The notes under the pieces: model-generated
What the model saw: the letters and a program-made list of their open reading frames with translations, nothing else
The model's database searches: none
Told to the model about the DNA's origin: nothing
Source of the DNA: a virus
Lineage: Duplodnaviria > Caudoviricetes
Reading direction: 5' to 3' (one strand)
IMG/VR virus record: IMGVR_UViG_3300005711_000021
Coordinates: 32,001-96,000 of that record
DNA: 64,000 bases
In this document: one piece after another, positions 1-64,000 of the stretch
Layout of the letters: every line of letters begins with the position of its first letter
Position numbering within the stretch: the stretch's first letter is position 1
Position numbers and translations under genes: made by a program

Positions 1-1
1 T

Positions 2-3000
2 GTATTTCAAATTGAGCATTCCCTAAATACAAATCCTAATGGATTTTTACGAAAGATGTATGCACAGGAAGAATTCATTCCTGGTATAAAAAGAGAATTA
101 CAAAATCGCTTATCAGATATAAATCCTAAAAGAGTTAATAATATAGTTGATAATATCTTAACGCATGTCTCTGATACATTAGAATATACTGAGGAAGCAC
201 TTCCTGATCATTATAAACTTTCTTCAAAGTTTAAAAAAGCTAATAAAGATGTTTTAAATGAAGAACAAATGTTAGACCTTGAAGAAGTTATTAGAGAAAA
301 CTTTATTAAAAAACGTGAAGAAACACAGCAGTACATTAATTCACATCAAGACCTATTAGAAAACTTAAAAGCTGAATTACTTGATTATGATGGACTTGCT
401 ACTAAGTTTGGTACAAAGAACAATCAGAGACAAAATATGATTGAACAAGCATTAGGAGATTCTCAAGTTACATTAAGAGAATTAGTAGAGAATGCAGATC
501 AAATAGAAAAAACAAATTTGATTTCTGAAGGTAATCAGAACCCAATGGATGTTCTTCAACGTGCAAGAGAGTTAATTGAAAAAGATTCAAGATACGGTGA
601 TTTATTTGTAGATAAAACATTAAGAATAGATGAAGATGGTAACATTAGAAGTTTTGCAGAAGCTGCTAATATTGGTAAAAAGTTTGAAACACAGTTTCTT
701 CATACTTTACCAGGTAAGCTATTAAAACCTTTAGAAACTAGAGCATTTAAAAATAGTGCTCCTAACTTTTATTTTTCTAGTAAAGGTAGTGTAGATTATT
801 TACTTCCTAAGCTATTAGAAGATAGAGAATCTACTATATTAGAGAACTCTTACTTTAGAATTAATGATAGAGGTTTTAGAGTTGCAGGAAATGAATTAAG
901 ACGTGAATCCAAAATGGATGATTTGTTTTTAACTTCAGGTACATATGGTTCTCATGTTAGGTTATATAAAAATATAACTGGTGACGTAGATTACTCAAGT
1001 GCTCCTAGAAGTTTTATAGCAGAAAAACTAGATATGGGGTCCACTCCTAAATTAAATGCTTTTGAAAATCTTAAGTTAAAATATAAGAAATTTAAAGATC
1101 CACAATGGACTCCTAATCTTATAAAAGATAAAATTAATAATCTATCTGCAGATCAATCAGCTGAAGATTACTTTGAAGACATGAAGGAAATTAATCGAAT
1201 CTTTAAACGTTCCACAACCAAGATGGATAAAACGACAGTTGCTCGATTAAATAACTTTAACTTGGATGAATCAACAAGAGAGATTTTTGATTTATTAAAA
1301 TTGGATGATGAAAATCTATTAAAATCTATTGCTTATATAAATACTGGAGGTACGACACAAAACTTCTTAAATGCAGACGCATCTTCATTAATTAATCGTT
1401 ACCAAAAAGATCCTAAAGCAGCTCGTTCACTTGTATCTATTTCAAAGAAGATAACAAATGTCGGGATGAATATGGAGTATACAAATGCTGATCATTATCC
1501 TGACCTTTTAAGAAAAGAACTTTCTAAAGAAGCATTCCTAAGATATAAACAAGCATTTGGCGGAGATGCTTTAATGAATATGCTTAATAGTGTGCCGTTA
1601 TCTAATGCACAACGTTCTAATGCTAAGAAACTTGCAAGTTGGGGTATTTTTCAAGAAGCAGGTGAAATCTATAATAAAGATATTTCTCCAAAGCAATTAG
1701 AAGAATTAACTAAATCAAAAACAAACTTACAAAGCTTATTTGCTTCAGAACTATCTAATGAATCCAATAAAGATAGATTAATGAAACAAGAGTTCCAAGA
1801 AGTTGTTTCTGCTATGAGTAAATCTGCTTCGACAATGTTTGATGAATCAGATGCACCATTAGAGCATTTAAATAAAATTGAAAAAGCTAATAGACCTGGT
1901 TCTCATATTTATGTAAGAAAAGGTATTTCAGCTTTAGATATTTTAAGTGATTTAAATAGCACAGAGAAATTAAAAGCTTTCGGAAAGCAATTTACTGCAG
2001 GAAGAAAGAATATGGAAGATTTCACGAGTTATTCATTCTATCCTTATTTTGGATTATTCCGTTTAACAGATGCATTACCTCACCTTGCATTCTCTCCAGA
2101 GAATACAGGTAGCGTAGGTGACTTAGCTAAAAATATTATGCTTAAACGTGTTATGCCAGTAATAGGTGCAGGTTATACATTAAGCTATTTAAATTATGAA
2201 TCTAAAAACTTTACAGGTAAAAGTTTAACAGAAGCGGCTATGGTTTCATGGTCTAACTTTGATTTAGGTGTTAGAACATTTATTGATAAAACACCTTTAG
2301 CTGAGTCTTTTAAAGATATGTATTATACAAATGATTTAGTTAATTATTATAATCCAGATCCATATCGTAATGTAGAAGAACAACGTGAATGGTACGAAAA
2401 AGGTGTAACACCTGTTCGTAAAGGACGTTGGTGGGGAATGTCTACATCTGAGTTTAGAGGAGGAAAGATAGAATACTTCGAACCTAACAAACTTAGACAA
2501 GTAAGTACACCGTGGAAAGATATAGGTGTTTATGGTTCTTCAGATGAAAAATGGAAACATAGTATTATTCCTACTTTAAGACATCCATTATCTCCTATTC
2601 GTTATTTAATGGATCCTTATTGGCTAGAAGAAAAAAATAAATTCTCTAGACCATATCCAATTACTGCTCCACTATTTAGTGAAGGTACACCATGGAGCGG
2701 TATTTTAAATATGACTGTTGGTAACGCTATTAAACCACAAAGAAGTATGCATAACGAAGTATTAGGTAATGACTTTACTGATGTAAGAGATTTAATTCTT
2801 CGTGAGAATGAAAGAATTAGAAAGAAAGATGCATTACAAGATAGATATGTCATGTTAACTGGATCTAGCTCTGCTACTGAAGAAAGACAATTTGATATGT
2901 CGGGCACACCTACCTTACAAGGTAGTCCAGTTATTCGTGGCGATAATATTGATTTATCTAATTTTAATAAACAAAGTGGTGTTTCTGCTCCTTATTCTGT

Positions 3001-5953
3001 TACAGCTAATACGCATAGAACAGATAGTAAAATTACAATACTAGATAAACTTGTTATGGCAACAATGGATACAGGAATGATTATGCCACAACTTGAAGAT
3101 ATTAATGCTCAAATTAAATATAAAGCATCTACTCGTGGTATGTCAGAAACGAATTATGCTAAACAATATGATTCATTAATAGCTGCTGACACAATAGATA
3201 TTGTTAGAGATAAAGACATTAGTGCTGAACTTAGAAATACAACTTCTACTAAAGAATACATAAGAGATATTGGTTATTCTGCAAAACAAATTAGTGGTAT
3301 TTATGGGTTCATGTTTGATGAATTAATTCCTGGCAAGAAACAACATATCTTAGCAAATGCATCTTCAATGAGTTCTTTCTCAAGAAGTTTCTGGGATGAA
3401 TCTTTAGGTGGCGTTGGTGGAGGATTCATGGAAATTGCTCGACGTTTCTTCCCTCATGCTAATCATGACAATATAGAAGTTAATCCAATTAGAAATAGTA
3501 TGCCATCATGGATGCCAGAAAGATTTAAACATGGTGATCCATATACTAAAGTTAAAAAAGGTGAAATGAGATTACCAGGTAGAGCTTATGAAGCGATGAA
3601 TCACTTTACACCTAATATTGATTTCTCTGTTCATCCTTATATGACAGGTGCTTCAAAAGAAGAGTTAACACAATACTATATTAACAAAAAAGATATGGAT
3701 GAGTATTTTAACTCACTTCCTATGCAAGAAATTAATTTATCTACTAAAGATGTTAAAAACCTGCAAAAGAATGCAAAAGCTGCACAAGATAATGTTCAAA
3801 AGCTATTAAGATCAGGAAAACTTAATAGCGGAGAATTCTATGATGATTTTCAACGTTTTAAAATATTAGCAGACGTTGCTCCTTATAGTTCAGAATACAA
3901 AAACTATAAATCAATTGTACAAAGTCAATTAACAGATGCGAACAAAAAAGAATACTATGATATTCTAGAACGTGTTAAAAAACAATCTACACAACATGAG
4001 TTTTATAATTATAGATATACTAAAAACTCTTTTGAAGAAATAGAAGGTTATGTAGATACAATCACAAAAGATGGTTTTACGTTAGTTGGAAGTAATAAAA
4101 CATATGCATTAGCAGGTGTTAAAACAACACAAGAAGGTATTAGTACACAACTTGCAGCGGGAGATAAAATCAGAATTAAAGTTGATGCATTAGATGCACA
4201 AGACGATTATTTAAAAGCTGTTGTCTATAGAGATGGTGTTAATATAAATCGTGAAATGATTCGAGATAAAACTGCTGAAAGAAGTTCTGATGGTTCAGCA
4301 ATAGATGCTCATGCAATTGCATCTAATACACAACGTCAGCTTGGAGCAATAGCAGAAACAATTGGACATTTACCTATTCCTATTATTCATAATAGATATA
4401 TGAAGTTAGAAACACCTTTAGAAGCATATAAAAGTGAACAAGTATATGGTACACCATATGCAACATGGTCTCACCCAATACAAGGATATATTCAACCAGC
4501 TTTTAATAAAGCAGTATCAGTTGGACCTATACATGCAGCTTTAGGTGCAACATCATTTGCAGCCAATGTTTTTATAGAAATGTCTAATACAAACTTTACT
4601 ACTTCTCATATGATAAGAGAAGCTGCTGAACTTGCTACAACTATAACTGGTAAAAAAGTAGCTGCAGAAACAGTTGCTAATAATATTACAAAAGCAGTTA
4701 AAATTTCTAATCTGTTAATTACACCAGGAGCAGCAACTGGAGCTACAATAGGTTTTGGTATTAAACTAAGTAATGAACATATAAATAAAGGAGCTATGAT
4801 TGGTTCTGCAATATGGAGTGCTGGATACTTAGTAACAAATGCTAATAACCCATTCTTGGCAGTTGGTGCAGGAGCCTCTATTGGTAAAATAGCAGGAGAC
4901 TTTTTAGAAACATCTGGTGGCAAAAAAGGAGCGGCAGTTGGTGCTGCAATAGGATTTGGTATTTCTTATTTAAGAAACCCTGACTTTAGTATAGAAGGCA
5001 TGAAAGAAAAATGGATACCAAAGAAAACTAAAAAACGTTGGGAAATGGAAGAATACTTTGATAGATTAAATTATATAAAATACAAAGGGTTGTTTGAAAA
5101 AGCATCCGAAAAAGCTCTTAAAAAAGAGGGTGTTAATATTAAACAATTAATACTTGAAATGGAAGAGAAAGAAGCAAAAAATGAAAAAGAAAAGGAAAAA
5201 TTATTAAAGTACAAACAAAAACTTGGTAATAATTATATTAGCAATACCGAATATGGTAAAAGCTTAATGAGACGTATTGACAGCCAGCTTACAGAAACAT
5301 TAGAGTCAAAGATTGTTACGGCGGGAGAGTATACAAAATCAGCAATAGCTTATAAACAAGCTATGGATTCAACAATCTATGGGCTCAAAGAAAATGCGTC
5401 TTGGGCACAAATCCTTAGAGCTTTACCTAAGAATGATAGAGATTTCTTCTTAGAGTTTGCTAAGGTAAAAGATGAAAAAGAACAAAATAAAATTCTTGCA
5501 ACTATTTCTCCTTATAAACGAAAAATACTTCAAAGTATTTGGGGTAGAAAAGTAGATAAACTAGAAAGTAATGAATCTTATTTTAGTTCTTATAAACTAC
5601 CTAATATGTTCTGGGAAGGTTGGAAGCCTAATGTGGACATGGATCAAATCCAAATGAAGACTATTGAGAATGAAGGTATGCTACTATCTGACTTTGGTTA
5701 TTATGATTCTAATAAATACGAACCTGGCTATAATGAAGTTTCTCCTATTAACAATTATCAACAAGATACTAGTTTACTTTCATTAAAAGCTAATTTATTT
5801 ACATCATTAAATGGTTTAGGATTGACAGGTGTAAATGTAAGCATTGAACCAAGTCAAGTCCCTGGTATTCAGATGATTGCAGATTTTGCTAAGATAACAG
5901 ATTATAGAATCAAGCAAAAAATCAATCAAACGTTTGGAAGAACATATTATTAA
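2..5953 (+). CDS. Giant virion protein, tape-measure/ejection-protein-like, with a degenerate SNase-like OB domain and C-terminal glycine-zipper hydrophobic segments (5' truncated)
   Basis: Frame is open from position 2, so the true start lies upstream of the window (track start 56). Mostly helical. Gly/Ala-rich hydrophobic repeats at ~4500-4970 (e.g. GAAVGAAIGFGISYL). Segment ~4034-4280 (YALAGVK...LKAVVYRDGVNINREMI) resembles a thermonuclease fold. Located in the tail/baseplate block. Confidence 0.6.
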   Translation, partial: VFQIEHSLNTNPNGFLRKMYAQEEFIPGIKRELQNRLSDINPKRVNNIVDNILTHVSDTLEYTEEALPDHYKLSSKFKKANKDVLNEEQMLDLEEVIRENFIKKREETQQYINSHQDLLENLKAELLDYDGLATKFGTKNNQRQNMIEQALGDSQVTLRELVENADQIEKTNLISEGNQNPMDVLQRARELIEKDSRYGDLFVDKTLRIDEDGNIRSFAEAANIGKKFETQFLHTLPGKLLKPLETRAFKNSAPNFYFSSKGSVDYLLPKLLEDRESTILENSYFRINDRGFRVAGNELRRESKMDDLFLTSGTYGSHVRLYKNITGDVDYSSAPRSFIAEKLDMGSTPKLNAFENLKLKYKKFKDPQWTPNLIKDKINNLSADQSAEDYFEDMKEINRIFKRSTTKMDKTTVARLNNFNLDESTREIFDLLKLDDENLLKSIAYINTGGTTQNFLNADASSLINRYQKDPKAARSLVSISKKITNVGMNMEYTNADHYPDLLRKELSKEAFLRYKQAFGGDALMNMLNSVPLSNAQRSNAKKLASWGIFQEAGEIYNKDISPKQLEELTKSKTNLQSLFASELSNESNKDRLMKQEFQEVVSAMSKSASTMFDESDAPLEHLNKIEKANRPGSHIYVRKGISALDILSDLNSTEKLKAFGKQFTAGRKNMEDFTSYSFYPYFGLFRLTDALPHLAFSPENTGSVGDLAKNIMLKRVMPVIGAGYTLSYLNYESKNFTGKSLTEAAMVSWSNFDLGVRTFIDKTPLAESFKDMYYTNDLVNYYNPDPYRNVEEQREWYEKGVTPVRKGRWWGMSTSEFRGGKIEYFEPNKLRQVSTPWKDIGVYGSSDEKWKHSIIPTLRHPLSPIRYLMDPYWLEEKNKFSRPYPITAPLFSEGTPWSGILNMTVGNAIKPQRSMHNEVLGNDFTDVRDLILRENERIRKKDALQDRYVMLTGSSSATEERQFDMSGTPTLQGSPVIRGDNIDLSNFNKQSGVSAPYSVTANTHRTDSKITILDKLVMATMDTGMIMPQLEDINAQIKYKASTRGMSETNYAKQYDSLIAADTIDIVRDKDISAELRNTTSTKEYIRDIGYSAKQISGIYGFMFDELIPGKKQHILANASSMSSFSRSFWDESLGGVGGGFMEIARRFFPHANHDNIEVNPIRNSMPSWMPERFKHGDPYTKVKKGEMRLPGRAYEAMNHFTPNIDFSVHPYMTGASKEELTQYYINKKDMDEYFNSLPMQEINLSTKDVKNLQKNAKAAQDNVQKLLRSGKLNSGEFYDDFQRFKILADVAPYSSEYKNYKSIVQSQLTDANKKEYYDILERVKKQSTQHEFYNYRYTKNSFEEIEGYVDTITKDGFTLVGSNKTYALAGVKTTQEGISTQLAAGDKIRIKVDALDAQDDYLKAVVYRDGVNINREMIRDKTAERSSDGSAIDAHAIASNTQRQLGAIAETIGHLPIPIIHNRYMKLETPLEAYKSEQVYGTPYATWSHPIQGYIQPAFNKAVSVGPIHAALGATSFAANVFIEMSNTNFTTSHMIREAAELATTITGKKVAAETVANNITKAVKISNLLITPGAATGATIGFGIKLSNEHINKGAMIGSAIWSAGYLVTNANNPFLAVGAGASIGKIAGDFLETSGGKKGAAVGAAIGFGISYLRNPDFSIEGMKEKWIPKKTKKRWEMEEYFDRLNYIKYKGLFEKASEKALKKEGVNIKQLILEMEEKEAKNEKEKEKLLKYKQKLGNNYISNTEYGKSLMRRIDSQLTETLESKIVTAGEYTKSAIAYKQAMDSTIYGLKENASWAQILRALPKNDRDFFLEFAKVKDEKEQNKILATISPYKRKILQSIWGRKVDKLESNESYFSSYKLPNMFWEGWKPNVDMDQIQMKTIENEGMLLSDFGYYDSNKYEPGYNEVSPINNYQQDTSLLSLKANLFTSLNGLGLTGVNVSIEPSQVPGIQMIADFAKITDYRIKQKINQTFGRTYY

Positions 5954-5982
5954 ATTTATTACAGAAAGGAGTGTGAAAGAGA

Positions 5983-6324
5983 ATGGATGTTGTAGCATTA
6001 TTAGACAATTATGGATTACCTATCGCAATGATTGCAGTTTTTATTGGGTTTACTATCAAAATGTATAATGATAATAATGAACAAAATTCACGTAGAGAAG
6101 AAAAAATGTATCAACAAAATCAAGAGAGAGAAGATAAACTTTATAAAACCATTGACGATGTAAATTCAATAAACAAAGAAATAAGTGAAACGAATAAGGG
6201 GCTAACTGAAACTAATAAGAAACTTACTGAGACAAACAAAGAACTTGTACAACAATTTAAAACAGAAGTTCTTATCATAAAAAATGACATTGAAGATATA
6301 AAACATGCAGTTTTAAAAAACTAA
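5983..6324 (+). CDS. BhlA/UviB-like holin
   Basis: 113 aa with a single N-terminal TM helix (YGLPIAMIAVFIGFTI), then REEK/REDK motifs and a coiled coil ending IKNDIEDIK. RBS AAAGGAG. Confidence 0.6.
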   Translation: MDVVALLDNYGLPIAMIAVFIGFTIKMYNDNNEQNSRREEKMYQQNQEREDKLYKTIDDVNSINKEISETNKGLTETNKKLTETNKELVQQFKTEVLIIKNDIEDIKHAVLKN

Positions 6325-6333
6325 TAAACATAA

Positions 6334-6362
6334 TTGACAGAAAGTTTGAAATGTGTTAATGT
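6334..6362 (+). promoter_or_regulatory. Putative SigA-type promoter for 6390..6602
   Basis: Perfect TTGACA (6334-6339), 17-bp spacer, TG-n-TAATGT extended -10 with a weak hexamer. Confidence 0.45.
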
Positions 6363-6389
6363 AAAATAAAAAAAACATGGGGGTACAAA

Positions 6390-6602
6390 ATGACAATTCA
6401 AGAAAGACTAATTAAAGTAGAGGAAAAGTTCAATGAGCTTAGAAATACATACACAGAAAAAGAATCTAGTGTTGTACAATTACAAGCAGAACTTTCTGAT
6501 ATTGAGAAACAACTAATCTTTACAAAAGGTGCTTATCAAGCATTAGTAGAATTGTTAGAAGACCAAACAGCTGAACATGTTGAAGCTGAAGTAGTAGAAT
6601 AA
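6390..6602 (+). CDS. Small coiled-coil hypothetical protein
   Basis: 70 aa with a heptad pattern, GGGGG RBS, followed by an intrinsic terminator. Confidence 0.75.
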   Translation: MTIQERLIKVEEKFNELRNTYTEKESSVVQLQAELSDIEKQLIFTKGAYQALVELLEDQTAEHVEAEVVE

Positions 6603-6613
6603 GATACATATTT

Positions 6614-6647
6614 AAGAGCTCGCTAAATCTAGCGGGCTTTTTGTTTT
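6614..6647 (+). terminator. Intrinsic terminator
   Basis: AAGAGCTCGCTA-AATC-TAGCGGGCTTTT stem-loop followed by a T tract. Confidence 0.85.
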
Positions 6648-6692
6648 ATAGTTTATTTTAAAGAGTATTATAAAGATAGCGAGGTGAAATCC

Positions 6693-9600
6693 ATGAAGAA
6701 GAATAAACGTTATACATATAGCGACGAAGTTAGAAGTCGTCTTTTATTACAAAGAGACAAAGAAATTGACCAAGTCGCAAAAAATATATTAGTAAAAAAA
6801 TATGAAGATGAATTAAAAAAAGAATATCCTGATGCCAATGCAAAAGAATTAAAAAAGAAGATTGTTGATAAATATAAAAAAGAATATTATGACATACGTA
6901 GTAACATTATTGCTCCTTTGTATCATGATAAAGTTTCTGACATTATTAAGATTGGTAAAGAGTCCGTAATTATTAGTAATACCAAAAATTATAATCAAGA
7001 AACAACTTATGCAGAAAATACTAAACTTCCAGATATATATAAGAAGATAAGTATTAAATCTGATTTATTTGATGTTATGGAGAAGTATGGTACTTCGTAC
7101 AATAATACATCTAAAACACAAACAGGTTCTGCACTTATTTCAAATGTTATTGAATTTGATAAACTTAATTATTCTTATACAACTGTAAAAGCATCTCAAT
7201 CATTAGAACATGCAAATAAAGCTTATGAGTTCTTTAAAAAGTCTAAGAAATTTATGGCTTATGATTATGAAACAATGGGTGGTACAGATGAATTCGGATA
7301 TAAACGAGTAGATGCTTTAACAGAGTTTGCTTATAGTGTATTTGATAAAGAAAGTGGAAAATCCAAAACAGTTAGTACAATTGTTGGTTTAGATAAAAAA
7401 CAAGAAACACGTTTTAGAGAGCTTATTAAAAATGTAAATAGGGATGGCATTTCTTCTAATGAACAAGATGTCATCTATCGTCGTATCGGTTTGTATGGTC
7501 ATAAAAATACAAGCTTTATTAAAGATGCAGATGGAATGTATAAAGTTGAGAAGATGGCTGATCTTGAATATGGTCATAGATTCTCAGATGCAGATTTAGA
7601 AAGAGGTTTTAAACGCCTTAGAGATATTTATGAAGATCAAGCTAAGTTAGGTAAAACGACTGGTGGTCTTTATAAATGGCAAGAACGATATGCTGAAATG
7701 ATCGGTCTTATGAATAATAAAGATATGGCAGTACTAGACTACAATGGTGTTATTGCCGATAGACCTTGGCAAAATAAATTCTTAGCTACCATGGATTTAA
7801 ATGAATCTCAAAGACAAGAGTTTATGAAAATCGCTGGCATTAATGATATGTTCTTAGATACAACTAGTGAACGTTTTTATGATGTGCGTGTACATACTCG
7901 TTATGCTGCAAATAATGTAGGTTCAGAAGCTTACTATTCAACTGATGAAGCTAAAAAAAGATTAAAAGGGAACACACCATTCTCACAAGAAGGTATTACA
8001 AGAACACTCTTTGCAGAAGAATATGAAAAAGCAGGTGGTGGTGCTCATACTGCAGGATTCGATACACAACTCCTTGCAAAACTAGCAACAGATAAAAATG
8101 GTTTTGGAATGAATGGAGAAACATTTGTAGACCGTATTTATAGAGATGCAAACCTTAGTAAATCAGCTATTAATAGCTCTGTTAGAACTGGGAATTTAGA
8201 TTTGTTAATGGCAAATCAATCTGTTCAATTCTTTGGAGGCGGTAATGGTCCATTAAGTTATGTTTATGATCCAGTTAGTAAAAACTATAGAACAGCTAAT
8301 CAATATTCACTTGGAGAAACTGTATCTAAAGAATTTACTAAAGAAAATCCAATTAAACGTGGACGATTATATACATTAGATTTTGCTGGTCAAGTTAATA
8401 TGACAGATGAATGGGTAAAAAACATTGATGGTATCCATGATGAATATGCTCAGAAATCTTTATATGCTATTAAACTTAATCCATTCTTTGATGAAAAAGT
8501 AGCAGGTGCTCACCAGGGATTACGTGGTCATTCTGTAATGTTCTTTAATTCAAAAGAACAAATGGAAGCTACATTATCTAATATGACAAAGATAGGTGAA
8601 AGAGATTCTGCAACCAATCCTTTTAGATTTTTATCTGGAAAAGCAGGAGAAGAAGTAAGAGAAATGTTTACAACACATAACGTTGTAAATGGAAAAATTA
8701 TAAAAGGTGAATCTCCAGTATCTATTAATGAAATTATTACTAAAGCAACTTATGCTGATGTAAATGATACTGCTGCCAGAATGATTCGTGAAGACAGTTT
8801 CTCTAAAGCGATGAACTTCTCTCAATTCTATGATAAACTTAATGAATTTAATGAAGCTCCTGTAACAAAAAAAGAAGCAAATAATATTTTACTTCAAATC
8901 ATGCAATCTAAAGATAGAAAAATTTCTAAACGAGTTGCATCAGGTAAAGTACTAGAACTTTCATATGCTGATATTCAAGAAACATTAGGTTATTCATTAG
9001 ATAATGGAAAAACGCATAATCTGATTTCTAATACATTAAATAATCAAATGACAGCATTTGAATATATGTCTAGTCAGAATGAAGTATTCAAAGCTATTAA
9101 AAATCATTTCTATGAACAAGGTTATGATAGCGACCAATTCCAATTTAAGTTTGAAAACATCTTAAATCAATTAACAGAACAAGAGATTAATTCTATTACC
9201 AAAAATCCTCGTAAATCAAAAGAGTTCTGGAATAATGGAAAGCCAACTGAATTATTTGGAAAGGACTTAAATTATTTTAACTTTGATGTAAGAGATTTCT
9301 TTAGGGAGAGAATAGAGTCTCCTATACAAGCTTATAGCAAACCAATAATTGATGAAGATATATTAAGAATTGATTTGGGCCCAGGTAAAGAATATAACTT
9401 TGTTAATAACTTACTTCGTCGTACAAGTTATACAACTGAAATGAATGCTGCTCAAAAAAATAATGAAGGTATTACTCAACTTCGTAATTTCGTAAAGAAT
9501 GTTCAAGCAGATAAAAGCTATGGTGATTTATTTTCTCAATTCGATGATGCTAAGATTGCCTCTTATCAATCATCTGATATGTTTGCTAGTTCTATCATAC

Positions 9601-12600
9601 AAGAACTTAGAGAATATAGAAAAGCAAATCCTACTGCAGGTTATTTAGCAGAAGCTTATACTCAAGACGCAACAATTAGAAATAAAATATTAGATAGTGC
9701 TGCTAGTGATCCAAATCTTTATAAACGTATTGCAGAGATAGATGCTAATTCACCTACTTATGTTGTAGCAAAAGGTGATCAACAGCTATTACGTTCACAT
9801 GCTCAAAACATTGTAAATAATATCTTAGTAGATGATATCGATCCTTTTGATTATGCAAAAGAATATGGTTTTTCAAATAATCAAGCTAAACATATGAAGT
9901 ATTTATATAATCAAGCAAAAGAAGAATATACTGATTTCATGACAACATTCTTAGATGCTTTTACTTCAGGGAAAAATACATCATTTACTTATAATGCTAA
10001 AGATAAAACATTCGCTTTAATGAATGGTTCACAAAAAGCTTTAGATATAGACTTACCTAAATTAAAAGCTATGGATGGGACATTCTTTATAGATATGGGT
10101 TCTACTAAAGTAGCACTTCATGCAAAGATAGATGCACAGCGTGCTATTAAAAAAGGTACTTATGCAGGCAGTAAAGATGTGAATGTTATTTCTACTTTAG
10201 GAGCAGCTTTTAATGATACAACTAGTATGCTTAATTTCTACAAGGTTGCTAAAAAAGGAGATAGCAACAATGATATTTTAAGACGTACACAAAGCGTCCT
10301 TCAAAATGTCAAATCAGGTATTCTTTCAGGTTCAAGTGTTGACTTTAATGACATCTTAGATATTCAAACACCTTTTCGTGTAGACTATAAAGATATCATG
10401 GGACTTGCTCCTTTATTAAAACAAAATAAATTATTAGAAGGTAGACAATGGAGAGATCCAGAGTTTTTATCTAAATTAAGACTTGATAAAACATTTGAAA
10501 CTTCTGATGATGCTTATCGTGAATTATTCCAGAAAAACATTCCTGAGATGTTAAGAGTTATCGCTGAACAAAAAGGTGGATTCAATGATGAAACCTGGAT
10601 GGGTATGATAGCTAAGAACATGTCTTTCTTAGGAAAAGAAACACAAATAGCTGACTTTGTTGGTATGATTGATGGTATCGCTCATAGAGCTGGTATTGAA
10701 ATGTATAACAACATGCGTCCAGTTATTAACCAAACTCGTGCTGTGCTTTATCGTACAGAAGATTGGGAGAAAGCTTTAGCATCAGATGAATTTAAAGGAC
10801 GTAATGTAGGTTTAAAGCCAGTTACTTCAAGCCTCTCTTCTCAACAAATTTTAAATAGAGAGTTAACTGGTGTAGGAAGAACATCTGTTGAGTTACAAGT
10901 TGGTAAATTAAATATTTCAGAAATTCATTACCGAGGAGCTATTACTGATTACTATAACAAAAAAGGTAATTTATCTCAAAGAGACCAAACAGTATTTAAT
11001 AAATTAAAGTCTGTCAACTTAACAGAACAAGAACAAGTAGTAGACCCTAGAGTTGCTAGTAAGTTCTTTAATCGTATGCAAGAACAAAAGATTAGTTCTA
11101 GAAAACAATTAAGTTTCTATATGAATATTAATGAACAAACAATAGATGCTGTTAATGAAATAAAAAGTATGAGGCCTAGATTTGAAATTGATTCAGAAAC
11201 AGGTTTACTTCAATTTAAATATGGAAAAGGCGTTGAAAAGAAACGTCATGATAAATTATTAGACATTGAAGGTTATAATAAAAGCTATACTCAAATGTCT
11301 AAAATAACTGGTAAGTTTAATCAAGGTTATTTTTCTAAGACAGATGGCATGCTTATTAGAGAAGAAGAAATTAATAAACTTATCTCTGGCTTTAAAACAG
11401 CAGAAGAAGCAACTAAATTCTTAGATCAAACTTTTGATTCAGCTTGGTATGTAAAACCAAATGACATGGTAACTTATAAGAAAATGCTTAATGGCTTCGT
11501 TGAAAAAGGTATGGGCGATGTTCTTGCATTTGGATTAGGTGAAAGCGATGATAAAGTTAAACAATATTTATCTGCTATTAATAAAGGTTATATTGGAAGA
11601 GTTGCAACAGATGATTTTATCAATGAAGAGATACTAAGTAAGTTTGATTCTAATATTGGTAGAAAAGTTGGTATCAAATCTAAAGAAGAATTAAAAGACT
11701 TAATCTATAAAGAACGTTATGAAGCATTCGATACGTTAAGAGATATCTTTGGTAAAGAACATGATTTCTCATTATTAGCTAACCATTCACAAGGTAGCCA
11801 TAAAAATACACAACTAGGCTTTGAAGAATTAGTTGGGACAATGAAATATCATTTAACCAAAAATGGTATGACAGAAGATGATGCTATGTCTAAGGTCTTT
11901 AGTGACTTAACAGCTGCTGAACATAAGTTTATAAATATCGATGGTGTAAGTTTAAAAGATGGTGTTATTCAATTTCCTGACCATTTAAAAGGTGGACAAG
12001 ATTACTATGATAATGCAGCCTTAGAAAAGATACTTGATAAAGATGAATATAAAGCCATGAAAGATGGGTTACGAGTAAATTACAACGGAAAAGAAGTAGG
12101 TAGCTTTGTAATGACTGGTCTTTCAGAAGCAAGAGATTCACAATGGATGAGTGGTAAAACAGATCCTGAATTTATTGAAAGCATTGCTGATTTACAAGAA
12201 AAAGCAGCTCTTGCTACAGGTAAAGAAAAAGAAAAACTTGAAGCCAAAATACAAAGTTATCTTTCAGCTTTAGATTGGAATACAAAAGGACAAAAGATTA
12301 CAGATAGAGAAATTCAAATGTTAGAATTACAAAGATATGACCAAAATCTTGTAGACCTTATGCAATCTAAGTTAGATAATAATACTTTTGAATCTGTAAT
12401 GGGACATGTTTTACAAAGAGATGAAAAAGGTGCATTTGTTAAACAAGGTGATAAATATCTTATTGATGAATCTGTTCAAGGTAGAGCAATGTTATCTGAA
12501 ATGACAGATACATATCGTGAAAAGTATTTACGTGGGCAAGGTCAAACATTATTTGATATTACAGATAAAAAAATAGATGACATATTAAAAGCTAATTATT

Positions 12601-15278
12601 CTAACGAAAGCGTAAGAAGTGGTATTAAAAGCTTAGTTAGCAGTCAAGGTGAATTATCAAAAGATACTGCAGAACATTTATATTCTATGACTCGTGGTAT
12701 AAAAGCTGTTCGATTTAATGGAGCAGGTTCTTATAGTTTAGAACAAATGCAAGAAGAAGGATTTGAAATAAAGAAAGCAAATCAAATCTTTAAATCATTT
12801 GATCAAGGTAAATGGTCTTTAGAACATCCAGATAGTATATTCAATAAGAGCTTAATATTAGACTTTGGTGAAGAATTTAAATTAGATTCAGAACGCTATT
12901 TAGCACTTCCTTATGCCCCTTCAAAATTAACAGGAGATACAGTAGTTAGAGAAAACTTCCAAAAGAAATTGAATTCTGTTTTAACTTCTTTGAATAAGAT
13001 TGAAAACTTTAATAGAGGTGTTAAACAACCTAATGATACAAAAGAAAAACTTATGGCTAGTTTTAGAAAATATCGTACAGAGTTGCAACAAGAAATAGAA
13101 CTATTTTCTGCCACAGGTAAGAATGGAAATATGGGAGACTTTAGTGTCCGCTTAGACCAGTCTTTTGTAGGTAAATCTTCAGGTGTTGTTGCACTTAATC
13201 CTTTAGAGATTGAAGCTTTTAGTAAAAAAGAAGGAGCAAATGTCCATGAGCTTCTTGGTACATCTTATAGAAAAGCTTTAATTAGTTTAGGCGATGAAGA
13301 TAAAGCTCTAGAGTTTATGAACTATGAACCATTATCTCGTTCTAAGTTTATGGGTAAATCTATCCTTAATCATTATTCAGATGGTTTATATTTAAATGCT
13401 TCTTATGGTGGAGAAGACATCTTTAAAGAGATGGGAATCTTAAGTGAGAACTATCTAAAAAAATCTGGCTTTGATTCTATGGATGCTCTTAAAAAGCATT
13501 TAGAAACAGAAGGTATTATGGTTAATGCAATTCGTACACCAACTATCAAAATGGATTCTACTGCTCCTGCTATGATGTATTTAGATACTTCATTAAAAGG
13601 TAAAAGAGTTAAGACATTATTAGAACCTTCTCTTGCTAGAACAGAGGACTACGATGGGGACCAACCTATCTTCTCTATTTTTAAAAACATAAATGGTGAA
13701 GATTCATTAATAGCAATGAGAAATGGTCATGGTGATGATCTAGTATGGAAAGATATACAAGCTAACATGGTAAGTAGAGGAGTTGGTTCTCATCAATACT
13801 TCCACGATAAGACATATAAGACATTAATTGAAGATGCTCAAAAGTCATTCCAAAATGGTAGTTTCATTTCTTTAACTGGAGATACTGCATTAGATGAAAG
13901 AATATACGCTGAGTTCAACATTGCTCCTACATCAGAAGCTATTATGAAAAATTCAGAAGCTCTAGATGAATTACAAAGCATTTATAAATCAAAACATGGG
14001 GCAGCTTTTAATTTAACAAATGCTGATGATATTGGTAGAGTTTCTGATATTATTGAATCTATGGAAGGCAATACAAGAGAACGTTATTTAAAAGCAGCAG
14101 CTTTTGATCAAGCCTTTGCAAAAACAGAAACAGGTTCTATTGCAAAAGTACGTAAAACAGCTATCGGTGAAGTCAATAACCCATTAGCAAGATTAAGAAG
14201 AACTGCTGACTTAGCACTTCCTAAATTTGGACCAGATTCAGAAAAACGTATGATTCTTCAAAAAGCTTTTGAAGATATTGAGCAAGAGGTTATCTCTGCT
14301 AAAAAAGGAAGTCTTAGAGACTACTGGGATAAAACATCTACATTCAAATCTGCATTAAGTAATTTAACATCTGGAGACACTCAACGCAAAATTGCGGGCA
14401 GAAGAGAAATGACAGAATGGTTAAATTTAAACATGGCTGGAGACTTTGAAAAAAGTGCAAGTCATTTAGCAGCTATTAATTATATGCCTAATACATCTAA
14501 AGAAGATGCTTTTAATTATATTCGTGATACATTTGTAGAAACAATTGGAAGTTTTGATTCTTTAGAATTGCAAAGATTAAAACAATATGATACTCTAGGA
14601 AGTAGTATTAAATCTTATGGATTAATGAATAATGCAGGAGATTTATTAAAATATGCTCCTAATGATAAGACCACTCTTAAAAATATCGGAGTTAATGCAG
14701 CTGTTGAAGCAGGTTTACTAGATACAACTTTAATAGATACAAATCATATTCAAGGTGTAACAGCAATTAAAATGCATGGCGTTTCTCAAGATGTTTTAAA
14801 AGATGGAAATAACGAAATCAGAGAGCAAGTTACAAGTGGTCTTAAAAAAGGCATGTCAGAAATGGCACAATCCATGACAAAGGGGATGTCAGAATTAGCT
14901 GGTTCTAAATTAGGACTAGTATCTGCAGGATTAGCAGCAGCTTATATGATAACAGGTTTTATTGGTAACAATGCATCTCACCCTGCAGATATGCAAGCTG
15001 CACAACAAATGACACAACCTAGTGGCGGTGGGTTACCACAACTAAGTGATTACGGAGATTCTTATCAAAATAGTATGCCTTCTAATAGTGGATATGTTAT
15101 TAATGTTAGAGGAAATGGTTCGCCACAAACATTAGCTAGAGCACAACAAAGCATTTCTCAAACTATGGGTAATACAATTGATGCGAACATAAACGTAAGA
15201 ATGAATATTATGGAATCTAACGGTAATATAAACGATAGATATCTTGATCAATTACTTGTTAACGCTATCGGAAGATAG
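6693..15278 (+). CDS. Giant protein: N-terminal DEDDh 3'-5' exonuclease fused to a putative single-chain two-barrel (DPBB) RNA polymerase, with a C-terminal hydrophobic helix; likely virion-associated
   Basis: ATG 6693 after GAGGTG (track start GTG 6684). Exo motifs YDYETMG (D194,E196), YNGVIAD (D359), AHTAGFD (H455,D460). RNAP-like motifs KMLNGFVEKG (K1600/K1608), AIRTPT (R2284), EDYDGDQ (D2322/D2324/D2326). C-terminal KLGLVSAGLAAAYMITGFIG. Confidence 0.7.
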   Translation: MKKNKRYTYSDEVRSRLLLQRDKEIDQVAKNILVKKYEDELKKEYPDANAKELKKKIVDKYKKEYYDIRSNIIAPLYHDKVSDIIKIGKESVIISNTKNYNQETTYAENTKLPDIYKKISIKSDLFDVMEKYGTSYNNTSKTQTGSALISNVIEFDKLNYSYTTVKASQSLEHANKAYEFFKKSKKFMAYDYETMGGTDEFGYKRVDALTEFAYSVFDKESGKSKTVSTIVGLDKKQETRFRELIKNVNRDGISSNEQDVIYRRIGLYGHKNTSFIKDADGMYKVEKMADLEYGHRFSDADLERGFKRLRDIYEDQAKLGKTTGGLYKWQERYAEMIGLMNNKDMAVLDYNGVIADRPWQNKFLATMDLNESQRQEFMKIAGINDMFLDTTSERFYDVRVHTRYAANNVGSEAYYSTDEAKKRLKGNTPFSQEGITRTLFAEEYEKAGGGAHTAGFDTQLLAKLATDKNGFGMNGETFVDRIYRDANLSKSAINSSVRTGNLDLLMANQSVQFFGGGNGPLSYVYDPVSKNYRTANQYSLGETVSKEFTKENPIKRGRLYTLDFAGQVNMTDEWVKNIDGIHDEYAQKSLYAIKLNPFFDEKVAGAHQGLRGHSVMFFNSKEQMEATLSNMTKIGERDSATNPFRFLSGKAGEEVREMFTTHNVVNGKIIKGESPVSINEIITKATYADVNDTAARMIREDSFSKAMNFSQFYDKLNEFNEAPVTKKEANNILLQIMQSKDRKISKRVASGKVLELSYADIQETLGYSLDNGKTHNLISNTLNNQMTAFEYMSSQNEVFKAIKNHFYEQGYDSDQFQFKFENILNQLTEQEINSITKNPRKSKEFWNNGKPTELFGKDLNYFNFDVRDFFRERIESPIQAYSKPIIDEDILRIDLGPGKEYNFVNNLLRRTSYTTEMNAAQKNNEGITQLRNFVKNVQADKSYGDLFSQFDDAKIASYQSSDMFASSIIQELREYRKANPTAGYLAEAYTQDATIRNKILDSAASDPNLYKRIAEIDANSPTYVVAKGDQQLLRSHAQNIVNNILVDDIDPFDYAKEYGFSNNQAKHMKYLYNQAKEEYTDFMTTFLDAFTSGKNTSFTYNAKDKTFALMNGSQKALDIDLPKLKAMDGTFFIDMGSTKVALHAKIDAQRAIKKGTYAGSKDVNVISTLGAAFNDTTSMLNFYKVAKKGDSNNDILRRTQSVLQNVKSGILSGSSVDFNDILDIQTPFRVDYKDIMGLAPLLKQNKLLEGRQWRDPEFLSKLRLDKTFETSDDAYRELFQKNIPEMLRVIAEQKGGFNDETWMGMIAKNMSFLGKETQIADFVGMIDGIAHRAGIEMYNNMRPVINQTRAVLYRTEDWEKALASDEFKGRNVGLKPVTSSLSSQQILNRELTGVGRTSVELQVGKLNISEIHYRGAITDYYNKKGNLSQRDQTVFNKLKSVNLTEQEQVVDPRVASKFFNRMQEQKISSRKQLSFYMNINEQTIDAVNEIKSMRPRFEIDSETGLLQFKYGKGVEKKRHDKLLDIEGYNKSYTQMSKITGKFNQGYFSKTDGMLIREEEINKLISGFKTAEEATKFLDQTFDSAWYVKPNDMVTYKKMLNGFVEKGMGDVLAFGLGESDDKVKQYLSAINKGYIGRVATDDFINEEILSKFDSNIGRKVGIKSKEELKDLIYKERYEAFDTLRDIFGKEHDFSLLANHSQGSHKNTQLGFEELVGTMKYHLTKNGMTEDDAMSKVFSDLTAAEHKFINIDGVSLKDGVIQFPDHLKGGQDYYDNAALEKILDKDEYKAMKDGLRVNYNGKEVGSFVMTGLSEARDSQWMSGKTDPEFIESIADLQEKAALATGKEKEKLEAKIQSYLSALDWNTKGQKITDREIQMLELQRYDQNLVDLMQSKLDNNTFESVMGHVLQRDEKGAFVKQGDKYLIDESVQGRAMLSEMTDTYREKYLRGQGQTLFDITDKKIDDILKANYSNESVRSGIKSLVSSQGELSKDTAEHLYSMTRGIKAVRFNGAGSYSLEQMQEEGFEIKKANQIFKSFDQGKWSLEHPDSIFNKSLILDFGEEFKLDSERYLALPYAPSKLTGDTVVRENFQKKLNSVLTSLNKIENFNRGVKQPNDTKEKLMASFRKYRTELQQEIELFSATGKNGNMGDFSVRLDQSFVGKSSGVVALNPLEIEAFSKKEGANVHELLGTSYRKALISLGDEDKALEFMNYEPLSRSKFMGKSILNHYSDGLYLNASYGGEDIFKEMGILSENYLKKSGFDSMDALKKHLETEGIMVNAIRTPTIKMDSTAPAMMYLDTSLKGKRVKTLLEPSLARTEDYDGDQPIFSIFKNINGEDSLIAMRNGHGDDLVWKDIQANMVSRGVGSHQYFHDKTYKTLIEDAQKSFQNGSFISLTGDTALDERIYAEFNIAPTSEAIMKNSEALDELQSIYKSKHGAAFNLTNADDIGRVSDIIESMEGNTRERYLKAAAFDQAFAKTETGSIAKVRKTAIGEVNNPLARLRRTADLALPKFGPDSEKRMILQKAFEDIEQEVISAKKGSLRDYWDKTSTFKSALSNLTSGDTQRKIAGRREMTEWLNLNMAGDFEKSASHLAAINYMPNTSKEDAFNYIRDTFVETIGSFDSLELQRLKQYDTLGSSIKSYGLMNNAGDLLKYAPNDKTTLKNIGVNAAVEAGLLDTTLIDTNHIQGVTAIKMHGVSQDVLKDGNNEIREQVTSGLKKGMSEMAQSMTKGMSELAGSKLGLVSAGLAAAYMITGFIGNNASHPADMQAAQQMTQPSGGGLPQLSDYGDSYQNSMPSNSGYVINVRGNGSPQTLARAQQSISQTMGNTIDANINVRMNIMESNGNINDRYLDQLLVNAIGR

Positions 15279-15313
15279 CGTTAATTTTGATAATAAAAAT
15301 AGGAGGATAAAAC

Positions 15314-18300
15314 ATGAGTCAATCTACTAATAATGCTTCAAAAATACTTGACGAGCTTTTAATTACATCTGAAGGTTACGTCCTAAAAGATGATGATTTT
15401 AGTTTACCTACAGATATGGATTTCTCTTCAGAAAGTTTTAGTGTAGACTTATACAACAAGTTAAATAATGGTGAATTAGATTTTCCATTATATTTAGAAA
15501 CACCATTTTCAACAAAACCAGGTTATTATGAAGATGAACGTGTTTTTATTGCAACAGCTGTTCCATATATCAAAAAAGCTATTAAAAAACATATACCTGA
15601 TAACATAAGAGCTTTAAATACAGCTGAGTCACATGAACAACTAAACTCTGATGACGGCGATACTGTTTACTTTATGAATGAAACTTTATTTTCAGGTGAA
15701 TCTGCTTTTATATTAGGTGATAGAGCATATGAAAACTTAGATGAGTTTTTAAATATTCAATCTAACAAAAACGGTAAGTTTGGTGTCCGTTTCCTAGGTA
15801 TAGATGCACCCGAAATTCCTCACTACATATCTACGCCAATGACATCTGGAGATATTCATAAATTTAAATTCGGAAAGATTAAAAACAAAAGTAACTTTGT
15901 TTTTTCTAAGTTTAAAATATCTGGAGAGTCTATTCTTGATAGAAATGATAATGATACAATAAGTTTTTTCTATGACTCAGAAAATGATACATATTATGAA
16001 ATAATTGAAGAACATTTTGCTCCAGGTTATTTAGATTTATCGGATGAAGAAAAGAAAAAAATAGAAAGTCTAAATGGCACAATCGGAAAAATCGTATATG
16101 TAGATGAGTCTAAAAAGACAACTGTTAAAAAAGGACTTGAAGCTGCAGAAACAGTTAGAGATATGGTTGGTAGAGCAGAAGAAATTTGTTTAATGTTAGA
16201 CCAACAAAGTTTAAATAGACAAACTAACCATTATGAATCACCTTATAATAATGATTACTACTCTTATAACTTCTCACATGCTTTAACACCATGGAATACT
16301 ATTAAAAACTATTGGAATAAATTTTTTAGTGATGCCCGTTATAAATATATGGGATTTAATGCATGGGGACAAGATAATAATAAACGTATGCTTGGAACTA
16401 TTTATTTAAAAGTAGTAGTACCTGAATTAGGTGAAGAAGCTGTTTGGATTAACTTATCTAAATATGTTCTTCAAAAGTTTCCTAAGGATGTAGAAGCATT
16501 ACCAGATTATACATCAGATCCAAAACAAAACTTACATAATGGTTTTTGTTCAAGTGCTTTTAAATTATGGACATATAACTTTACAGACCAAGTAATTCTT
16601 GATGCATTCACAACTTATACAGATGATTTTGTTGAAGAAAGAAATAAAATCTTTGAAGAACTTGCTGGAATGAGTATGAATGATATAAAAGAATATACGA
16701 TGATTTTAGGAGATAATGTTTTTATCGTGCCTCCAACATCTATTCGTTGTATGACTCAAACTCAAGCAGAAAGAGTACAGCTTTTACGTTCAAGAGGTTC
16801 TGCTACAAAGCAAGCTCCTATTTCTGAAAAGATGATAGAACTAAAACTTTATTTTAATAATGAAGATGGTATTAATGGTACACCATATGATGTAACACTC
16901 CCTAATGGACATAAAATAACTTATTGGATGAATGGATTAAGAAGTTTAATAGCTCAATTTAAATTAACACCGTTCTTACCTATTGAAAATAATTATATCA
17001 ATCAAGTGCTTAATGTATATGCAGTTACTTTAATGGATTTACAAGTATCTACAATGCCAGGTTTTCCTAAATGTTTACAAGTTACATTAACACTTCAAGA
17101 ATTTAATTATCATATTTATATGCCCGAATTACCTCTTCCTGAATTATTAAAAGAAGAAGATTTGTATATTAATATGTTTGCTAGATGTATTCATTATCCA
17201 GTAATGCGTTGGTACTATCAACGACTTCTTCAAAAAGGTGAAAAAGTTAAAAACTTAGCTTTTAATAGTAAAGAATATATTGCAGAAACATTCGGTTCTA
17301 ATACGGCACTTGTTCCAATGGATTTTAAAGATTCAGCAATTGAATTTTACTTACCAGATAAAAAACTTTTAGATAGACGTTTACAAGTTTTCCTTGCAAG
17401 AGAATCTAAACCTTTACGTTCTTCTTATGAATTAACAGATGACGGCAAAGAACTTATTAGACAAATGGCCCCTATCTATAATGATTTACTTATAAATAAA
17501 ATAAATAAAGACACAATTGCTTTAGGTAAAAAAATAACAGAAGTTTGTACAGTTGATTATTCAGGTGTTAAAGAATATTATCCTCATACTTTATTTGATA
17601 TTAAAACGAATTCTGCTGTTCTTGAAAATAATGATGTAGGTCAGTTTTACAAATACAAATATCAATTAGTCGGATCAGATAACAATATGTTATTTGGCTC
17701 ATCATTTGCAAATTACACATCAGAAACAGAAAACAGATTCTTTAAATCTGATTTTGGGATTGAACGTGTACAACCACCTATTGGAAATTTTGTAAGAGCT
17801 ATTGAATATGACAATATCCCAATTGATGATTATGATGGTAGAGCAAAAACAACAGGCTCTCCTTATGTATCAAAACATATATCTGACTACTTTAATAGCT
17901 TTACAGGTTTATCTAAATTTGGTGGTTACGAAGTAAAAGAAAGTATTGAAACATATGAAAATGGTAAAGAAGGACGATTTATTTTTGATGTATATGTTGC
18001 AATGCCACAAATACTTAAATCTCAAGTAGAAAGAGAAGAGTTTTTAAAAAATGTTATTACTCAATTAAAAGTAGATAATAATTCGGATATATTTGATTAT
18101 AATTCAGCAGGAGCATTATGTATTAAAATTCGATTTGCAATTCCTACACTTGTTTATAAAGTTAATCTTTATTCAAAAGAGGAACATATTGTTCATGTTG
18201 CAAATGGCGATATTTCATTAGACACATATAGTAATGGATTTGCATTTTTAGGATTTTGTGATCAAAACGTAAAAACTATTTATTTAGAAGATGGCACAAA

Positions 18301-21300
18301 AGAATACTTAGACTATACTGGAAATGCAATGGAAGATATGTCTGAAGATGCTATTGAAGCAAATAAATACAACTACCTAGAATCAGAAAACAGTATTGAT
18401 TTCAAGAAATATGATTTCGGCGAAGATATTAATATTCAATCTATCAGCTGTTCTTATTCAAATAGTTTAGCAAGAGTAAGACTAAATGCTATGGATGGTT
18501 ATGCACATCAATTCTGTGGCGGACAAGATTCTGTTATAGAGATTTCTATTACAACAAAGAATGAATCAGCAGCTTCATTACTTCAAAACCTACCTAGAAT
18601 TGCAGCAAGTTATGTTATTGATTATAAAGAAATTCTTCCATGTTGGCCACTTCGTATAAAGTCAGAGATTACAAAGCTATTTGGTATTAATGAAGTATTA
18701 GTTGAAGCAGTAGATTTATCAACTGTACCAAACTATCCAGGACTATATAGTATCACATTGAGAATGGTATCTGTAGATAGAAGTACTCGTAATAGAGAGA
18801 CACTTAAAAAACTTGAAGAAATTAATAATGCAGGTACTCTTGCAAATGATGCTAAAGGTGAATATATGCAAAATACATTCTTTGATTTAAATCGTGTATT
18901 AGGCAAAGCAGAAATTTATCCTGATTTAGAATTACCATTAGTAGATGAACTTGAATATGCTGGTTATAAGTTAACAAAATATTATAATCCAGAACAAAGT
19001 ACAAGAAAATATTTAGACCCAGATTTCTATTTTGTTTATGCTCATATTCTTACTCATGAGCTATTAAAATCAGCAATACAAAAAGGATTAGATGAACAAA
19101 AAGTAGAACTTGGTTTTGAACTTAATGATAAATTTGGAAGTTCATATTTAGTTAAAGAAAACACAGATACAGAATCCAATTTACCAATGTCTGCAGAACC
19201 CACAAATGATGTTGCAAAAGATATACAACAACAAGCAGAAGCTGCTTATTCAACTAAATATATAGATTCTGTTGCAGATACAATGAATAGAAGAGGATGG
19301 TTGGCTCTTGAAGAGAAATATAAATTATCTTCTAAATTACCTCAAACACTTGCAGGAATGAAAACACCAGTTTGGTCTATTACAGATAAGCTTGTCTTTC
19401 CATTAAGAGAAGAACAATACAAGTTAATTTATAATGGTAATGAAGAACAAGATAATATTTATCACCAACAAATTAAATCCCATGAAGATAAAATGTATTC
19501 TATTATAGATAATGAATTAAACTATCCAATTAACATGAAAGCAATCGGTATGGAAGAATACACTAAGAAAAATTTTCCTGGTGATCATTTAAGAGATAGC
19601 GAATCATTATTAAAGTGGGCAGAAAAACGTATTGGTAAATTCTCTAAACAATATGCTTATAATCGTTCATTCATTAATGAGTTGGCACATGATAATTTAA
19701 ATGATCCAACTGCTGTTAAAGTAAATGGATTAAAAGATATTCTTCTTGCTTTTGCAGATAGTGCTACAGGCTATGCATTTTGTGAAACTACAAAAGTCCT
19801 TGCAATAAATTTAGCTTCAACAAAAGATGATAAATATTCTGCTGTAAACTGGAAGCTTAAAATGTTTAATAATTATGGTGGACAAGTTTATAATGGAAAT
19901 ACTGTTAATTGGGATGTGCTAGAACCTTATTGTAAAACAAGAGGTAAGGACAGAGAGTTTGCAATGAATCTAGATGATGCGATTGAGAATGGTACATCAT
20001 TTGGTATTTATCAAATTCAAATGTATCCAAAGGCTGCTATTATTGATTTAATGTCAAGTGAATATGAAAAACAAAAAGTAATGCAAAGTAAAGTAGAGTT
20101 TGTTTTCTTAGATCCTTATTATAGATCGTTACAATTAGATGATCCTACAAGTGATGAATTAAAAGCTTATAAAATGAAATTATTACTTGACCCAGCATAT
20201 TGTGCGTATGCTTATATTAGAAATCTAATGGTATGGTATAAATATCTTCTAAAAGAAGAAATTGCTTTATCTATGTATGAAACCATTAAAAATGAAGCTG
20301 CTAGTAAAATAAAAGTTTCAATAGGAGATATCAATTCTTATGGTTACGGCAGCTCGGGAGAAACAATTAATAATTTCAAAGAAGATAAATTTGAAAAAGC
20401 TACTAATCAAACGTATAAAGAAGTTTTTACTCAACATGCAAAAGTATTCGCTATTGCCTATGCAGTCTTATACGATACTAAAAATAATAACCATCTAGCA
20501 ACGGAAACAGCTCTTGAAGAAGAAGGCGTTCCAAATGAGTTATTTAGTTATGTAGATAAATACAAAAACAAGACTGAAAAAGATTTAAAAGCTTTAGAAG
20601 TAGATATTAGAAAAGACTTAAAAAAGGAAAAAGAAAACAAAGAACACTCAGATGAAATCAAAGAAGCTTATATTAATAACTATAAACTTATGCTTTCTGC
20701 ATTAGGCTATGATGTAGATAATGATACCCATACAGAAGTTACATACGACAATCTTTTAAGATATGGTGTTGCTATTGTAGGTCAATATGAAACACAAAAA
20801 GAAGAATCTCGTATCAATAATCAAACTTTTAAAGAAATAATTGAACAACTTACTTCTGATAAAAAAGATATTATAAAAGGTAAATTAATAGGTCTTTCTT
20901 TATTACTTCTTAAAAATGGTGGCAGTGTTTTATCTGCAATGAGAAGAAGAGAAACTTATGAGCTAGATAGTTTAATGTTGAGTTTACCAATGCCAACAAT
21001 TAATGGCGAAAACAATGATTTAAGAAAATATGTTTTAGCATTAGATGGACGTGGCGTATTAAAATTAGAATATGTAGGTTCTTCTACTCAATCTGCAGAA
21101 TCGTTGGTTAAATTTGCAGCTTCAACTAGAATTAACATTAAAAAATGTAATAACATTCGAGAGTATCTAAAAGACTCATTCTTAGATATGATTAAATACG
21201 ATAAGCGAGGAAGAATGTTAAGAGCTTTCCCTACTTATTACATGTTATTTATAGATGAAGGACGTGATATTGGTTTATGGAAACTACATGATAACTTTTA

Positions 21301-24300
21301 TAATATGAATGCAATTTCAGAAATCACTATTACGAAATCTAGAAAAATAGCTGCTGATACAGCTCAAATTACAATGAGTAATATGTTTAAAACATTCTCT
21401 ACAGATGATGCACAAAAAGATTATGATGCTTCAGAAATCAATAATGTACGTTATAATATGAGAACTGCATTTAACTCTATATTCTCTCCTAGAGTATATG
21501 CTATGAAAGAAGAAGCATTAAGACAATTAGATGAAACACCTAGAGCTGCTCAAATAAATCCAGGAGTACGTGTTCATATTAGAATGGGATATGGAGCAAA
21601 TGCTGCCGATCTTCCTGTATTATTTAATGGTTGTATTGCTGAAGTAGGAACAACTGATCTTGCAGATATTGTTGCTCAAGGTGACGGTGTGGAGCTATTA
21701 AATCCAATAACAGATATTGATGATGCATCTGATGTTGAAAATAAAGAAAAATTCTTTATTGAAAAATGGGTGGATAATTGGCTCACAAATGGTGCAACAC
21801 CAAAACAAATCATGACTGCATTATTAATTAGTAGAGGAACATGGTTTCAAGAATTACTTCGTACTTATTCAAATGGTCGTTTCTTTAATAGAAATCCATA
21901 TGGTATTGTTCACTTTGGAGATCAAGAGTTTAAAGATATATTCTCTGCAGGTGAAGTTGTACAAAACATTTATGAAGCGAATCCAAGAGCTACTTATGGA
22001 GAACATGAAAAATACTCAGGCTTAGAAGCTTATTATGATACATTTAATACACCTGTTATTTCTATGCATTTATTAGGTAAAACATTTTGGGATGTTATGC
22101 ATATATGTGCATCTGTTCAACCAGATTATATTACAAGTGTTGTGCCTTTTGGCATGAGAAGTTCTATTTTTTATGGTGCTCCAAGATACTATTATGCATA
22201 TGATTATGCAGAAGAGAAATTAGATAATGGTGGAAGAATCATAAAAGAAAAACGTAAGCCATTCCAACAATATCATTTATATAGTTCATTTACAGATATT
22301 ATCCATAATAACATAAGAGCTTCTGCAAAAGAGATTAAAACAAATGCTGTAGGACTTTATCAAGAATCTCATCTGTTTGGAGATAAAGTAAAACAGGTAG
22401 GTCCACTCTTTGTAGATTTTGATATTTATCCAGAATACCAAAAGTCAATGACTGTAGATACACAGTTATGGGCAAAAGGTATGCCAGTTCTAGGTAATAT
22501 GTTTGGATTTACGGCTGATTTATCAAAAGATGTTTCTAATAAAGGATTTAATAAAATTCCTGGTGCAAAAGAAATTGCATGGCGTATGACAGCTTCAGCT
22601 TTAAAAAATTCTGTTAAAGATATGTATACTGGAGAGCTTACTGTCATAGGAGATCCAACAGTTAAACCATATGATAGAATGGTTATATCTGATGCTTATG
22701 AAAGAATAGATGGTCAATGTGAAGTAGAAGCAGTTGTTCATACATTAAATACTACAACAGGATTTACAACAAGTATTTATGCCGATTGTATTTCTATTGT
22801 AGATGATCAATACGAACAATATGCTAATATCTTCCTTAATAAAGTAATGGGTTATGCTTCAGCTTCATTAGCAGCAAACTGTATTGGTTTTGTATTTAAT
22901 AAACATGGTAGACCTATCGTTACTTCTCTTATTAAGATGACAACTAATGGAGTTGGAAAAGGTATTAACATTGCAAAGAATATAGAATCATTTTTAGGAA
23001 AAGATGATTTAGCAATTGTTAATAAGATTATTTCAGCTAATGATAAATTATTATCTTTTACAGGTCATTCTGTAGAATCAACTTTTTTATCTGTATTCAA
23101 AAATAGTTTAAAAAAGACAACATCTAAGTTAACAGCTTACTCTGGTTTAAATGTTGTTAGTGTTATTCAAGCAGATGATTATTTAAAGAACCTAGCTGCT
23201 ACATTAAATGAAATAGAAGATGGAACGATAAAGAAACAAATTACTAAAATAATAGCAAGTGAAAAAGACGATTTAGCAATTGCTAAACAAGCTCTTAGTG
23301 AATATAATGAACTAGCAAAACTAAAGAAATCTAGTATATCTCATTTATTAAAAGCAGATGATGATTTAATAAGTGCAATTACAAAACTAGCAAGTCATAG
23401 TCAATTAGATGATGCATCTAAAGTTGTGTTTAATCAGATAAGGTCTAATCCAGATTTCTTATCAGATACTAAAAACATTAATAGCTTTAGAAAAGCATTA
23501 GTAGCTAGTGAGAAATTAGGAGATGATGCTTTAGACGTAGCAAAAGCTCTTAAAAAGATTATGAATAACTCCGATGATATTGCAAAAGCCGCTTTAAGTA
23601 TGTCAGATGATGTTCTAAAAAAAGGTGGATTAAAAACTTTATTTACATCAGGTTCTGAAACTTTACTTGGTGGAATTGCAGCAACTGGTATTTGGCCCGC
23701 ATTAATTCTAATGGTATTAGAAATGGCAATAACAGCTTTAATCGGAGGTTATGCAACAGAATTTGTTTATCGTTATTTACAAAATCTAGAGGTTCTAAAA
23801 ATTTATCCACTTAAGAGAAAAGGTCGAGTAATGGTAGCTGGTATTGATGGACATAAAGGAGTAGTTGTAGGATCACCTACAGAAAATCAACAAGGTGAAT
23901 GGACTCAATTTGTTTCTTCATTATTTGATGGAGACAAAGGAGGGTTCGTTAAATCATGTATTAATTTCTTTATTGATGATGTTAATATTAATACGGCTGC
24001 AAAACGATTAAGAACAGATAATTATTTACCTGAGAAACAAGGTAATGTTAATAGTGACATCACTCTTGAATCTGTAAAACAAGCCATTGCTAAAGATATA
24101 AATTCAATCTACTCTAACAATGGTAAGTATAGTGCTAGAGAAGTTATGAAACTTGATAGAATTATGAACTTAAAAGATGAAAATGAATTAAAGAAACATT
24201 TAATTGATCCTAACTTTAAATCTGGAACGATGCCAAGTAAAAATGTAATATCACTAAGAACGAATCCAATTCAAGAGGATGAAGAAATCAAGCCATATTT

Positions 24301-24772
24301 AGAATCTAACTTTGCAAGTATTTTTACGGCTTCTCAATCAGGTTCTATAGAACCACTAAGTATTAACTTTAATGGGAAAGATGTAGATATGCAATGTTAT
24401 ACTGATTCTGGTGCATGGATTATTCCATGTTTAAGATATGATGCAATGCTATTATTAAAAGATTGCTTACGTATTTTATTTGAAGATAGTAATGTTGCAA
24501 ATTATAACAACGAAGAAAAGATTACACCTCATGTCTTTATAACTTCTGCAACGATTATCGGAGGAAAGGCAAGTTGGGAGAATACAGGTTATGCATTTAG
24601 ACTTCAACTAGATGGTTCAAAATATACTAAAGAAGATGCTTATAATTTTACATTAAGAATGAAGGAGTATCATGCTTCTATTGATGTTACTAATTATATG
24701 GAATGTTATATTATTCAAAAGAAGAAAACAGAAATATTATTTATTGTTAAACCTGTTGAAACTTATGAATAA
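15314..24772 (+). CDS. Giant virion structural protein: N-terminal thermonuclease (SNase) domain plus baseplate hub-like (gp27/GpD-type) region and a C-terminal hydrophobic segment
   Basis: SNase motifs DDGDTVY (~15650), VRFLGIDAPE (~15785-15814), GQDNNKRMLGTIY (~16366). Hub-like segments ISEITITKSRKIAADTAQITMSN, VHIRMGYG...VLFNGCIAEV...AQGDG and GELTVIGDPTVKPYD...EVEAVVHTLNTTTGFTTSI. RBS AGGAGG. Directly upstream of spike/gp25/J genes. Confidence 0.7.
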   Translation: MSQSTNNASKILDELLITSEGYVLKDDDFSLPTDMDFSSESFSVDLYNKLNNGELDFPLYLETPFSTKPGYYEDERVFIATAVPYIKKAIKKHIPDNIRALNTAESHEQLNSDDGDTVYFMNETLFSGESAFILGDRAYENLDEFLNIQSNKNGKFGVRFLGIDAPEIPHYISTPMTSGDIHKFKFGKIKNKSNFVFSKFKISGESILDRNDNDTISFFYDSENDTYYEIIEEHFAPGYLDLSDEEKKKIESLNGTIGKIVYVDESKKTTVKKGLEAAETVRDMVGRAEEICLMLDQQSLNRQTNHYESPYNNDYYSYNFSHALTPWNTIKNYWNKFFSDARYKYMGFNAWGQDNNKRMLGTIYLKVVVPELGEEAVWINLSKYVLQKFPKDVEALPDYTSDPKQNLHNGFCSSAFKLWTYNFTDQVILDAFTTYTDDFVEERNKIFEELAGMSMNDIKEYTMILGDNVFIVPPTSIRCMTQTQAERVQLLRSRGSATKQAPISEKMIELKLYFNNEDGINGTPYDVTLPNGHKITYWMNGLRSLIAQFKLTPFLPIENNYINQVLNVYAVTLMDLQVSTMPGFPKCLQVTLTLQEFNYHIYMPELPLPELLKEEDLYINMFARCIHYPVMRWYYQRLLQKGEKVKNLAFNSKEYIAETFGSNTALVPMDFKDSAIEFYLPDKKLLDRRLQVFLARESKPLRSSYELTDDGKELIRQMAPIYNDLLINKINKDTIALGKKITEVCTVDYSGVKEYYPHTLFDIKTNSAVLENNDVGQFYKYKYQLVGSDNNMLFGSSFANYTSETENRFFKSDFGIERVQPPIGNFVRAIEYDNIPIDDYDGRAKTTGSPYVSKHISDYFNSFTGLSKFGGYEVKESIETYENGKEGRFIFDVYVAMPQILKSQVEREEFLKNVITQLKVDNNSDIFDYNSAGALCIKIRFAIPTLVYKVNLYSKEEHIVHVANGDISLDTYSNGFAFLGFCDQNVKTIYLEDGTKEYLDYTGNAMEDMSEDAIEANKYNYLESENSIDFKKYDFGEDINIQSISCSYSNSLARVRLNAMDGYAHQFCGGQDSVIEISITTKNESAASLLQNLPRIAASYVIDYKEILPCWPLRIKSEITKLFGINEVLVEAVDLSTVPNYPGLYSITLRMVSVDRSTRNRETLKKLEEINNAGTLANDAKGEYMQNTFFDLNRVLGKAEIYPDLELPLVDELEYAGYKLTKYYNPEQSTRKYLDPDFYFVYAHILTHELLKSAIQKGLDEQKVELGFELNDKFGSSYLVKENTDTESNLPMSAEPTNDVAKDIQQQAEAAYSTKYIDSVADTMNRRGWLALEEKYKLSSKLPQTLAGMKTPVWSITDKLVFPLREEQYKLIYNGNEEQDNIYHQQIKSHEDKMYSIIDNELNYPINMKAIGMEEYTKKNFPGDHLRDSESLLKWAEKRIGKFSKQYAYNRSFINELAHDNLNDPTAVKVNGLKDILLAFADSATGYAFCETTKVLAINLASTKDDKYSAVNWKLKMFNNYGGQVYNGNTVNWDVLEPYCKTRGKDREFAMNLDDAIENGTSFGIYQIQMYPKAAIIDLMSSEYEKQKVMQSKVEFVFLDPYYRSLQLDDPTSDELKAYKMKLLLDPAYCAYAYIRNLMVWYKYLLKEEIALSMYETIKNEAASKIKVSIGDINSYGYGSSGETINNFKEDKFEKATNQTYKEVFTQHAKVFAIAYAVLYDTKNNNHLATETALEEEGVPNELFSYVDKYKNKTEKDLKALEVDIRKDLKKEKENKEHSDEIKEAYINNYKLMLSALGYDVDNDTHTEVTYDNLLRYGVAIVGQYETQKEESRINNQTFKEIIEQLTSDKKDIIKGKLIGLSLLLLKNGGSVLSAMRRRETYELDSLMLSLPMPTINGENNDLRKYVLALDGRGVLKLEYVGSSTQSAESLVKFAASTRINIKKCNNIREYLKDSFLDMIKYDKRGRMLRAFPTYYMLFIDEGRDIGLWKLHDNFYNMNAISEITITKSRKIAADTAQITMSNMFKTFSTDDAQKDYDASEINNVRYNMRTAFNSIFSPRVYAMKEEALRQLDETPRAAQINPGVRVHIRMGYGANAADLPVLFNGCIAEVGTTDLADIVAQGDGVELLNPITDIDDASDVENKEKFFIEKWVDNWLTNGATPKQIMTALLISRGTWFQELLRTYSNGRFFNRNPYGIVHFGDQEFKDIFSAGEVVQNIYEANPRATYGEHEKYSGLEAYYDTFNTPVISMHLLGKTFWDVMHICASVQPDYITSVVPFGMRSSIFYGAPRYYYAYDYAEEKLDNGGRIIKEKRKPFQQYHLYSSFTDIIHNNIRASAKEIKTNAVGLYQESHLFGDKVKQVGPLFVDFDIYPEYQKSMTVDTQLWAKGMPVLGNMFGFTADLSKDVSNKGFNKIPGAKEIAWRMTASALKNSVKDMYTGELTVIGDPTVKPYDRMVISDAYERIDGQCEVEAVVHTLNTTTGFTTSIYADCISIVDDQYEQYANIFLNKVMGYASASLAANCIGFVFNKHGRPIVTSLIKMTTNGVGKGINIAKNIESFLGKDDLAIVNKIISANDKLLSFTGHSVESTFLSVFKNSLKKTTSKLTAYSGLNVVSVIQADDYLKNLAATLNEIEDGTIKKQITKIIASEKDDLAIAKQALSEYNELAKLKKSSISHLLKADDDLISAITKLASHSQLDDASKVVFNQIRSNPDFLSDTKNINSFRKALVASEKLGDDALDVAKALKKIMNNSDDIAKAALSMSDDVLKKGGLKTLFTSGSETLLGGIAATGIWPALILMVLEMAITALIGGYATEFVYRYLQNLEVLKIYPLKRKGRVMVAGIDGHKGVVVGSPTENQQGEWTQFVSSLFDGDKGGFVKSCINFFIDDVNINTAAKRLRTDNYLPEKQGNVNSDITLESVKQAIAKDINSIYSNNGKYSAREVMKLDRIMNLKDENELKKHLIDPNFKSGTMPSKNVISLRTNPIQEDEEIKPYLESNFASIFTASQSGSIEPLSINFNGKDVDMQCYTDSGAWIIPCLRYDAMLLLKDCLRILFEDSNVANYNNEEKITPHVFITSATIIGGKASWENTGYAFRLQLDGSKYTKEDAYNFTLRMKEYHASIDVTNYMECYIIQKKKTEILFIVKPVETYE

Positions 24773-24787
24773 AAAGGAGAGATATAT

Positions 24788-25156
24788 ATGAGTGAAATAA
24801 AAAAAAGAATACAAGAGATTAATAATCCTGCGGTGCATAACCGCAGGAGTTTTACTACAGTAGGAAAGGTTACAAAAATAAACGAAAAAACAAATACTTG
24901 TTCTATTCAATATATCAATAATGAAGGATATTATAGTAATAAAGACAATGTACATATACAAATATTAATGCCAGGTTTTATAGGATGGTTTCCAAAAGTA
25001 GATGATTTTGTTTGTATCAATATTATAGAAAGAAACATTGTTGTAACTGGTCCAGCAGATAATACTTATTCAATGAAGACACGTTCTAAAATCCAAACAA
25101 AAAAAGAAATTCTATCGAATGACTTTGGAAGTACTTTAGCTGGCAATATTTTTTAA
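24788..25156 (+). CDS. Putative baseplate spike N-terminal OB-fold protein (gp5/GpV-like)
   Basis: TVGKVTKINEKTNTCSIQY...GWFPKVDDFVCI matches the gp5/GpV OB-fold pattern. Lies immediately after the hub gene. Confidence 0.55.
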   Translation: MSEIKKRIQEINNPAVHNRRSFTTVGKVTKINEKTNTCSIQYINNEGYYSNKDNVHIQILMPGFIGWFPKVDDFVCINIIERNIVVTGPADNTYSMKTRSKIQTKKEILSNDFGSTLAGNIF

Positions 25157-25170
25157 AGGGGGAGTATAGT

Positions 25171-26403
25171 ATGGAACAAAATGAAGTTTATTTAAAAGTG
25201 AAAGATGAAAATGACCCATCCACAGCCATTGCTCGTTTTAAAGATAAAAGTTTAAATCCAGATCGAACATCTGATAGAGGTATCGTTAACGAAGAAAATG
25301 CATCTTCACTTATAATAAAAGAAAATGGGAATATTATTATTAGTAGCGATGAAACATCTAATATAAAAATCAATCAAGAAAAAATCATTGAAACAACAAA
25401 TGAATCTGTAACGATTTCTAATAGAAGATTTTTAAATACAGATGAAGTTATTATTAATAATCAAAAAATGAATCCTCAGTTACTTGAACTATCAGATACA
25501 AAAGTATTATTTGATAATCCAAATGACTCTATTGGAAACTTAATGATGGATGGAACAGTTCTTGTGAAAACATGGGAACCTTATTTAAAAAAATATGTTT
25601 TAATTAGACGTAAAATCAGAACACCATTATTCTCACATAAACTTAATAAACCAGAAGCACCAGAGTTTATGGATACAATAACAGACTATGTAACTGATTT
25701 AACAGCTAATACTGCAATGCTTATTAGAGATGAAAAGATTAAAAAAGAAAAAATCACAGCACAAGAAGAAGCTGCACAAGGTGGTTCTATTTATGACCAA
25801 GGTGATTACAATAATTATCTTACTGAATTTGTTCAATCCTCTAATAGTATTACAAATCAAGGAGGTATAGAAACTGTTTATAACAGTAATGGTTATACAA
25901 CTACAAATGATATTATTTCAACTAGTTCTGGGTCTACTCCTTTATTGTGGCCAGTACCAGAATATAACGGAGCTTATTCTTCTGACTATGGTTCAAGATG
26001 GGGTAAACATCATGAAGGTGTAGATATTCCTCCTAATCCATCTCTTCATAAGAAAACAAAGATTGCTGCTGCTGAAGCAGGTACGGTTATTGCTGCTCGT
26101 TCAGCTCCAGAGTATCCTTTATATGGTTCACCACCTTTTACTGGTTATGGTCAAGTTATAGAAATTGATCATGGTAATGGATTAAAAACACTTTATGCTC
26201 ATTTAGATAAAGTGCTAGTAAAAGAAGGACAAACTGTTGCTAGAGGACAACATATAGGATACATGGGTTGTACAGGAAGTGTTGTTTCAAGCACAGGAGA
26301 TGGTACTCATTTACACTTTACAGTATGGGGAACTTGGAATAGAAAAACAGTAGACCGTTATACAGGATTCGATCCAAAACAATTTATTAAACCTCAAAAT
26401 TAG
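25171..26403 (+). CDS. Baseplate/spike-associated protein with C-terminal M23 metallopeptidase (virion-associated peptidoglycan hydrolase)
   Basis: M23 motifs WPV...YGSRWGKHHEGVDI, GYGQVIEIDHGNGLKTLYAHL, VARGQHIGYMGCTG, HLHF. Confidence 0.85.
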   Translation: MEQNEVYLKVKDENDPSTAIARFKDKSLNPDRTSDRGIVNEENASSLIIKENGNIIISSDETSNIKINQEKIIETTNESVTISNRRFLNTDEVIINNQKMNPQLLELSDTKVLFDNPNDSIGNLMMDGTVLVKTWEPYLKKYVLIRRKIRTPLFSHKLNKPEAPEFMDTITDYVTDLTANTAMLIRDEKIKKEKITAQEEAAQGGSIYDQGDYNNYLTEFVQSSNSITNQGGIETVYNSNGYTTTNDIISTSSGSTPLLWPVPEYNGAYSSDYGSRWGKHHEGVDIPPNPSLHKKTKIAAAEAGTVIAARSAPEYPLYGSPPFTGYGQVIEIDHGNGLKTLYAHLDKVLVKEGQTVARGQHIGYMGCTGSVVSSTGDGTHLHFTVWGTWNRKTVDRYTGFDPKQFIKPQN

Positions 26404-26419
26404 TAAAGGGTGATTTATT

Positions 26420-26938
26420 ATGACAGATTTAATGTTAACTAAATCTGGGGACTTGATGTTTGTATCTGAAGTGCGTAAGCAGAATGTTGTAAAAATAGCA
26501 TTCTGCATTTCAGATGGAAACGCTTGTAAGCTAGATTTTATTATAGAAGATTGTTTACCTTTAGAATTGTCTCCTTCTCAAATTAAATTAAATTTTGATA
26601 TTGATGATAAGAAAAAAACTTATACTTCTAAGGTTATCACAAAAAAAGAATTCTCTAAACAAGCTTGTTTAATAAGATTAAAAACTCAATTAGGAGAATT
26701 AAAATATCATACAACAATAGGTTCAAGAATAGAAGAAGTAAAACATAAGTTTTTATTTAATGAAGCAGTTATTGCTAAAACAGCTACTTTAGCAAAAGAA
26801 GCTATTAAAGATATATATCCTAATGCAAAAGTAACTGCAGAACCATTTGCTAAACACTATAGCAATGGCTATAAGCAAATTATGTTGATAAAAGTTTATG
26901 ATGAAGATATTATTATATTAGAATATGAATTGGGGTGA
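26420..26938 (+). CDS. gp25/GpW-like baseplate wedge protein
   Basis: N-terminal TDLMLTKSGDL and QACLIRLKTQLGELKYHTTIGSRI fit the gp25 pattern. Precedes the J-like gene. Confidence 0.6.
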   Translation: MTDLMLTKSGDLMFVSEVRKQNVVKIAFCISDGNACKLDFIIEDCLPLELSPSQIKLNFDIDDKKKTYTSKVITKKEFSKQACLIRLKTQLGELKYHTTIGSRIEEVKHKFLFNEAVIAKTATLAKEAIKDIYPNAKVTAEPFAKHYSNGYKQIMLIKVYDEDIIILEYELG

Positions 26939-26946
26939 TATTAAAC

Positions 26947-27750
26947 ATGAAAACATTTTCGGAAATTTACAAAGACCTAAGACAACGTTTTAAAAAACGT
27001 TCAAATATTGATGTTACGGATGGGACGGTTATTGATTCTTATTTATTAGCTTCTGCAGAATCATTAGCAGCAGCACATGAAGAAATTGAAAACAGTAAGA
27101 ATCCTCATATCTATACTAATCTAACTGGGACCAATATAGATAAAATGGCTCTTCTTATTAACTGTCCTAGATATGCAAATGAAACAGATGAATCTTATCT
27201 TTATCGTTGTATGAAATGGACATTAATTAATGAGAGTTCAAATGTAACAGCTATAGAAACTGCATTATCTAATTTAAAAGAAAGTTCTAATGCTTCTTAT
27301 GTACCTTATACAGAAGGTACAGGAACAGCAACTGTTTTTATTATTCCAAATGATTACTCATCAGAGGAACAAAAAGAAAGAGCCGTTTTAGAAGTAAAAA
27401 ATAGATTATATAAAGTAGTTTCTCCAGATTCTTATATTAACTATAAAATCTGTAAAGCTCTACCAATTGAAATATATGTTCATGTGTCTTTTAGTAATGG
27501 CGTAGATACAAAATCTATTAAAAATAATTTACAAATAACAATTAAAGACTACATAAATAAAATAGCTATAGGTGATACATTATCTTACGGTGCAATTAAT
27601 AAAATCGGCACACAAGTTAAGGGTATTGAATTCTTTAATACAACACATATCTTAATAGATGGAGAATTACTTAGAGAACTAAATGCTGTTCAAACAATAG
27701 AAACAAAGTTCTTATTCTATAATATTAATTGGACAATGGTGGTGGAATAA
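26947..27750 (+). CDS. Baseplate J-like protein
   Basis: MKTFSEIY...DGTVID...GTNIDKMA...R...ETDESYLYR...GTGTATVFI...IKDYINKIAIGDTL, typical of Baseplate_J. ATG 26947 (track start 26935). Confidence 0.7.
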   Translation: MKTFSEIYKDLRQRFKKRSNIDVTDGTVIDSYLLASAESLAAAHEEIENSKNPHIYTNLTGTNIDKMALLINCPRYANETDESYLYRCMKWTLINESSNVTAIETALSNLKESSNASYVPYTEGTGTATVFIIPNDYSSEEQKERAVLEVKNRLYKVVSPDSYINYKICKALPIEIYVHVSFSNGVDTKSIKNNLQITIKDYINKIAIGDTLSYGAINKIGTQVKGIEFFNTTHILIDGELLRELNAVQTIETKFLFYNINWTMVVE

Positions 27751-30700
27751 TGTTAAATACAGAAAGTTTATTTAATAAAATGTTAGAGCATTTCCCAAAG
27801 TGGATGGATATTCGTAAAAGAGCAACGAAATCTATAGGGGGCCAATTACTTGAGTCAGTAGCGGAAGAAACCGCTACTCTCAAGGAAGCTCTAGAAGAAT
27901 TCAAAAAAGATTTCTTTATAGAAAGCTACTTCGGGAAAGAAAATGAAATTGTAGACTTCGTTTATAAAATACAAGTAGGAGACATTGATATTAGTGTCTT
28001 AAAAATAATTTCTCATAATCTTACTTACACTAATGACCTCAATGTTTTTTATAAACAAACGGGGGTTTTTTATTATGAGAATAGTTATTTATTCTTTAGA
28101 ATAGACGATATTGGAGAAGATAAAATAGAATATACTTTAAACGATTATTATTTTGTAGAAACACCTGAAAAGATGCATGTATGGAATATCTTTGATGAGT
28201 TTGCAACATTTGTTGGTATTGAAAGACATGAAGGTGAAACAAATAAAAAATTAGAGAATCGTATTCTTAATGTATTCAAAAATAAAATGAATAATACAAA
28301 AGATGGTCTTAAACATGCCATCCTTACTGAGATTATGGAATTAGATCCAACATTAACAATGGATGAAATTACTATAGAAGGTGTTACACCAGAAAATTTA
28401 CGAAAAAAATACGATGAGTTTTCTACTGTTTTAGATAAGCTTTCTAGTATTAATAAGGATTCCTATAAATATAAAAAATGGGACGTAGATCCATGGTTCT
28501 ATAGTATTCGCTCTATTGATTATATTCCTCATGCATGGGATGTTGCTCTTGAAGTATTTAAAGACGGTATTGGAAAAACAGATGATTTAAAAATATTATT
28601 AAGTACAACAGAAGATACAACAGATGCTTCTATTGTATTATACAAAAAGAGTACTAAAGATATTGATAACTATTTGAAAAAGAATAATGTTAATACAAAT
28701 ATTGAATTAAGTCTTACTCAATTTAATGAAGAATTAAATCCTATTTTATCTCGTTATAAAATTACAGCAAGTAAGGCTGTTGATATTACTAATAAAGATA
28801 TTAGTTTTCAATACTCAGATGTAGCACATAAACAAGGTGAATATGAAGTATCTAATCTTGTAGCAAAAGATGATGATGGTAACTACATTATGAGTGATGT
28901 TCAAGTTAATGATTATACCATTCTTCCAGCAAATAAAAAGTTTAAATTAAGATTTAAGCCATTAGAATCATTTAAAAAGTTAGCTATTAAACAATGTGAC
29001 TTTGTTAATGATGATAAAGTATCTAAGTCTTTATTAAAAGCTAATGATTCGTTTGATTTTTTGAATAACCAATTGACCTATAAATACTGTAAATCTTATG
29101 CTAGTACAATTAATGATTTCTTAGAAGTAACAAATTTAACAGATACAGTAAGAGGATTAACTGTACAAACATCTGAAAAAGAAGCTTCTGCAATATTAAA
29201 TATTGATGATATGGCAATGGAACATATTTATTTTTCATATGGATGTGATATGGCTGCTATTAATAATAACAATATCGTTTCAGAAAACTTTGATATTGTA
29301 GATAATAAGTATGTTAGTTATAGTGCTCCAGGCGAAACTAAGTTTAAATTAGATATAGAAGCAAACTCTATTAAATTTACAACGATAGGTCATTGCCAAA
29401 TTACTATTTATAAAGATGGTTCTGTATTATCAGGTCCATATACTGTAACAGATACACAAACATTTGCCTCTGATATGTCTAAAACAAGATCTCGTTATGT
29501 AGTAGAGATTTTATCATTAAACAGTTTAGAGAAAATAACAGTCAAAGATTTAATGTATACAAGCTTTGATATTATAGAAACATTAAAATATGGTCAGTTT
29601 GCAGAAGACTCTTTAGGTATCGTTCTTCCTAATGTTTCTAAGAATGAACTTTCTATTAAGATTCAATCTTATTTTCAAAATGCACCTTATATATCTAGTA
29701 TTTATATAGGAGCACCTTATGATTTAAATACAGTTTATGAAACAGAAGTGTTTAGTACTGGAAAAGATTCTCATATGTATATTTCAAAAGAGAATATGCA
29801 GGCAGATTTAATTCTGGTTGATGAACATGATACAGAAAATCTTGATAGTAGTTATACTGTATTAAACTATAGACCTTATTTAGAATTTAAAGGAACAAGT
29901 AATTCGGCTTATATTCAACTTAATCTTAAAAGCTTTATTAAAATAAATAAAATAACAACAGATATTGGTGTTGTAAAAACAAACTTTAAAAATGGAGAAT
30001 ATGTTTACCTGATAGAACTAAAAAGCAATAATATAATCTCAAAAGTATTTGTTGATGGTGTTGTTGCTAGTAATATCAAAACAAAAAGATTAATTGATTT
30101 ATTTAATATTAGACCATCTAATAATGATAAATTATATGTAACAAATATTTTTGACGGCTTCATTTCAGAGAAAAACAAATTCCAATCAAAGCATAAACTA
30201 TCAGATATTGAAGAAATTAAAAACGCTTTTAAATATGGTATGTTTAACTTTGTTAATGTGTCTAATGATTTCAATCAAGCCTACATAAGAGACTTAGATA
30301 ATAACTCAGTTATTGTTTCTACAACAGGATACAATGGTTCTATCAAAGATGCATGTTTAAAATTAAAAGATAAACAAACTTATGTTGCTTATAATGAACA
30401 TAAAATGATTCAACAAAAGAAAACAATGATTCAAATTGAAGATACTTTTAGTCCATTCATTCCTTCTGATGCTCTATACTATTATGAATTAACTAGTATG
30501 TCTTCTAATGTAAGTATTCAGTTTCATGATTTTAATGAAGTTCATTATGAAATAATTTATACAGGACTTAATTGGACAATAGGTAAAAAGTATATTGCTT
30601 TAGAAGCTCACTTTGACATAACAGATCCTAAAAACTTTTTAGCAGATGTTATTACTGTTAATAAGCAATATAAACTTCAAAAAACAATTAGTATTAATTA

Positions 30701-32861
30701 TATGACAGAATTAGATAATGAAACGATTATTAATTTATGTAAATATATGATCAGTACACCTAAAGGTATTACATTAAATTATAAAAAGATAGATCCTATT
30801 ACCACACCAATAGAATCCGCCCCTGAATATTACGGATTAGAATCTATGTTTAAACAACAAGATGGTTTTAATAAATTAAGCTATTGCAATATAGATAAGA
30901 TAATAGAGTTTTATGCAGGAACACCTGAAAAGAGTGATTACTTTACTATTACAAGTGATATGTACACGCTATTAAAAGATGAAGGTATTATTGTTTGGAA
31001 TGATACAGCTCCAGCATTATTAGATTATAGTATTTTATATATACAATATACAATTAAGATTCCAGCAACATTTACTGTAGATGATGATTTATTATATGAA
31101 AAAACAAATCATACTATTGAAGGTTATTCTTTCATTAAACGTATTGATGATATAGCAAACATTAAAAACAATACATTTATTGATTTATCTAAAGAAACTT
31201 CATTCTTAACCGCAGACAAAGTAATTGTACATTGTACAAATCCTAGTTTCGATGCATATCTTGAAACAGGTGGTATTAGATTTAAAAGGACCATTGAAGA
31301 TAATGCTTTATATGCAAGGTCAGGTTATTATTATGTAGATGGCTTAGAATATTATATGTTTGCAGAAGAAACTTCTGAGAGAACTAATAAAGTAATTAAT
31401 ATAGAATATGGAAACACAACAAAAGATAATGAAGGTATTCATTTACAAAAATCATCTCATAACTATATTAATAACTCATTACTTACTACTGAAGGCATGG
31501 GTAATATATATTCTAAAAACTTCACAAAAGATAGTAATGTGTTTGGTGCTAGTTCACTTAATGCTTTAACAGCATGTAACAGTTTTAATCATTGGAAGAA
31601 CGTAGGTTCTACATTATCATTAGTAGACGCTCATAATGGTGTAGGTATTTCATTAACACCTTTTATTACAGATGGTTATGCTTATGTTGATATAACAAAT
31701 AGTTTATATGAGAAAACATTAATTTCACTTTATCATACAGGTAGTGGAAAGGTTCTTATTGGAAAAGAAAAGAAACAAGGAGATTTAAAATATCCTAATT
31801 CAGATAGCATTGAAATCATTACAGAAATTAAACCAACTATGTCTAATAATAATATTTTATCTCATGTATTTGAACCTGATTTAAACTTTAGTTATTATTT
31901 GGTTATAAAAGGTTCAATTGTTATAGATGATATTATTATTTGTCATGCTGATGTCACTAGTAACTGGGATTATCATAAGAAAAATATTTCTACTTTAGGT
32001 CTTACAATTAAAGAACAAATATTAGAAGAATATGTTAATCGCTTATTTTTTTATAATACAAGTGGCTATAAAAATTTAGGTGCAGAAATAGATAAAAATA
32101 ATACAATCATAAATAGTTCACTTGTTAACTGGGGACTTACAAAAATAAAAGAATACAATGTTTATGATGATTGGAATTATTGTGAGCTTAATTATGTAGA
32201 TATAGAAAATAACATGTTAATATCTAAAGGTTTAGAAGGATATGTTATGACTGAACCTATTTTTGCAGGTGATTTAAATATGATTAAATCATTAATTATA
32301 AAAATAAATGATGTGGAATTTAATCAGACTTCTGGTTTTACAGTTTATGTTTATTCATCAAATGAACATTCAGGTGTATATGAATTAAAATCTTCTTTTA
32401 AAAATAATATAGGTGTAATAAAAGAAAAAGAAGTTAAACAGCTTGGAAAATATATTAAGATTAAAATTCAAATGCCACAATACAAAATTATAAACACACT
32501 TTCATTGTTTGCAGAATATAAGGAATCAGAAACATCTGCTCCAATAGAAAGAGTTAATACAAATGGTCAATTAATCTCAGAGATTTATGATGGACAATAT
32601 CAAGCAAAATATAAATTAACTGATATTAACATAGAAAAGATAAGTAATATAGATGATGTACAAATACAAATAAGAGCATCTAAAGTAAATAAAGATGAAT
32701 CTATATGGACAGAATGGAAGATGATTAAATTAAGTCCTGAACTAAAAGTACTTAACTCTATTGTCTTTGATGATTATAGATTCTTCCAATTAAAGATTTC
32801 ATTAAAAAGACAAGATACTTATATAAAAATTAATTACTTAGACTTAAAGGTGGTGAGATAA
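27750..32861 (+). CDS. Large baseplate/wedge-associated structural protein
   Basis: ~1703 aa, beta-rich, translationally coupled to the J-like gene (TAATG overlap). N-terminal FPKWMDI and HVWNIFDEFA...R..GETN..L..RIL resemble baseplate wedge segments. C-terminal SIWTEW...YRFFQLKISL. Confidence 0.55.
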   Translation: MLNTESLFNKMLEHFPKWMDIRKRATKSIGGQLLESVAEETATLKEALEEFKKDFFIESYFGKENEIVDFVYKIQVGDIDISVLKIISHNLTYTNDLNVFYKQTGVFYYENSYLFFRIDDIGEDKIEYTLNDYYFVETPEKMHVWNIFDEFATFVGIERHEGETNKKLENRILNVFKNKMNNTKDGLKHAILTEIMELDPTLTMDEITIEGVTPENLRKKYDEFSTVLDKLSSINKDSYKYKKWDVDPWFYSIRSIDYIPHAWDVALEVFKDGIGKTDDLKILLSTTEDTTDASIVLYKKSTKDIDNYLKKNNVNTNIELSLTQFNEELNPILSRYKITASKAVDITNKDISFQYSDVAHKQGEYEVSNLVAKDDDGNYIMSDVQVNDYTILPANKKFKLRFKPLESFKKLAIKQCDFVNDDKVSKSLLKANDSFDFLNNQLTYKYCKSYASTINDFLEVTNLTDTVRGLTVQTSEKEASAILNIDDMAMEHIYFSYGCDMAAINNNNIVSENFDIVDNKYVSYSAPGETKFKLDIEANSIKFTTIGHCQITIYKDGSVLSGPYTVTDTQTFASDMSKTRSRYVVEILSLNSLEKITVKDLMYTSFDIIETLKYGQFAEDSLGIVLPNVSKNELSIKIQSYFQNAPYISSIYIGAPYDLNTVYETEVFSTGKDSHMYISKENMQADLILVDEHDTENLDSSYTVLNYRPYLEFKGTSNSAYIQLNLKSFIKINKITTDIGVVKTNFKNGEYVYLIELKSNNIISKVFVDGVVASNIKTKRLIDLFNIRPSNNDKLYVTNIFDGFISEKNKFQSKHKLSDIEEIKNAFKYGMFNFVNVSNDFNQAYIRDLDNNSVIVSTTGYNGSIKDACLKLKDKQTYVAYNEHKMIQQKKTMIQIEDTFSPFIPSDALYYYELTSMSSNVSIQFHDFNEVHYEIIYTGLNWTIGKKYIALEAHFDITDPKNFLADVITVNKQYKLQKTISINYMTELDNETIINLCKYMISTPKGITLNYKKIDPITTPIESAPEYYGLESMFKQQDGFNKLSYCNIDKIIEFYAGTPEKSDYFTITSDMYTLLKDEGIIVWNDTAPALLDYSILYIQYTIKIPATFTVDDDLLYEKTNHTIEGYSFIKRIDDIANIKNNTFIDLSKETSFLTADKVIVHCTNPSFDAYLETGGIRFKRTIEDNALYARSGYYYVDGLEYYMFAEETSERTNKVINIEYGNTTKDNEGIHLQKSSHNYINNSLLTTEGMGNIYSKNFTKDSNVFGASSLNALTACNSFNHWKNVGSTLSLVDAHNGVGISLTPFITDGYAYVDITNSLYEKTLISLYHTGSGKVLIGKEKKQGDLKYPNSDSIEIITEIKPTMSNNNILSHVFEPDLNFSYYLVIKGSIVIDDIIICHADVTSNWDYHKKNISTLGLTIKEQILEEYVNRLFFYNTSGYKNLGAEIDKNNTIINSSLVNWGLTKIKEYNVYDDWNYCELNYVDIENNMLISKGLEGYVMTEPIFAGDLNMIKSLIIKINDVEFNQTSGFTVYVYSSNEHSGVYELKSSFKNNIGVIKEKEVKQLGKYIKIKIQMPQYKIINTLSLFAEYKESETSAPIERVNTNGQLISEIYDGQYQAKYKLTDINIEKISNIDDVQIQIRASKVNKDESIWTEWKMIKLSPELKVLNSIVFDDYRFFQLKISLKRQDTYIKINYLDLKVVR

Positions 32862-32865
32862 TTTT

Positions 32866-34749
32866 ATGTTCCAAAATAATGCACGTATAGAAAATTTAAC
32901 AGGCATAAGATTCTATGAACAAGACGTTTTATATGATGACCATACATATAGTGGAGATATAGAAATTATTATAAAAGCAGATTATGTTTCACCAGGTTTT
33001 GGCATAGCCCTCTTAAATAATGAGGGCTTGTCTTTACAAGAACAAAAAGAAATGATTTTATTTAGAACAGGTTTTAGAGAATCATCTGTTATTTATAAAT
33101 ATGGTTATTCACAAAAAAATATTAAACGTTATACTTCAATATTTAAGCCTCCACATAATAATATTTATTTTACTTTTTCAAAACAAGGAAGAAATATAAA
33201 ACTATATTGTTCAAAACTAGATATACCTTTAATAGAATATACGCTACCAAATAATAACTGGGATAAATATAGTTTAGGTATTTATTCTAATGCAGGTAAT
33301 GTTATTAAAAGCATTAATATTGCATCATCAGTTCCTAAGAACTGGATTGTGAATATGTATAATACAGACGGTGGTTATGTTAAGTTTGTTAAATCAGGTT
33401 TTGAATTTATCTCTTGTAAAAACAATGCAGAGATTGAGCAGAATAATACATTATTAAAAAAAGGAACTTATTTCTTAAAATATGATGTTGATACAACTAA
33501 GCATAATGATATAAAAGCTTATGTTTTTAAATCTGGTGACGAACGAATAGATAATGAAAGTAAGAACTTATTAATAGACAATACTTACTTTGTTCTAGAA
33601 GAGGATACACGAATCAATATAAAATTTACAGGTAAAAATGGAGCTATTAAAAACATTAACTTATGTGAAAACTTATACGATCAGTATGTACCAACTAAGG
33701 ATGATAATTCTAAGATAAAAGGAAGCTATATAAAAATTGATTTAAACGAAGTTGAATATGTAACATGGACAGGTGCTATTTTTAATCTTCCTGATCAATC
33801 TATCATTGCAGATGAATCTGAAATACCTTATGTTATTAATAATAGCTATGAAAAATTAAATGTAGATAACCTTAGAATAGAATTAAAAAAGATGTATATC
33901 TATACTTATTATACAGATGAAATGAAGTTAATTATTGAAGACCGTACTAATCCAAATAACGTTATTTTTCATAACTTTAATATAGGAACAACTTCTTTAA
34001 CAATATTTAATAATATGGATGCTTTAATCATTGATTTAAAAATAAAGAAGGCACAAGAAGATAATCTTATTGATTTCATAACAGATAGTTTAACTAAGAA
34101 CTATGTACAAAGAGATATCGCTAGTCCTATTGTTGTAGTAGATAAAGAAAATATTCCATTAGATCTTTCAAGTTCTTATCGTTTTATTTATGTTCCATTA
34201 AGTGAAGAAGATACTGCTTCTACTTATAAGAAATATATCTTTACGAATATAGAAAGAGAGATTTTTGAAGTAGATGATTATATACAATTAAGTAAACTAC
34301 CTTCAAGAGAAAAAAGTAAAATAAAAGTTTATGGTATCTATAAAAATGCAAAAATCAATAAAGATAATTTTTATGCAAACTCTAGAGAAGGTATCGATGA
34401 TTTAACTTTATATACAAATAACTATACTATTTTAGATAAAACAAAAATTAGTTACATAAACGAAAATACTGGTGAAATATATTTAACTGAGATTGATGAT
34501 TTTGAATCTATAATTGTAGATTACGAAAAGAGAGAGAGCTACTGTATTAATTATTTCCCAGAGGTCTCTATGTATGAAGTATCAATTGCAAACGAAGGGC
34601 AAGAATCAACTATCATGTATGATGAACCTATTTTAAAGAATGGTATTTTAGAATCAGAACTTTATAGACCTTTAAAAGCTAACAGTACAACTTATTTAAA
34701 ACCAGTAAATAAACAATATATTGTATTAAGAAAGGAATGGAATGATTAA
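32866..34749 (+). CDS. Putative virion structural protein (baseplate region)
   Basis: 627-aa beta-rich ORF in the tightly coupled structural operon. Confidence 0.5.
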   Translation: MFQNNARIENLTGIRFYEQDVLYDDHTYSGDIEIIIKADYVSPGFGIALLNNEGLSLQEQKEMILFRTGFRESSVIYKYGYSQKNIKRYTSIFKPPHNNIYFTFSKQGRNIKLYCSKLDIPLIEYTLPNNNWDKYSLGIYSNAGNVIKSINIASSVPKNWIVNMYNTDGGYVKFVKSGFEFISCKNNAEIEQNNTLLKKGTYFLKYDVDTTKHNDIKAYVFKSGDERIDNESKNLLIDNTYFVLEEDTRINIKFTGKNGAIKNINLCENLYDQYVPTKDDNSKIKGSYIKIDLNEVEYVTWTGAIFNLPDQSIIADESEIPYVINNSYEKLNVDNLRIELKKMYIYTYYTDEMKLIIEDRTNPNNVIFHNFNIGTTSLTIFNNMDALIIDLKIKKAQEDNLIDFITDSLTKNYVQRDIASPIVVVDKENIPLDLSSSYRFIYVPLSEEDTASTYKKYIFTNIEREIFEVDDYIQLSKLPSREKSKIKVYGIYKNAKINKDNFYANSREGIDDLTLYTNNYTILDKTKISYINENTGEIYLTEIDDFESIIVDYEKRESYCINYFPEVSMYEVSIANEGQESTIMYDEPILKNGILESELYRPLKANSTTYLKPVNKQYIVLRKEWND

Positions 34750-36629
34750 TGAAAATATATCCTTCAAAACATAGCATTGTACAAACTTCTGATGTTGATT
34801 TAACAAAAGACATTCCTTTGGCTTATATTGATACTGAAGCAAAAGAATATAATTGTATTGTCCGATCCAAATTAGATTATGATGAAATCAAGCCTATTCT
34901 TCCATATCAAACATTTAATAGCTATGATGTTTCTCTTTTTAAGCCAAAGAAAAAAGGTGTAATTGATTCTAGTAGTGATTTCGTAAAAATTGATCATGCT
35001 GACATTGTGCAAAGAGTAGGAGATGTATATCAATACATCCCTATTAGCACAACAACTTTTGTTCCTCAGGAGTTTGATTATTCAGTTGTTATAAAAAAGA
35101 ATATCACTTATAAAACACAAGAAAACTATAATTTTAAAGTAGGTTGTTTAGATGATACAACGAAAAAAGCAGATCAACTGCTATCTAAAAAGCTATTAAA
35201 AGTCTTTGGTGATGCTCCTGCAAGAGGTATTTGTCCTATTAATACTTGGGTTAATAATAAAGATATTTCTGCTAATAGCTTAACTAATTCTAAGATGGAT
35301 GAAATTGATTTTGTTTTTATTCAATCTAAAGATGGTTTTACAAATAAAACATATGATTATAGTACTTATGGTATTGTTGATAAACCTATAAAGTTTGAAA
35401 AAGACTTTTTATCTAATCATACAAATGTATGGGTGTGTGTAGATAACTTCCCTATTACATTAGAAAACAAAGAAGCTGTACTTAAAGATTCTAAATTATA
35501 TTCTAATGTAGCTATTAATAATAGTACTTTCTTAAATACAAATGCTAGTAATACTACTTTTACTATTGAAACAGAAGATAAGGAAACTGTAAAAGTACAT
35601 TATTTATTTAGCGGAGCTTATAGTGCTGCAATTGTAAAAGAATATGTAAATAAAGGATTTGTTATTTATACATCTAAAACATTTTTTGATCAAATCGAAA
35701 CAAATGCAAAAGTACTTTATGAAATCATGATGTATGTTTATAGCAATACTTATTTAGAATCTGAAACAGTTACTCAATGGATTACAGATACACCCCCTGA
35801 TTATATAATTATTAATAACAAATTAAATACAATAGAAAAATTCATTAGTAGTAAACAAATTCATAGATTCTTTGATTTATCACAAAATGAAGTAATGTTT
35901 TCTAAGATTAATATCTCTGCAAAAAATGTAATCATGAGAGGAATAGTAAATGATTATATTACATTTGAAAAGCTTTATACTGGAGCAGAACATGCTAAAT
36001 ATGCAGATCCTCCAAAACCATCAAGTAATATGATATCTGTTTATACGCCTCAAAGACAAATTATGTACTTCGATGAATTTGTTTATTCTATTCAAGATAA
36101 CATAGAAGATTGTATTAGCTGGACCAGAGAAGAAGACATGATTGTATTTAAGATTCGTTCTTTTAAACATACATATGGTAATGTTCATATTTCATCTGAA
36201 GCTATTAACGATATAAAAATACCTTTAGTAACAACAATAGATTATCAACAAGTGCCAGTAGAAAATATAAATTTCTATATCTATAGCAGAGATAATATTT
36301 TAAACTATTGTGAAGTAACTAAGTATGAAGATACAATGGGAACAATCCTAGCACAAGTTAATATTATAAGAACTGATGGAGATATTAGTGTTTATGATAT
36401 GAGAAGACGTGGTGGTGGTTTACCAGAGAATATGAAAGATAATCAAGAACTATTAGATATAGGATATATTAAAGGATTAGCTTATAGGAAATCAGGTGCT
36501 GTTGTCGTTACATTACCTAAACGTTTAGAAGAACATAAAGAACTAATTGAAAATGTTATAAGAAAACATATGGTAGCTGAAAAATTCCCTGTAATATTAT
36601 TTGAGGATAATGTTTTAAATAAAGAATAA
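34749..36629 (+). CDS. Putative virion structural protein
   Basis: 626-aa ORF with TAATG coupling. C-terminal DMRRRGGGLP...DIGY..G..YRKSGAVVVTLP looks like a conserved motif. Confidence 0.5.
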   Translation: MKIYPSKHSIVQTSDVDLTKDIPLAYIDTEAKEYNCIVRSKLDYDEIKPILPYQTFNSYDVSLFKPKKKGVIDSSSDFVKIDHADIVQRVGDVYQYIPISTTTFVPQEFDYSVVIKKNITYKTQENYNFKVGCLDDTTKKADQLLSKKLLKVFGDAPARGICPINTWVNNKDISANSLTNSKMDEIDFVFIQSKDGFTNKTYDYSTYGIVDKPIKFEKDFLSNHTNVWVCVDNFPITLENKEAVLKDSKLYSNVAINNSTFLNTNASNTTFTIETEDKETVKVHYLFSGAYSAAIVKEYVNKGFVIYTSKTFFDQIETNAKVLYEIMMYVYSNTYLESETVTQWITDTPPDYIIINNKLNTIEKFISSKQIHRFFDLSQNEVMFSKINISAKNVIMRGIVNDYITFEKLYTGAEHAKYADPPKPSSNMISVYTPQRQIMYFDEFVYSIQDNIEDCISWTREEDMIVFKIRSFKHTYGNVHISSEAINDIKIPLVTTIDYQQVPVENINFYIYSRDNILNYCEVTKYEDTMGTILAQVNIIRTDGDISVYDMRRRGGGLPENMKDNQELLDIGYIKGLAYRKSGAVVVTLPKRLEEHKELIENVIRKHMVAEKFPVILFEDNVLNKE

Positions 36630-36640
36630 TTTAGATATAA

Positions 36641-36659
36641 AAGCTATTAATAGCTTATC
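36641..36659. promoter_or_regulatory. Intergenic palindrome (candidate protein-binding site), copy 1
   Basis: Perfect 16-bp palindrome AAGCTATTAATAGCTT. The 17-mer GCTATTAATAGCTTATC recurs at 58776-58792. Confidence 0.45.
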
Positions 36660-36689
36660 TAATATAAAAAGGTTAAAGGAGTGACATAA

Positions 36690-38756
36690 ATGGCTAAGAA
36701 ATTAGAACAAATTGATTTTTCTGGTGGGATACGTGCAGAAAAAATTCAACATAACTTTGATGCATTAGAGGATCAGTTAGCAAGAGAACGTCTTGCTATC
36801 GCTGGTCACGGTGTTTCTACAGGTCTTGATTTTACAGTCGATAAATTCAATGTAGAAATTAATGAAGGAAGCTTAATTGGTCATAACGGTAAAGAAGTTT
36901 TCTTAGATGCTAAAACAATAGAAATTGAATTACCTAGATTAAAACAAATAAAAGATGAAACTTATTTAGTTCAAAATGGCGGACAAATTATTTTACCTAA
37001 CATACCATACTGCTTACATAGAGAATCAGCAGTTAATATTAATTCATTACAAAATGGTATCACTATTCTTAACTATAATAATTCTGGAGAGAAAATTAAA
37101 ATAAGAAATATTGTAGATAATGTTATTACTATTGATAACTCTTATAGTGGTACATTAGTAAAAATATCTTATAGTTATACTTATAAAAGATATGATACGA
37201 TTTATATTAATTTAGAAGGAGAAATTAAATTACTCGAAGGAACAACTTCTTCTGCTCCATCTATTATTATTCCAGAAGATAGTATGTATGTTTTAGGATA
37301 TGTAGAGATTGACCCTTATTCTATAGTTGGTACAAATAAAGTAGCTACACTTAAAATCAAAAAAGATATGAGAAGCTTACGTAATATCTTTACAGATTCA
37401 AATAATAGATTATTTATTTGTGGTGTGCCTTTTGATAATTTACAAATCATTCATATGGAACAACCAGAAAGACCATTCATTAATCAACTTTGGTATGATT
37501 CAGTAGCTAATAAATTAAAAGTATGGGTTGAATTAGATGGTATTGAACAATGGGTAAACGTAAACGATGATTCAACAATCCCTGTTGAAGAAGTTAAGAT
37601 GTGGGAGCCAGATGAAAATCCATCCGATAGAAGATATTTTATTTTTAAATCTGATGAAATACAATATCACTTTGTGCCAAATCGTAATTGCTTAGATATA
37701 AGAATTGACCAAGGTATTCTACATAGAGATCAATTTGATGAAGTAACATTAAGAGAAGCGAAAACAAATAAAACATTAAGAGATTATTTAATAGCTAATC
37801 ATGGTTATACAGAAGAATTTATTCAAAGTATCGATGAAAAATATGAAAATATCGGCATTGGATTTGTACTTGGTAGTCCTCTTGATAGAAAATGTTATGT
37901 AGAAGCAATAATTCATCATAGAGTACATGAAAATCCTTTAAGTAAAAGATTTCAAAGAACAGCAACTTTTGTTGCTACTAACTACTATAGAATTAGTAAT
38001 TCTGAAAAATTATTTACTCTTGATGAATATTATAGATTCGGAGAACATCAATTAGAATTATTTTTAGATGGGAAACGATTAGAATGTGGAATAGATTTTA
38101 TAGAAGGTAATGAAGCAGAATATGTTTATGATAAAGATCATGTCTTAATTTATCCTAAAAAAGGAAAAGCTATTAATACATTTTTAATTAAAAGAGATTT
38201 ACCTTCAAATGCTATTCTTTCATATAAGATTACAACAAGTATTTATTCTTATGATCATGTAGAACAAGTAGTAGGTAATTTAGGTGATAGAATTAATGTT
38301 GCTGAAATAACAGCAAACAATGCAAAAACTGAAGTAGAAGCTATTAAATCAAATGTTAATACTCAGCTTCATGAAATTAAATCAGATGTTAAAGCTTTAA
38401 AAGAAAGTGATAAAGAACATTCTAACTTTCTTAAAGTAACAGATAAAATTGGTTCTAATAATTTATCACAAGATATTATTAATAAATTACATAAAGGCTT
38501 TATTAATAAAACATTTACTAAAACAGCATCTCAAGTAGTTTTATTAGATGGCATTGCCCCAGAAGATTTAATCATTGCATTTGATATGTCTAAATCAACT
38601 GGTAATAATATTCTTAAAAGAATTGAAAATGATGAGCCTCAAGGAGATGGAGATTATTATATTGAACGTTCAGCAGGACAAGTAAAAATGATGTTTAAAT
38701 CTGCATCAACTGTAACTAATGGTTCATCTATCTATATTACTGGAATAAAATTCTAA
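36690..38756 (+). CDS. Putative tail fibre/baseplate structural protein
   Basis: 688 aa, RBS AAAGGAG. HGVSTGLDF...VEINEGSLI, NQLWYDSVANKLKVW and YRFGEHQLELFLDGKRL modules are typical of phage fibre-type proteins. C-terminal coiled coil. Confidence 0.55.
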   Translation: MAKKLEQIDFSGGIRAEKIQHNFDALEDQLARERLAIAGHGVSTGLDFTVDKFNVEINEGSLIGHNGKEVFLDAKTIEIELPRLKQIKDETYLVQNGGQIILPNIPYCLHRESAVNINSLQNGITILNYNNSGEKIKIRNIVDNVITIDNSYSGTLVKISYSYTYKRYDTIYINLEGEIKLLEGTTSSAPSIIIPEDSMYVLGYVEIDPYSIVGTNKVATLKIKKDMRSLRNIFTDSNNRLFICGVPFDNLQIIHMEQPERPFINQLWYDSVANKLKVWVELDGIEQWVNVNDDSTIPVEEVKMWEPDENPSDRRYFIFKSDEIQYHFVPNRNCLDIRIDQGILHRDQFDEVTLREAKTNKTLRDYLIANHGYTEEFIQSIDEKYENIGIGFVLGSPLDRKCYVEAIIHHRVHENPLSKRFQRTATFVATNYYRISNSEKLFTLDEYYRFGEHQLELFLDGKRLECGIDFIEGNEAEYVYDKDHVLIYPKKGKAINTFLIKRDLPSNAILSYKITTSIYSYDHVEQVVGNLGDRINVAEITANNAKTEVEAIKSNVNTQLHEIKSDVKALKESDKEHSNFLKVTDKIGSNNLSQDIINKLHKGFINKTFTKTASQVVLLDGIAPEDLIIAFDMSKSTGNNILKRIENDEPQGDGDYYIERSAGQVKMMFKSASTVTNGSSIYITGIKF

Positions 38757-38776
38757 AATAGAAAGGATGAATTATT

Positions 38777-39217
38777 TTGAAAGAACCTCAAATTTCTTGG
38801 TATATAACAGAAAATGAATCTGTCAATTTAATTGATGGAGAACATTATGCTGGGGCTTATCGTCCCAGCAATATAGAAGCAACTTTTGAAATGCAAGTAT
38901 GGAATAATAAATGGGGTACAGAAGATATTTCAGATGTTGAAAATCCTGTACTTGTTTTAATGTTTGATACACTTGAAGATTGTACGCTTTTACAATTTTG
39001 TAAGGTAAGAATTGATAACAGTCCATTTAAAGAATTAGAAATATTAGATAATAAAGGCATTCTACCATTAAATAGACCATTGTCTGGAAAAGCTAATAAA
39101 GGAACATCTAGTGACTCAAATAACTATTCTAAAATTACAATAAAATTTGGACCAATATATTATGGTATGAAAAATGGATTAAAAAGTTTATTAGTAGACT
39201 TACAATTTAATAAGTAA
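38777..39217 (+). CDS. Hypothetical structural protein
   Basis: 146 aa, TTG start after GAAAGGA. Confidence 0.6.
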   Translation: MKEPQISWYITENESVNLIDGEHYAGAYRPSNIEATFEMQVWNNKWGTEDISDVENPVLVLMFDTLEDCTLLQFCKVRIDNSPFKELEILDNKGILPLNRPLSGKANKGTSSDSNNYSKITIKFGPIYYGMKNGLKSLLVDLQFNK

Positions 39218-39230
39218 AGGAGTGAAATAA

Positions 39231-41837
39231 ATGTATCAATTAGACGAGAAATTAATGGCTGATAATAGGGCAATTATTTCTATTGCTCCTGATAAAGATC
39301 ATATTGAACCCAACCTAAAACCAGGTATGCAAGTTTTTGAAACAGAAGAAAGAGATACTTATGTTGTAGCAAGTGAAAGAAAGTATCATCGTTTAATTCA
39401 AGAAGATGCTTTTACAAATAAAGTTCATCATGACTTAACTTTTGCAGGAAATATTACTGTAGAAAAAGACCTTATTGTAAAAGGTAATTTAACAAATCTT
39501 GAAACAGAAGATTTAATGGTAAAAGATAATATCATAGAATTAAATAAAGATGAAATTGGTAATGGTATTACAAAAGGTGCTGCAGGTATCGAAATTAATC
39601 GTGGAAAAAAAGAACGTGCACGAATGCTTTTTACAGAAACAACAGATAGATTATCTACAACTGGTTTCACATTTAATCTTAATAATAAAAGTTTATTTTA
39701 TATCTATCAAGATGGAAATATTAAAACTGATGGTGATTTAAAAGTAAATAATGCTACTATATCAACTGATACATCTATAGGTAGAAACTTAACTGTAAAT
39801 GGACAATCTTCATTAAGAGGAACATTAGGCGTTGCACAAGCTACTACACTTAATAGCACACTTAATGTAAAAGGAACTTCTCTTTTAGAAGGAGCAACTT
39901 CTATAAGATCTACGTTAAATGTATTAGGTGCAACAACATTACAAAATATATTAACTGTACAAGAAACAGCTACTTTTAATAAAACATTACATACTGTTGG
40001 CGATGTTACTTTTGATTCAAATATGCTATTAAAAGGTAATGCACAAATAAATGGTACTTTAGATGTAGGTAAAACAACTAATTTAAAATCAAATTTAAAT
40101 GTTACAGGGGCAACTGTACTTAATAGCATATTAACAGTTAAAAACAATACTTCATTAGAAATGAATTTAAATGTTAAAGGGAGTACAACAATAAGTGGTA
40201 CAGCTTCTGTTACTGGTAATTTAAGTACAACAACTATTACTAATACAAATAGTATTAGAACAAAAACTTTATCAACAGTTGAATCTGCATCTATAGGTAC
40301 AACATTATCTGTAGCTGGAGCAACGACTTTAAACGGAGCGGCTAATTTAAAAAATACTTTGACTGTAGATGGAGCTACTAATTTAAAAAGCACTTTAACT
40401 GTAACTGGCAATAGTACATTAAATAATTTAATCGTAAATGATTCAGCATCAATTGCTAAAAATCTTACGGTTAGAGGGGCAACTCTTTTAGAGAATACTT
40501 TAACCGTTAATAATAAATCTACTTTTAATGATAACGTTCAAATAAAAAAAGATTTATCAGTTGATCAAACATTGACTGTAGTAGGAAATAGTAACTTCTC
40601 TAATGCTACAGCATCAGGTAATCTTACTGTAAGAGGAATAACAACACTTAATAAACTAAGTGTATCAGGAAATGCTAACTTTACAGGTCCTACAGATATT
40701 GTTAATTTAACAGCTGAAACAATAACAATGCGTTCTACAAGAAATGCTATTAAATGGTTAAACAATACTGAAACCTATATGTTATATGGAGCATCAACAA
40801 ATGAAACTGGAAAAGGTTATACATTATATGATGCATCTAAAAATGATTACAATATTGTTTTAAAAGCTGAACAAGTAGCTGGCAAAGAAAAAGGATTTGT
40901 TTTTGTAAGTGGCACAACACCTATTTTCCATATTAACCAGATAGGTGTAAGAAGTACTAATAATATCTATGTTAAAAGAAATTCTACATGGAGTCAGCTT
41001 TTAGCAAATAGTGATTCTCATAAAGCAAATCATAAAATAGGTGGTCATGACTTTTTATCTCCATCTGATATTGGAGCAGTAAAGAATACAAGAAACACAC
41101 CTGAACTTTTAACAGATGTAGAAAGTTCAAAACCTGTTGCAGGTATTAATGGTAGATTATTCTTCGCAAAAGATACAAAACGAATTTGGCAAGACTTAGG
41201 TAATGCATGGCAAATTATTGGTGGAGAACAAACAGTAAAATGGGCATCTATTATAGATAAACCATCTAACTTTACACCTACAGTTGCTTCTAAAACTGTG
41301 TTAGGTGGTGTTAAAATTGGTAAAAATATTTTAGTAGACCAAGATGGAACTATTCATGTACCAAAACAAACAATTGAGTATACTGTACATGTAGAGGAAA
41401 TTGTAGCAACTGAAAACCAAAGAACTTTTACATTAAGCAAACCATTCATGAAAGGTCAAAACCATGTTACACCACATATATACGGCAGAAGAATTCCACC
41501 TAGTGCTTATACGGAAACATCTAATAAAACAATTGTATTCAAGCAAGGCATACCAGCTGGCTCTGCGGTTGAGTTTTATGTATTAATAGTTCCTAATGAT
41601 AATATTGCAAGTTTTGTAATTAAAGTTGAGGAATTTTATGTGGCATCTGGACAAACTGACTTTGTATTATCTCAAGGCAGATACTTAGTAGGATCTAATA
41701 AGTTAAAAGTATATTTAAATGGTGCTCTTATGCCAAGATCTGCATTTACTGAAGTTGACCAATCCTTAATTAAATTAAAACAAAGTCCTGGAGCAGGAAA
41801 CCATATTATGATTGAATATACATGTATAGTATCTTAG
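39231..41837 (+). CDS. Tail fibre protein with a long 12-aa-period beta-helix repeat shaft
   Basis: VKDNIIELNK...AGIEINRG N-terminal motif. Repeats such as LNVLGATTLQNI/LTVQETATFNKT/LNVTGATVLNSI at ~39700-40720. Also WASIIDKP, ASKTVLGGVKIG and two C-terminal GQTDF...LKVYLNG-type modules. Confidence 0.75.
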   Translation: MYQLDEKLMADNRAIISIAPDKDHIEPNLKPGMQVFETEERDTYVVASERKYHRLIQEDAFTNKVHHDLTFAGNITVEKDLIVKGNLTNLETEDLMVKDNIIELNKDEIGNGITKGAAGIEINRGKKERARMLFTETTDRLSTTGFTFNLNNKSLFYIYQDGNIKTDGDLKVNNATISTDTSIGRNLTVNGQSSLRGTLGVAQATTLNSTLNVKGTSLLEGATSIRSTLNVLGATTLQNILTVQETATFNKTLHTVGDVTFDSNMLLKGNAQINGTLDVGKTTNLKSNLNVTGATVLNSILTVKNNTSLEMNLNVKGSTTISGTASVTGNLSTTTITNTNSIRTKTLSTVESASIGTTLSVAGATTLNGAANLKNTLTVDGATNLKSTLTVTGNSTLNNLIVNDSASIAKNLTVRGATLLENTLTVNNKSTFNDNVQIKKDLSVDQTLTVVGNSNFSNATASGNLTVRGITTLNKLSVSGNANFTGPTDIVNLTAETITMRSTRNAIKWLNNTETYMLYGASTNETGKGYTLYDASKNDYNIVLKAEQVAGKEKGFVFVSGTTPIFHINQIGVRSTNNIYVKRNSTWSQLLANSDSHKANHKIGGHDFLSPSDIGAVKNTRNTPELLTDVESSKPVAGINGRLFFAKDTKRIWQDLGNAWQIIGGEQTVKWASIIDKPSNFTPTVASKTVLGGVKIGKNILVDQDGTIHVPKQTIEYTVHVEEIVATENQRTFTLSKPFMKGQNHVTPHIYGRRIPPSAYTETSNKTIVFKQGIPAGSAVEFYVLIVPNDNIASFVIKVEEFYVASGQTDFVLSQGRYLVGSNKLKVYLNGALMPRSAFTEVDQSLIKLKQSPGAGNHIMIEYTCIVS
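41334..41585 (+). repeat. 252-bp direct repeat, copy 1 (84-codon domain)
   Basis: About 35 mismatches and no indels versus 42360-42611 by hand alignment. Confidence 0.9.
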
Positions 41838-41838
41838 T

Positions 41839-41868
41839 AAAAAGAACGCCCATAAAGCGTTCTTTTTT
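41839..41868 (+). terminator. Intrinsic terminator (possibly bidirectional)
   Basis: AAAAGAACGC-CCATAAA-GCGTTCTTTTTT. Confidence 0.85.
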
Positions 41869-41936
41869 ATGTAATACATCTTGTGTAGAGGTAATATGGG
41901 AATAGAAAGACTTAATAAAAAAATGAGGTGATAAAT

Positions 41937-44900
41937 GTGGCTAGAACATTTGTTGGACGTTCTTCCGAAGAATTATATAATAGCGAACTCTATAAACTGT
42001 TCGAAGTAATGCAGCACATTATTGATGAACCAGATGACCCAAATTTAGGCCCTTTAACAAGTCGTAATGGTTCTTTATGGCTAGATCGATCAGTTGGTGG
42101 AGATTTAAAATTTAAAGCAGATGGAACATGGAAAACTGTTTTTAATGATAAATTTAGAATGATTTGTGAAATACTTAGTCCAGAAGAACCTTCTGTCCCT
42201 GTATCAGGACAGCTTTGGTTAAATGATGGTATCTTAATGTATTTTTCTGGTGCTGAATGGTTGCCAGTAAAATCTGTTAATGTCGCAACAGAATTTAACT
42301 TATCTGCATTTGAACAGTTCTTAATCATTTCTCCAATTAAAGCTGCAGGTAAATTAGTTGTAGACCAAAATGGAGCTATTCATACACCAAAACAAATAGT
42401 TGAACATACTGTACATGTAGAAGAAATTATAGCAACTGAAAATCAAAGAACTTTCACGTTAAGCAAACCATTTGTAAAAGGTCAAAATCATGTTACACCA
42501 TATATATATGGTAGAAAAATTCCACCTTCTGCTTATACAGAACTATCTAATAAAACAATTGTATTTGAAAAAGGTATACCAGCTGGTTCTGTAGTTGAAT
42601 TTTATGTATTAAATGTGAGTTCAATTCAAAACCCTTATAAAGAAGAAGTTTTTAAAGTAACTGATCCAGTTATAACATATACATTACAAAGTGGTAAATA
42701 CTATCTTAATACAAACTCAATTAGTGTTTATGTAGATGGTAGAAAGCTTCCTCGTTCATTCTATAAAGAAGTAGATGAATCAAATGTGAAGATTATAAAA
42801 ACAGATGACTTAGAAACATCTTCTGCAAAAAAACATACAGTTACAATAGAATATGTTAACAAAGAAGCATATGATAAGCAAGAGACTTCTGATGCTAATG
42901 GCCTTGTACCTTCAGAAACAAATACTCAATTCTTACTTCCAAGTGTAGAATTAGATAGATTCTTTATAAATGGTATGCATACACATGATTATACTGAAGT
43001 AAGTGATGTGGCAATTGAATATCCTACTGCTGGACTTCAAGGTAAGTTTGCTTCTGCTATTCATGTTAATCCTAAGAAATTAACAAACATAAAAAAACGT
43101 TTATTTAAAATCAATCCTAGTAATCCTATTATTCCAGTAACAGAAACTAATACAGAGTTTTATGGTATTGAAGGCGGAATAGGAAAACTCTTATTAAAAG
43201 CTAAAGATTGTGCAGAATATACTTCTGTTCCTATAGGTATAAGATTATCAGAAGAAGCTATTAAAAAATATGATTTTATTGAAACAATTACTTACGAATT
43301 TAAAAACGTAAAAGGTACTGGTACGATGGTAAAAGGTAAAGTGCATTTATCAGAAACAACAAGTATTTATGTTGGCGATATTTCTGATGAATTATGTGTC
43401 TTTACTCAAGGACTTTATTTAGATGATCATAAAGATAATTATGTTTACGAAGATGGATTCATTAAATTAAAAATGGATAGTAAAATGGATGTTGGTGTAA
43501 TCGCATTTCCAAAAAAAGAAATCGGGACCATTACTTCTTTAAATGATAAAAAAGAAGGTATCATTCATATTAATAAAACATATAAGCGTTCATTAGTATT
43601 TGTATATGGTGAAAACTTAGATTGGTCTGTAGCAGATTATACATTTGATAAAACTAATAAAAATATTATCTATGTTAAAGATGCGAAAGTTGGTATGAAA
43701 TTTGCAGTTGTAGAAACACATGCAGATGACCCAAATGAAGAAATGTATGTTTCATCAGGTATTATTAAAAAAGATCCTGATACTCAAGATACATATATTA
43801 ATATTCCACCTGGTTCAATTTCAGAACAAGATAATGTTATTCTATTTGTTAACGGTCTTTTAATCATGAAAAAAGACGTTATGGTAGATACAGCTAATAA
43901 TCGTATTGAAGTGGCTGGTGGCTTAGAAGAAGGTCTTAGCTACATGCTATTAAAAGATTCATCTGGACGATTTGTTTTCTCAGACTATGTAAGCTTTAAT
44001 ACGATTCCATTAAATCATTTTTCAGATGCAACTTTAGTTTATATTGGAAACCAATTAGCAACAGATGGAAGAGCTGTTTATACTTCTAGACTTCCTGAGA
44101 GAGGTTATGAAGGAGAAATAAAACAACTACTTACAAATGATTCTTCAGATTGGTATTATTATGACAGCATAAATGGTTGGATAATGATTACTGAAGAATC
44201 GGAAATTGACTTATTAAATGCAACTGCATCAAGTTATATATCTGATGAGTATTCGATTAATATTTTACAAAACTTTGGTAAAAAAGAATGTGTTTATTAT
44301 TCATATCAATATGCTAATTCAGTTGAACAACCTTTACGAAGAGGTGTAATAAAATCATTAGAAACAAAGGACGAATATCGTACAGCATTTAATCATGTAT
44401 TCCCTGCTAATAGAAATGCTTTATCTGTTTGGCAAAATGGATTAAGACAATATCCAGACACAACAGGTGATCCAGAAAACTTCAATGGTGTATTTGAAGT
44501 AGGTAATTCATCATTTAAAATGCCTAATCCAATTGACGGTATTATATTCTATGTTGTTGAAAAACCAGAAGGTAATGAAGCTAAATCTTGTGAAAGACAA
44601 GTCTTAACTTATAAAGATGTTATTGAAGGAACAACTAATATCTTTAAAACAGATATTTCTTTATATCCTGGAAATGTTAGAGTCTTTGTATCAGGACTTA
44701 GACAACCAGAATCAGCTTTTAAAATCATAGATAATTATCGCATTATGATAAAAGATGAAATACTTGCTTATCCTAGTAACTTCCCTAAAGAAACAATTAA
44801 ATTAGATGATGGTAGTTTAATTGAAATAGAACATAAATATCCAGATTCTATTCTTATAGAAGTAAGACAAGATTATGGATTAAAAGAAGTAACTTTACCT

Positions 44901-45239
44901 ATTCGTTATGCTGGCCAAAATGAATGGTCTGTTGCAGCAAAAGATAGTGATGATATTACAAAAGGTGGAGATGGTTTACCTGAGTCTATAATAGATTCTA
45001 AAGATCTTATTATGATTTATATAAATGGTTTAGCTTATGGTAAAGATTATAAGATAGATAAAGATCAACAAAAAATCATATTAACAAATGAAACAATTAC
45101 TTCTACTTTTGGGGTAGATCCTTTAGAAGAATTCTTTAGATCAAATCCAGATGAGTATGAAGCATGGCGTATTCAAAATGGTGGAAAAGAATACGTAGCA
45201 AAAGAAATAAAAGACACCATAACTTTTGAATGGAGGTAA
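41937..45239 (+). CDS. Putative tail/baseplate structural protein with repeated beta-sandwich modules
   Basis: GTG 41937 after GAGGTG (track start 41928). GSLWLD/GQLWLN motifs and repeated xxVxVxGxxQ modules (ISVYVDG, ILFVNG, LSVWQNGLRQ, VRVFVSGLRQ, MIYINGL). Confidence 0.55.
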   Translation: MARTFVGRSSEELYNSELYKLFEVMQHIIDEPDDPNLGPLTSRNGSLWLDRSVGGDLKFKADGTWKTVFNDKFRMICEILSPEEPSVPVSGQLWLNDGILMYFSGAEWLPVKSVNVATEFNLSAFEQFLIISPIKAAGKLVVDQNGAIHTPKQIVEHTVHVEEIIATENQRTFTLSKPFVKGQNHVTPYIYGRKIPPSAYTELSNKTIVFEKGIPAGSVVEFYVLNVSSIQNPYKEEVFKVTDPVITYTLQSGKYYLNTNSISVYVDGRKLPRSFYKEVDESNVKIIKTDDLETSSAKKHTVTIEYVNKEAYDKQETSDANGLVPSETNTQFLLPSVELDRFFINGMHTHDYTEVSDVAIEYPTAGLQGKFASAIHVNPKKLTNIKKRLFKINPSNPIIPVTETNTEFYGIEGGIGKLLLKAKDCAEYTSVPIGIRLSEEAIKKYDFIETITYEFKNVKGTGTMVKGKVHLSETTSIYVGDISDELCVFTQGLYLDDHKDNYVYEDGFIKLKMDSKMDVGVIAFPKKEIGTITSLNDKKEGIIHINKTYKRSLVFVYGENLDWSVADYTFDKTNKNIIYVKDAKVGMKFAVVETHADDPNEEMYVSSGIIKKDPDTQDTYINIPPGSISEQDNVILFVNGLLIMKKDVMVDTANNRIEVAGGLEEGLSYMLLKDSSGRFVFSDYVSFNTIPLNHFSDATLVYIGNQLATDGRAVYTSRLPERGYEGEIKQLLTNDSSDWYYYDSINGWIMITEESEIDLLNATASSYISDEYSINILQNFGKKECVYYSYQYANSVEQPLRRGVIKSLETKDEYRTAFNHVFPANRNALSVWQNGLRQYPDTTGDPENFNGVFEVGNSSFKMPNPIDGIIFYVVEKPEGNEAKSCERQVLTYKDVIEGTTNIFKTDISLYPGNVRVFVSGLRQPESAFKIIDNYRIMIKDEILAYPSNFPKETIKLDDGSLIEIEHKYPDSILIEVRQDYGLKEVTLPIRYAGQNEWSVAAKDSDDITKGGDGLPESIIDSKDLIMIYINGLAYGKDYKIDKDQQKIILTNETITSTFGVDPLEEFFRSNPDEYEAWRIQNGGKEYVAKEIKDTITFEWR
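42360..42611 (+). repeat. 252-bp direct repeat, copy 2
   Basis: Encodes VDQNGAIHTPKQ...VEFYVL, matching VDQDGTIHVPKQ...VEFYVL at 41334-41585. Confidence 0.9.
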
Positions 45240-45246
45240 ATTAATA

Positions 45247-47286
45247 ATGAGTAAACAATTTTCAAATTTCCCATCAACAAAAATGCTTCCTATGGAAGAT
45301 ATTGCTAATGAATTAAGAATCATTCATAAATTTGCATCAGCTGAACAGAAGGCAATCGATACAGAATCTGTAGCAGGTGTTCCTTCATCTAATATCGCAA
45401 TCATTGCAACAGATGAATATGGTAGTCCATTACAATATCGTAATGATAAAGAAGTTTATATCGATGAAAGAGAAACTGTAAAGAATGCATTATATCTTGA
45501 TGGTAAAAAAGCAAATGAATATTTAACAAAAACAGAAGGTGCGGCTATTCAAAACTTTGGTGCGAACGTAGCCAAAACTTATGCAGATGAATTTGCAGCA
45601 CTTCGTGATGAACTTTATCAATTAAGAGGAGAACTTACTAGAAATGGCTTTGTAAATGAATATGGTTTATATTCAGGATTCCAAGACTTCTTTAGAACAA
45701 GTAATAAAAAATACTTACATAATAGATATTCTAAAAATGGAGAAGTAATAGAAACAATCGAGCTTTGTGGTTTATCTCCTAACTTTGTTAATAGCACAAA
45801 TGTAAATAAAATAATTCCATCTCAAATTGGTGTTATTAAAAAAGGTGACTGGTTCATGATTAGTAAAACAGATACAGATGAACATTATCTTGTAAAAGCA
45901 ACTAATGTAGAACTTCTTTCTACTGAAGAAGAAGTTACATTTGAAAGTTCAATTTCTGTTGAAGGCATTCCTAGTATAGATAACCCTACAGCTGTTGTTA
46001 TCACAAAAGTTCATGGAGATTATTATAACGGAACATTTTCATTCTCAAAAGTTGAAGATTATACTTTAACTAATAAAGAACGTTATACAATGCTTAATGA
46101 TGATAGTGACACTAAGATGGAAAAAATATTAGATAACCATACAGGATACGCTACTCAATTTAGAGTGCCTAAATTAAATACTGGTGCTTTAAAAAACTTT
46201 ACAGTAATGTCACGTATTACAGGTTCTCCAGGAGCACTTACTTGTTACATTATTGATAAAGATAAGGCAAATAATATTTTAAATCTTAGTTTAGAAGAAG
46301 TAGGTGAGGATAAAGGATTAGTTGCAAAATCTAAACCTATATCTTGCTTACAATCTTCTACTGTTAATATCACAGAGATTGAATTTGATTTTAGAGATCC
46401 TATCACAGATAAATATCCTATCTTAGCTGGTGGTAAAGATTATAGATTTGTTATCGTAGCAGAAAAAGCATCAGGAACTGACTTTTGGGAACTACAATTT
46501 TCTAAGAATGCTTCTAATGAATTAAATCCTGATGTACAAACTAATAACATAACATATACTTATTTACAAGGTTCAGGATTCACTCAAAAAGATGAAATAG
46601 GAGATTTAATCTTTATTCTTGCTACTATTGTTGTTAAAGAGAATTCTGAAACACCAAGAACAAACGGTATCTATACAAGTAAGAAAATTTCTGTGCCAAA
46701 TAATAGTTCATTAGCAAGAGCTAGATTAACTATGAGAATTAATAGAGAAGGTCTTTTCACAGCTGATACAAAAGGTATTGTAAATGATGGTGGTGTAATA
46801 AAAGTAAAAACAACTGGTATAAATCCAGACAATCTAGGTATTAAAGCTAATGACACTATTGTAATCGGTAATCAAATTAGACAATCAATGATTGATGTTA
46901 ATGGAAAAATTATTGGTATAGATAAAGCATTATTAGTTGAAGAAGGTGCCCCTGTATATAAAGTTGGATACAAAGCTTATTTAAGAGCTATTAAAAATGA
47001 ATGGGTAACTGGTTCTAGTCCAAGATACGAAATTAAAAGTGATATTTGTCTCCCTATGGAATTAAAAGCAGTTATGTTAGATGACCAAAAACTTAGCGAA
47101 AATCATTCAGACAGATTAATATTTGAATGTGAATTTAGAGATGAACATCAATTACCAATCGATGCGAATGAATTCCAATTACAAATTGTATGGCAATCAC
47201 ATTTATCTCAAAGTGAAATTATAGCAAATGATGCATATACAGGTCGTATCTATGACTTAACATTATCATTTGATAGAACACTTTAA
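45247..47286 (+). CDS. Putative virion structural protein
   Basis: ATG 45247 after GGAGG (track start 45226). NALYLDGKKANEY motif, a short coiled coil, then beta-rich domains. Confidence 0.5.
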   Translation: MSKQFSNFPSTKMLPMEDIANELRIIHKFASAEQKAIDTESVAGVPSSNIAIIATDEYGSPLQYRNDKEVYIDERETVKNALYLDGKKANEYLTKTEGAAIQNFGANVAKTYADEFAALRDELYQLRGELTRNGFVNEYGLYSGFQDFFRTSNKKYLHNRYSKNGEVIETIELCGLSPNFVNSTNVNKIIPSQIGVIKKGDWFMISKTDTDEHYLVKATNVELLSTEEEVTFESSISVEGIPSIDNPTAVVITKVHGDYYNGTFSFSKVEDYTLTNKERYTMLNDDSDTKMEKILDNHTGYATQFRVPKLNTGALKNFTVMSRITGSPGALTCYIIDKDKANNILNLSLEEVGEDKGLVAKSKPISCLQSSTVNITEIEFDFRDPITDKYPILAGGKDYRFVIVAEKASGTDFWELQFSKNASNELNPDVQTNNITYTYLQGSGFTQKDEIGDLIFILATIVVKENSETPRTNGIYTSKKISVPNNSSLARARLTMRINREGLFTADTKGIVNDGGVIKVKTTGINPDNLGIKANDTIVIGNQIRQSMIDVNGKIIGIDKALLVEEGAPVYKVGYKAYLRAIKNEWVTGSSPRYEIKSDICLPMELKAVMLDDQKLSENHSDRLIFECEFRDEHQLPIDANEFQLQIVWQSHLSQSEIIANDAYTGRIYDLTLSFDRTL

Positions 47287-47378
47287 TATAAGTAACGGGC
47301 ACACACTACATGGAGCACAATGCTTAAGCTAGAATGGAATTATGGATAGTCACTGTGCCCTTATTTATATTATTTTTT
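47284..47378 (+). other. Intergenic ~89-nt hairpin element with ~19-20-bp terminal inverted repeats (structured RNA, terminator or MITE-like)
   Basis: TAATATAAGTAACGGGCACA (47284-47303) is complementary to TGTGCCCTTATTTATATTA (47354-47372) with one G-U pair and one bulge. Inner ACTA/TAGT, CATG/TATG and GAGCA/TGCTT pairings. T tract follows. Confidence 0.5.
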
Positions 47379-47392
47379 ATGGAGGTGTAACA

Positions 47393-48766
47393 ATGGCAGA
47401 AGGTATTCGTAAGATAAACGAATTCGTCATGGGAGCAGGTAGAACCATTATTATTACGGATGAAAAAAATAATTATTCAAGTTTTTCTCCAGGAACACTT
47501 TTTATCAACTCTAACGGTGACGTAAAAGTAAAAAAGAATAACCAACCTGATTGGGCTAATCTAACGCCAGCAAATTTATTTACAAATAAATCTATTTCGT
47601 ATAATTTTATAGCTGATAAAACACTTACAAATCAACAAATCGCTAACAATACAATTATCAATGATAATATTAAGGATTCAGAAATTAATACGAACAAAAT
47701 TGCTAATAGTGCAATCACTTCAGCAAAACTAGCAACTAATAGTGTTATTAATGATAAGATTCTAGATAATACTATTGCAAATAGTAAGTTAGCAAATAAA
47801 ACGATTCAAGGGAATAAGATTGCTAATTTAACTATTTCAACAGATCATTTAGCGAATGGATGTGTTACTTCAGATAAACTTGCAACGAATGCTGTTAAAG
47901 CAAATATTATTGAAGATAGAAGTATTACTGGTATTAAAATTGCATTAGGAAATATTAATGATGAACATTTTGCAGATAAAGCTGTTCATACAGCTAAAAT
48001 TGCTGATGGTGCAGTCACAAATATAAAAATAGAATATGGTGCCATTACAGAAGAAAAACTTGCACGGAATTCTGTAACTAAAGATAAAATAGCATTTGGT
48101 GCTGTTTCAGGTGATAAACTTGGATGGCAATCTGTATCAACTGATAAGATTGCAAACAATGCAGTATCTACTGATAAAATAGTTAATGGTGCAATTACAG
48201 GTGATAAACTAGGGGATTATCAAATTAGTACTGCTAAACTTCACCCTTCTTTAACTCAAGCTATTAATTCATCAATCAAATTAGATTCAACAGGTACAGC
48301 AACTGTTTTTGGTACTTTAAAAGTAACTAATAATATAAATTGTGATGGTGTTATTACTGCACATAAAGTTTATAATGCAGTATGGAATGATTTAGCTGAA
48401 GGTTATATTCCAGGTGAAACATTAGAACCAGGTACTATTGTAGAAATAAGAGAAGATGGAAAAGTATATAAGGCTTCTGCTTTATCTAAATCTATAGTAG
48501 GTGTTATTTCTAATGAATATGCAGCATGTTATGGTGCAACTCAAGAAGAAATTAAATCTGGTGAAAAAGTAGCAGTAGGTTTAATTGGGAAAGTTCATGT
48601 TTATGTAAATGGACCTATTTCTGTTGGTGATCGTATTGTTGCAAATGAAAATGGTATTGGTATTGCAAGTACATGTAATGCTTCAAGTGGCATAGTTGGA
48701 AAAGCAATAGAGACATCTAAAAAATCAGGAATACATAAAGTATTATGTTTAATATATCCTAATTAA
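47393..48766 (+). CDS. Tail fibre-like protein with 10-aa (WIAG-tail-type) repeats and a C-terminal chaperone/peptidase G2-like domain
   Basis: ATG 47393 after GGAGG (track start 47342). Decapeptide repeats IANSAITSAK/LATNSVINDK/IADGAVTNIK. C-terminal VYNAVWNDLAE...VGVIS...VGLIGKVHV...GDRIV...IVGKAIE. Confidence 0.7.
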   Translation: MAEGIRKINEFVMGAGRTIIITDEKNNYSSFSPGTLFINSNGDVKVKKNNQPDWANLTPANLFTNKSISYNFIADKTLTNQQIANNTIINDNIKDSEINTNKIANSAITSAKLATNSVINDKILDNTIANSKLANKTIQGNKIANLTISTDHLANGCVTSDKLATNAVKANIIEDRSITGIKIALGNINDEHFADKAVHTAKIADGAVTNIKIEYGAITEEKLARNSVTKDKIAFGAVSGDKLGWQSVSTDKIANNAVSTDKIVNGAITGDKLGDYQISTAKLHPSLTQAINSSIKLDSTGTATVFGTLKVTNNINCDGVITAHKVYNAVWNDLAEGYIPGETLEPGTIVEIREDGKVYKASALSKSIVGVISNEYAACYGATQEEIKSGEKVAVGLIGKVHVYVNGPISVGDRIVANENGIGIASTCNASSGIVGKAIETSKKSGIHKVLCLIYPN

Positions 48767-48768
48767 TT

Positions 48769-48795
48769 AAAAGCAGATAATATCTGCTTTTTTTT
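48769..48795 (+). terminator. Intrinsic terminator
   Basis: AAAAGCAGATA-A-TATCTGCTTTTTTTT inverted repeat with T tract. Confidence 0.8.
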
Positions 48796-48847
48796 GTGGT
48801 ATTATAAAAGAAGAGGTGATTAAATAGTTAAAGAAAGGTGATGGAAA

Positions 48848-50119
48848 ATGATAGATACATCTAAATACATAGAAGATGCTATAAGTTTTTTAAATAATCA
48901 AGACGTAGAAGATCTTAATTATCAATTTATGTATCAAACAAATTATTTTAATAGCGAAGACTATAATTATACTTTATACAATATCGAAACAAACTTAAAC
49001 ACATTATATGAAAAAACAAGAGTACTTCAAGATGTTATAAAATATACAAGAGAATATATTAAACAAAATATATATGAAATATCTGATGAGTGCCGTTCAA
49101 TTCTAGAAGCTATTGAAGATAATGTAGATTCATTAAAACAAAATAACTATATTAATATTAATGTTCCTTTCTTAGAAAGCACAGGATCTTATATGGACCG
49201 TGATAATAAAAAGTTACCTAAGAACGCTATCTATGATGGAACAATTACTTTATCTGGTACAGAAAAAGAAAAGCTTAAAATTAAAGCTGTTAATCAAAAA
49301 AATAACTTTAAACCTTATAAAGAAAACTTAGCTAACTTAATTCAAGAAAAAGAATATCGTTCTTTCTATATGTTAGATGCTCCAATAACTAATGGATTAA
49401 AAGAACAAATTACAGTTGAATTTGAAACTGAAAACATTATTAATCAATTGAATATTGTAACATCTAATTGTAAAATAAGTAATATGAAATATATAGATAA
49501 TACTGGAACAATAGATTATATTGATGAACATTTAAATATTGTTCAAGTCCCTAGAAAAACAAAATCAGTTGAATTTATGACAACAACAGATTCTTATAAG
49601 AAGATTGTTTATTTTGTGGACCAAGCAAGATTAAAAGCTAACTTTTGGGATTCTATTATGGAACATGAATATGCTAAAACAACAACAGGTGCTGGTACAC
49701 TTACACAAGGTCAAATTGATGAGATGGCTGGATTAACAGCTTTTAAAAAAGAATACGAAGCGTATGTAAAATCTGTTGAGGAATGGATAAAAAAGAGACA
49801 AGCTGTAGTAGATGAAAATATTGCAAATGGTTATACTGATTCTGTTCCAAAGATTGATTTTATTGTTGCACCAAGTTCTATTACTGGAGAAAGTAATACA
49901 TTAAATGTTAATACTGATAAAACAACGGAAGTGCCAAAATCACAAGTTGTTGTTAATGCACCTATTACGGCCCCTAATGTTTATCCAGATATAGAAAATT
50001 ATAGAACACAATCTTATTCAAATTATGAAAAATTGGTAAGTAAGACAGGCAACAGAGTTGATTATTTTACAACATTATCTGACCCTAAAACATATTCTTC
50101 TTCTTACCAATATAAATAA
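48848..50119 (+). CDS. Putative structural protein
   Basis: 423 aa. N-terminal NSEDYN...IETNLNTLYEK coiled coil, then a beta-rich region. RBS AAAGGTG. Confidence 0.5.
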   Translation: MIDTSKYIEDAISFLNNQDVEDLNYQFMYQTNYFNSEDYNYTLYNIETNLNTLYEKTRVLQDVIKYTREYIKQNIYEISDECRSILEAIEDNVDSLKQNNYININVPFLESTGSYMDRDNKKLPKNAIYDGTITLSGTEKEKLKIKAVNQKNNFKPYKENLANLIQEKEYRSFYMLDAPITNGLKEQITVEFETENIINQLNIVTSNCKISNMKYIDNTGTIDYIDEHLNIVQVPRKTKSVEFMTTTDSYKKIVYFVDQARLKANFWDSIMEHEYAKTTTGAGTLTQGQIDEMAGLTAFKKEYEAYVKSVEEWIKKRQAVVDENIANGYTDSVPKIDFIVAPSSITGESNTLNVNTDKTTEVPKSQVVVNAPITAPNVYPDIENYRTQSYSNYEKLVSKTGNRVDYFTTLSDPKTYSSSYQYK

Positions 50120-50134
50120 AGGAGGGTATAAATA

Positions 50135-51442
50135 ATGGCTAAAAAAGCTACTGGTGGTAGTGGAAAAGATTACACAGTAAGTTCAAATGGTACAATTACA
50201 GTTAGTAGGCCAAATGGTACAACAAGTACTGTAAAACCAAGTGATAAAAATTATAGTTCTACATTGAATGCAATGCATGCGGATACAGGGACTGGAAAAT
50301 ACTCAGGAAGTTCTAGTTCTTCATCTAGTTCTAATAAAGGAAGTTCTAGTTCTTCATCTAGTTCTAGCTCCAACAAAGGCTCTTCTAGTTCTAGCTCTAG
50401 TTCTGGTAAGGGACCTAGTAGTTCAAGTTCGTCAAGCTCATCTAGTTCATCTTCATCGAGCTCAGGTAAAGGTTCTCCTTCTTCTACGGCTAAACCTGAA
50501 TATTGGAAACCAGCTCAAAATGAAAATCCAAAAGTACATACTGCAATTATTAAAGATGATAAAGGAAATGTTATTGCAACGCATGAAACATATATTAAAG
50601 ATGGGGCCATGTATGATAAAACAACTGGTAAAATATTAAGTAGTAATCATGGTGTTCAAGGTACATATGGAGATCCAAAAGAATATACTAAATACTATGA
50701 TCCTGTTACAGGTGTAGGAACATGGATTAAAAACCCAGTTATAGAATCAAAACCAAATGTAAGTTATAGTGGTGGGGGCGGTGGAGGTCATTATAGACCA
50801 TCGTCAAGTTATAGTCCGCCACCTCCACCTCCTAGACCTTCTTTTATTAGTTTTAATGAACCTGTTCCTTCTTTTAATAGCGATTTAAAAAAGGTGACTA
50901 AGGTTACTTACTTTAGTGGAATAGATACATTAGAAGCAAAAAAGGTTGAAACAAATCAAGAAGTATGTTTTATTTCTAAAACAATTACAGTAGGTAAGTT
51001 AAAAGAAAATGAATACATAGAGTTCTATGCAAAATATTATGCAGATGATAATGCTTCTATTGAGTTTTATATTATTGATGGAGAAAGAGAAGTAGCTATT
51101 TTACCAGTTAATGATTCAACAATAAGAAATGAAAAAATATTTTTCGAGATGGATACTAGATTTCCAATTGATGAATCTAAACCTATTTTAGTTAAACAAG
51201 GTATAAAGGCAACTAATCTTTCTTTTAAAGAAGCAAGTCAAAAAGCAACAGATTATAAAATGGAAAATGTTTATAACATTAGTTATACACCCAAAACAAG
51301 TCATAAATATACTCCATTGAATGAGACAATTAAAATAAAAGCTATTATTAGAGCATATACACTTACTAAGTATTCACCATATATTAAGACAATGAAAATA
51401 AGAAAATATGGAGGAACCGCTTTATGGACTCAAGATTTATAG
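50135..51442 (+). CDS. Putative structural protein with N-terminal Ser/Gly/Pro low-complexity region
   Basis: 435 aa, RBS AAGGAGG. Poly-Ser blocks, GGGGGG and PPPPPPRP tracts, then a globular beta-rich C-terminal half. Confidence 0.6.
   Translation: MAKKATGGSGKDYTVSSNGTITVSRPNGTTSTVKPSDKNYSSTLNAMHADTGTGKYSGSSSSSSSSNKGSSSSSSSSSSNKGSSSSSSSSGKGPSSSSSSSSSSSSSSSSGKGSPSSTAKPEYWKPAQNENPKVHTAIIKDDKGNVIATHETYIKDGAMYDKTTGKILSSNHGVQGTYGDPKEYTKYYDPVTGVGTWIKNPVIESKPNVSYSGGGGGGHYRPSSSYSPPPPPPRPSFISFNEPVPSFNSDLKKVTKVTYFSGIDTLEAKKVETNQEVCFISKTITVGKLKENEYIEFYAKYYADDNASIEFYIIDGEREVAILPVNDSTIRNEKIFFEMDTRFPIDESKPILVKQGIKATNLSFKEASQKATDYKMENVYNISYTPKTSHKYTPLNETIKIKAIIRAYTLTKYSPYIKTMKIRKYGGTALWTQDL
50306..50485 (+). 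repeat. Coding tandem repeat (SSSSSSS-x-KG units)
   Basis: GGAAGTTCTAGTTCTTCATCTAGTTCTA occurs at 50306 and 50339, followed by diverged copies. Confidence 0.8.
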
Positions 51443-52572
51443 ATCAATCTAAACAAGATTATAGTAAAATGCTTCTTGCAAATGGTAGCTTAGAACGTTC
51501 CAAAGAAATAGCTGAATTAAATTCTTACGAGCCTATTTTTAAATTTAGACCAGCTCATGATCAAGCAGAACCTTCTGCAAAAGATTTAAATGAAATGATT
51601 AATGAATCTTATGTAGATATTAATGCATTAATTGTTGGTTTTAGAGAGGCGGGAAAAGATTTTCATAACCTCATGTTAGCAACAGATGCTAAATTAAAAA
51701 AGATTAAACAACAGCTATTAATAGAAAAAGAAAAACTAGATGATCTTAATATACTATGTAATCAATATACTGATTTTAATTCAGTAATTAATTTAGATGA
51801 TACTAAGTTATTTGGAAGCTACAGTTATGATAATGGCATCATTTCTGCTAAAGTACAGTCTCAAGAAGCAATTCCTTATACAATTGCTGGAATAGATGGA
51901 AATGGATACGAAGGAAATGATTATGTATATAAGTCTGATGCATTCTTAAAAAAATCAATTGATACAAGTAATCGTAACTATATCAATGATAATAATGATT
52001 TAACAGTCTATGAATATTCTAGAATTACAGCAAGTAACTCAGAAAAAGATGTTTTTCAATATGTAAACTTTGATAGTATTGAAGCAAAAGTTACTATTTC
52101 AATGACAAGTATCAATGAGTTCAATAAAATCATTATTAATGTTTCATCTAAAGATACTTTCTTAACAGCAGTATTAACAAGTACAGATGGCATTAGTTAT
52201 AAAAATGTATTATCAAAACCAATTGAAGTAAATAATGATACTTTAAAATATGATAATGTTAATTATATTGCATCTAGTGGAATGTTATGTTTTCCTTCTA
52301 CTAAATATTTAAAACTTGTATTTGAATCTAATGGTGTAACAGATGATGTATTAGCATTTGAAAAGGTCACTGTTATAGATACAGTAAAAACTGAGAAAAA
52401 AGAAATTGCACCATTCTCTACAAAAACAAATACAATTACATCATATGGAATATCTGATATTAATAGCAGTAAAATTAAAAACACTAAAACATATATTCCT
52501 TCTAATGAACGATATATATATGATAGAACTAGACAGAAATTAATGTTGCATGTAATGCAATTAGAGGAGTGA
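51424..52572 (+). CDS. Putative structural protein
   Basis: 382 aa with an N-terminal coiled coil and GNGYEGNDYVY/YEYSRITA beta region. RBS GGAGG. Confidence 0.5.
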   Translation: MDSRFIDQSKQDYSKMLLANGSLERSKEIAELNSYEPIFKFRPAHDQAEPSAKDLNEMINESYVDINALIVGFREAGKDFHNLMLATDAKLKKIKQQLLIEKEKLDDLNILCNQYTDFNSVINLDDTKLFGSYSYDNGIISAKVQSQEAIPYTIAGIDGNGYEGNDYVYKSDAFLKKSIDTSNRNYINDNNDLTVYEYSRITASNSEKDVFQYVNFDSIEAKVTISMTSINEFNKIIINVSSKDTFLTAVLTSTDGISYKNVLSKPIEVNNDTLKYDNVNYIASSGMLCFPSTKYLKLVFESNGVTDDVLAFEKVTVIDTVKTEKKEIAPFSTKTNTITSYGISDINSSKIKNTKTYIPSNERYIYDRTRQKLMLHVMQLEE

Positions 52573-52579
52573 TTTATAG

Positions 52580-53074
52580 ATGTCAAAAACAAATGTTAAT
52601 ATTGATTTTAAAGAAGAAAATATTAAAGATATAGAAGGATTACAAACAAAAAAAGAAATTGTAAAACTTAATACTGCTAAAAGACATGCTATTAAAATTA
52701 ATGATATACAACTTGAAAAGAATATTTATAATGCTGAAAGTATTATTAAAACAAATAACTTAATTTCTAATCCAGCAAGAAGTATTGCTATATTCTGCAA
52801 TGAATATGTTCCTGAACACTTTTCAGCAGGGAAATGGATAAGATATTATTTAACTGTTAATGGGCAAGATTTTGAAGTTGTGCCGATTAATTCTAATAAT
52901 AATGGTGTAAAAATTATTAAAACAAGTGACCTTGATTTAAGTTCTGATTATGTTCAATACATTAATCAAAAAATCAAAACAGCTTATTTAACTATTAGAA
53001 TTTCTACACCAAATAAATATGAAACACCTTTTATTTCAAATCTTAAAATATTAGTAGGTGATAAAAATGTATAG
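52580..53074 (+). CDS. Putative structural protein
   Basis: 164 aa, RBS GAGGAG. IRYYLTVNG...PIN...TPFISNLKIL. Confidence 0.5.
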   Translation: MSKTNVNIDFKEENIKDIEGLQTKKEIVKLNTAKRHAIKINDIQLEKNIYNAESIIKTNNLISNPARSIAIFCNEYVPEHFSAGKWIRYYLTVNGQDFEVVPINSNNNGVKIIKTSDLDLSSDYVQYINQKIKTAYLTIRISTPNKYETPFISNLKILVGDKNV

Positions 53075-54281
53075 AGATATGGCTATTAAAATGAAATACC
53101 ATAAAGAAAAGATTATACAAAGTTTTATTGATTTAGGCGTCTTTCCTACGGATGAGCGTATTCAAGATTTATTAGATAGTATTGATTTATCTACTGCTTA
53201 TCTTAATGTAGAAGAAGCTGTTCCTGGGAAAGACTTTGATACTGAAACTTATAATGCAATGTTCTTATCTATTTATAAAGATTTAGAATTACTTTATAAC
53301 CTTCTATTTGAACTAGCTGTTAAAGAATACACTCTACTTACTTCTTTTGTTGATACACATTTAGATAATCTAGAAACTACAATGAATTTCTATAAAGAAA
53401 AAGCAGAACAAGAAACAAATACAACTTCTTTAGGAAATACGATATTATTTAAGAACCATAGCTTTAATACAAAAGTGCAAAATAATATTACTCATATAGA
53501 TTTAGGTACTGTATCTGTTCATAACAATTCACGTATTGCAAGTATTTTTAATGCTAATGATATAGAAGGCGACAAAGTTATTTTTAGTTATACAAAGAAG
53601 AATGAAACATTAAGAGCTACACCTTACAACTATAATTACGCAACAATAGTTATACCTGGTGAAACAAATAAAAAAGAATATGCTTTTAATCTAAATAAAG
53701 ATCAAATCATAGATGGCATGATTAAAATGGATATTAATAAAACACCTTCTAAGGATAATGTTTATACTATTCTTGGTGCAAAGGATAAAGTGCTTGTAAA
53801 ACAATTTGGAGAAGTTACAAAGTATAACATTAAAAATAGACCAACTAAATTTGATATGTTAAGTTTCTCTGAAAAAAGCTATATTGACTTTTATACAATA
53901 GGAACAACTTCTATTACATTTAGATTTAATAAGAAGCCAGTTAGCACAAACTTTTCATTAGATAACTATATTGTAAGTAACTTAAATTATGTTCATCATT
54001 TCTTTATAGAGTGTGATGCAGGATTTAGTTTTGATTTTGATATAGATGGCGGTCAAATATTTGCATTAAAAGAAACGGGGCTTATTATAGATAATGAATT
54101 ATATTTTCCAAAGAATATAGAAGCTAGAGAATTTAAAATTATAGAATATGAACTTGGAAATAAAGAAACTTATAATGTAACTGTAGATATTATAAATGAT
54201 GATGGAGATCAAGTTGATATTAAAAGCATTATGATTAAAGAATTATTAACAATGGAGGATAGTAATAATGATAGTTTATAA
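53067..54281 (+). CDS. Putative structural protein
   Basis: ATG 53067 after AGGTG (track start 53058). YNAMFLSIYKDLELLY N-terminal motif resembles those of the 48848 and 51424 products. Confidence 0.5.
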   Translation: MYRDMAIKMKYHKEKIIQSFIDLGVFPTDERIQDLLDSIDLSTAYLNVEEAVPGKDFDTETYNAMFLSIYKDLELLYNLLFELAVKEYTLLTSFVDTHLDNLETTMNFYKEKAEQETNTTSLGNTILFKNHSFNTKVQNNITHIDLGTVSVHNNSRIASIFNANDIEGDKVIFSYTKKNETLRATPYNYNYATIVIPGETNKKEYAFNLNKDQIIDGMIKMDINKTPSKDNVYTILGAKDKVLVKQFGEVTKYNIKNRPTKFDMLSFSEKSYIDFYTIGTTSITFRFNKKPVSTNFSLDNYIVSNLNYVHHFFIECDAGFSFDFDIDGGQIFALKETGLIIDNELYFPKNIEAREFKIIEYELGNKETYNVTVDIINDDGDQVDIKSIMIKELLTMEDSNNDSL

Positions 54282-54540
54282 TATGCGTTATCGTGGTCCT
54301 TTAGAATATGATAAATTTGTTTTAAATACATTTCAATTTCATAATGAAGTAAATGGTGTTCTTATTAAAGAATTTGAGAACTCAAATAATAATAAATCCT
54401 TTAAAGCAATACAAAGAGATTTAAAAGATTTAACAGCTAATTATGTTGGCAGGGAATTAGATATAGACACAGAGACTTCAGAAAAGATAGGATACTCAAA
54501 AGACTTGTATTTATTTTTAACAGAATATAGGGAGGTTTAA
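54268..54540 (+). CDS. Hypothetical protein
   Basis: 90 aa, RBS GGAGG, N-terminal MRYRGPLEYDK. Confidence 0.6.
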   Translation: MIVYNMRYRGPLEYDKFVLNTFQFHNEVNGVLIKEFENSNNNKSFKAIQRDLKDLTANYVGRELDIDTETSEKIGYSKDLYLFLTEYREV

Positions 54541-54545
54541 TTAAT

Positions 54546-55631
54546 ATGATACCAAAAATTAGTTCCGAAGAATTAAATAATATTTTAATTGATGCAAAAG
54601 GTAAATTAGATACATTAGATAAAAAGTTTGAAATAGCAAAAAATGATATGGAAGATAAATTAAAAATCATTAATTATGAATCAGAATATGTTCAATCAAC
54701 CTTATCAAAAATTAAGTCAGGTAACTTTCAAAAGATAGATGGTATGGTTGGTTTTGCTTATTTAAACAAAAGCACTACTGGTAAATACGATAGATATGGT
54801 AGCACTGTTCATGCCGAACTTATTAAATCTCCTATTAATGTATTTAACCTAGAGGTATCAGCTTTTAATGAGGTTTATTTCAGAGAGGATGTTAGTGTTT
54901 CTGTTAACGGCATGAAAGATGATAAGTACTTATCTTTATTAAAGCATGATGTAATTCAAAAACCTATTTTCTTTAATACATATAAAGATAACTTAGTAAC
55001 AATCAAAATAGAATTAACAGATTTAGCAACAATACTTGGACCAAGTAAATTTAATGTAATAGAAATCGATCCATTCTTACATGGTTCTTTTGATATTGAA
55101 GAAACACGTATTTATGAATTTACAGAAGAAGGAACAGTTAATACAAATGCAGCACCTCTTACACTTCCTAAAATGCCTAATGTAGGAATGGAAAGAATTG
55201 TTCTTCCTGAGAAAATTAACTTCTATAAAATTGAAATGGATATTAGAGTAAAATATGAAACTTATAGAAATACATCTATTGTTTATCCTTTTGGAATCAA
55301 ACATATCTATTTCTACAATATGGATTTTAAAACAGATTCTTATTTAATAGCAGAAATAACATCCAATAAAAATATCTCTTACATAAAAAATGATATTATC
55401 ATAAAAACACCTTTTGGAGAACAAGCTGCTAAGATTACAACATCTGGCATTCAACTTTACTTAGACCGTGATGGAGAATCTTATGAATTATATTCTCCTA
55501 TAGAGCCTTCTTCCCCTGATGATATTAAAGAAATTGCAAGAAACGTTAAAAAGATTTATGCTCGTATACCAATTAGTCCTAAGGATAATTTAATTGGAAT
55601 AGCTTTTAATATAGTTAATCGCTCAATCTAA
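54546..55631 (+). CDS. Putative structural protein (last gene of the structural block)
   Basis: 361 aa, RBS GGGAGG. Coiled coil followed by a beta-rich domain. Confidence 0.5.
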   Translation: MIPKISSEELNNILIDAKGKLDTLDKKFEIAKNDMEDKLKIINYESEYVQSTLSKIKSGNFQKIDGMVGFAYLNKSTTGKYDRYGSTVHAELIKSPINVFNLEVSAFNEVYFREDVSVSVNGMKDDKYLSLLKHDVIQKPIFFNTYKDNLVTIKIELTDLATILGPSKFNVIEIDPFLHGSFDIEETRIYEFTEEGTVNTNAAPLTLPKMPNVGMERIVLPEKINFYKIEMDIRVKYETYRNTSIVYPFGIKHIYFYNMDFKTDSYLIAEITSNKNISYIKNDIIIKTPFGEQAAKITTSGIQLYLDRDGESYELYSPIEPSSPDDIKEIARNVKKIYARIPISPKDNLIGIAFNIVNRSI

Positions 55632-55654
55632 TTTACTATTTTGTCTAATGTGTG

Positions 55655-55683
55655 TTGACAAAAAACTTCATACGCTGTAAGAT
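55655..55683 (+). promoter_or_regulatory. SigA-type promoter of the replication operon
   Basis: TTGACA-17 bp-TAAGAT in the intergenic region between the structural and replication blocks. Confidence 0.75.
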
Positions 55684-55697
55684 ATAAACATAAATAC

Positions 55698-55712
55698 ACG
55701 TACGATACGTAC
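55698..55712 (+). promoter_or_regulatory. Candidate operator ACGTAC-N3-ACGTAC, site 1
   Basis: ACGTAC-GAT-ACGTAC downstream of the -10 box. Same arrangement at 62555-62569. Confidence 0.6.
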
Positions 55713-55734
55713 AAAGAAAAGGAATGATCTAAAA

Positions 55735-56367
55735 ATGGATTATACAGAAATGTATTATGAATTAAATCATGGTATTTATCCTTTTGAAACTGAAGAGGCA
55801 AAAAATAAAACGCAAAAAGTAATTGATTATCTTATAGATGCAAAGATATCTGAAAAAGATATATTCAGAATAATAGAAGAAGCTCCTAAAGCTGATTATC
55901 TAAAACATGAAGATTTACCAGAATGGCTTTGGGAAAATTCATTACTTAATAAAAACACTTTCTACTATCATAATGTTTTACAAATACGTTCTAAATCACC
56001 AAAAATGAATATGGAATCATTAGAAGTAGAGAGTGTTCCATTTTATCTAGAAATGCAAATTAAGTTTACTACACATGATTTGCTTCTATATTTTTATAAA
56101 AAAGCTAATACAGAATATAGCTTTATAGATGAAAAGAAAGATATAGGAGCAATAGCTCATCTTCTTAATCAATATTCAAAGATTGGATTTATAGATAGCG
56201 TTGATTTTATGTTAGCTTTAATCGATTATGCAACAACAGCAGAAGACTGCTCAACAAGCACAATCTTTCAATTAGACTCCAAATATCGTTCGGAAGTATT
56301 TGAGCTATTAAAGAAAAGAACAGCTGAAGCAAATGCTAATCACATTAACAAAGTTGTATATAGATAG
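55735..56367 (+). CDS. Hypothetical protein, first gene of the replication operon
   Basis: 210 aa, RBS AAAGGA, directly upstream of primase and helicase. Confidence 0.7.
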   Translation: MDYTEMYYELNHGIYPFETEEAKNKTQKVIDYLIDAKISEKDIFRIIEEAPKADYLKHEDLPEWLWENSLLNKNTFYYHNVLQIRSKSPKMNMESLEVESVPFYLEMQIKFTTHDLLLYFYKKANTEYSFIDEKKDIGAIAHLLNQYSKIGFIDSVDFMLALIDYATTAEDCSTSTIFQLDSKYRSEVFELLKKRTAEANANHINKVVYR

Positions 56368-56384
56368 TTTTGGAGGGGACATAT

Positions 56385-57413
56385 GTGAACACATGGTACA
56401 GAGAAGCGGGGGGTATGTATGTAAAAGGTAAAACCAAAGCCTTTACTAGAAACATCTTTATTGAGCCATTTGATTATACAGATATAAGAAGAAAGTTTAA
56501 TAATAAAGATGTTTATGTTACACCTTATATATATAATAAAAGACCACAACAAGAAAGCTTATTATATGGAAGCTTTTATATAGATTTAGATTTAAAAGTA
56601 TCTAAGCTAGAAGATTATGAAAAAGTAAAACTAGATACCTTAATGGTTTTATCAATCTTTACAACTGACTTCAAAATACCATTAAAAGACATAGAGATTT
56701 ACTTTAGTGGTAATAAAGGATTTCATATTGTTATTCATCCTATTACTTTAGGTATTGTTCCTAAAAAAGATTTAAATCATGATTTTAAGCTATTAGCTAA
56801 ACGTATTAAATCTTTTACTCTTAATAAGACAATTGATACAGTTGTTTATGATAATGTAAGACTAATGAGAGTTAATAATACTATTAATAGCAAATCAGGA
56901 CTGTATAAAGTTAGAGTAACAAGAAAGATGATAGAAACGTTTACTTATGCTCAAATGAAATTATATGCTTCTAAGCCTAGATTTGATATAAAACGCACAA
57001 ATGTTAAATGTAATACTGAAGCCCATAAGAAATATAAAGAATATATAGATGAACAAATACAAGAAGATAAACAAGTATTAGAAAGACCTAAGAAGAAATT
57101 AAAAAAGATGGATGAACTTCTTCCATGTCTAGCTTATATGTTAGAGAATCCACCCGAAAAAGGATGCAGAAATAATACAACTGTTATTCTAGCTTCTGCT
57201 TTATTTCAATGTGGTGGAACAATTAATGAAGTAACTGATCTATTATTAGACTGGAATAATAATAATCCAAATAAAATATCTCAACATGAAATTAGAAATA
57301 CCGTACATAGTGCGTATAGACAATTTAAAAATGATAGAGGATATGGATGTAAATCTGTTAAACAACTAGGTCAATGTTTAGGACCATTGTGCAAATTATA
57401 TAAAGGGGCGTGA
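56385..57413 (+). CDS. Archaeo-eukaryotic-type primase (AEP/PrimPol) with C-terminal helical/Cys-rich domain
   Basis: Motif I FYIDLD, motif II FSGNKGFH, motif III IDTVVYDNVRLMRVNNTINSKSG. C-terminal LPCL...GCRNN...WN...GYGC...C...C. GTG 56385 after GGAGGGG (track start 56370). Confidence 0.85.
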   Translation: MNTWYREAGGMYVKGKTKAFTRNIFIEPFDYTDIRRKFNNKDVYVTPYIYNKRPQQESLLYGSFYIDLDLKVSKLEDYEKVKLDTLMVLSIFTTDFKIPLKDIEIYFSGNKGFHIVIHPITLGIVPKKDLNHDFKLLAKRIKSFTLNKTIDTVVYDNVRLMRVNNTINSKSGLYKVRVTRKMIETFTYAQMKLYASKPRFDIKRTNVKCNTEAHKKYKEYIDEQIQEDKQVLERPKKKLKKMDELLPCLAYMLENPPEKGCRNNTTVILASALFQCGGTINEVTDLLLDWNNNNPNKISQHEIRNTVHSAYRQFKNDRGYGCKSVKQLGQCLGPLCKLYKGA

Positions 57414-57418
57414 GATAG

Positions 57419-58504
57419 ATGTCATTAACTGAAATTCTAGAGAAAGCAAAGAAGGATAATAATTATCTTAATAAAGAGCTATTAAAAATCAATAAAGAGA
57501 ATGTTATTATTAAAGATTTTATGGAATCTACATTAGAAGATTTAAAAGCCTTTGAAGAAAATTCTTGGAGTAAAGGTGATGGTTATGCTTTTAGTAAGTT
57601 CCCTTTAATGACTCAACATCTTGAAGGACTTGATGAAGGATTATATCTTGTTGCAGGAGAATCTAATACAGGTAAATCTGCATTGATGATGAATATGGTT
57701 TATGACTTATGTACGAACCCAAATAATAAATTATTTGGAATTTACTATTCACTAGATGATACTAAGTATGATATAATACCTCGTATAGTAGCAATGGATC
57801 AATCTATTCCTATTGGTGTTGTATCTAAACCACAACGCTATCAAAACTTAATTGATAATGCAGAAGAGAATAGTTCTACTTATATTAAATACTTAGAGAA
57901 ACGTAATGTAGGACTTGAAAAACTAAAAGACCAAAAGAATTGTTTTAAGATAGAAGATGGCTCTAGAATTAAATCAGCTGAAGATATGTTTCAACATATG
58001 AAGCAACTTCAACTATATGTAAAAGCTATTAATCCTGAAATGAATATTGTAGTAGCAATAGATGCTGTTGATGATATTCGTTTTGCTACAAAACATTTTG
58101 GTTCTACTACTGATAGACATGCAGAAATTGCTCGAACGATAAAAGAGTGGAGTACTGAATTACATATTCCTATTTTCGGGTCAAGACATCTTAGTAAGTT
58201 AAGACAAAATAGAAGACCTACTTTAGATGATTTAAAAGATAGTAATGAATATGTTTATGAAGCATCAGTTGTTTGGTTAGTACATAATGATGTATCTAAA
58301 AATAAACAAGCTGCTCAAATTTACTATCAACCTGAAAATGGCACAGAGAAATTACCAGTCTTAGAAATTGACTGGGCAAAGAATAAGAAATCTTCTTTTA
58401 AAGGAAGAACATATACATATTTTATTCCTAACTTTTCAAAAGCAACGGAATGTAAAGAAAATGAATCTAAAAGATACGATAGTATCGTATACTCAAGTTT
58501 ATAA
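57419..58504 (+). CDS. DnaB-like replicative helicase (SF4, C-terminal domain only)
   Basis: Walker A AGESNTGKS, YYSLDD, VVAIDAV (Walker B), RPTLDDLKDSNEYVYEASVV, AKNK. Confidence 0.85.
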   Translation: MSLTEILEKAKKDNNYLNKELLKINKENVIIKDFMESTLEDLKAFEENSWSKGDGYAFSKFPLMTQHLEGLDEGLYLVAGESNTGKSALMMNMVYDLCTNPNNKLFGIYYSLDDTKYDIIPRIVAMDQSIPIGVVSKPQRYQNLIDNAEENSSTYIKYLEKRNVGLEKLKDQKNCFKIEDGSRIKSAEDMFQHMKQLQLYVKAINPEMNIVVAIDAVDDIRFATKHFGSTTDRHAEIARTIKEWSTELHIPIFGSRHLSKLRQNRRPTLDDLKDSNEYVYEASVVWLVHNDVSKNKQAAQIYYQPENGTEKLPVLEIDWAKNKKSSFKGRTYTYFIPNFSKATECKENESKRYDSIVYSSL

Positions 58505-58521
58505 AGGAGGGTTATATAAAA

Positions 58522-58761
58522 ATGGCGATGTTAACTAAAAGTTTTGATACCATTCAATTAGGTAACAGAAGTGATGTATGCTTATTATGTGCTAAAAAAA
58601 CTGGTAAGCGTTTTGCAGAAGCAAAGAATGATTTAAGAGGACAACTCTTAGGTAAAAAAGTACTTAGAGCTACTAATGATATTTGTTACTGTATCGATTG
58701 TCTTAAAGAAATTGTTACAGAAGCAGAATCTACTTCTACTAATGACGGAGTAAATATCTAA
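58522..58761 (+). CDS. Small Zn-finger-like hypothetical protein
   Basis: CLLC and CYCIDC motifs, RBS AAGGAGG. Confidence 0.65.
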   Translation: MAMLTKSFDTIQLGNRSDVCLLCAKKTGKRFAEAKNDLRGQLLGKKVLRATNDICYCIDCLKEIVTEAESTSTNDGVNI

Positions 58762-58775
58762 TGCTAATTGAATAT

Positions 58776-58792
58776 GCTATTAATAGCTTATC
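58776..58792. promoter_or_regulatory. Intergenic palindromic motif, copy 2
   Basis: GCTATTAATAGCTTATC, identical to 36643-36659. Confidence 0.45.
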
Positions 58793-58821
58793 ATTAGACT
58801 TAAATCAATATAAGAACATAG

Positions 58822-59046
58822 GTGATGCTAATGAGAGATAAGACAAAGAATGATCCATTAGGAGCACAAATTAATTGTCATAACTTTGATCAATGTCCAT
58901 TCTGTTATGGATGTAGAAACTATAATACAAGAGATACAGAATGTGAAGAATGCTTAAAAAATAAAAAGGTAAATCTATGTAAAGTAGAATTACATAAACC
59001 AGAACTTATCAGTAAAATGATTACTAGAACACGTATTGAACTTTAG
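58822..59046 (+). CDS. Small Cys-rich hypothetical protein
   Basis: CHNFDQCPFCYGC...CEEC...C (7 Cys in 74 aa). Start may be ATG 58831. Confidence 0.65.
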   Translation: MMLMRDKTKNDPLGAQINCHNFDQCPFCYGCRNYNTRDTECEECLKNKKVNLCKVELHKPELISKMITRTRIEL

Positions 59047-59059
59047 GGAGGATATTAAA

Positions 59060-59485
59060 ATGGAATATATTAAGAATGAAGGATTATTAAAATTTGTAGA
59101 AGAGCTTACAGCTAAATATGGTTCACCTGAAAAATTAGAAGTTGCAAATAAAGTAGCTTTTAACTTAGAAAAAATCTTAACACGTAAAAAGCTTTTAGTT
59201 GCTGGTGTACAACAAATGTTTATTGAAGTTCTTTTTGCAGCTGCTGCTGTACACAACTTATTTTATACAGAAGATGATTTAACATCTCTTTTTAAACTTA
59301 GACAAGTTGTTTATTCAAGTGATATGGAATATGATCCAGAACTTATTGAAGCTGTTCTACAAACAGTAGAAGCACAATTAGGAGAAGATTCTCCAGTTCC
59401 AATGTGTAAGCCAAGTGTTAATTCACCAACAGAAACATTTGCCCTTGCTTTATGGATTGCTAAAAACTATAATCCTCTTGCTTAA
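59060..59485 (+). CDS. Hypothetical protein, possibly a degenerate HD-domain fold
   Basis: ATG 59060 after GGGAGG (track start 59036). EVLFAAAAVHNL resembles the HD motif xxAALLHD with D->N. Confidence 0.55.
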   Translation: MEYIKNEGLLKFVEELTAKYGSPEKLEVANKVAFNLEKILTRKKLLVAGVQQMFIEVLFAAAAVHNLFYTEDDLTSLFKLRQVVYSSDMEYDPELIEAVLQTVEAQLGEDSPVPMCKPSVNSPTETFALALWIAKNYNPLA

Positions 59486-59503
59486 TGCAAGGGGTTTTAT
59501 TTT
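59474..59503 (+). terminator. Intrinsic terminator overlapping the stop codon
   Basis: CCTCTTGC-TTAAT-GCAAGGGG followed by TTTTATTTT. Confidence 0.75.
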
Positions 59504-59520
59504 AGGAGGAGATTAACAGT

Positions 59521-59712
59521 ATGAATCTAGTAATTAAACTAACTGAGAAAAAAAGAAAAAACAAAAGTGCAATGCTTATTCTAATCAAGAATAATAACGA
59601 TAGTTTTACAAGACGTATTTATACAGAAGATGATTATCTTTTATATAAGATGATGTATGGAGAAGATAATATTGAATTAATAGCTACAGGAGGGACCAAC
59701 ATATGCAATTGA
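59521..59712 (+). CDS. Hypothetical protein
   Basis: 63 aa, RBS AGGAGG. Confidence 0.6.
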   Translation: MNLVIKLTEKKRKNKSAMLILIKNNNDSFTRRIYTEDDYLLYKMMYGEDNIELIATGGTNICN

Positions 59713-60407
59713 CAGAACAACAATTATTTGAGTATATTCATTGTCCTGCTAAATACCATATTAAACATGTTATGAAAATTAATATTGCAGAACCTATCTC
59801 TATGCAAAAGCTATTAAATACAGTATCACGATATTTTTACTTAAACTTACTTAATGGAAGAGTTCCTACATTCAATGACCTTAGAAAAAAATGGGACAGT
59901 ATCTGTGAAACCTATTCAGACTATATGGATAATAAAAAGGTATTAGCAGGATGGGGACAAATTATTAAGTTTGCTCAATGGGCAGAACGAGATAAAATTA
60001 TAGTAGGTGATGTTGAAGCTAAATATATGTTTATGGTAGATAATGTTCAATTTACTGGTAATATAGAAACTATATTAATAAAACCTAATAAAGATATAGA
60101 ATTGCTTACTACTAGTTTTTCAGAAAAGAATCTAGATCGTACTGAAATAGATATGAAATTAAAACATACTATGGACTTTGTTGGTTTTAAAGGATTATAT
60201 GGTGTAGTACCTACAGGGATAAAAATTCATTCTGTAAAACATGACCAAGATCTATTTACAAATCGAACAGAACCAGATATTATTAGACTTAGGGATACAA
60301 TTAAGAATGTATCAAAAAGTATAGAACAAAGAATATTTTACCCAAGGGAAAGTTCATTCTGTAGTTCATGTACTGCAAGACAGTATTGTAAATACTGGCA
60401 TCAATAA
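59703..60407 (+). CDS. PD-(D/E)XK (AddB/Cas4-like) nuclease-fold protein with a 4-Cys cluster and degenerate active site
   Basis: N-terminal YIHCPAKY, C-terminal FYPR...CSSCTARQYC. Core FTGNIETI...IELLTTS aligns with GxIDxI...IxDYKT. Confidence 0.7.
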   Translation: MQLTEQQLFEYIHCPAKYHIKHVMKINIAEPISMQKLLNTVSRYFYLNLLNGRVPTFNDLRKKWDSICETYSDYMDNKKVLAGWGQIIKFAQWAERDKIIVGDVEAKYMFMVDNVQFTGNIETILIKPNKDIELLTTSFSEKNLDRTEIDMKLKHTMDFVGFKGLYGVVPTGIKIHSVKHDQDLFTNRTEPDIIRLRDTIKNVSKSIEQRIFYPRESSFCSSCTARQYCKYWHQ

Positions 60408-60425
60408 TAAAGGAGGTAATTACTA

Positions 60426-60548
60426 ATGGCTATTGAAATTAAAGAATATGTTGGACATGAGCCAAAACATGTTAAAGAAACAAAAACAACTACTAAAGAG
60501 CCTGTTAAAAAAGGTAATGTAACTAAAAAAGATACAAAGAAAAAGTAG
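60426..60548 (+). CDS. 40-aa Lys/Thr-rich small protein (not in ORF track)
   Basis: Strong RBS AAGGAGGT, ATG 60426, TAG 60546-60548. Sequence MAIEIKEYVGHEPKHVKETKTTTKEPVKKGNVTKKDTKKK. Fills the gap between its neighbours. Confidence 0.65.
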   Translation: MAIEIKEYVGHEPKHVKETKTTTKEPVKKGNVTKKDTKKK

Positions 60549-60557
60549 GGGAGAAAT

Positions 60558-61067
60558 ATGGCTAGCAAACTAATAACAAAAAAGACAACACGTACAAAAA
60601 CAAAAAAAGAGACAACGACAACAAAAAAGACTGGTCGCATCAAAGCAGTTAAAAAAACTGTAGATGACATCACTTTTGATTCAACAATGGAAGCTAATTA
60701 TTACGAATATTTAAAAGCAGAAAAAGCCGCAGGCAGAGTCTTATATTTTGAACTGCAACCTGAATATCAATTACTTGATAGCTATGTAAAATATGGTAGA
60801 AAAATTAGAGGGATCAAATATATCGCAGACTTCCTAGTTGTGTATGCAGATGAAACAGAAATTGTTATTGATGTTAAAGGTCGTGAAACAGATGACTTTA
60901 AACTCAAACGAAAAATGTTTGATGCTAAATATCCAGACTTAACTTTGAAGCTAATTACATATAATAAAACTACCGAAACATGGGTTGATTATGATGAGCT
61001 CAAAAAAACAAGAGCAAAAATCAAACGTGAAAAGAATAAGGCAGCCAAGGCTAAACTAGAAAGTTAA
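60558..61067 (+). CDS. DUF1064-family PD-(D/E)XK endonuclease (putative resolvase)
   Basis: KTVDDITFDSTMEANYY...ELQPEYQL...IKYIADFLV...VIDVKG..TDDFKLKRKMF. Confidence 0.85.
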   Translation: MASKLITKKTTRTKTKKETTTTKKTGRIKAVKKTVDDITFDSTMEANYYEYLKAEKAAGRVLYFELQPEYQLLDSYVKYGRKIRGIKYIADFLVVYADETEIVIDVKGRETDDFKLKRKMFDAKYPDLTLKLITYNKTTETWVDYDELKKTRAKIKREKNKAAKAKLES

Positions 61068-61088
61068 AAGACCAAGGGGGCCTATGTA

Positions 61089-61976
61089 TTGAATAGCGAC
61101 AATCATGATTTTATACAAACTCAAAGAGAAAAAGAATGGGGAGAAGTAGAAGATTTAGTTATGCTTTATCAAAAACAATTTGAAAAAGATGCAGACTATA
61201 AAACAATCGCTGCTGCAAAAGATGCAGCTGAAGAGCTATTAAAACGTTTCTCTCCATTATTTAAGAAATACTTGGTATTGCTACAAACAGGACAAATTGA
61301 CTACAATGACATTGAAACTAAATTATTTGTTTCTTCTTTTATAGAAGATGTTCGTTTACAAAAAGCTCTTAAACGTACAAAGCAAAAATATGAATTTAAA
61401 TCAGATATTTCTAAACGCTTTAAGTTTGTTATAGAAACTTATGGTGCCGCTTCTGAAGATGAAATCCTAATGGATCTCAAAATGATTTTCCTAGTTATTG
61501 CTAAACGTTATAAACAAATGGGTAGAACATTTTGCGGTTATCTCTATAATGCCTATCGTCATGAAGTATCAAGACATATAAAAAAATACATAAAGAATCC
61601 TATTAACATTCCTTATAAAATATTAGAATTTGAAGAATGTGTTAATGGAGATATAGATAAATCTATAGAAATAAGTTATGAAGATAAATATTATGAAAAT
61701 AGTACAGGTATTCCTGATTTAAATTGGATGTTAGGAAAAGATTGTTCTGAACTATTTGAAGAACTTAATCCTATAGATAGAAAAATACTTATTAAATATT
61801 ATTTAGAAGAATGGAACGACAGACAAATATCTGAAGCGTTCGGTATACATATAAATACAGTTAATCAAAAAAGAAGATTAGCAATACAAAAAATCGCAAA
61901 GAAATTAAGTATACAGAATAAAGACATAAAACGTAATAGACGTAGCGGTAAAAAAGCTATTTTACCAATTGTTTAG
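61089..61976 (+). CDS. Phage-encoded sigma70-family RNA polymerase sigma factor
   Basis: Region-2-like AAEELLKRFSPL and FLVIAKRYK...FCGYLY. Region-4 HTH LNPIDRKILIKYYLEEWNDRQISEAFGIHINTVNQKRRLAIQKI. TTG start. Confidence 0.75.
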   Translation: MNSDNHDFIQTQREKEWGEVEDLVMLYQKQFEKDADYKTIAAAKDAAEELLKRFSPLFKKYLVLLQTGQIDYNDIETKLFVSSFIEDVRLQKALKRTKQKYEFKSDISKRFKFVIETYGAASEDEILMDLKMIFLVIAKRYKQMGRTFCGYLYNAYRHEVSRHIKKYIKNPINIPYKILEFEECVNGDIDKSIEISYEDKYYENSTGIPDLNWMLGKDCSELFEELNPIDRKILIKYYLEEWNDRQISEAFGIHINTVNQKRRLAIQKIAKKLSIQNKDIKRNRRSGKKAILPIV

Positions 61977-61990
61977 AAAGGGATGATACT

Positions 61991-62488
61991 TTGTACTTTA
62001 AATATCTCAAATACGTTATTATACATAAATATTATGTTATGATAGAATGTTTTAAATTAGGTGTTCCTATAAGAGGAATATTACATGATTGGCACAAACT
62101 GTTACCTTCTGAATTTATTCCTTATGCTAGATACTTTTACGGAAGTTGGTATGAATGGAATAAGTTATCTGGTGAAATTAAAAATCATATCTCAACAAAA
62201 GATACTCAAGAATATGTTAATCAACAATTTGATATTGCTTGGTTAAAACATCAACATAGAGGAAAACATCATTGGCAGTATTGGGTATTAAAAGAAGATA
62301 GTGGTAAATTAATAGCTTTACCAATGCCTGAGAAATATCGTAAAGAAATGTTAGCAGATTGGATTGGTGCAGGAAAAGCTATTAATGGTAAAAATGATGT
62401 AAAAGAATGGTACTACAATAATAGACAAAATATGATATTACATCCTTATACAAAGTTTTGGATTGAAAAAGAATTAAAGTCTCTCTGA
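61991..62488 (+). CDS. HD-superfamily (DUF5662-like) protein
   Basis: HKYYV...LHDWHK...WLKHQHRGKHHWQYW...EMLADWIGA. Confidence 0.75.
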   Translation: MYFKYLKYVIIHKYYVMIECFKLGVPIRGILHDWHKLLPSEFIPYARYFYGSWYEWNKLSGEIKNHISTKDTQEYVNQQFDIAWLKHQHRGKHHWQYWVLKEDSGKLIALPMPEKYRKEMLADWIGAGKAINGKNDVKEWYYNNRQNMILHPYTKFWIEKELKSL

Positions 62489-62507
62489 TAAAGAGAGATT
62501 TTTTTTT
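62479..62507 (+). terminator. Intrinsic terminator
   Basis: GTCTCTCT-GATAA-AGAGAGAT followed by a long T tract. Confidence 0.8.
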
Positions 62508-62523
62508 ATTACTTTTTTTTCTA

Positions 62524-62552
62524 TTGCTTTTTATTTTATTAAGATGTATACT
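62524..62552 (+). promoter_or_regulatory. SigA-type promoter of the RHH-recJ operon
   Basis: TTGCTT-17 bp-TATACT. Confidence 0.65.
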
Positions 62553-62554
62553 AT

Positions 62555-62569
62555 ACGTACAACACGTAC
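62555..62569 (+). promoter_or_regulatory. Candidate operator ACGTAC-N3-ACGTAC, site 2
   Basis: ACGTAC-AAC-ACGTAC over the predicted transcription start and abutting the RBS AAGGAGG (62571-62577). Confidence 0.6.
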
Positions 62570-62588
62570 GAAGGAGGCATTTAAAAAA

Positions 62589-62780
62589 ATGACTTATCCT
62601 ATGGATTCAAATAAAAATACAAAAGTAAAATTCACAACTAACTTAACGGTAGATTGTTTAAAAAGTATTGATGAATTAAGTCATATTATAAAAGTAAAAA
62701 ATAGAAATGAAGTTATAGAATTCTTAGTTAAAAAGGAGATGTCAAAATATGAAGTGGATAAAAAAAGAGATTCCAACTGA
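62589..62780 (+). CDS. Ribbon-helix-helix (CopG/Arc-like) DNA-binding protein
   Basis: ATG 62589 after AAGGAGG (track start 62544 is too far upstream). Strand KVKFTTNL, helix VDCLKSIDELSH, helix NRNEVIEFLVKKE. Confidence 0.65.
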   Translation: MTYPMDSNKNTKVKFTTNLTVDCLKSIDELSHIIKVKNRNEVIEFLVKKEMSKYEVDKKRDSN

Positions 62781-64000
62781 AATCATTAAACAGATTTCAG
62801 CTAAATATGAAATTAATGAAACACTTGCACAAGTACTTTTAAATAGAGGTCTTGATGAAGAAAAGATTAATATGGTAATCAATAACATACATGAAGCAAT
62901 GATTGATCCAACTTTACTTACTAATGCTTCTTTAGCTTCTGAAAGAATTTATACTTATTTAAATGACCCAAAAGCTTATATTATCGTCAGAGCAGATTAT
63001 GACGTAGATGGTCTTACATCTGGTTACATATTAGGTCAGACGTTAAGAGATTTAGGTAAGTGTAAAGTAGATGTATCTTATCCTGAACGTTCTGATGGGT
63101 ATGGTCTTAGAAAAGAATTTTGTGAAGCAGTTATTGATTATAAACTTAAAAGCGGTATTGAAAGAGTACTTCTTATTACAGTAGATAATGGTATTACAGC
63201 AGTAGATGAAGTAGAACTTCTTCAAAGTGCTGATATAGAAGTTATTATTACTGACCACCATTTACCTAAAGAAATTCTTCCTAATTGTATTATCGTTGAT
63301 CCTCATGCAGATGAAGAAGATATATTTAATCATTTAGCTGGATGTGGTGTTGCTTTTAAAGTATCACAACTTATTGCAAGATTATTTGATAACGAAAGCT
63401 ATATGAATAATTTATTAGCACCACTTGCTATTGGGACGATTGCAGATATGATGCCTATGTCATTAGAAAACATTGCTTTTTGTATCTATGGATTAGCACA
63501 AATTAATAGCGAAGATTGTCCAATTGGTCTTAAAGCTCTTAAAGAATATCTTGGGAAAGAATCATTAAGTTTCTCAGATATTGGATGGGAAGTGGCTCCT
63601 AGATTAAATGCTTGTGGACGCATGGGTGATGTACAATTAGCATCTAGATTATTCTTTACGAATGATATGGACTATGACACTATTATGGATGATATAGTTG
63701 TTGAAATAGATAGAATGAATAATGACCGTAAAGAACTTACTGAAGAAAAAACAAAAGAAGCTTTTAATCAAATATCAGAAGAAGATCATATTCAATTAGC
63801 TATTCTTAATGATTGTAAAGAAGGTATTGCAGGTGTTGTTGCTAATAAGATTATTGCAGAATATCAAAGACCTATTGTTGTTCTTGTTAAGAGTGAAAAC
63901 TGCTATGTAGGTTCTGCTAGAAGTACATCAGCATGTAGTATTCAAGATATCTTAAAACAAGAATTTGAAAAAGGTAATGTTATGGCTTATGGTGGTCATG
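62749..64000 (+). CDS. recJ: Single-stranded DNA-specific exonuclease RecJ (3' truncated; not in ORF track)
   Basis: ATG 62749 after AAGGAG. MKWIKK...AQVLLNRG, DYDVDGLTS, PERSDGYGL, LITVDNG, IITDHH, LAGCGVAFK, IGTIADMMP, APRLNACGR, GSARS, GGH at the window end. Confidence 0.92.
   Translation, partial: MKWIKKEIPTEIIKQISAKYEINETLAQVLLNRGLDEEKINMVINNIHEAMIDPTLLTNASLASERIYTYLNDPKAYIIVRADYDVDGLTSGYILGQTLRDLGKCKVDVSYPERSDGYGLRKEFCEAVIDYKLKSGIERVLLITVDNGITAVDEVELLQSADIEVIITDHHLPKEILPNCIIVDPHADEEDIFNHLAGCGVAFKVSQLIARLFDNESYMNNLLAPLAIGTIADMMPMSLENIAFCIYGLAQINSEDCPIGLKALKEYLGKESLSFSDIGWEVAPRLNACGRMGDVQLASRLFFTNDMDYDTIMDDIVVEIDRMNNDRKELTEEKTKEAFNQISEEDHIQLAILNDCKEGIAGVVANKIIAEYQRPIVVLVKSENCYVGSARSTSACSIQDILKQEFEKGNVMAYGGH

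Follow-up and report, generated by a model that had tools for sequence, protein, structure and literature searches.

The window, by which is meant the whole 64,000-nt stretch analyzed here (positions 32,001–96,000 of the Caudoviricetes record IMGVR_UViG_3300005711_000021), comes from a source contig of 117,989 bp and opens with three giant genes, termed G1, G2, and G3, which lie on one strand and together cover ~24.7 kb (Table 1). A first-pass annotation had described three giant ORFs over ~24 kb ahead of the spike, gp25, and J genes, and this is confirmed, the encoded proteins having 2086, 2861, and 3152 residues, where the first length is that of G1 as completed in the contig, in which it starts 307 nt before the window. 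The giants are situated downstream of the sheath and tube genes and upstream of the spike/gp25/J genes. The upstream genes encode the portal, protease, and major capsid protein, a sheath of 958 aa (phrog_16991, E 1e-61), and three paralogous tube proteins. After G3 come a 122-aa ORF in a gpV-like position, a protein of 410 aa whose matches are of the M23-peptidase type (about E 1e-18 to several PHROG endolysin/peptidase families), a wedge protein resembling gp25 (phrog_120), and a J-like protein (phrog_6). A hydropathy scan located a C-proximal Gly/Ala-rich hydrophobic segment in each of the three giants, at the positions proposed earlier, and those of G2 and G3 are conserved in their families.

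The anticipated linkage of the three genes across large phages was likewise found, as the order of G1-like protein, slot protein, and hub recurs in seven other records, namely 0305phi8-36, KLEB27-3, MTATph1, ME3, and three metagenomic contigs. The trio itself is not new. It is the gp145–gp147 module described in 2007, whose three genes have the corresponding position in phage 0305phi8-36 (PMC2147016; GenBank EF583821). Pfam and PHROG scans of G1, G2, and G3 named none of the enzyme domains considered below, phmmer searches of PDB sequences with each of the giants yielded no relevant match, and a scan of genome contigs found no relatives.

Table 1. Positions of the three giant genes, their observed or predicted features, and the neighboring genes in the 64,000-nt window.
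Feature	Position	Strand	Basis or remark
G1, giant virion-protein homologue	2..5953	+	5′ end open in window
Degenerate SNase-like (OB-fold) domain of G1	about 4040..4327	+	PF00565 in aligned orthologues
Gly/Ala-rich hydrophobic (Gly-zipper) repeats of G1	4520..4990	+	Hydropathy scan; aligns with gp145
113-aa ORF between G1 and G2	5983..6324	+	phrog_9829, E 4.5e-10
G2, giant in the tape-measure slot	6693..15278	+	2861 aa from ATG at 6693; GTG at 6684 possible (2864 aa)
Predicted DEDDh (DnaQ-like) exonuclease-type domain of G2	7236..8093	+	Invariant motif residues
Candidate beta-like half (second barrel) of G2 polymerase	11001..12383	+	Invariant residues
Beta-prime-like RNA polymerase module of G2 (modeled)	12651..14543	+	AF2 model; clamp-core-like region, double-psi barrel, and following helices
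DYDGD metal-binding motif of G2	13647..13661	+	Residues 2322–2326
Gly/Ala-rich transmembrane-like helix of G2	14895..14970	+	Hydropathy scan; residues 2738–2762; family-conserved
C-terminal motif (GYVxNV...MNI...) common to G2 and gp146	15081..15275	+	BLASTP E 1e-4; hhalign E 0.0023
G3, baseplate hub protein (3152 aa)	15314..24772	+	gp147 homology
SNase-like motifs at G3 N-terminus	15626..16468	+	DGDT, RFLGIDAPE, KRxLGxIY; two large insertions
Core hub region of G3, gp147-homologous	21185..22795	+	gp147 holds a T4 gp27-like domain
Hydrophobic transmembrane-like segment of G3	23657..23768	+	Hydropathy scan; flanking block conserved in family and gp147
Downstream baseplate genes	24788..27750	+	Order compared with 0305phi8-36 gp148–gp151

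As judged by sequence similarity, G1 is an orthologue of the virion protein gp145 of 0305phi8-36 (BLASTP E 5e-63, 2e-45, and 2e-35 in three regions), with further matches to MTATph1 CDS0026 and to KLEB27-3 gp031 plus gp033. Both gp145 and gp146 are recorded as virion proteins by mass spectrometry in the GenBank notes of 0305phi8-36, and homologues in KLEB27-3 carry the annotation "structural protein." The SNase domain of G1 had been called degenerate, and rightly so, since the orthologues of G002 and G001 stay below the PF00565 cut-off of 21 bits (19.6 and 19.1), a search of G1 itself with PF00565 gave no match, and the positions corresponding to SNase R35, D40, E43, and R87 are not conserved in the alignment. 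The domain is predicted to be SNase-like in fold and catalytically dead, rather than a member of the active SNases, and because it lacks the catalytic residues, the delivery of a nuclease activity by G1 is unlikely. The hydrophobic segment of G1 lies at 4520–4577 and is followed by more Gly-zipper repeats up to about 4990, where Pfam Gly-zipper_YMGG matches with an E-value of 0.0026, a match that falls short of the family cut-off.

The third giant had been placed in a candidate injected apparatus, but its homology speaks against free cargo. G3 matches the hub protein gp147 of 0305phi8-36 (BLASTP E 4e-65 and 1e-25) as well as phrog_20474 (E 4.7e-191), its tblastn matches are hub genes of five phages, and gp147 is reported to be homologous to gp27 (PMC2147016), all of which identifies G3, at the level of sequence, as a gp27-like baseplate hub. 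Its N-terminus is SNase-like in its motifs, whereas that of gp147 is peptidoglycan-degrading. The description of this region as an intact-looking SNase finds support in the motif residues, as 24 homologues show no variation at D114, G115, D116, T117, R159, G162, P166, E167, R358, L360, and Y364, but not in the PF00565 HMM or in PDB profile searches of the N-terminus, neither of which gave an SNase match. A Pfam scan of 16 homologues found DUF6046 in nine and otherwise isolated weak hits. The SNase domain of G3 is consequently referred to here as a motif-based candidate.

The gene for G2 occupies the tape-measure slot, after the tail tube and chaperone genes and before the hub. Its family is rare, with 88 clusters among 1.84 billion representatives, and 62 of the 88 are giants; every one of these giants has a DxD[GS]D motif and 58 have an N-terminal DxET motif. 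Searches of 50,697 phage records by megablast and tblastn gave no match to G2, a Pfam scan of 17 homologues returned isolated weak hits only, and a single family member has a weak Rv2179c-like Pfam match (E 0.033). G2 resembles gp146 of 0305phi8-36 in the C-terminal region only. In the domain order proposed here, a DEDDh exonuclease would be followed by ~900 residues without an assigned function, a two-barrel polymerase, a membrane helix, and the C-terminal motif. Since G2 appears globular and enzyme-rich throughout, it may not be a length-determining tape measure, and for gp146 the tape-measure label is itself "hypothetical" and comes mainly from a correlation with tail length (PMC2147016).

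Both an exonuclease and an RNA polymerase had been proposed for G2, and of these the polymerase found its main support in a predicted structure. An AF2 model of residues 1990–2620 (pLDDT 83.6) had 336 Foldseek matches in the PDB at E ≤ 1e-3 (best E 1.5e-6, probability 1.0), and all 50 among the matches listed are RNA polymerase complexes. With VIA-align, the best 13 matches are all largest subunits of RNA polymerases (Z 8.4–10.3), where the alignments with Pol IV and vaccinia Rpo147 start at the barrel and reach the end of the model (~228 residues at an rmsd of about 4 Å), and the largest-subunit matches span model residues 25–631, including the clamp-core-like region and the post-barrel helices. 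In BFVD the model matched viral RNA polymerase proteins of the beta-prime, Rpb1, and LEF-9 types. The TM-scores to beta-prime are low (0.13–0.18), which points to an overall domain arrangement that differs from that of beta-prime. At the level of residues, R2284-x-P2286 precedes the DYDGD motif by 38 residues, and neither the RxP nor the three Asp vary in a 62-sequence alignment. The beta-prime signature has such an Arg-x-Pro ~35 residues ahead of its Asp triad. The corresponding residues in Rpb1 are R446/P448 upstream of D481 in the triad (PMC2919709). On the evidence of the model, G2 contains a beta-prime-like RNA polymerase module, with a predicted polymerase activity.

Sequence searches did not register this similarity. 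There was no significant hhalign match of the G2 family to E. coli RpoB or RpoC, no match of Pfam RdRP (PF05183) or Rpb1 domain 2 (PF00623) in G000, G001, or G002, no RNA polymerase among the matches of G2-family profiles to PDB sequences, and no BLASTP similarity of the polymerase region to 0305phi8-36 gp99, which is YonO-like. For the beta-like half of the enzyme, the evidence is a set of conserved residues upstream of the modeled module. K1600 and K1608 are invariant and eight residues apart, E1448, ~150 residues upstream, is nearly invariant, and E1607, E1677, and H1706 are also invariant in this region. The counterpart in Rpb2 is D837/K979/K987, likewise with two Lys eight residues apart and an acidic residue ~140 residues ahead of them (PMC2919709), although the acidic residue there is Asp (D837) while in G2 it is Glu (E1448). 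The invariant Lys pair suggests a second, beta-type barrel in G2. A first AF2 fold of residues 1501–2700 from eight sequences (pLDDT 57.6) was too poor for use, its best Foldseek matches being to beta-prime but weak (E 0.02), and an ESM Atlas look-up of residues 1301–1990 gave only a weak LPD38 lead (score 0.85).

The exonuclease assignment fared well in its motifs and less well in profile comparisons. All of 17 diverse G2 homologues have the residue pairs D194/E196, N354/D359, and H455/D460, such that the ExoI DxE, ExoII NxxxxD, and ExoIII HxxxxD motifs are all present and in order. They align in the same order with E. coli DnaQ, but weakly (hhalign P 0.024 and 0.19), and the match of the family profile to the exonuclease region of Pfu PolB is also weak (E 0.076). 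The N-terminal part of G2 is predicted to be a DEDDh exonuclease, for which nuclease activity is expected.

Comparison with 0305phi8-36 shows what has been retained in this slot and what has not. G2 and gp146 have in common their position, the C-terminal motif, the membrane helix, and a DEDD-type motif, but gp146 lacks DxDGD and its DIETTG motif is in the middle of the protein, unlike the N-terminal motif of the G2 family, and 0305phi8-36 encodes its YonO-like polymerase gp99 separately. A gp99-like (YonO-type) polymerase is absent where the G2-type module is present, as in KLEB27-3 and the complete relatives G001 and G002. The source contig of the window is ~50% complete, that is, about half a genome, and a further polymerase may be encoded outside it. 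Bacillus phage vB_BauM_KLEB27-3 provides a cultured-phage member of the G2 family, gp034 (GenBank OM634661), which was assigned by hhalign (probability 96.9% and E 1.7e-10 for the polymerase region, 85% for the exonuclease region) and has DYDGD at residue 1933. Like G2, it has a C-terminal membrane helix and the slot ahead of the hub; unlike G2, it has 2434 residues, and it is so divergent that BLASTP finds no match. Its annotation reads simply "structural protein," and the G1 orthologue of this phage is split into two genes. The slot protein of Acinetobacter phage ME3 (ME3_36) was considered as a family member and rejected, as it has neither DxDGD nor an hhalign match.

The large ejected proteins of crAss-like phages had been invoked as the analogue of the trio, but the closest precedent of G2 is gp96 of Thermus phage P23-45, a virion RNA polymerase fused to the tape measure (PMC10770324; PDB 8H2M/8H2N). 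Both are giants encoded in the tape-measure slot with transmembrane segments and a DxDGD polymerase that sequence HMMs do not detect, and the same role, to transcribe the first genes while the DNA enters the cell, is proposed for both. They differ in that P23-45 is a non-contractile siphovirus of a thermophilic host of the Gram-negative type, while the G2 phage has a contractile tail, and in that the polymerase of gp96 is N-terminal and followed by ~3800 residues of tape with a metallopeptidase, while that of G2 is C-proximal. In addition, G2 is structurally closer to multisubunit beta-prime (the VIA-align Z-scores to 8H2M and 8H2N, 7.7 and 6.9, are below those to the multisubunit enzymes), has a predicted DEDDh exonuclease domain, and adjoins two more giants. 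With hhalign the RxP...DxDGD of the G2 family falls on gp96 residues 723–787 (P 0.008), an alignment limited to the surroundings of the motif, and there is no sign of orthology between G2 and gp96. The crAss-like gp66 (PDB 6VR4) resembles the proposed G2 enzyme in being a single-chain two-barrel polymerase that forms part of a giant virion protein and reaches the cell together with the DNA. However, crAss-like phages are podoviruses in which the polymerase is capsid cargo, whereas the gene context of G2 is the tail block, and crAss-like proteins match the G2 model weakly in BFVD (E 0.01–0.02), far behind the beta-prime-type enzymes. Some of the best structural matches of G2 (Z 10.3 and 9.7) are beta-prime-like modules from large phages, of which one set is packaged in the virion, but these enzymes are divided into several subunits, their genes lie outside the tail block, and they carry no fusion to tail proteins, exonucleases, or membrane helices.

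Taken with the gene context, these comparisons lead us to favor, with some reserve, the view that the trio is a conserved tail-interior and baseplate-hub module of the large contractile-tailed phages related to 0305phi8-36 and that the G2 polymerase is injected. By analogy with gp96, G2 probably enters the cell to start viral transcription, where we infer both its packaging and its ejection. In the proposed mechanism, G2 and probably G1 would be housed in the lumen of the tail tube and would exit ahead of the DNA when the sheath contracts, the hydrophobic segments would anchor the ejected giants in the cytoplasmic membrane, and the G2 polymerase would then transcribe the first genes of the incoming genome, as reported for gp96 in P23-45. 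The trans-envelope conduit and the Gram-positive host suggested earlier are likewise putative. It is a good deal more tentative to regard G2 as a complete single-chain RNA polymerase of the beta/beta-prime type with a DEDDh exonuclease that is carried in the tail lumen, injected before the DNA, and the only RNA polymerase of its lineage, where it would replace the YonO-type enzyme.

Several other explanations of the data must be considered. The module could be purely structural, comprising an internal tail protein, a tape measure, and a hub, with enzyme-like folds that are relics or scaffolds and catalyze nothing after infection. This would accommodate the missing catalytic residues of the SNase-like domain of G1, the slot protein gp146 that manages without DxDGD, a second barrel of G2 that is a candidate in a low-confidence model, and the failure of any HMM to recognize the enzyme domains. 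Yet all 62 giants retain DxD[GS]D, and alignments whose members are only ~20% identical show no variation in the RxP, Lys-pair, and DEDDh residues, a pattern that is typical of selection on catalysis, and the relatives that carry the module do so without a separate YonO-type polymerase, so that a structural role by itself seems improbable. Slightly less probable again is an active G2 that is not injected, being either a late product that serves the producing cell, for instance on late genes or in DNA packaging, or cargo of the head instead of the tail. A globular G2 is indeed unlike a helical tape, and the virion polymerases of crAss-like and N4-like phages are carried in the capsid (PMC10770324), but every relative has the gene between its tail chaperone/tube genes and its hub, G2 has its C-terminal motif and membrane helix in common with gp146, which is detected in virions by mass spectrometry, and the homologue in KLEB27-3 is annotated as structural. 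That the double-psi barrel with its three Asp is a cell-wall-degrading domain of the 3D/RlpA/expansin type, and not a polymerase, appears very improbable. Expansins and other single double-psi barrels do reach Z-scores of 6–8 against the G2 model, and lytic domains are frequent in the tape measure and hub proteins of phages of Gram-positive bacteria. Against this, largest subunits of RNA polymerase rank first in both Foldseek and VIA-align and match well beyond the barrel (residues 25–631), and the 38-residue spacing of RxP...DxDGD is that of the beta-prime signature.

A separate question is that of the SNase-like domains, above all the one in G3, which could act outside the cell, for example on the DNA of a biofilm matrix, or serve as OB folds with a binding or structural role at the tail tip. 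We regard this as possible, if doubtful. As G3 is the hub, its domains would be at the tail tip, and Asn takes the place of SNase Asp40 in most G3 homologues, but the residues equivalent to SNase R35, E43, and R87 are invariant in all 24.

To our knowledge, the virion RNA polymerases known to be linked to a tape measure all belong to a single small group of Thermus siphoviruses. The data for G2 indicate a second and apparently unrelated case, which extends over ~60 sequence clusters in large contractile-tailed phages, one of them in the cultured Bacillus phage KLEB27-3. Provided that G2 is both active and injected, tail delivery of a polymerase would no longer be a curiosity but a strategy that recurs, G2 would illustrate how certain jumbo phages begin transcription without the host enzyme, and the issue would arise of what role a DnaQ-type exonuclease has beside an RNA polymerase. 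Should the complete, injected polymerase–exonuclease be correct in full, it would mark the first case of a myovirus that delivers a polymerase through its tail and the first of a two-barrel RNA polymerase that has a DnaQ-type nuclease built in. The analysis also corrects database labels in which the hub is given as an "endolysin" and the slot protein as a "hypothetical tape measure" or "structural protein."

The first 24.8 kb of the window consists of three giant co-directional ORFs, termed G1, G2, and G3. The window itself covers bases 32001-96000 of a single viral source contig of 117,989 bp (~50% complete according to CheckV). They are preceded by genes for the portal, protease, major capsid protein, a 958-aa sheath protein and three tail-tube paralogues, and are followed by a 122-aa ORF, a 410-aa protein with M23-peptidase-type matches, and gp25-like and J-like baseplate proteins, and the trio region is therefore the tail-interior and baseplate portion of a contractile-tail gene block. 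The first-pass annotation had given each giant a C-proximal hydrophobic stretch, and a hydropathy scan places all three at the same positions. The hairpin between G1 and G2 may attenuate transcription. In the loci of two metagenomic relatives (L005 and L006), the G1-G2 gap is larger, about 840 nt, where the window has a 113-aa ORF. All three tube paralogues match phrog_9206, mislabelled "major head protein," and the 925-aa one has a long extension.

Features of the window, of its source contig and of related loci
Feature	Position	Strand	Details
G1	extends past the 5′ edge of the window		2086 aa in the contig
G2	ATG at window 6693		2861 aa; alternative GTG at 6684 gives 2864 aa
G3			3152 aa
G1 hydrophobic stretch	window 4520-4577		followed by Gly-zipper repeats
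G2 hydrophobic stretch	window 14895-14970
G3 hydrophobic stretch	window 23657-23768
113-aa ORF between G1 and G2	window 5983-6324	+	phrog_9829 (unknown function), E 4.5e-10
Terminator-like hairpin	window 6614-6641	+	12 pairs, then a T-run; in the 360-nt gap from the 113-aa ORF to the G2 start
G2 residues about 520-1440	window about 8240-11000	+	stretch of ~900 residues separating the exonuclease from the polymerase
Tail-tube paralogues	genome 25929-30412 (L002:7929-12412)		three in a row, upstream of the window: 226, 925, and 322 aa
688-aa ORF	genome 98575-100641 (L003:2575-4641)		C-terminal two thirds only of DNA polymerase III alpha (NTPase end, finger, HHH)
MTATph1 slot region	L018:8934-16290		slot gene of merely 1309 aa
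KLEB27-3 G1 orthologue	L019:935-8088		two genes, gp031 (1340 aa, N-part) and gp033 (677 aa, C-part)

The trio as such is not new, as the module was described in 2007 in the Bacillus phage 0305phi8-36. There, tube paralogues and two tail chaperonins are followed by gp145 (1930 aa, identified in virions by mass spectrometry), gp146 (2537 aa, a "hypothetical tape measure protein," likewise detected by mass spectrometry) and gp147 (1903 aa, the baseplate hub), and then by gpV-like and gpJ-like genes. G1 is homologous to gp145 in three long regions (E 5e-63) and G3 to gp147 (E 4e-65 and 1e-25), while the match of G2 to gp146 is limited to the last ~150 residues (E 1e-4; hhalign E 0.0023), a common segment that includes a membrane helix and a GYxVNV motif. 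Hardies et al. described the same pattern among lineage members, with only the last 60 residues alignable (PMC2147016). The C-terminal part of G3 matches the baseplate hub genes of MTATph1 (Moorella), of KLEB27-3, Edson, WH1, and 0305phi8-36 (all Bacillus), and of ME3 (Acinetobacter). Synteny, which had been proposed as a check on the trio, is indeed seen, with the order kept in 0305phi8-36, MTATph1, KLEB27-3, and ME3, in two complete 240-kb IMG/VR genomes and in one 158-kb metagenomic contig. In MTATph1, the gene in the tape-measure slot still encodes a DLETT exonuclease-type motif. A transposase gene and three short ORFs separate this gene from the hub, and the slot gene looks to be interrupted by an insertion element. 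Both parts of the split G1 orthologue in KLEB27-3 are annotated as structural.

G2, in the tape-measure slot, is the carrier of a predicted beta-prime-like RNA polymerase module at residues 1990-2620. Sequence methods do not recognise an RNA polymerase in G2, and divergent phage polymerases elsewhere have been reported to escape them likewise (PMC10770324). An initial G2 model built on 8 sequences had low quality (pLDDT 57.6), while a second, of residues 1990-2620 with 30 diverse sequences, reached a pLDDT of 83.6. A Foldseek search of the PDB with the latter returned 336 structures with E<=1e-3, the top one at E 1.5e-6 and probability 1.0, and the best 50 of the 336, those listed, are all RNA polymerase complexes. 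With VIA-align, which is independent of Foldseek, the top 13 are RNA polymerase largest subunits (Z 8.4-10.3), including the AR9, phiKZ, Pol I/II/III/IV, M. tuberculosis, vaccinia, archaeal, and ASFV enzymes, and a search of viral proteins in BFVD agrees. In the VIA-align ranking, single double-psi barrels come below the largest subunits, as does P23-45 gp96 (Z 7.7). The alignments with the Pol IV and vaccinia enzymes start at the barrel and reach the model's end, covering about 228 residues at an rmsd of about 4 A, and the similarity therefore extends past the barrel; that the double-psi barrel is instead a lytic domain is less likely than a polymerase. Close homologues of G2 number five among 5.8 billion clustered proteins. 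A profile built from three sequences (G2 residues 2030-2650) retrieved 88 representatives among 1.84 billion, most of them 2500-3300 aa long and matching at the same C-proximal place, where DxD[GS]D is present in 62/62 giants; 58 of the 62 also have a DxET motif in the first 400 residues. R2284, P2286, and D2322/D2324/D2326 are invariant in the family alignments.

Two-barrel polymerases also require a beta-type barrel, whose contribution is an acidic residue and two lysines (PMC2919709; PMC7824862). In the part of G2 that precedes the modelled region, K1600 and K1608 are invariant and exactly eight residues apart, as are K979 and K987 of Rpb2, and the nearly invariant E1448 lies about 150 residues before them, comparable to D837 of Rpb2, 142 residues before K979, although the G2 counterpart is Glu rather than Asp. 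E1607, E1677, and H1706 are invariant as well. From these residues we infer a single chain, beta-like then beta-prime-like, spanning roughly residues 1440-2620, in which the beta-like part is a candidate covered by a low-confidence model. At the N-terminus, the DEDDh set D194, E196, N354, D359, H455, and D460 is invariant in 17 homologues (about 20-44% identity), and alignment with E. coli DnaQ pairs the three motifs of the two proteins in the same order, with weak profile statistics. Residues about 520-1440 have the family-conserved motifs ND.AAR..R, L...R...P..G, and N..RP...Q, and no fold or family is recognisable in them.

PF00565 (SNase) scores 19.6 and 19.1 bits, with a cut-off of 21, in the orthologues of G1 from the two complete relatives, with no match to G1 itself. 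In the aligned block of G1 (about residues 1450-1545), the SNase-like strand pattern is kept and the catalytic residues are not, so that the earlier label of degenerate SNase is fair and a nuclease role for G1 is argued against. The N-terminal motifs of G3 (DGDT, RFLGIDAPE, and KRxLGxIY) have SNase-matching residues that are invariant in 24 homologues, but the domain is broken by two large insertions, Asn is at the Asp40 position in most homologues, and there is no HMM or PDB profile match, making this a motif-level assignment. The N-terminus of gp147 is a different domain, peptidoglycan-degrading according to its GenBank note, and this part of the hub protein is therefore an exchangeable tip module.

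The closest experimentally studied case is the Thermus phage P23-45, where the 5002-aa tape measure protein gp96, discovered by searching virion proteins for DxDxD, has a two-barrel polymerase at its start that transcribes pre-early genes (PMC10770324). On this analogy, G2 would be housed inside the tail tube, its C-terminal motif close to the hub. After contraction it would be the first to leave, become anchored through the one Gly/Ala-rich helix that it has, and transcribe the DNA as it enters, while G1 may form part of a membrane channel via its Gly-zipper segments and G3, as the hub, would open the way. An active polymerase is supported by its distribution in a small sample of phages: KLEB27-3 and the two complete relatives have the G2-type module, and a polymerase like the YonO-type gp99 was not found in them by searches of limited sensitivity, while 0305phi8-36 has gp99 and a slot protein without DxDGD. 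Less likely than this active, injected polymerase are enzyme-like folds that are purely structural relics, or a polymerase that is active and not injected. Since G2 appears enzyme-rich throughout its length, it may not be the protein that sets tail length.

A virion polymerase linked to a tape measure is in principle already known from P23-45 (2024). The new element appears to be a separate, fairly widespread family, in which a predicted beta-prime-like polymerase and a DEDDh exonuclease share the tape-measure slot in large phages with contractile tails, together with a cultured member, KLEB27-3 gp034 (hhalign probability 96.9%); no description of the family was found in the searchable literature, which does not prove that none exists. 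Among viral proteins, an uncharacterised one of ME3 (BFVD A0A172Q021_2, E 2.2e-6) ranks second as a structural match to the polymerase model. It is probably the product of a gene other than that of the ME3 slot protein, ME3_36, because DxDGD is absent from the latter, and ME3 may thus encode an unannotated beta-prime-like polymerase outside the slot. A "minor tail protein" of uncultured Siphoviridae sp. ctnpt50 (A0A8S5SD80_1, E 4.8e-4, probability 1.0) may be a further tail-protein-fused polymerase. Outside the window, the partial DNA polymerase III alpha ORF may reflect a split gene, like the intron-split counterpart in 0305phi8-36.

Follow-up and report, generated by a model that had tools for sequence, protein, structure and literature searches.

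A DnaQ-like DEDDh exonuclease domain and a putative two-barrel polymerase signature in one tape-measure-like phage protein

A giant gene in a phage tail module

The window, a stretch of 64,000 nucleotides (IMGVR_UViG_3300005711_000021:32001-96000), belongs to a single viral contig of 117,989 bp with an estimated completeness of ~50%. It is AT-rich (GC ~0.29), with coding nearly all on the plus strand, and contains three consecutive giant genes, the middle one of which encodes the protein studied here, P0001 (Table 1). The first ATG of its reading frame is at 6693, where the database copy P0002 (2861 aa) begins. Portal, protease-like, major head protein and tail sheath genes (the last matching phrog_16991, E 1e-61) lie upstream of the window. 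Downstream of P0001 are genes for an M23 peptidase, tail fibres, a primase, a DnaB-like helicase, a sigma-70 region-4 protein and a RecJ-like protein. The replicase, encoded by two ORFs, is of the DnaE type, a Pol III alpha with PHP, NTPase, finger and HHH_6 domains. Since it encodes a tail sheath, the phage is contractile-tailed and not crAss-like; we rejected an affiliation with the crAss-like phages on this ground and because no similarity to their gp66 was found.

Table 1. Features of the P0001 locus (window coordinates; residues numbered from the GTG; x/80, full-length relatives keeping the residue)
Feature	Coordinates	Strand	Description and evidence
Upstream giant gene, 1965 aa	56..5953	+	Orthologue of 0305phi8-36 gp145 (virion structural protein), BLASTP E 2e-62
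Giant ORF P0001	6684..15278	+	2864 aa from GTG at 6684; no internal stop
DEDDh 3'-5' exonuclease domain, DnaQ-like fold	7236..8189	+	Residues ~185-502 of P0001
ExoI, D194-x-E196	7263..7271	+	Consensus D-x-E-T-x-G-G; D 80/80, E 80/80
ExoII, N354-x4-D359	7743..7760	+	Family consensus N-x-x-x-F/A-D-x-P; N 75/80, D 79/80; D359 at 7758-7760
ExoIII, H455-x4-D460	8046..8063	+	A-H-T-A-x-x-D; H 80/80, D 79/80
K1600-x6-E1607-K1608, candidate basic pair of beta-like barrel	11481..11507	+	K 77/80, E 79/80, K 79/80
Beta'-like barrel signature, R2284-x-P2286-x5-S2292 + D2322-Y-D2324-G-D2326	13533..13661	+	Motif conservation, hhalign
Most hydrophobic stretch of P0001, possible membrane segment	14901..14972	+	Residues ~2740-2763; Kyte-Doolittle maximum 1.69 at 2743
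Conserved C-terminal tail, GYVINV...NINDR	15075..15263	+	Common to P0001 and 0305phi8-36 gp146; hhalign, BLASTP
Downstream giant gene, 3152 aa	15314..24772	+	Orthologue of 0305phi8-36 gp147 (baseplate hub, wall-degrading domains), BLASTP E 1e-64; phrog_20474 E 5e-191

The P0001 gene follows the sheath, tube and chaperone genes and is flanked by orthologues of genes 145 and 147 of Bacillus phage 0305phi8-36, thus occupying the slot of gp146. P0001 residues 2709-2837 match gp146 (BLASTP E 3.5e-4), and the C-terminal tail aligns between the family (2798-2860) and gp146 (2471-2527; hhalign E 8e-4), sequence similarity between the two proteins being limited to these ~130 C-terminal residues and the exonuclease domain described below. 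In the 0305phi8-36 record, gp145, gp146 and gp147 are all annotated as found in the virion by mass spectrometry, and gp146 appears as a 'hypothetical tape measure protein' with its exonuclease domain unannotated. Judged from gene order and sequence similarity, P0001 is the positional counterpart of gp146, a tape-measure-like virion protein, in a phage distantly related to 0305phi8-36.

Searched exhaustively with a profile, 1.84 billion representatives yielded 99 proteins, 80 of them with at least 2,400 residues; these 80, full-length relatives that each stand for one cluster at 50% identity, are the set on which all conservation counts are based. The exonuclease lies at residues ~100-550 in every one of them, and the ~2,850-aa architecture recurs on independent contigs from NCBI, ENA, Logan and IMG/VR, always with a ~2,000-aa protein encoded upstream and a ~3,100-aa protein downstream. 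Related contigs span 167-250 kb and come from uncultured phages, and the family comprises at least 80 sequence clusters. The fused form is therefore retained in homologues (~80 clusters at 50% identity), and the agreement in length and architecture between independent contigs of diverse provenance rules out a frameshift or an assembly artefact joining two genes, a possibility that the preliminary description had raised. Family genes are annotated as hypothetical or tape-measure because neither Pfam nor PHROGs detects the family, and tblastn with the exonuclease domain and the polymerase core found no match among 50,697 phage records.

One GC-richer lineage, L014, has a split form, with four consecutive genes (591, 568, 562 and 1153 aa) collinear with P0001, the exonuclease being in the first, K-x6-EK in the third and R-x-P with DYDSD in the fourth. 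The junctions resemble true gene boundaries, with a GGAG-type ribosome site ahead of ATG and with TTGA and ATGA overlaps, which implies that the N-terminal ~600 residues form an autonomous module kept beside the remainder. Split forms of 591-669 aa suggest a boundary of this module near residue 620.

An exonuclease domain with a complete DEDDh set

[quoted passage not shown] ExoI (FMAYDYETMG; D194, E196), ExoII (YNGVIAD; D359) and ExoIII (AHTAGFD; H455, D460) are exactly at the positions it gave, with numbering from 6684, so that D-x-E, D and H-x4-D occur in order, and the acidic residues and H455 are each kept by 79 or 80 of the 80 relatives (Table 1). ExoII has, across the 80 relatives, the usual DnaQ form N-x-x-x-F-D, and ExoIII is of the 'h' variant of DEDD. 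ExoI and ExoII lie 163 residues apart in P0001, compared with a gap of ~90 residues in E. coli epsilon, and the spacer of the family is an insert of ~100 residues, helical and hairpin in structure and in part conserved. D400 is a further invariant residue of the family domain. In an alignment of 30 full-length sequences with a mean column identity of 24%, 30 columns are invariant, eight of which are exonuclease-motif residues. Such conservation suggests that the domain is under strong purifying selection, and we predict it to be catalytically intact and Mg-dependent. Moreover, among six-frame ORFs of at least 150 aa in the 118-kb contig, D-x-E-[TS]-x-G and D-x-D-[GSA]-D (the latter of the polymerase-like half) occur once each, both in P0001, and since each signature is unique among the long ORFs their presence is beyond chance.

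The RNase H-like alpha/beta fold expected of such a domain is recovered in the predicted model, which superimposes on solved DEDDh members and has its catalytic residues where they would be expected, namely where strand 1 ends and where the final helix and the helix following strand 4 begin. Its best structural match is E. coli DNA polymerase III epsilon (DnaQ; PDB 1j53), and the RNA-acting DEDDh enzymes 3'hExo, Pop2, CAF1 and CRN-4 differ in score from the DNA-acting ones by no more than 1-2 Z units, so that structure does not discriminate between DNA and RNA as the substrate. Foldseek against PDB gave weak E-values, with DEDDh entries predominating among the matches; against viral models it gave two strong matches, both of them long viral proteins that are uncharacterised or named "YprB RNase H-like", followed by DnaQ-like phage proteins. 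Searches of Pfam, PHROG and PDB sequences, whether with all of P0001, the domain or profiles of 4, 6 and 30 sequences, returned nothing significant, and PF00929 (RNase_T) was found above cut-off neither in the domain nor elsewhere in the 118-kb contig. With the 30-sequence profile, Exonuclease I scores no better than E 0.57, although ExoII pairs with ExoII and ExoIII with ExoIII in the alignment. Fold and motifs thus support assignment of the N-terminal domain as DnaQ-like DEDDh, outside the Pfam PF00929 family. It differs from DnaQ epsilon (1j53) and the DEDDh group of ExoI, RNase T and TREX1/2 in its family-specific insert of ~100 residues, its invariant D400 and its going undetected by PF00929, and also in setting: the P0001 domain is part of a 2,864-residue virion-type protein, and neither a small subunit nor a DNA-polymerase domain.

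A similar nuclease appears to lie in the middle of gp146. The family exonuclease profile aligns collinearly with gp146, with DIETTG at 1223, NVADAD, and HLARAD at 1685, in a region (~1200-1700) that includes the family-specific R-x-x-A-K-Y insert. The scores are E 1.7e-4 with hmmsearch (on a single-sequence target) and E 0.0096, at a probability of 4%, with hhalign; the similarity emerges only in this direct local comparison, family profile searches of the whole 0305phi8-36 genome yielding nothing. Thus gp146 resembles P0001 in its genomic slot, its C-terminal tail and its collinear DEDDh motifs, but differs in that its exonuclease lies mid-protein and a D-x-D-x-D motif is absent anywhere in it, a separate PF05183-like polymerase, gp99, being encoded in that phage.

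The polymerase-like C-terminal half

The domain had been described at the outset as fused to a putative RNA polymerase. What stands is the occurrence, in one protein, of an N-terminal exonuclease and an R-x-P...D-x-D-G-D signature; the identity of the C-terminal half as a polymerase holds at motif level only. The signature is nearly invariant in the relatives (R2284 in 78, P2286 in 79, S2292 in 76, D2322 in 80, D2324 in 79 and D2326 in 79 of the 80), and its two parts are 38 residues apart, against ~35-44 in beta', P23-45 gp96 and 0305phi8-36 gp99. Further upstream, K1600 and K1608 have the K-x7-K-G spacing of E. coli beta GDKMAGRHGNKG, and we take K1600-x6-E1607-K1608 to provide the candidate basic residues of a beta-like barrel. 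The two candidate motifs are ~720 residues apart (722), a distance that resembles the ~730 residues we roughly estimate for a beta-beta' fusion and is unlike the 140-residue connector reported for gp66.

Profile comparisons reach the D-x-D-G-D region at most. With 66-70 proteobacterial beta and beta' sequences as targets, the 80-sequence family profile aligned with NADFDGDQM of beta' over 14 columns (hhalign E 0.003) and, in a separate comparison, with FRNP...DFDGD of P23-45 gp96 over 57 columns (E 0.039, probability 1.3%), the probabilities for the beta' and gp96 comparisons being 10% or lower. Nothing was detectable against a 120-sequence gp66 family (E 0.29-0.71), no alignment was obtained with gp99, and neither PF00623 nor PF00562 matched in the contig of this phage. 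As a control, the validated gp66 family proved equally weak against beta' (E 0.017, hhalign), and, according to the P23-45 paper, these families have little in common outside the DxDxD region (PMC10770324). A polymerase-centred homologue search aimed at relatives lacking the exonuclease returned only six close relatives, an AlphaFold2 (AF2) model of residues 1500-2620 was poor (pLDDT 54, from a 7-sequence alignment) and its structure search uninformative, and a neighbour cluster in a language-model search was 98% PF05183 RdRP, at a score of 0.87 that we treat as a lead only.

These observations bear on whether the C-terminal half might be no polymerase at all, its D-x-D-G-D being metal-dependent or structural in some other role and P0001 a tape measure or ejection protein equipped with a nuclease only. 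The failure to match Pfam, PHROG or PDB sequences, the poor model, the low hhalign probabilities and the complete absence of D-x-D-x-D from gp146 all point that way. Against it are the retention of R-x-P, the 38-residue spacing and D-x-D-G-D in 76-80 of the 80 relatives and their alignment with beta' and gp96, the equally weak result for the validated gp66 family and the language-model neighbours. So too is the location of K-x7-K and DxDxD in separate L014 genes, just as in beta and beta'. We regard a C-terminal half that is no polymerase as improbable, and describe it as a putative two-barrel (cellular-type) RNA polymerase at the level of motifs.

The nearest analogues of such an enzyme agree with P0001 in part. 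Like P0001, gp96 of Thermus phage P23-45, a virion two-barrel RNA polymerase fused to the tape measure (PMC10770324), is giant, sits in tape-measure position and has R-x-P...D-F/Y-D-G-D, but it belongs to a siphovirus, has its polymerase at the N-terminus rather than the C-terminus, and shows insignificant similarity beyond the motif. The crAss-like virion RNA polymerase gp66 of Cellulophaga phage phi14:2 shares with P0001 the giant single chain, the DxDxD barrel and giant virion-protein neighbours (bioRxiv 10.1101/2020.03.07.982082), but its barrels are ~140 residues apart, as against ~720 between the P0001 candidate motifs, and the P0001 phage has a contractile tail. About 1,600 residues of gp66 were described without homologues, and no exonuclease was reported (bioRxiv 10.1101/2020.03.07.982082).

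Possible roles of the nuclease

The preliminary description had considered proofreading or 3'-trimming, an injected nuclease acting on genome ends or host nucleic acids, and a two-barrel enzyme acting on DNA. Here gp146 offers a clue: if the weak match holds, its nuclease without D-x-D-x-D indicates that the nuclease goes with the tail-lumen protein and needs no polymerase in cis. We give about even chances to the reading that P0001 is a tail-lumen virion protein with C-terminal two-barrel signatures, whose DEDDh domain acts on DNA 3' ends at entry. P0001 would then be ejected into the host, either before the DNA or together with it, and the exonuclease would work at that stage on DNA 3' ends, most likely those of the incoming phage genome, and would not edit the nascent transcript. 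Resection could also expose a single-stranded template of the kind preferred by the characterised single-chain two-barrel polymerases gp66 and QDE-1, which transcribe single-stranded DNA much better than duplex (bioRxiv 10.1101/2020.03.07.982082). This last idea is limited in that 3'-5' digestion of a duplex end leaves the 5'-ended strand and so supports outward transcription only; it needs a suitable gene layout, and the contig at hand is ~50% complete. If gp146 does hold the nuclease, an entry-stage role is favoured over transcript editing, by a small margin, by the slightly better structural matches to DNA editors, the single nuclease per molecule and the single-strand preference reported for gp66 and QDE-1. 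Counting against it, the nuclease and intact polymerase motifs are near-universally retained together, which fits functional coupling as well.

Such coupling is what would be expected if the nuclease removed misincorporated or backtracked RNA 3' ends for the fused polymerase, in place of Gre/TFIIS-type cleavage. Both residue sets are near-invariant in the same 80 proteins, fusion or gene adjacency is kept in all relatives seen, the one-to-one ratio of nuclease to polymerase is suited to action in cis, and a DEDDh editor for an RNA polymerase exists in the coronavirus nsp14 ExoN. However, the proofreading option is weakened by gp146, which has no DxDxD motif and yet seems to have retained the nuclease, the exonuclease is ~1,800 residues from the D-x-D-G-D site, and the best structural matches are DNA editors, although at a tie-level margin. 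Transcript editing thus seems to us unlikely, and a little more doubtful is the stronger claim that the DEDDh domain genuinely edits for the fused polymerase or rescues it from backtracking, making this the first beta/beta'-type polymerase with a dedicated exonuclease active site. Were that so, it would be the RNA-polymerase-lineage counterpart of DNA-polymerase proofreading and of coronavirus ExoN.

Of the options first proposed, an injected nuclease gains relative to proofreading through gp146, and it need not act on the phage genome: the domain might be an independent effector that rides on the ejected carrier and targets nucleic acids of the host or molecules of its defence, such as DNA or RNA 3' ends or small oligonucleotide signals. 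Relatives of gp66 sporadically carry fused NADAR (PF08719), 2OG oxygenase (PF13532) and SF1 helicase domains, unrelated enzymes which indicate that ejected giant proteins can bear cargo, and the presence of the nuclease in gp146 without polymerase motifs is in keeping with this. But whereas the crAss-type cargo is sporadic, essentially every member of the P0001 family has the domain, and in the same place, and the few copies expected per virion are ill suited to bulk degradation, so that we rate a free-standing effector as no likelier than transcript editing.

Finally, the two-barrel module might act on DNA, as in PolD, or in replication priming, with the DEDDh domain as its proofreader, or the domain might serve the DnaE-type replicase as an epsilon-type editor. 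In favour are a replicase that is a Pol III alpha in two ORFs, the finding of no PF00929-type exonuclease elsewhere in the contig and epsilon as the best structural match. Nevertheless, a DnaQ of its own may be encoded in the part of the genome that the ~50% complete contig does not cover, the gene belongs to the tail module and not to the replication module, PHP domains can self-edit and nothing favours dNTP use. PolD itself is a DNA polymerase whose DP1 is a separate subunit and an Mre11-like phosphoesterase rather than a DEDDh enzyme. Its likeness to P0001, a two-barrel core (DP2) paired with a 3'-5' exonuclease (DP1; PMC4996933), is a conceptual parallel only. Since the phage has its own DnaE-type replicase, a two-barrel enzyme acting on DNA is unlikely, and we consider these DNA-directed roles together to be very improbable.

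Full-text literature searches turned up no phage two-barrel polymerase described as bearing an exonuclease, and no such domain is mentioned in the gp66 preprint, the P23-45 paper (PMC10770324) or the jumbo-phage survey of Iyer et al. The gp66 of crAss-like phages, P23-45 gp96 and the multisubunit phiKZ- and AR9-like enzymes are, to our knowledge, the only virion-delivered two-barrel RNA polymerases known experimentally, and we know of no report of an exonuclease in any of them. In P0001 the nuclease and the fusion hold and the polymerase is putative, so that its combination of the virion or tape-measure-fused kind of two-barrel polymerase with a DEDDh nuclease is partly supported. Within a tail-lumen protein, the family joins an intact DnaQ-type nuclease to a two-barrel polymerase signature. 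Should the polymerase prove real, it would become testable how such an enzyme reaches its template as DNA enters, whether polymerases of the cellular type can work with a separate site for editing, and which enzymatic cargo tape-measure-like proteins deliver. An immediate experimental handle is offered by 0305phi8-36, a phage in culture whose gp146 seems to contain this nuclease too.

The exonuclease in relatives of the giant protein

In the cultured Bacillus phage 0305phi8-36, the gene for gp146 occupies the slot of the 2,864-aa exonuclease-polymerase gene of the window. Residues ~1200-1700 of gp146 seem to form a DEDDh exonuclease (DIETTG, NVADAD and HLARAD) that carries no annotation, and the DxDxD motif is absent from the protein. 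A distant relative at locus L010 retains ExoI and ExoII and has lost the ExoIII histidine, and to judge by its sequence its nuclease may be inactive. The protein also occurs split over four genes (locus L014). A Rep3-type replication initiator gene lies after this split version, and in another locus, L015, a Rep3 gene adjoins the exonuclease module; both elements may be phage-plasmids.

Coordinates of the relatives, neighbouring genes and replication genes (L012, contig stretch just beyond the window; L100, region of the 0305phi8-36 genome)
Feature	Position	Source or block	Remarks
Four-gene split version of giant protein	L014:114-8777	Logan ERR9538793 contig	Products of 591, 568, 562 and 1153 aa
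Distant relative with altered ExoIII	L010:9935-11053	IMG/VR 3300047321_000238	SININGKD replaces AHTAxxD
gp146	L100:22623-30236 = EF583821 52623-60236	Bacillus phage 0305phi8-36	Annotated 'hypothetical tape measure protein'
Giant gene 1, 1,965 aa	56-5953	Window	Clear orthologue of 0305phi8-36 virion protein gp145
113-aa ORF between giant genes 1 and 2	5983-6324	Window	phrog_9829 match, E 4.5e-10
Giant gene 3, 3,152 aa	15314-24772	Window	Orthologue of 0305phi8-36 baseplate hub gp147
DnaE-type Pol III alpha, two ORFs	L012:844-2247 + L012:2494-4638 (contig 96844-98250 + 98494-100641)	Just beyond window
Sigma-70 region-4 protein	61089-61976	Window, replication block
RecJ-like DHH exonuclease	62749-63999	Window, replication block

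Genes flanking the exonuclease-polymerase gene

No family match was found for the 1,965-aa product of giant gene 1. Related loci L001/L002, L004 and L007-L010 likewise carry a ~2,000-aa gene upstream of the exonuclease-polymerase gene, preceded in L003 by a 5'-truncated counterpart. The 113-aa ORF weakly matches Rz-like spanin families, and small ORFs of ~100 aa fill the same slot in L001/L002, L003 and L004. The gp147 orthologue matches a PHROG 'endolysin' very strongly over residues 2207-2858, and the segment around residue 2790 is strongly hydrophobic.

Replication genes

The two ORFs of the phage replicase lie ~240 nt apart and divide the NTPase domain between them (PF07733 positions 2-103 versus 103-260). 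This break could reflect an intron, an intein remnant or a true split. No separate epsilon was found in the 118-kb contig, a half-genome (estimated ~50% complete). The presence of the sigma-like factor suggests that later phage genes use the host polymerase.

Fused domains on crAss-like virion polymerases

Many homologues (P0128-P0214) of gp66, the virion RNA polymerase of Cellulophaga phage phi14:2, carry extra fused domains, which according to precomputed Pfam matches include NADAR (PF08719), 2OG oxygenase (PF13532), SF1 helicase domains, PF25176 and PF18760. Enzymatic cargo seems to accumulate on giant ejected polymerases.

Follow-up and report, generated by a model that had tools for sequence, protein, structure and literature searches.

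The 64,000-nucleotide stretch of phage DNA analysed here (the window) comes from a 0305phi8-36-like jumbo myovirus and encodes a giant protein that we consider likely to be a tail-associated 'pilot' protein with more than one enzyme, combining an exonuclease with a Mg-dependent virion RNA polymerase (RNAP). The phage would thereby probably bring a transcription enzyme of its own into the host. This reading draws on the predicted fold, the conservation of catalytic residues, the synteny and the domain architecture of the protein, from which we infer its catalytic activity, its DNA template, its packaging in the virion, its ejection and its role in early transcription. With an RNAP delivered by the virion, a phage can begin its programme without relying on the host, and to our knowledge only four kinds have been demonstrated experimentally: the T7-like enzyme of N4, the phiKZ-type multisubunit enzyme, crAss-like gp66 and P23-45 gp96. 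If our reading is correct, the present protein would represent a fifth, sequence-unrelated family of cellular-type polymerase, with its gene filling the tape-measure slot in an ancient lineage of jumbo contractile-tailed phages and with a proofreading-type exonuclease joined to it.

The giant protein and its gene neighbourhood

The open reading frame spans 6684..15278 (+) and translates without a stop. The true start is almost certainly the ATG at 6693, downstream of a GAGGTG ribosome-binding site; the gene (6693..15278, +) then encodes a protein of 2,861 aa, which matches the length of the identical database copy, P0002. Residues are numbered from the GTG at 6684 throughout, such that the position in the real protein is the given number minus 3. 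The family comprises 74 homologue clusters, nearly all of 2.7–3.1 kaa, and the order of domains is an exonuclease (residues ∼186–491), a further ∼850 residues, an RNAP module (∼1340–2540), a probable membrane helix and a C-terminal module. A terminator-like hairpin is present upstream of the gene.

The phage is a low-GC jumbo myovirus of the Bacillus phage 0305phi8-36 lineage, with a genome of ∼230 kb and a contig that is ∼50% complete. Upstream of the giant gene are the genes for portal, protease, capsid and sheath, and downstream of it are baseplate genes of the gp25-like and J-like kinds; no tRNAs were found within the window. The giant genes had raised the suspicion of a crAss-like podovirus, which was ruled out by the sheath, the gp25-like and J-like baseplate genes and a portal of the 0305phi8-36 type.

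Two other giant genes flank the one described here. The upstream gene (2..5953, +; 2,086 aa, starting before the window) directly follows chaperone-like genes and its product is, by BLASTP (E 1.7e-62), a homologue of the 0305phi8-36 virion protein gp145. The product of the downstream gene (15314..24772, +; 3,152 aa) is, on the same kind of evidence, a homologue of the 0305phi8-36 baseplate hub/lysin gp147 (BLASTP E 7e-50; phrog_20474 E 5e-191). The gene order with both flanking giants is kept in homologues that are 23–25% identical. An earlier note on this DNA had placed the gene between tape-measure-like and hub genes; more than that, the gene itself occupies the tape-measure slot of 0305phi8-36, that of gp146. 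This 'hypothetical tape measure protein' was found in virions by mass spectrometry, virion notes of this kind being attached to gp145 and gp146 but not to gp147. The tape-measure assignment of the slot was based on tail length, and only the last ∼60 residues are conserved in it (Hardies 2007). Of tape-measure traits, the giant gene has the position and a hydrophobic helix, with two giants (2,086 and 2,861 aa) sharing the interval. DxDxD is absent from 0305phi8-36 gp146, so the slot by itself does not imply a polymerase.

The hydrophobic C-terminal helix proposed in the earlier note was located by a Kyte–Doolittle scan at residues 2742–2761 (14907..14966, +), where the family has a conserved, glycine/alanine-rich consensus, and it is probably membrane-inserting. 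The chain ends in a conserved module (GYVINI...NIxMNI..GNIxDR; 15081..15278, +) with near-invariant G, Y and N columns. When compared by hhalign with gp146, this module aligned with residues 2470–2530 (E 0.0013, probability 18%), and nothing aligned beyond the C-terminal ∼60 residues.

Packaging of the giant protein in the virion is suggested by synteny and by the depositors' annotation of its relatives. We think it unlikely that the protein is an active two-barrel RNAP that is made late and works intracellularly, with late genes as one conceivable target, and with no delivery by the virion. Such an enzyme would be at odds with a position strictly conserved between two virion giants, with a C-terminal hydrophobic helix and terminal module common to the virion protein gp146, with a conserved length (2.7–3.1 kaa) and with the precedents P23-45 gp96 and phi14:2 gp66, whose genes sit in among the tail genes and whose products are part of the virion. 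The upstream hairpin also argues against it, and expression with late structural genes fits packaging. In its favour, the virion evidence consists of synteny with gp146, a protein lacking the polymerase motif, and of the depositors' labels for the relatives in phages WH1 and KLEB27-3 (described below).

Motifs and conservation of the putative polymerase module

The putative single-chain two-barrel RNAP module was modelled as residues 1340–2539 (10701..14300, +). The motifs that the earlier note had read here are all present: EDYDGDQ at residues 2321–2327 (nt 13644–13664), AIRTPT at residues 2282–2287 with R2284 lying 38 residues upstream of D2322, KMLNGFVEKG at residues 1600–1609 (nt 11481–11510), and MRPVINQTRAV, TEQEQVVDPRVA, ANHSQGSHKN, KTAIGEVNN and EQEVISAKKG, each where it had been placed. 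Conservation and the model strands suggest a putative beta-like barrel hairpin (11481..11507, +) with the lysine pair K1600 and K1608 (K-x6-E-K), whose spacing is the same as in KMAGRHGNK of E. coli beta. The beta'-like double-psi beta-barrel (DPBB-A, residues ∼2155–2332; 13146..13679, +) contains both R2284-x-P2286 (nt 13533–13541, +) and D2322-x-D2324-G-D2326 (nt 13647–13661, +). A 50-residue helix, residues 2462–2511 (14067..14216, +; model helix H1123–1172), follows ∼170 residues after the Asp triad and includes the conserved G2495 (AKxxKxxIGExN).

Conservation was counted across 68 homologue clusters, mostly 20–30% identical. The residues K1600, E1607, K1608, G1619, E1677 and H1706 are invariant (68/68), as are R2284, P2286, D2322, D2324, D2326 and G2495, while G2325 is kept in 66/68. 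The Asp triad and the lysine pair, on which the earlier note's reading turned, are unchanged in every cluster, together with RxP. The weaker beta-like motifs, putative counterparts of NMQRQAV, EDSILVSERV and DIVLNP in E. coli beta, are only partially conserved (R1345 in 63/67, Q1350 in 57/66, E1448 in 61/67 and R1456 in 55/67). The invariant residues of the family comprise the exonuclease motifs, the RNAP motifs named above and a few further residues of the RNAP module.

Because 7% of shuffles of the giant protein contain a DxDGD by chance, this motif alone is weak proof. Its combination with an RxP 30–42 residues upstream occurred in 0.1% of shuffles, and K-x7-K is uninformative in this comparison, the protein being lysine-rich. 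At the sequence level, the real support for the RNAP motifs is their conservation across the homologue clusters. Catalytic residues that stay invariant in 68 clusters at 20–30% identity, while the surrounding positions vary freely, point to selection on chemistry, not on length. They argue against a protein that is primarily a tape measure or structural component of the tail lumen, its barrels being a relic, a non-polymerising nucleic-acid binder or inactive. We judge this decidedly improbable, even though the slot is that of the 0305phi8-36 tape measure (assigned by tail length), family length is tightly conserved, gp146 is without DxDxD and the ME3_36 protein discussed below has a deviant DHDQD. 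The DEDDh residues of the exonuclease are likewise invariant, and the 2,086-aa gp145 homologue provides an alternative candidate for the ruler.

Predicted structure of the putative polymerase module

The identity of the module as an RNAP is supported by its predicted structure together with the motifs. In the model, K1600, E1607 and K1608 lie on two adjacent strands (E259–264 and E268–274). In structure alignments with the model, isolated DPBB structures matched residues 815–1031, single-chain RNAPs matched residues 1–1200, and one chain of a plastid RNAP (8qma_A) matched residues 1–479. The Foldseek matches listed were all bacterial RNAP complexes, mostly through the beta' chain. Multisubunit beta'/Rpb1 matched only model residues ∼645/675–1200, in agreement with the earlier proposal that beta-like and beta'-like halves are fused in one chain; confinement to the second half is expected if the N-terminal half replaces a separate beta subunit. 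Residue conservation and structure alignment both identify a beta'-type DPBB with the Mg-binding DxDxD triad. By analogy with phi14:2 gp66, in which the bridge helix (residues 1529–1559) has a similar spacing from DFDID (1361–1365), helix 2462–2511 is a probable bridge helix.

Among the structural matches listed, QDE-1 had the strongest similarity to the modelled RNAP piece. PolD, primases and the folds of other polymerases were missing from that list, which does not count as evidence against them. A module of this kind might polymerise something other than DNA-templated RNA, either as a QDE-1/plant RDR-like RNA-dependent RNA polymerase or terminal transferase, or as a PolD-like DNA polymerase/primase working with the exonuclease at the entering end of the genome. 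This we hold to be very improbable, given that the characterised phage members (gp66, gp96/gp64, YonO and the phiKZ and AR9 enzymes) are all DNA-dependent RNAPs and that a Pol III alpha-like replicase, a primase and DnaB are already among the products of this phage's own genes. The exonuclease, moreover, is also found in 0305phi8-36 gp146 without the polymerase motif, and so looks like an independent cargo domain.

Routine annotation misses the putative polymerase, as had been predicted from the first reading. Searches of the giant protein against PHROGs gave no match, against Pfam only a chance FANCM match (E 0.18), and against PDB sequences (phmmer and hmmsearch) no similar characterised RNAP. 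When 17 members of the family were scanned with Pfam, neither an RNAP family nor an exonuclease family scored at E<=0.05, and PF05183 and PF00623 did not match the phage contig. A tblastn search with residues 1973–2864 against 50,697 phage records returned nothing, the cultured relatives being too divergent. The ESM Atlas yielded only leads below 0.9, one of which was a viral PF05183 cluster at 0.84.

The N-terminal exonuclease domain

The N-terminal end of the protein carries a domain that was absent from the earlier note's reading, a DEDDh (DnaQ-like) 3'–5' exonuclease (residues ∼186–491; 7239..8156, +) with an RNase H-like exonuclease fold. The acidic and histidine residues of the DEDDh motifs are in place, comprising Exo I (D194-x-E196), Exo II (N354...D359), D400 and Exo III (H455-x4-D460). 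D194, E196, N354, D359, D400, H455 and D460 are invariant in a 17-sequence alignment (A5), with N354 only nearly invariant (>=90%) in a second alignment (A4). The exonuclease is predicted to be intact and active.

Comparison with known two-barrel polymerases

We regard the giant protein as probably a further variant of the virion two-barrel RNAPs associated with phage tails, for which gp96 of Thermus phage P23-45 is the model. P23-45 gp96 is a virion two-barrel RNAP fused to a tape measure (PDB 8H2M/8H2N; Chaban et al. 2024, PMC10770324). No sequence homology to P23-45 gp96/gp64 was found, and the two systems differ in several respects. The tail is non-contractile in P23-45 but contractile, of the 0305phi8-36 lineage, in the present phage; the polymerase is at the N-terminus of gp96 but in the C-terminal half here. 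The giant protein also differs in having a DEDDh exonuclease fused at its N-terminal end, and the peptidase is here a separate gene (M23, 25171–26403).

For the PF05183 clade (Neurospora QDE-1 and the eukaryotic RNAi RdRPs, SPbeta YonO and 0305phi8-36 gp99), the profile matched neither the giant protein nor 17 members of its family nor the phage genome, and no sequence homology was found, whereas the positive control, 0305phi8-36 gp99, was detected with E 1.1e-20. This gp99 is encoded by a gene of its own in the early region (1,218 aa) and does not belong to a tail protein. When PF05183 was run on four cultured relatives, it matched only 0305phi8-36, whose slot protein is the one without DxDxD. 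The crAss-like phi14:2 gp66 (PDB 6VR4) belongs to a podovirus, lacks an exonuclease domain, shows no sequence similarity to the giant protein, and differs in its triad motif, DFDID, the fourth residue of which is Ile, in contrast with G in 66/68 clusters here. Comparison by hhalign with phi14:2 gp66 and 0305phi8-36 gp99 gave no significant alignment, and BLASTP against the latter gave no match. In the literature on two-barrel RNAPs in myovirus tape measures we found only the P23-45 work, and nothing describing the present family.

Cultured relatives

The cultured relatives are found in Bacillus phages vB_BceM_WH1 (gp095), Edson and vB_BauM_KLEB27-3 (gp034), and probably also in Acinetobacter phage ME3 (gp36, ME3_36). 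In each of these phages the protein occupies the same slot, between the gp145-like and hub giants, and is annotated only as structural or hypothetical. WH1 gp095, a 'virion structural protein' in its annotation, aligned by hhalign on the exonuclease domain (Prob 97.5, E 5.8e-12), and a profile of the WH1 and KLEB27-3 pair aligned (Prob 94–96) over two stretches, one of 959 columns in the N-terminal and central parts and one of 279 columns around the catalytic barrel. Both proteins contain RYP...D[HY]DGD, and by profile comparison the exonuclease and the RxP...DxDGD barrel are common to them and the giant protein. The sole hits of Pfam PF00623 (beta' catalytic domain) in these two genomes were sub-threshold and fell exactly at RYP...D[HY]DGD (E 7e-5 and 5e-4). 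Foldseek searches of BFVD identified a segment that fits the second half of WH1 gp095 by length (E 3.9e-11) and an ME3 protein segment that fits ME3_36 by length (E 3.2e-5).

The WH1 and KLEB27-3 proteins are shorter than the giant protein (2,434–2,515 aa). ME3_36 has 1,603 aa and a deviant DHDQD instead of DxDGD, and the exonuclease motif DxE[TS]xG was absent from it in a pattern search. Profile comparison with ME3_36 was not significant (E 0.1–0.22), its top alignment being the RxP...DxDxD stretch. We found no paper that treats the WH1, KLEB27-3 or ME3 proteins as polymerases. Our reading would account for the large 'hypothetical/structural' protein of WH1, Edson and KLEB27-3, and the family, being new and highly diverged in sequence, is useful material for tracing how the two-barrel polymerases evolved.

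Proposed role during infection

As a pilot protein, the giant protein would take up the tape-measure position within the tail as the virion is assembled, and would exit via the tail tube upon contraction. The C-terminal helix would anchor it at a membrane channel, and the polymerase would transcribe the first genes of the entering DNA without the host RNAP; rifampicin-resistant early transcription would then be expected in such phages. A folded polymerase of 1,200 residues fits poorly with the idea of an extended ruler in the tail tube, which speaks against this explanation, and the passage of a >300-kDa multi-enzyme protein through the tube is a question that it raises.

A more elaborate proposal, which we regard as unlikely, is that the exonuclease and polymerase form one membrane-anchored entry machine in a protein that is also the tail ruler, the enzymes becoming active only after ejection. 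The exonuclease would resect a 3' end of the entering genome (or of host nucleic acid) and expose a single-stranded template. On this the factor-less polymerase would start without a promoter, much like phi14:2 gp66, which prefers single-stranded or denatured DNA, and transcription would help to pull in the ∼230-kb genome.

Returning to a virion-delivered polymerase that serves the first genes, other RNAPs of the phage are possible because the contig is only about half complete. The window also contains a sigma-like gene, which fits the host RNAP taking over transcription of later genes.

The giant gene and its catalytic motifs

The genes of the window form a single co-directional block with a G+C content of ~30%, in which an ORF on the + strand (6684–15278) remains open across 2,864 codons. 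The GTG at 6684 falls within a GAGGTG ribosome-binding site, six bases 5′ of an ATG at 6693, and the encoded protein (hereafter the giant) is therefore 2,861 residues long, as is its database copy (P0002). Residue numbers are counted from the GTG, and positions in the real protein are three lower. Directly upstream of the gene, after a 70-aa coiled-coil-like ORF (6391–6603), lies a terminator-like hairpin and T-run (6614–6641), which may mark a transcription boundary within the tail operon.

The earlier note had proposed a two-barrel RNA polymerase (RNAP) inside the giant, and translation located all of its motifs, including five weaker ones, at the positions it gave. The principal ones are E2321-DYDGD-Q2327 (nt 13644–13664, +), AIRTPT, which places R2284 38 residues ahead of D2322, and K1600-MLNGFVE-K1608-G (nt 11481–11510, +). 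Taken alone, these motifs prove little, because 7% of shuffles of the giant yield DxDGD by chance; DxDGD with RxP 30–42 residues upstream arose in 0.1%, and K-x7-K added no weight, lysine making up 9% of the giant.

Conservation across the family

When residues 1340–2539 served as query in an exhaustive HMMER search, clustering at 50% identity gave 74 clusters (69 at E ≤ 1e-10), nearly all of 2.7–3.1 kaa, compared with six from a word-indexed search. In an alignment of 68 of these clusters, most sharing 20–30% identity with the query, the 1,200-residue piece has no more than twelve invariant columns: K1600, E1607, K1608, G1619, E1677, H1706, R2284, P2286, D2322, D2324, D2326 and G2495. The Asp triad and Lys pair, whose conservation the earlier note had singled out for checking, are thus kept in 68/68 clusters and G2325 in 66/68, with partial conservation of the weaker beta-like motif residues R1345 (63/67), Q1350 (57/66), E1448 (61/67) and R1456 (55/67). 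The positions surrounding the invariant residues vary freely, a pattern expected of catalytic residues and not of a ruler or scaffold.

Predicted fold of the polymerase module

AlphaFold2, run template-free on a 29-sequence alignment of residues 1340–2539 (model residue 1 being residue 1340), produced a confident model with a mean pLDDT of 85.9 and a pTM of 0.84. Foldseek against the PDB gave 263 matches at E ≤ 1e-3; those listed were all bacterial RNAP complexes, mostly the beta′ chain, and the best among them was 8t02_J (E 3.4e-6). In structural comparisons, the model scored 12.5 with QDE-1 (7y7p_A; rmsd 3.6, 283 aa), 10.3 with P74 gp62 (8f5m_A), 9.4 with AR9 nvRNAP, 9.2 with Pol I, 9.1 with phiKZ nvRNAP, 9.1 and 8.8 with P23-45 gp96, 8.0–9.0 with the vaccinia, Pol II, Mtb beta′, archaeal, Pol IV, ASFV, plastid and Pol III enzymes, and 6.2 with phi14:2 gp66 (408 residues aligned).

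The extents of these alignments serve as an internal control. Alignments of the single-chain enzymes QDE-1, gp62, gp96, RDR2 and gp66 start at model residue ~1–11 and run to residue 1200 (to 1002 for the second gp96 crystal), whereas beta′/Rpb1-type chains align only from ~645/675 and a single plastid RNAP chain covers residues 1–479. This is as expected for a beta-like half followed by a beta′-like half, and supports the fusion put forward in the earlier note. Isolated double-psi barrels (CDC48-N, VAT-N and designed DPBBs) align to model residues 815–1031, the barrel bearing RxP and DxDGD. K1600 and K1608 lie on two adjacent model strands (E259–264 and E268–274), and from the whole-module superpositions we infer that the Lys pair and Asp triad would converge. 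A 50-residue model helix (2462–2511) containing the invariant G2495 lies ~170 residues past the triad, matching the spacing at which gp66 has its bridge helix.

An exonuclease in the same chain

Residues ~186–491 are a DnaQ-type DEDDh exonuclease, a domain overlooked previously. Its motif residues (D194-x-E196, N354-x4-D359, D400 and H455-x4-D460) are all invariant in a 17-sequence family alignment (A5), with N354 only nearly invariant in another (A4), and profile comparison with Bacillus phage WH1 gp095 matched the domain at Prob 97.5% and E 5.8e-12. The giant comprises the exonuclease, a 492–1339 region, the two-barrel polymerase, a 2540–2741 stretch that, like the first region, bears no assignment, a hydrophobic, probably membrane-inserting helix (2742–2761) and a conserved terminal module. 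The exonuclease may degrade host nucleic acid or, more speculatively, prepare the entering DNA end as template. A polymerase of other specificity, either an RdRP like QDE-1 or a PolD-like enzyme synthesising DNA with proofreading, is the least probable of the alternatives to a virion RNAP.

Gene order and the tail slot

The IMG/VR record, a linear contig 117,989 bp in length, is ~50% complete by CheckV; its portal is closest to those of Bacillus phage 0305phi8-36, Moorella phage MTATph1, Bacillus WH1/Edson/KLEB27-3 and Acinetobacter phage ME3. Portal, protease and major capsid genes are followed by a 958-aa sheath, a 2,086-aa giant, a 113-aa membrane protein, the polymerase giant, a 3,152-aa giant, an M23 peptidase encoded separately (25171–26403), a gp25-like sheath initiator, a J-like baseplate protein and fibres, and then by primase, DnaB, a sigma-like protein and RecJ. 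The 2,086-aa protein is homologous to 0305phi8-36 gp145 (E 1.7e-62) and the 3,152-aa protein (15314–24772; phrog_20474, E 5e-191) to the gp147 hub/lysin (E 7e-50), and the polymerase giant therefore occupies the place of gp146. The 3,152-aa protein also bears a hydrophobic segment of its own (2783–2815). The 113-aa protein (5983–6324; phrog_9829), between two giant tail genes, has an N-terminal hydrophobic helix; at its place in a remote homologue's locus (L007) is a gene matching holin family PF05105.

The three giants are a conserved cassette, whose order recurs in homologues just 23–25% identical, one on a 251-kb contig. A non-virion polymerase that merely happens to be located among tail genes is accordingly unlikely.

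In 0305phi8-36, the annotation notes record gp145 and gp146 as virion proteins by mass spectrometry, and the gp147 note concerns peptidoglycan-degrading domains only. gp146 is annotated 'hypothetical tape measure protein', a role given to orf146 chiefly on tail length (Hardies et al., PMC2147016). The same authors found the slot conserved across the lineage only in its last ~60 residues; in agreement, hhalign of the giant with gp146 aligns the C-terminal module alone (E 0.0013). That the giant is likewise a ruler, carrying a relic barrel pair, is a shade less likely again, as its catalytic residues are invariant.

Relatives in cultured phages

When predicted viral structures were searched by Foldseek with the polymerase model, three matches stood out: a protein of 2,515 aa, matched in its second half and of a length that fits WH1 gp095 (E 3.9e-11), a metagenomic 'minor tail protein' (E 3.7e-9), and the second half of an Acinetobacter phage ME3 protein whose length fits ME3_36 (E 3.2e-5). 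WH1 gp095 ('virion structural protein') has N-RYP-TIN...KA-DHDGD and KLEB27-3 gp034 ('structural protein') has RYP...DYDGD. A profile of this pair matched the giant family at Prob 95.8% over 959 columns, and around the catalytic barrel at Prob 94.4% (E 9e-8, 279 columns), which confirms their homology at the level of sequence profiles. The 1,603-aa ME3 slot protein (ME3_36, gp36; L013:8173-12984) reads REP...DHDQD, in which Gln replaces Gly as the fourth residue of the metal-binding motif, and a pattern search found no DxE[TS]xG exonuclease motif in it.

PF00623 (beta′ catalytic domain) matches the WH1 and KLEB27-3 genomes only within these slot genes (E 7e-5 and 5.4e-4, both under the curated cut-off). 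Among the four cultured genomes, PF05183 (QDE-1/YonO) matches only 0305phi8-36 gp99 (L011:38027-41683; E 1.1e-20), a stand-alone polymerase, and not WH1, KLEB27-3 or ME3, in agreement with tblastn using gp99. The 0305phi8-36 slot protein gp146 (L006:37624-45237) has an exonuclease-like DIETTG at residue 1223 and no DxDxD. In these four genomes, the lineage therefore has either a stand-alone YonO-like polymerase or a tail-slot module, and the two may be complementary.

Precedents and proposed role

Two-barrel virion polymerases associated with tails or tape measures have been described in P23-45 (Chaban et al. 2024, PMC10770324) and crAss-like phages (2021), so this kind of enzyme is already known. 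Unlike those enzymes, to which it has no sequence relation, the giant family belongs to jumbo phages with contractile tails, in the 0305phi8-36 lineage, and its polymerase is a C-terminal half fused to a DEDDh exonuclease. Surveying jumbo phages, Iyer et al. list two-barrel RNAPs within group 3 only for 0305phi8-36 (gp99) and Clostridium phage c-st; we found no paper on the giant family in a literature of incomplete coverage.

The giant has intact catalytic signatures, a multidomain architecture and a conserved position in the tail slot. Most probably, by analogy with P23-45 gp96 and phi14:2 gp66, it would be assembled into the virion and exit via the tail, the C-terminal helix would hold it at the membrane, and the polymerase would transcribe the first genes of the incoming genome. 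A sigma-factor-like protein encoded among the replication genes (61089–61976; phrog_351, E 5e-8) suggests that host RNAP would then be redirected to later genes. A Pol III alpha-like polymerase is encoded in two ORFs with a 325 bp gap (L003:853-2250 and L003:2575-4641; genome 96853-98250 and 98575-100641), covering phrog_405 positions 42–444 and 445–1082, which could mean that the gene is split or that an element separates its two parts.
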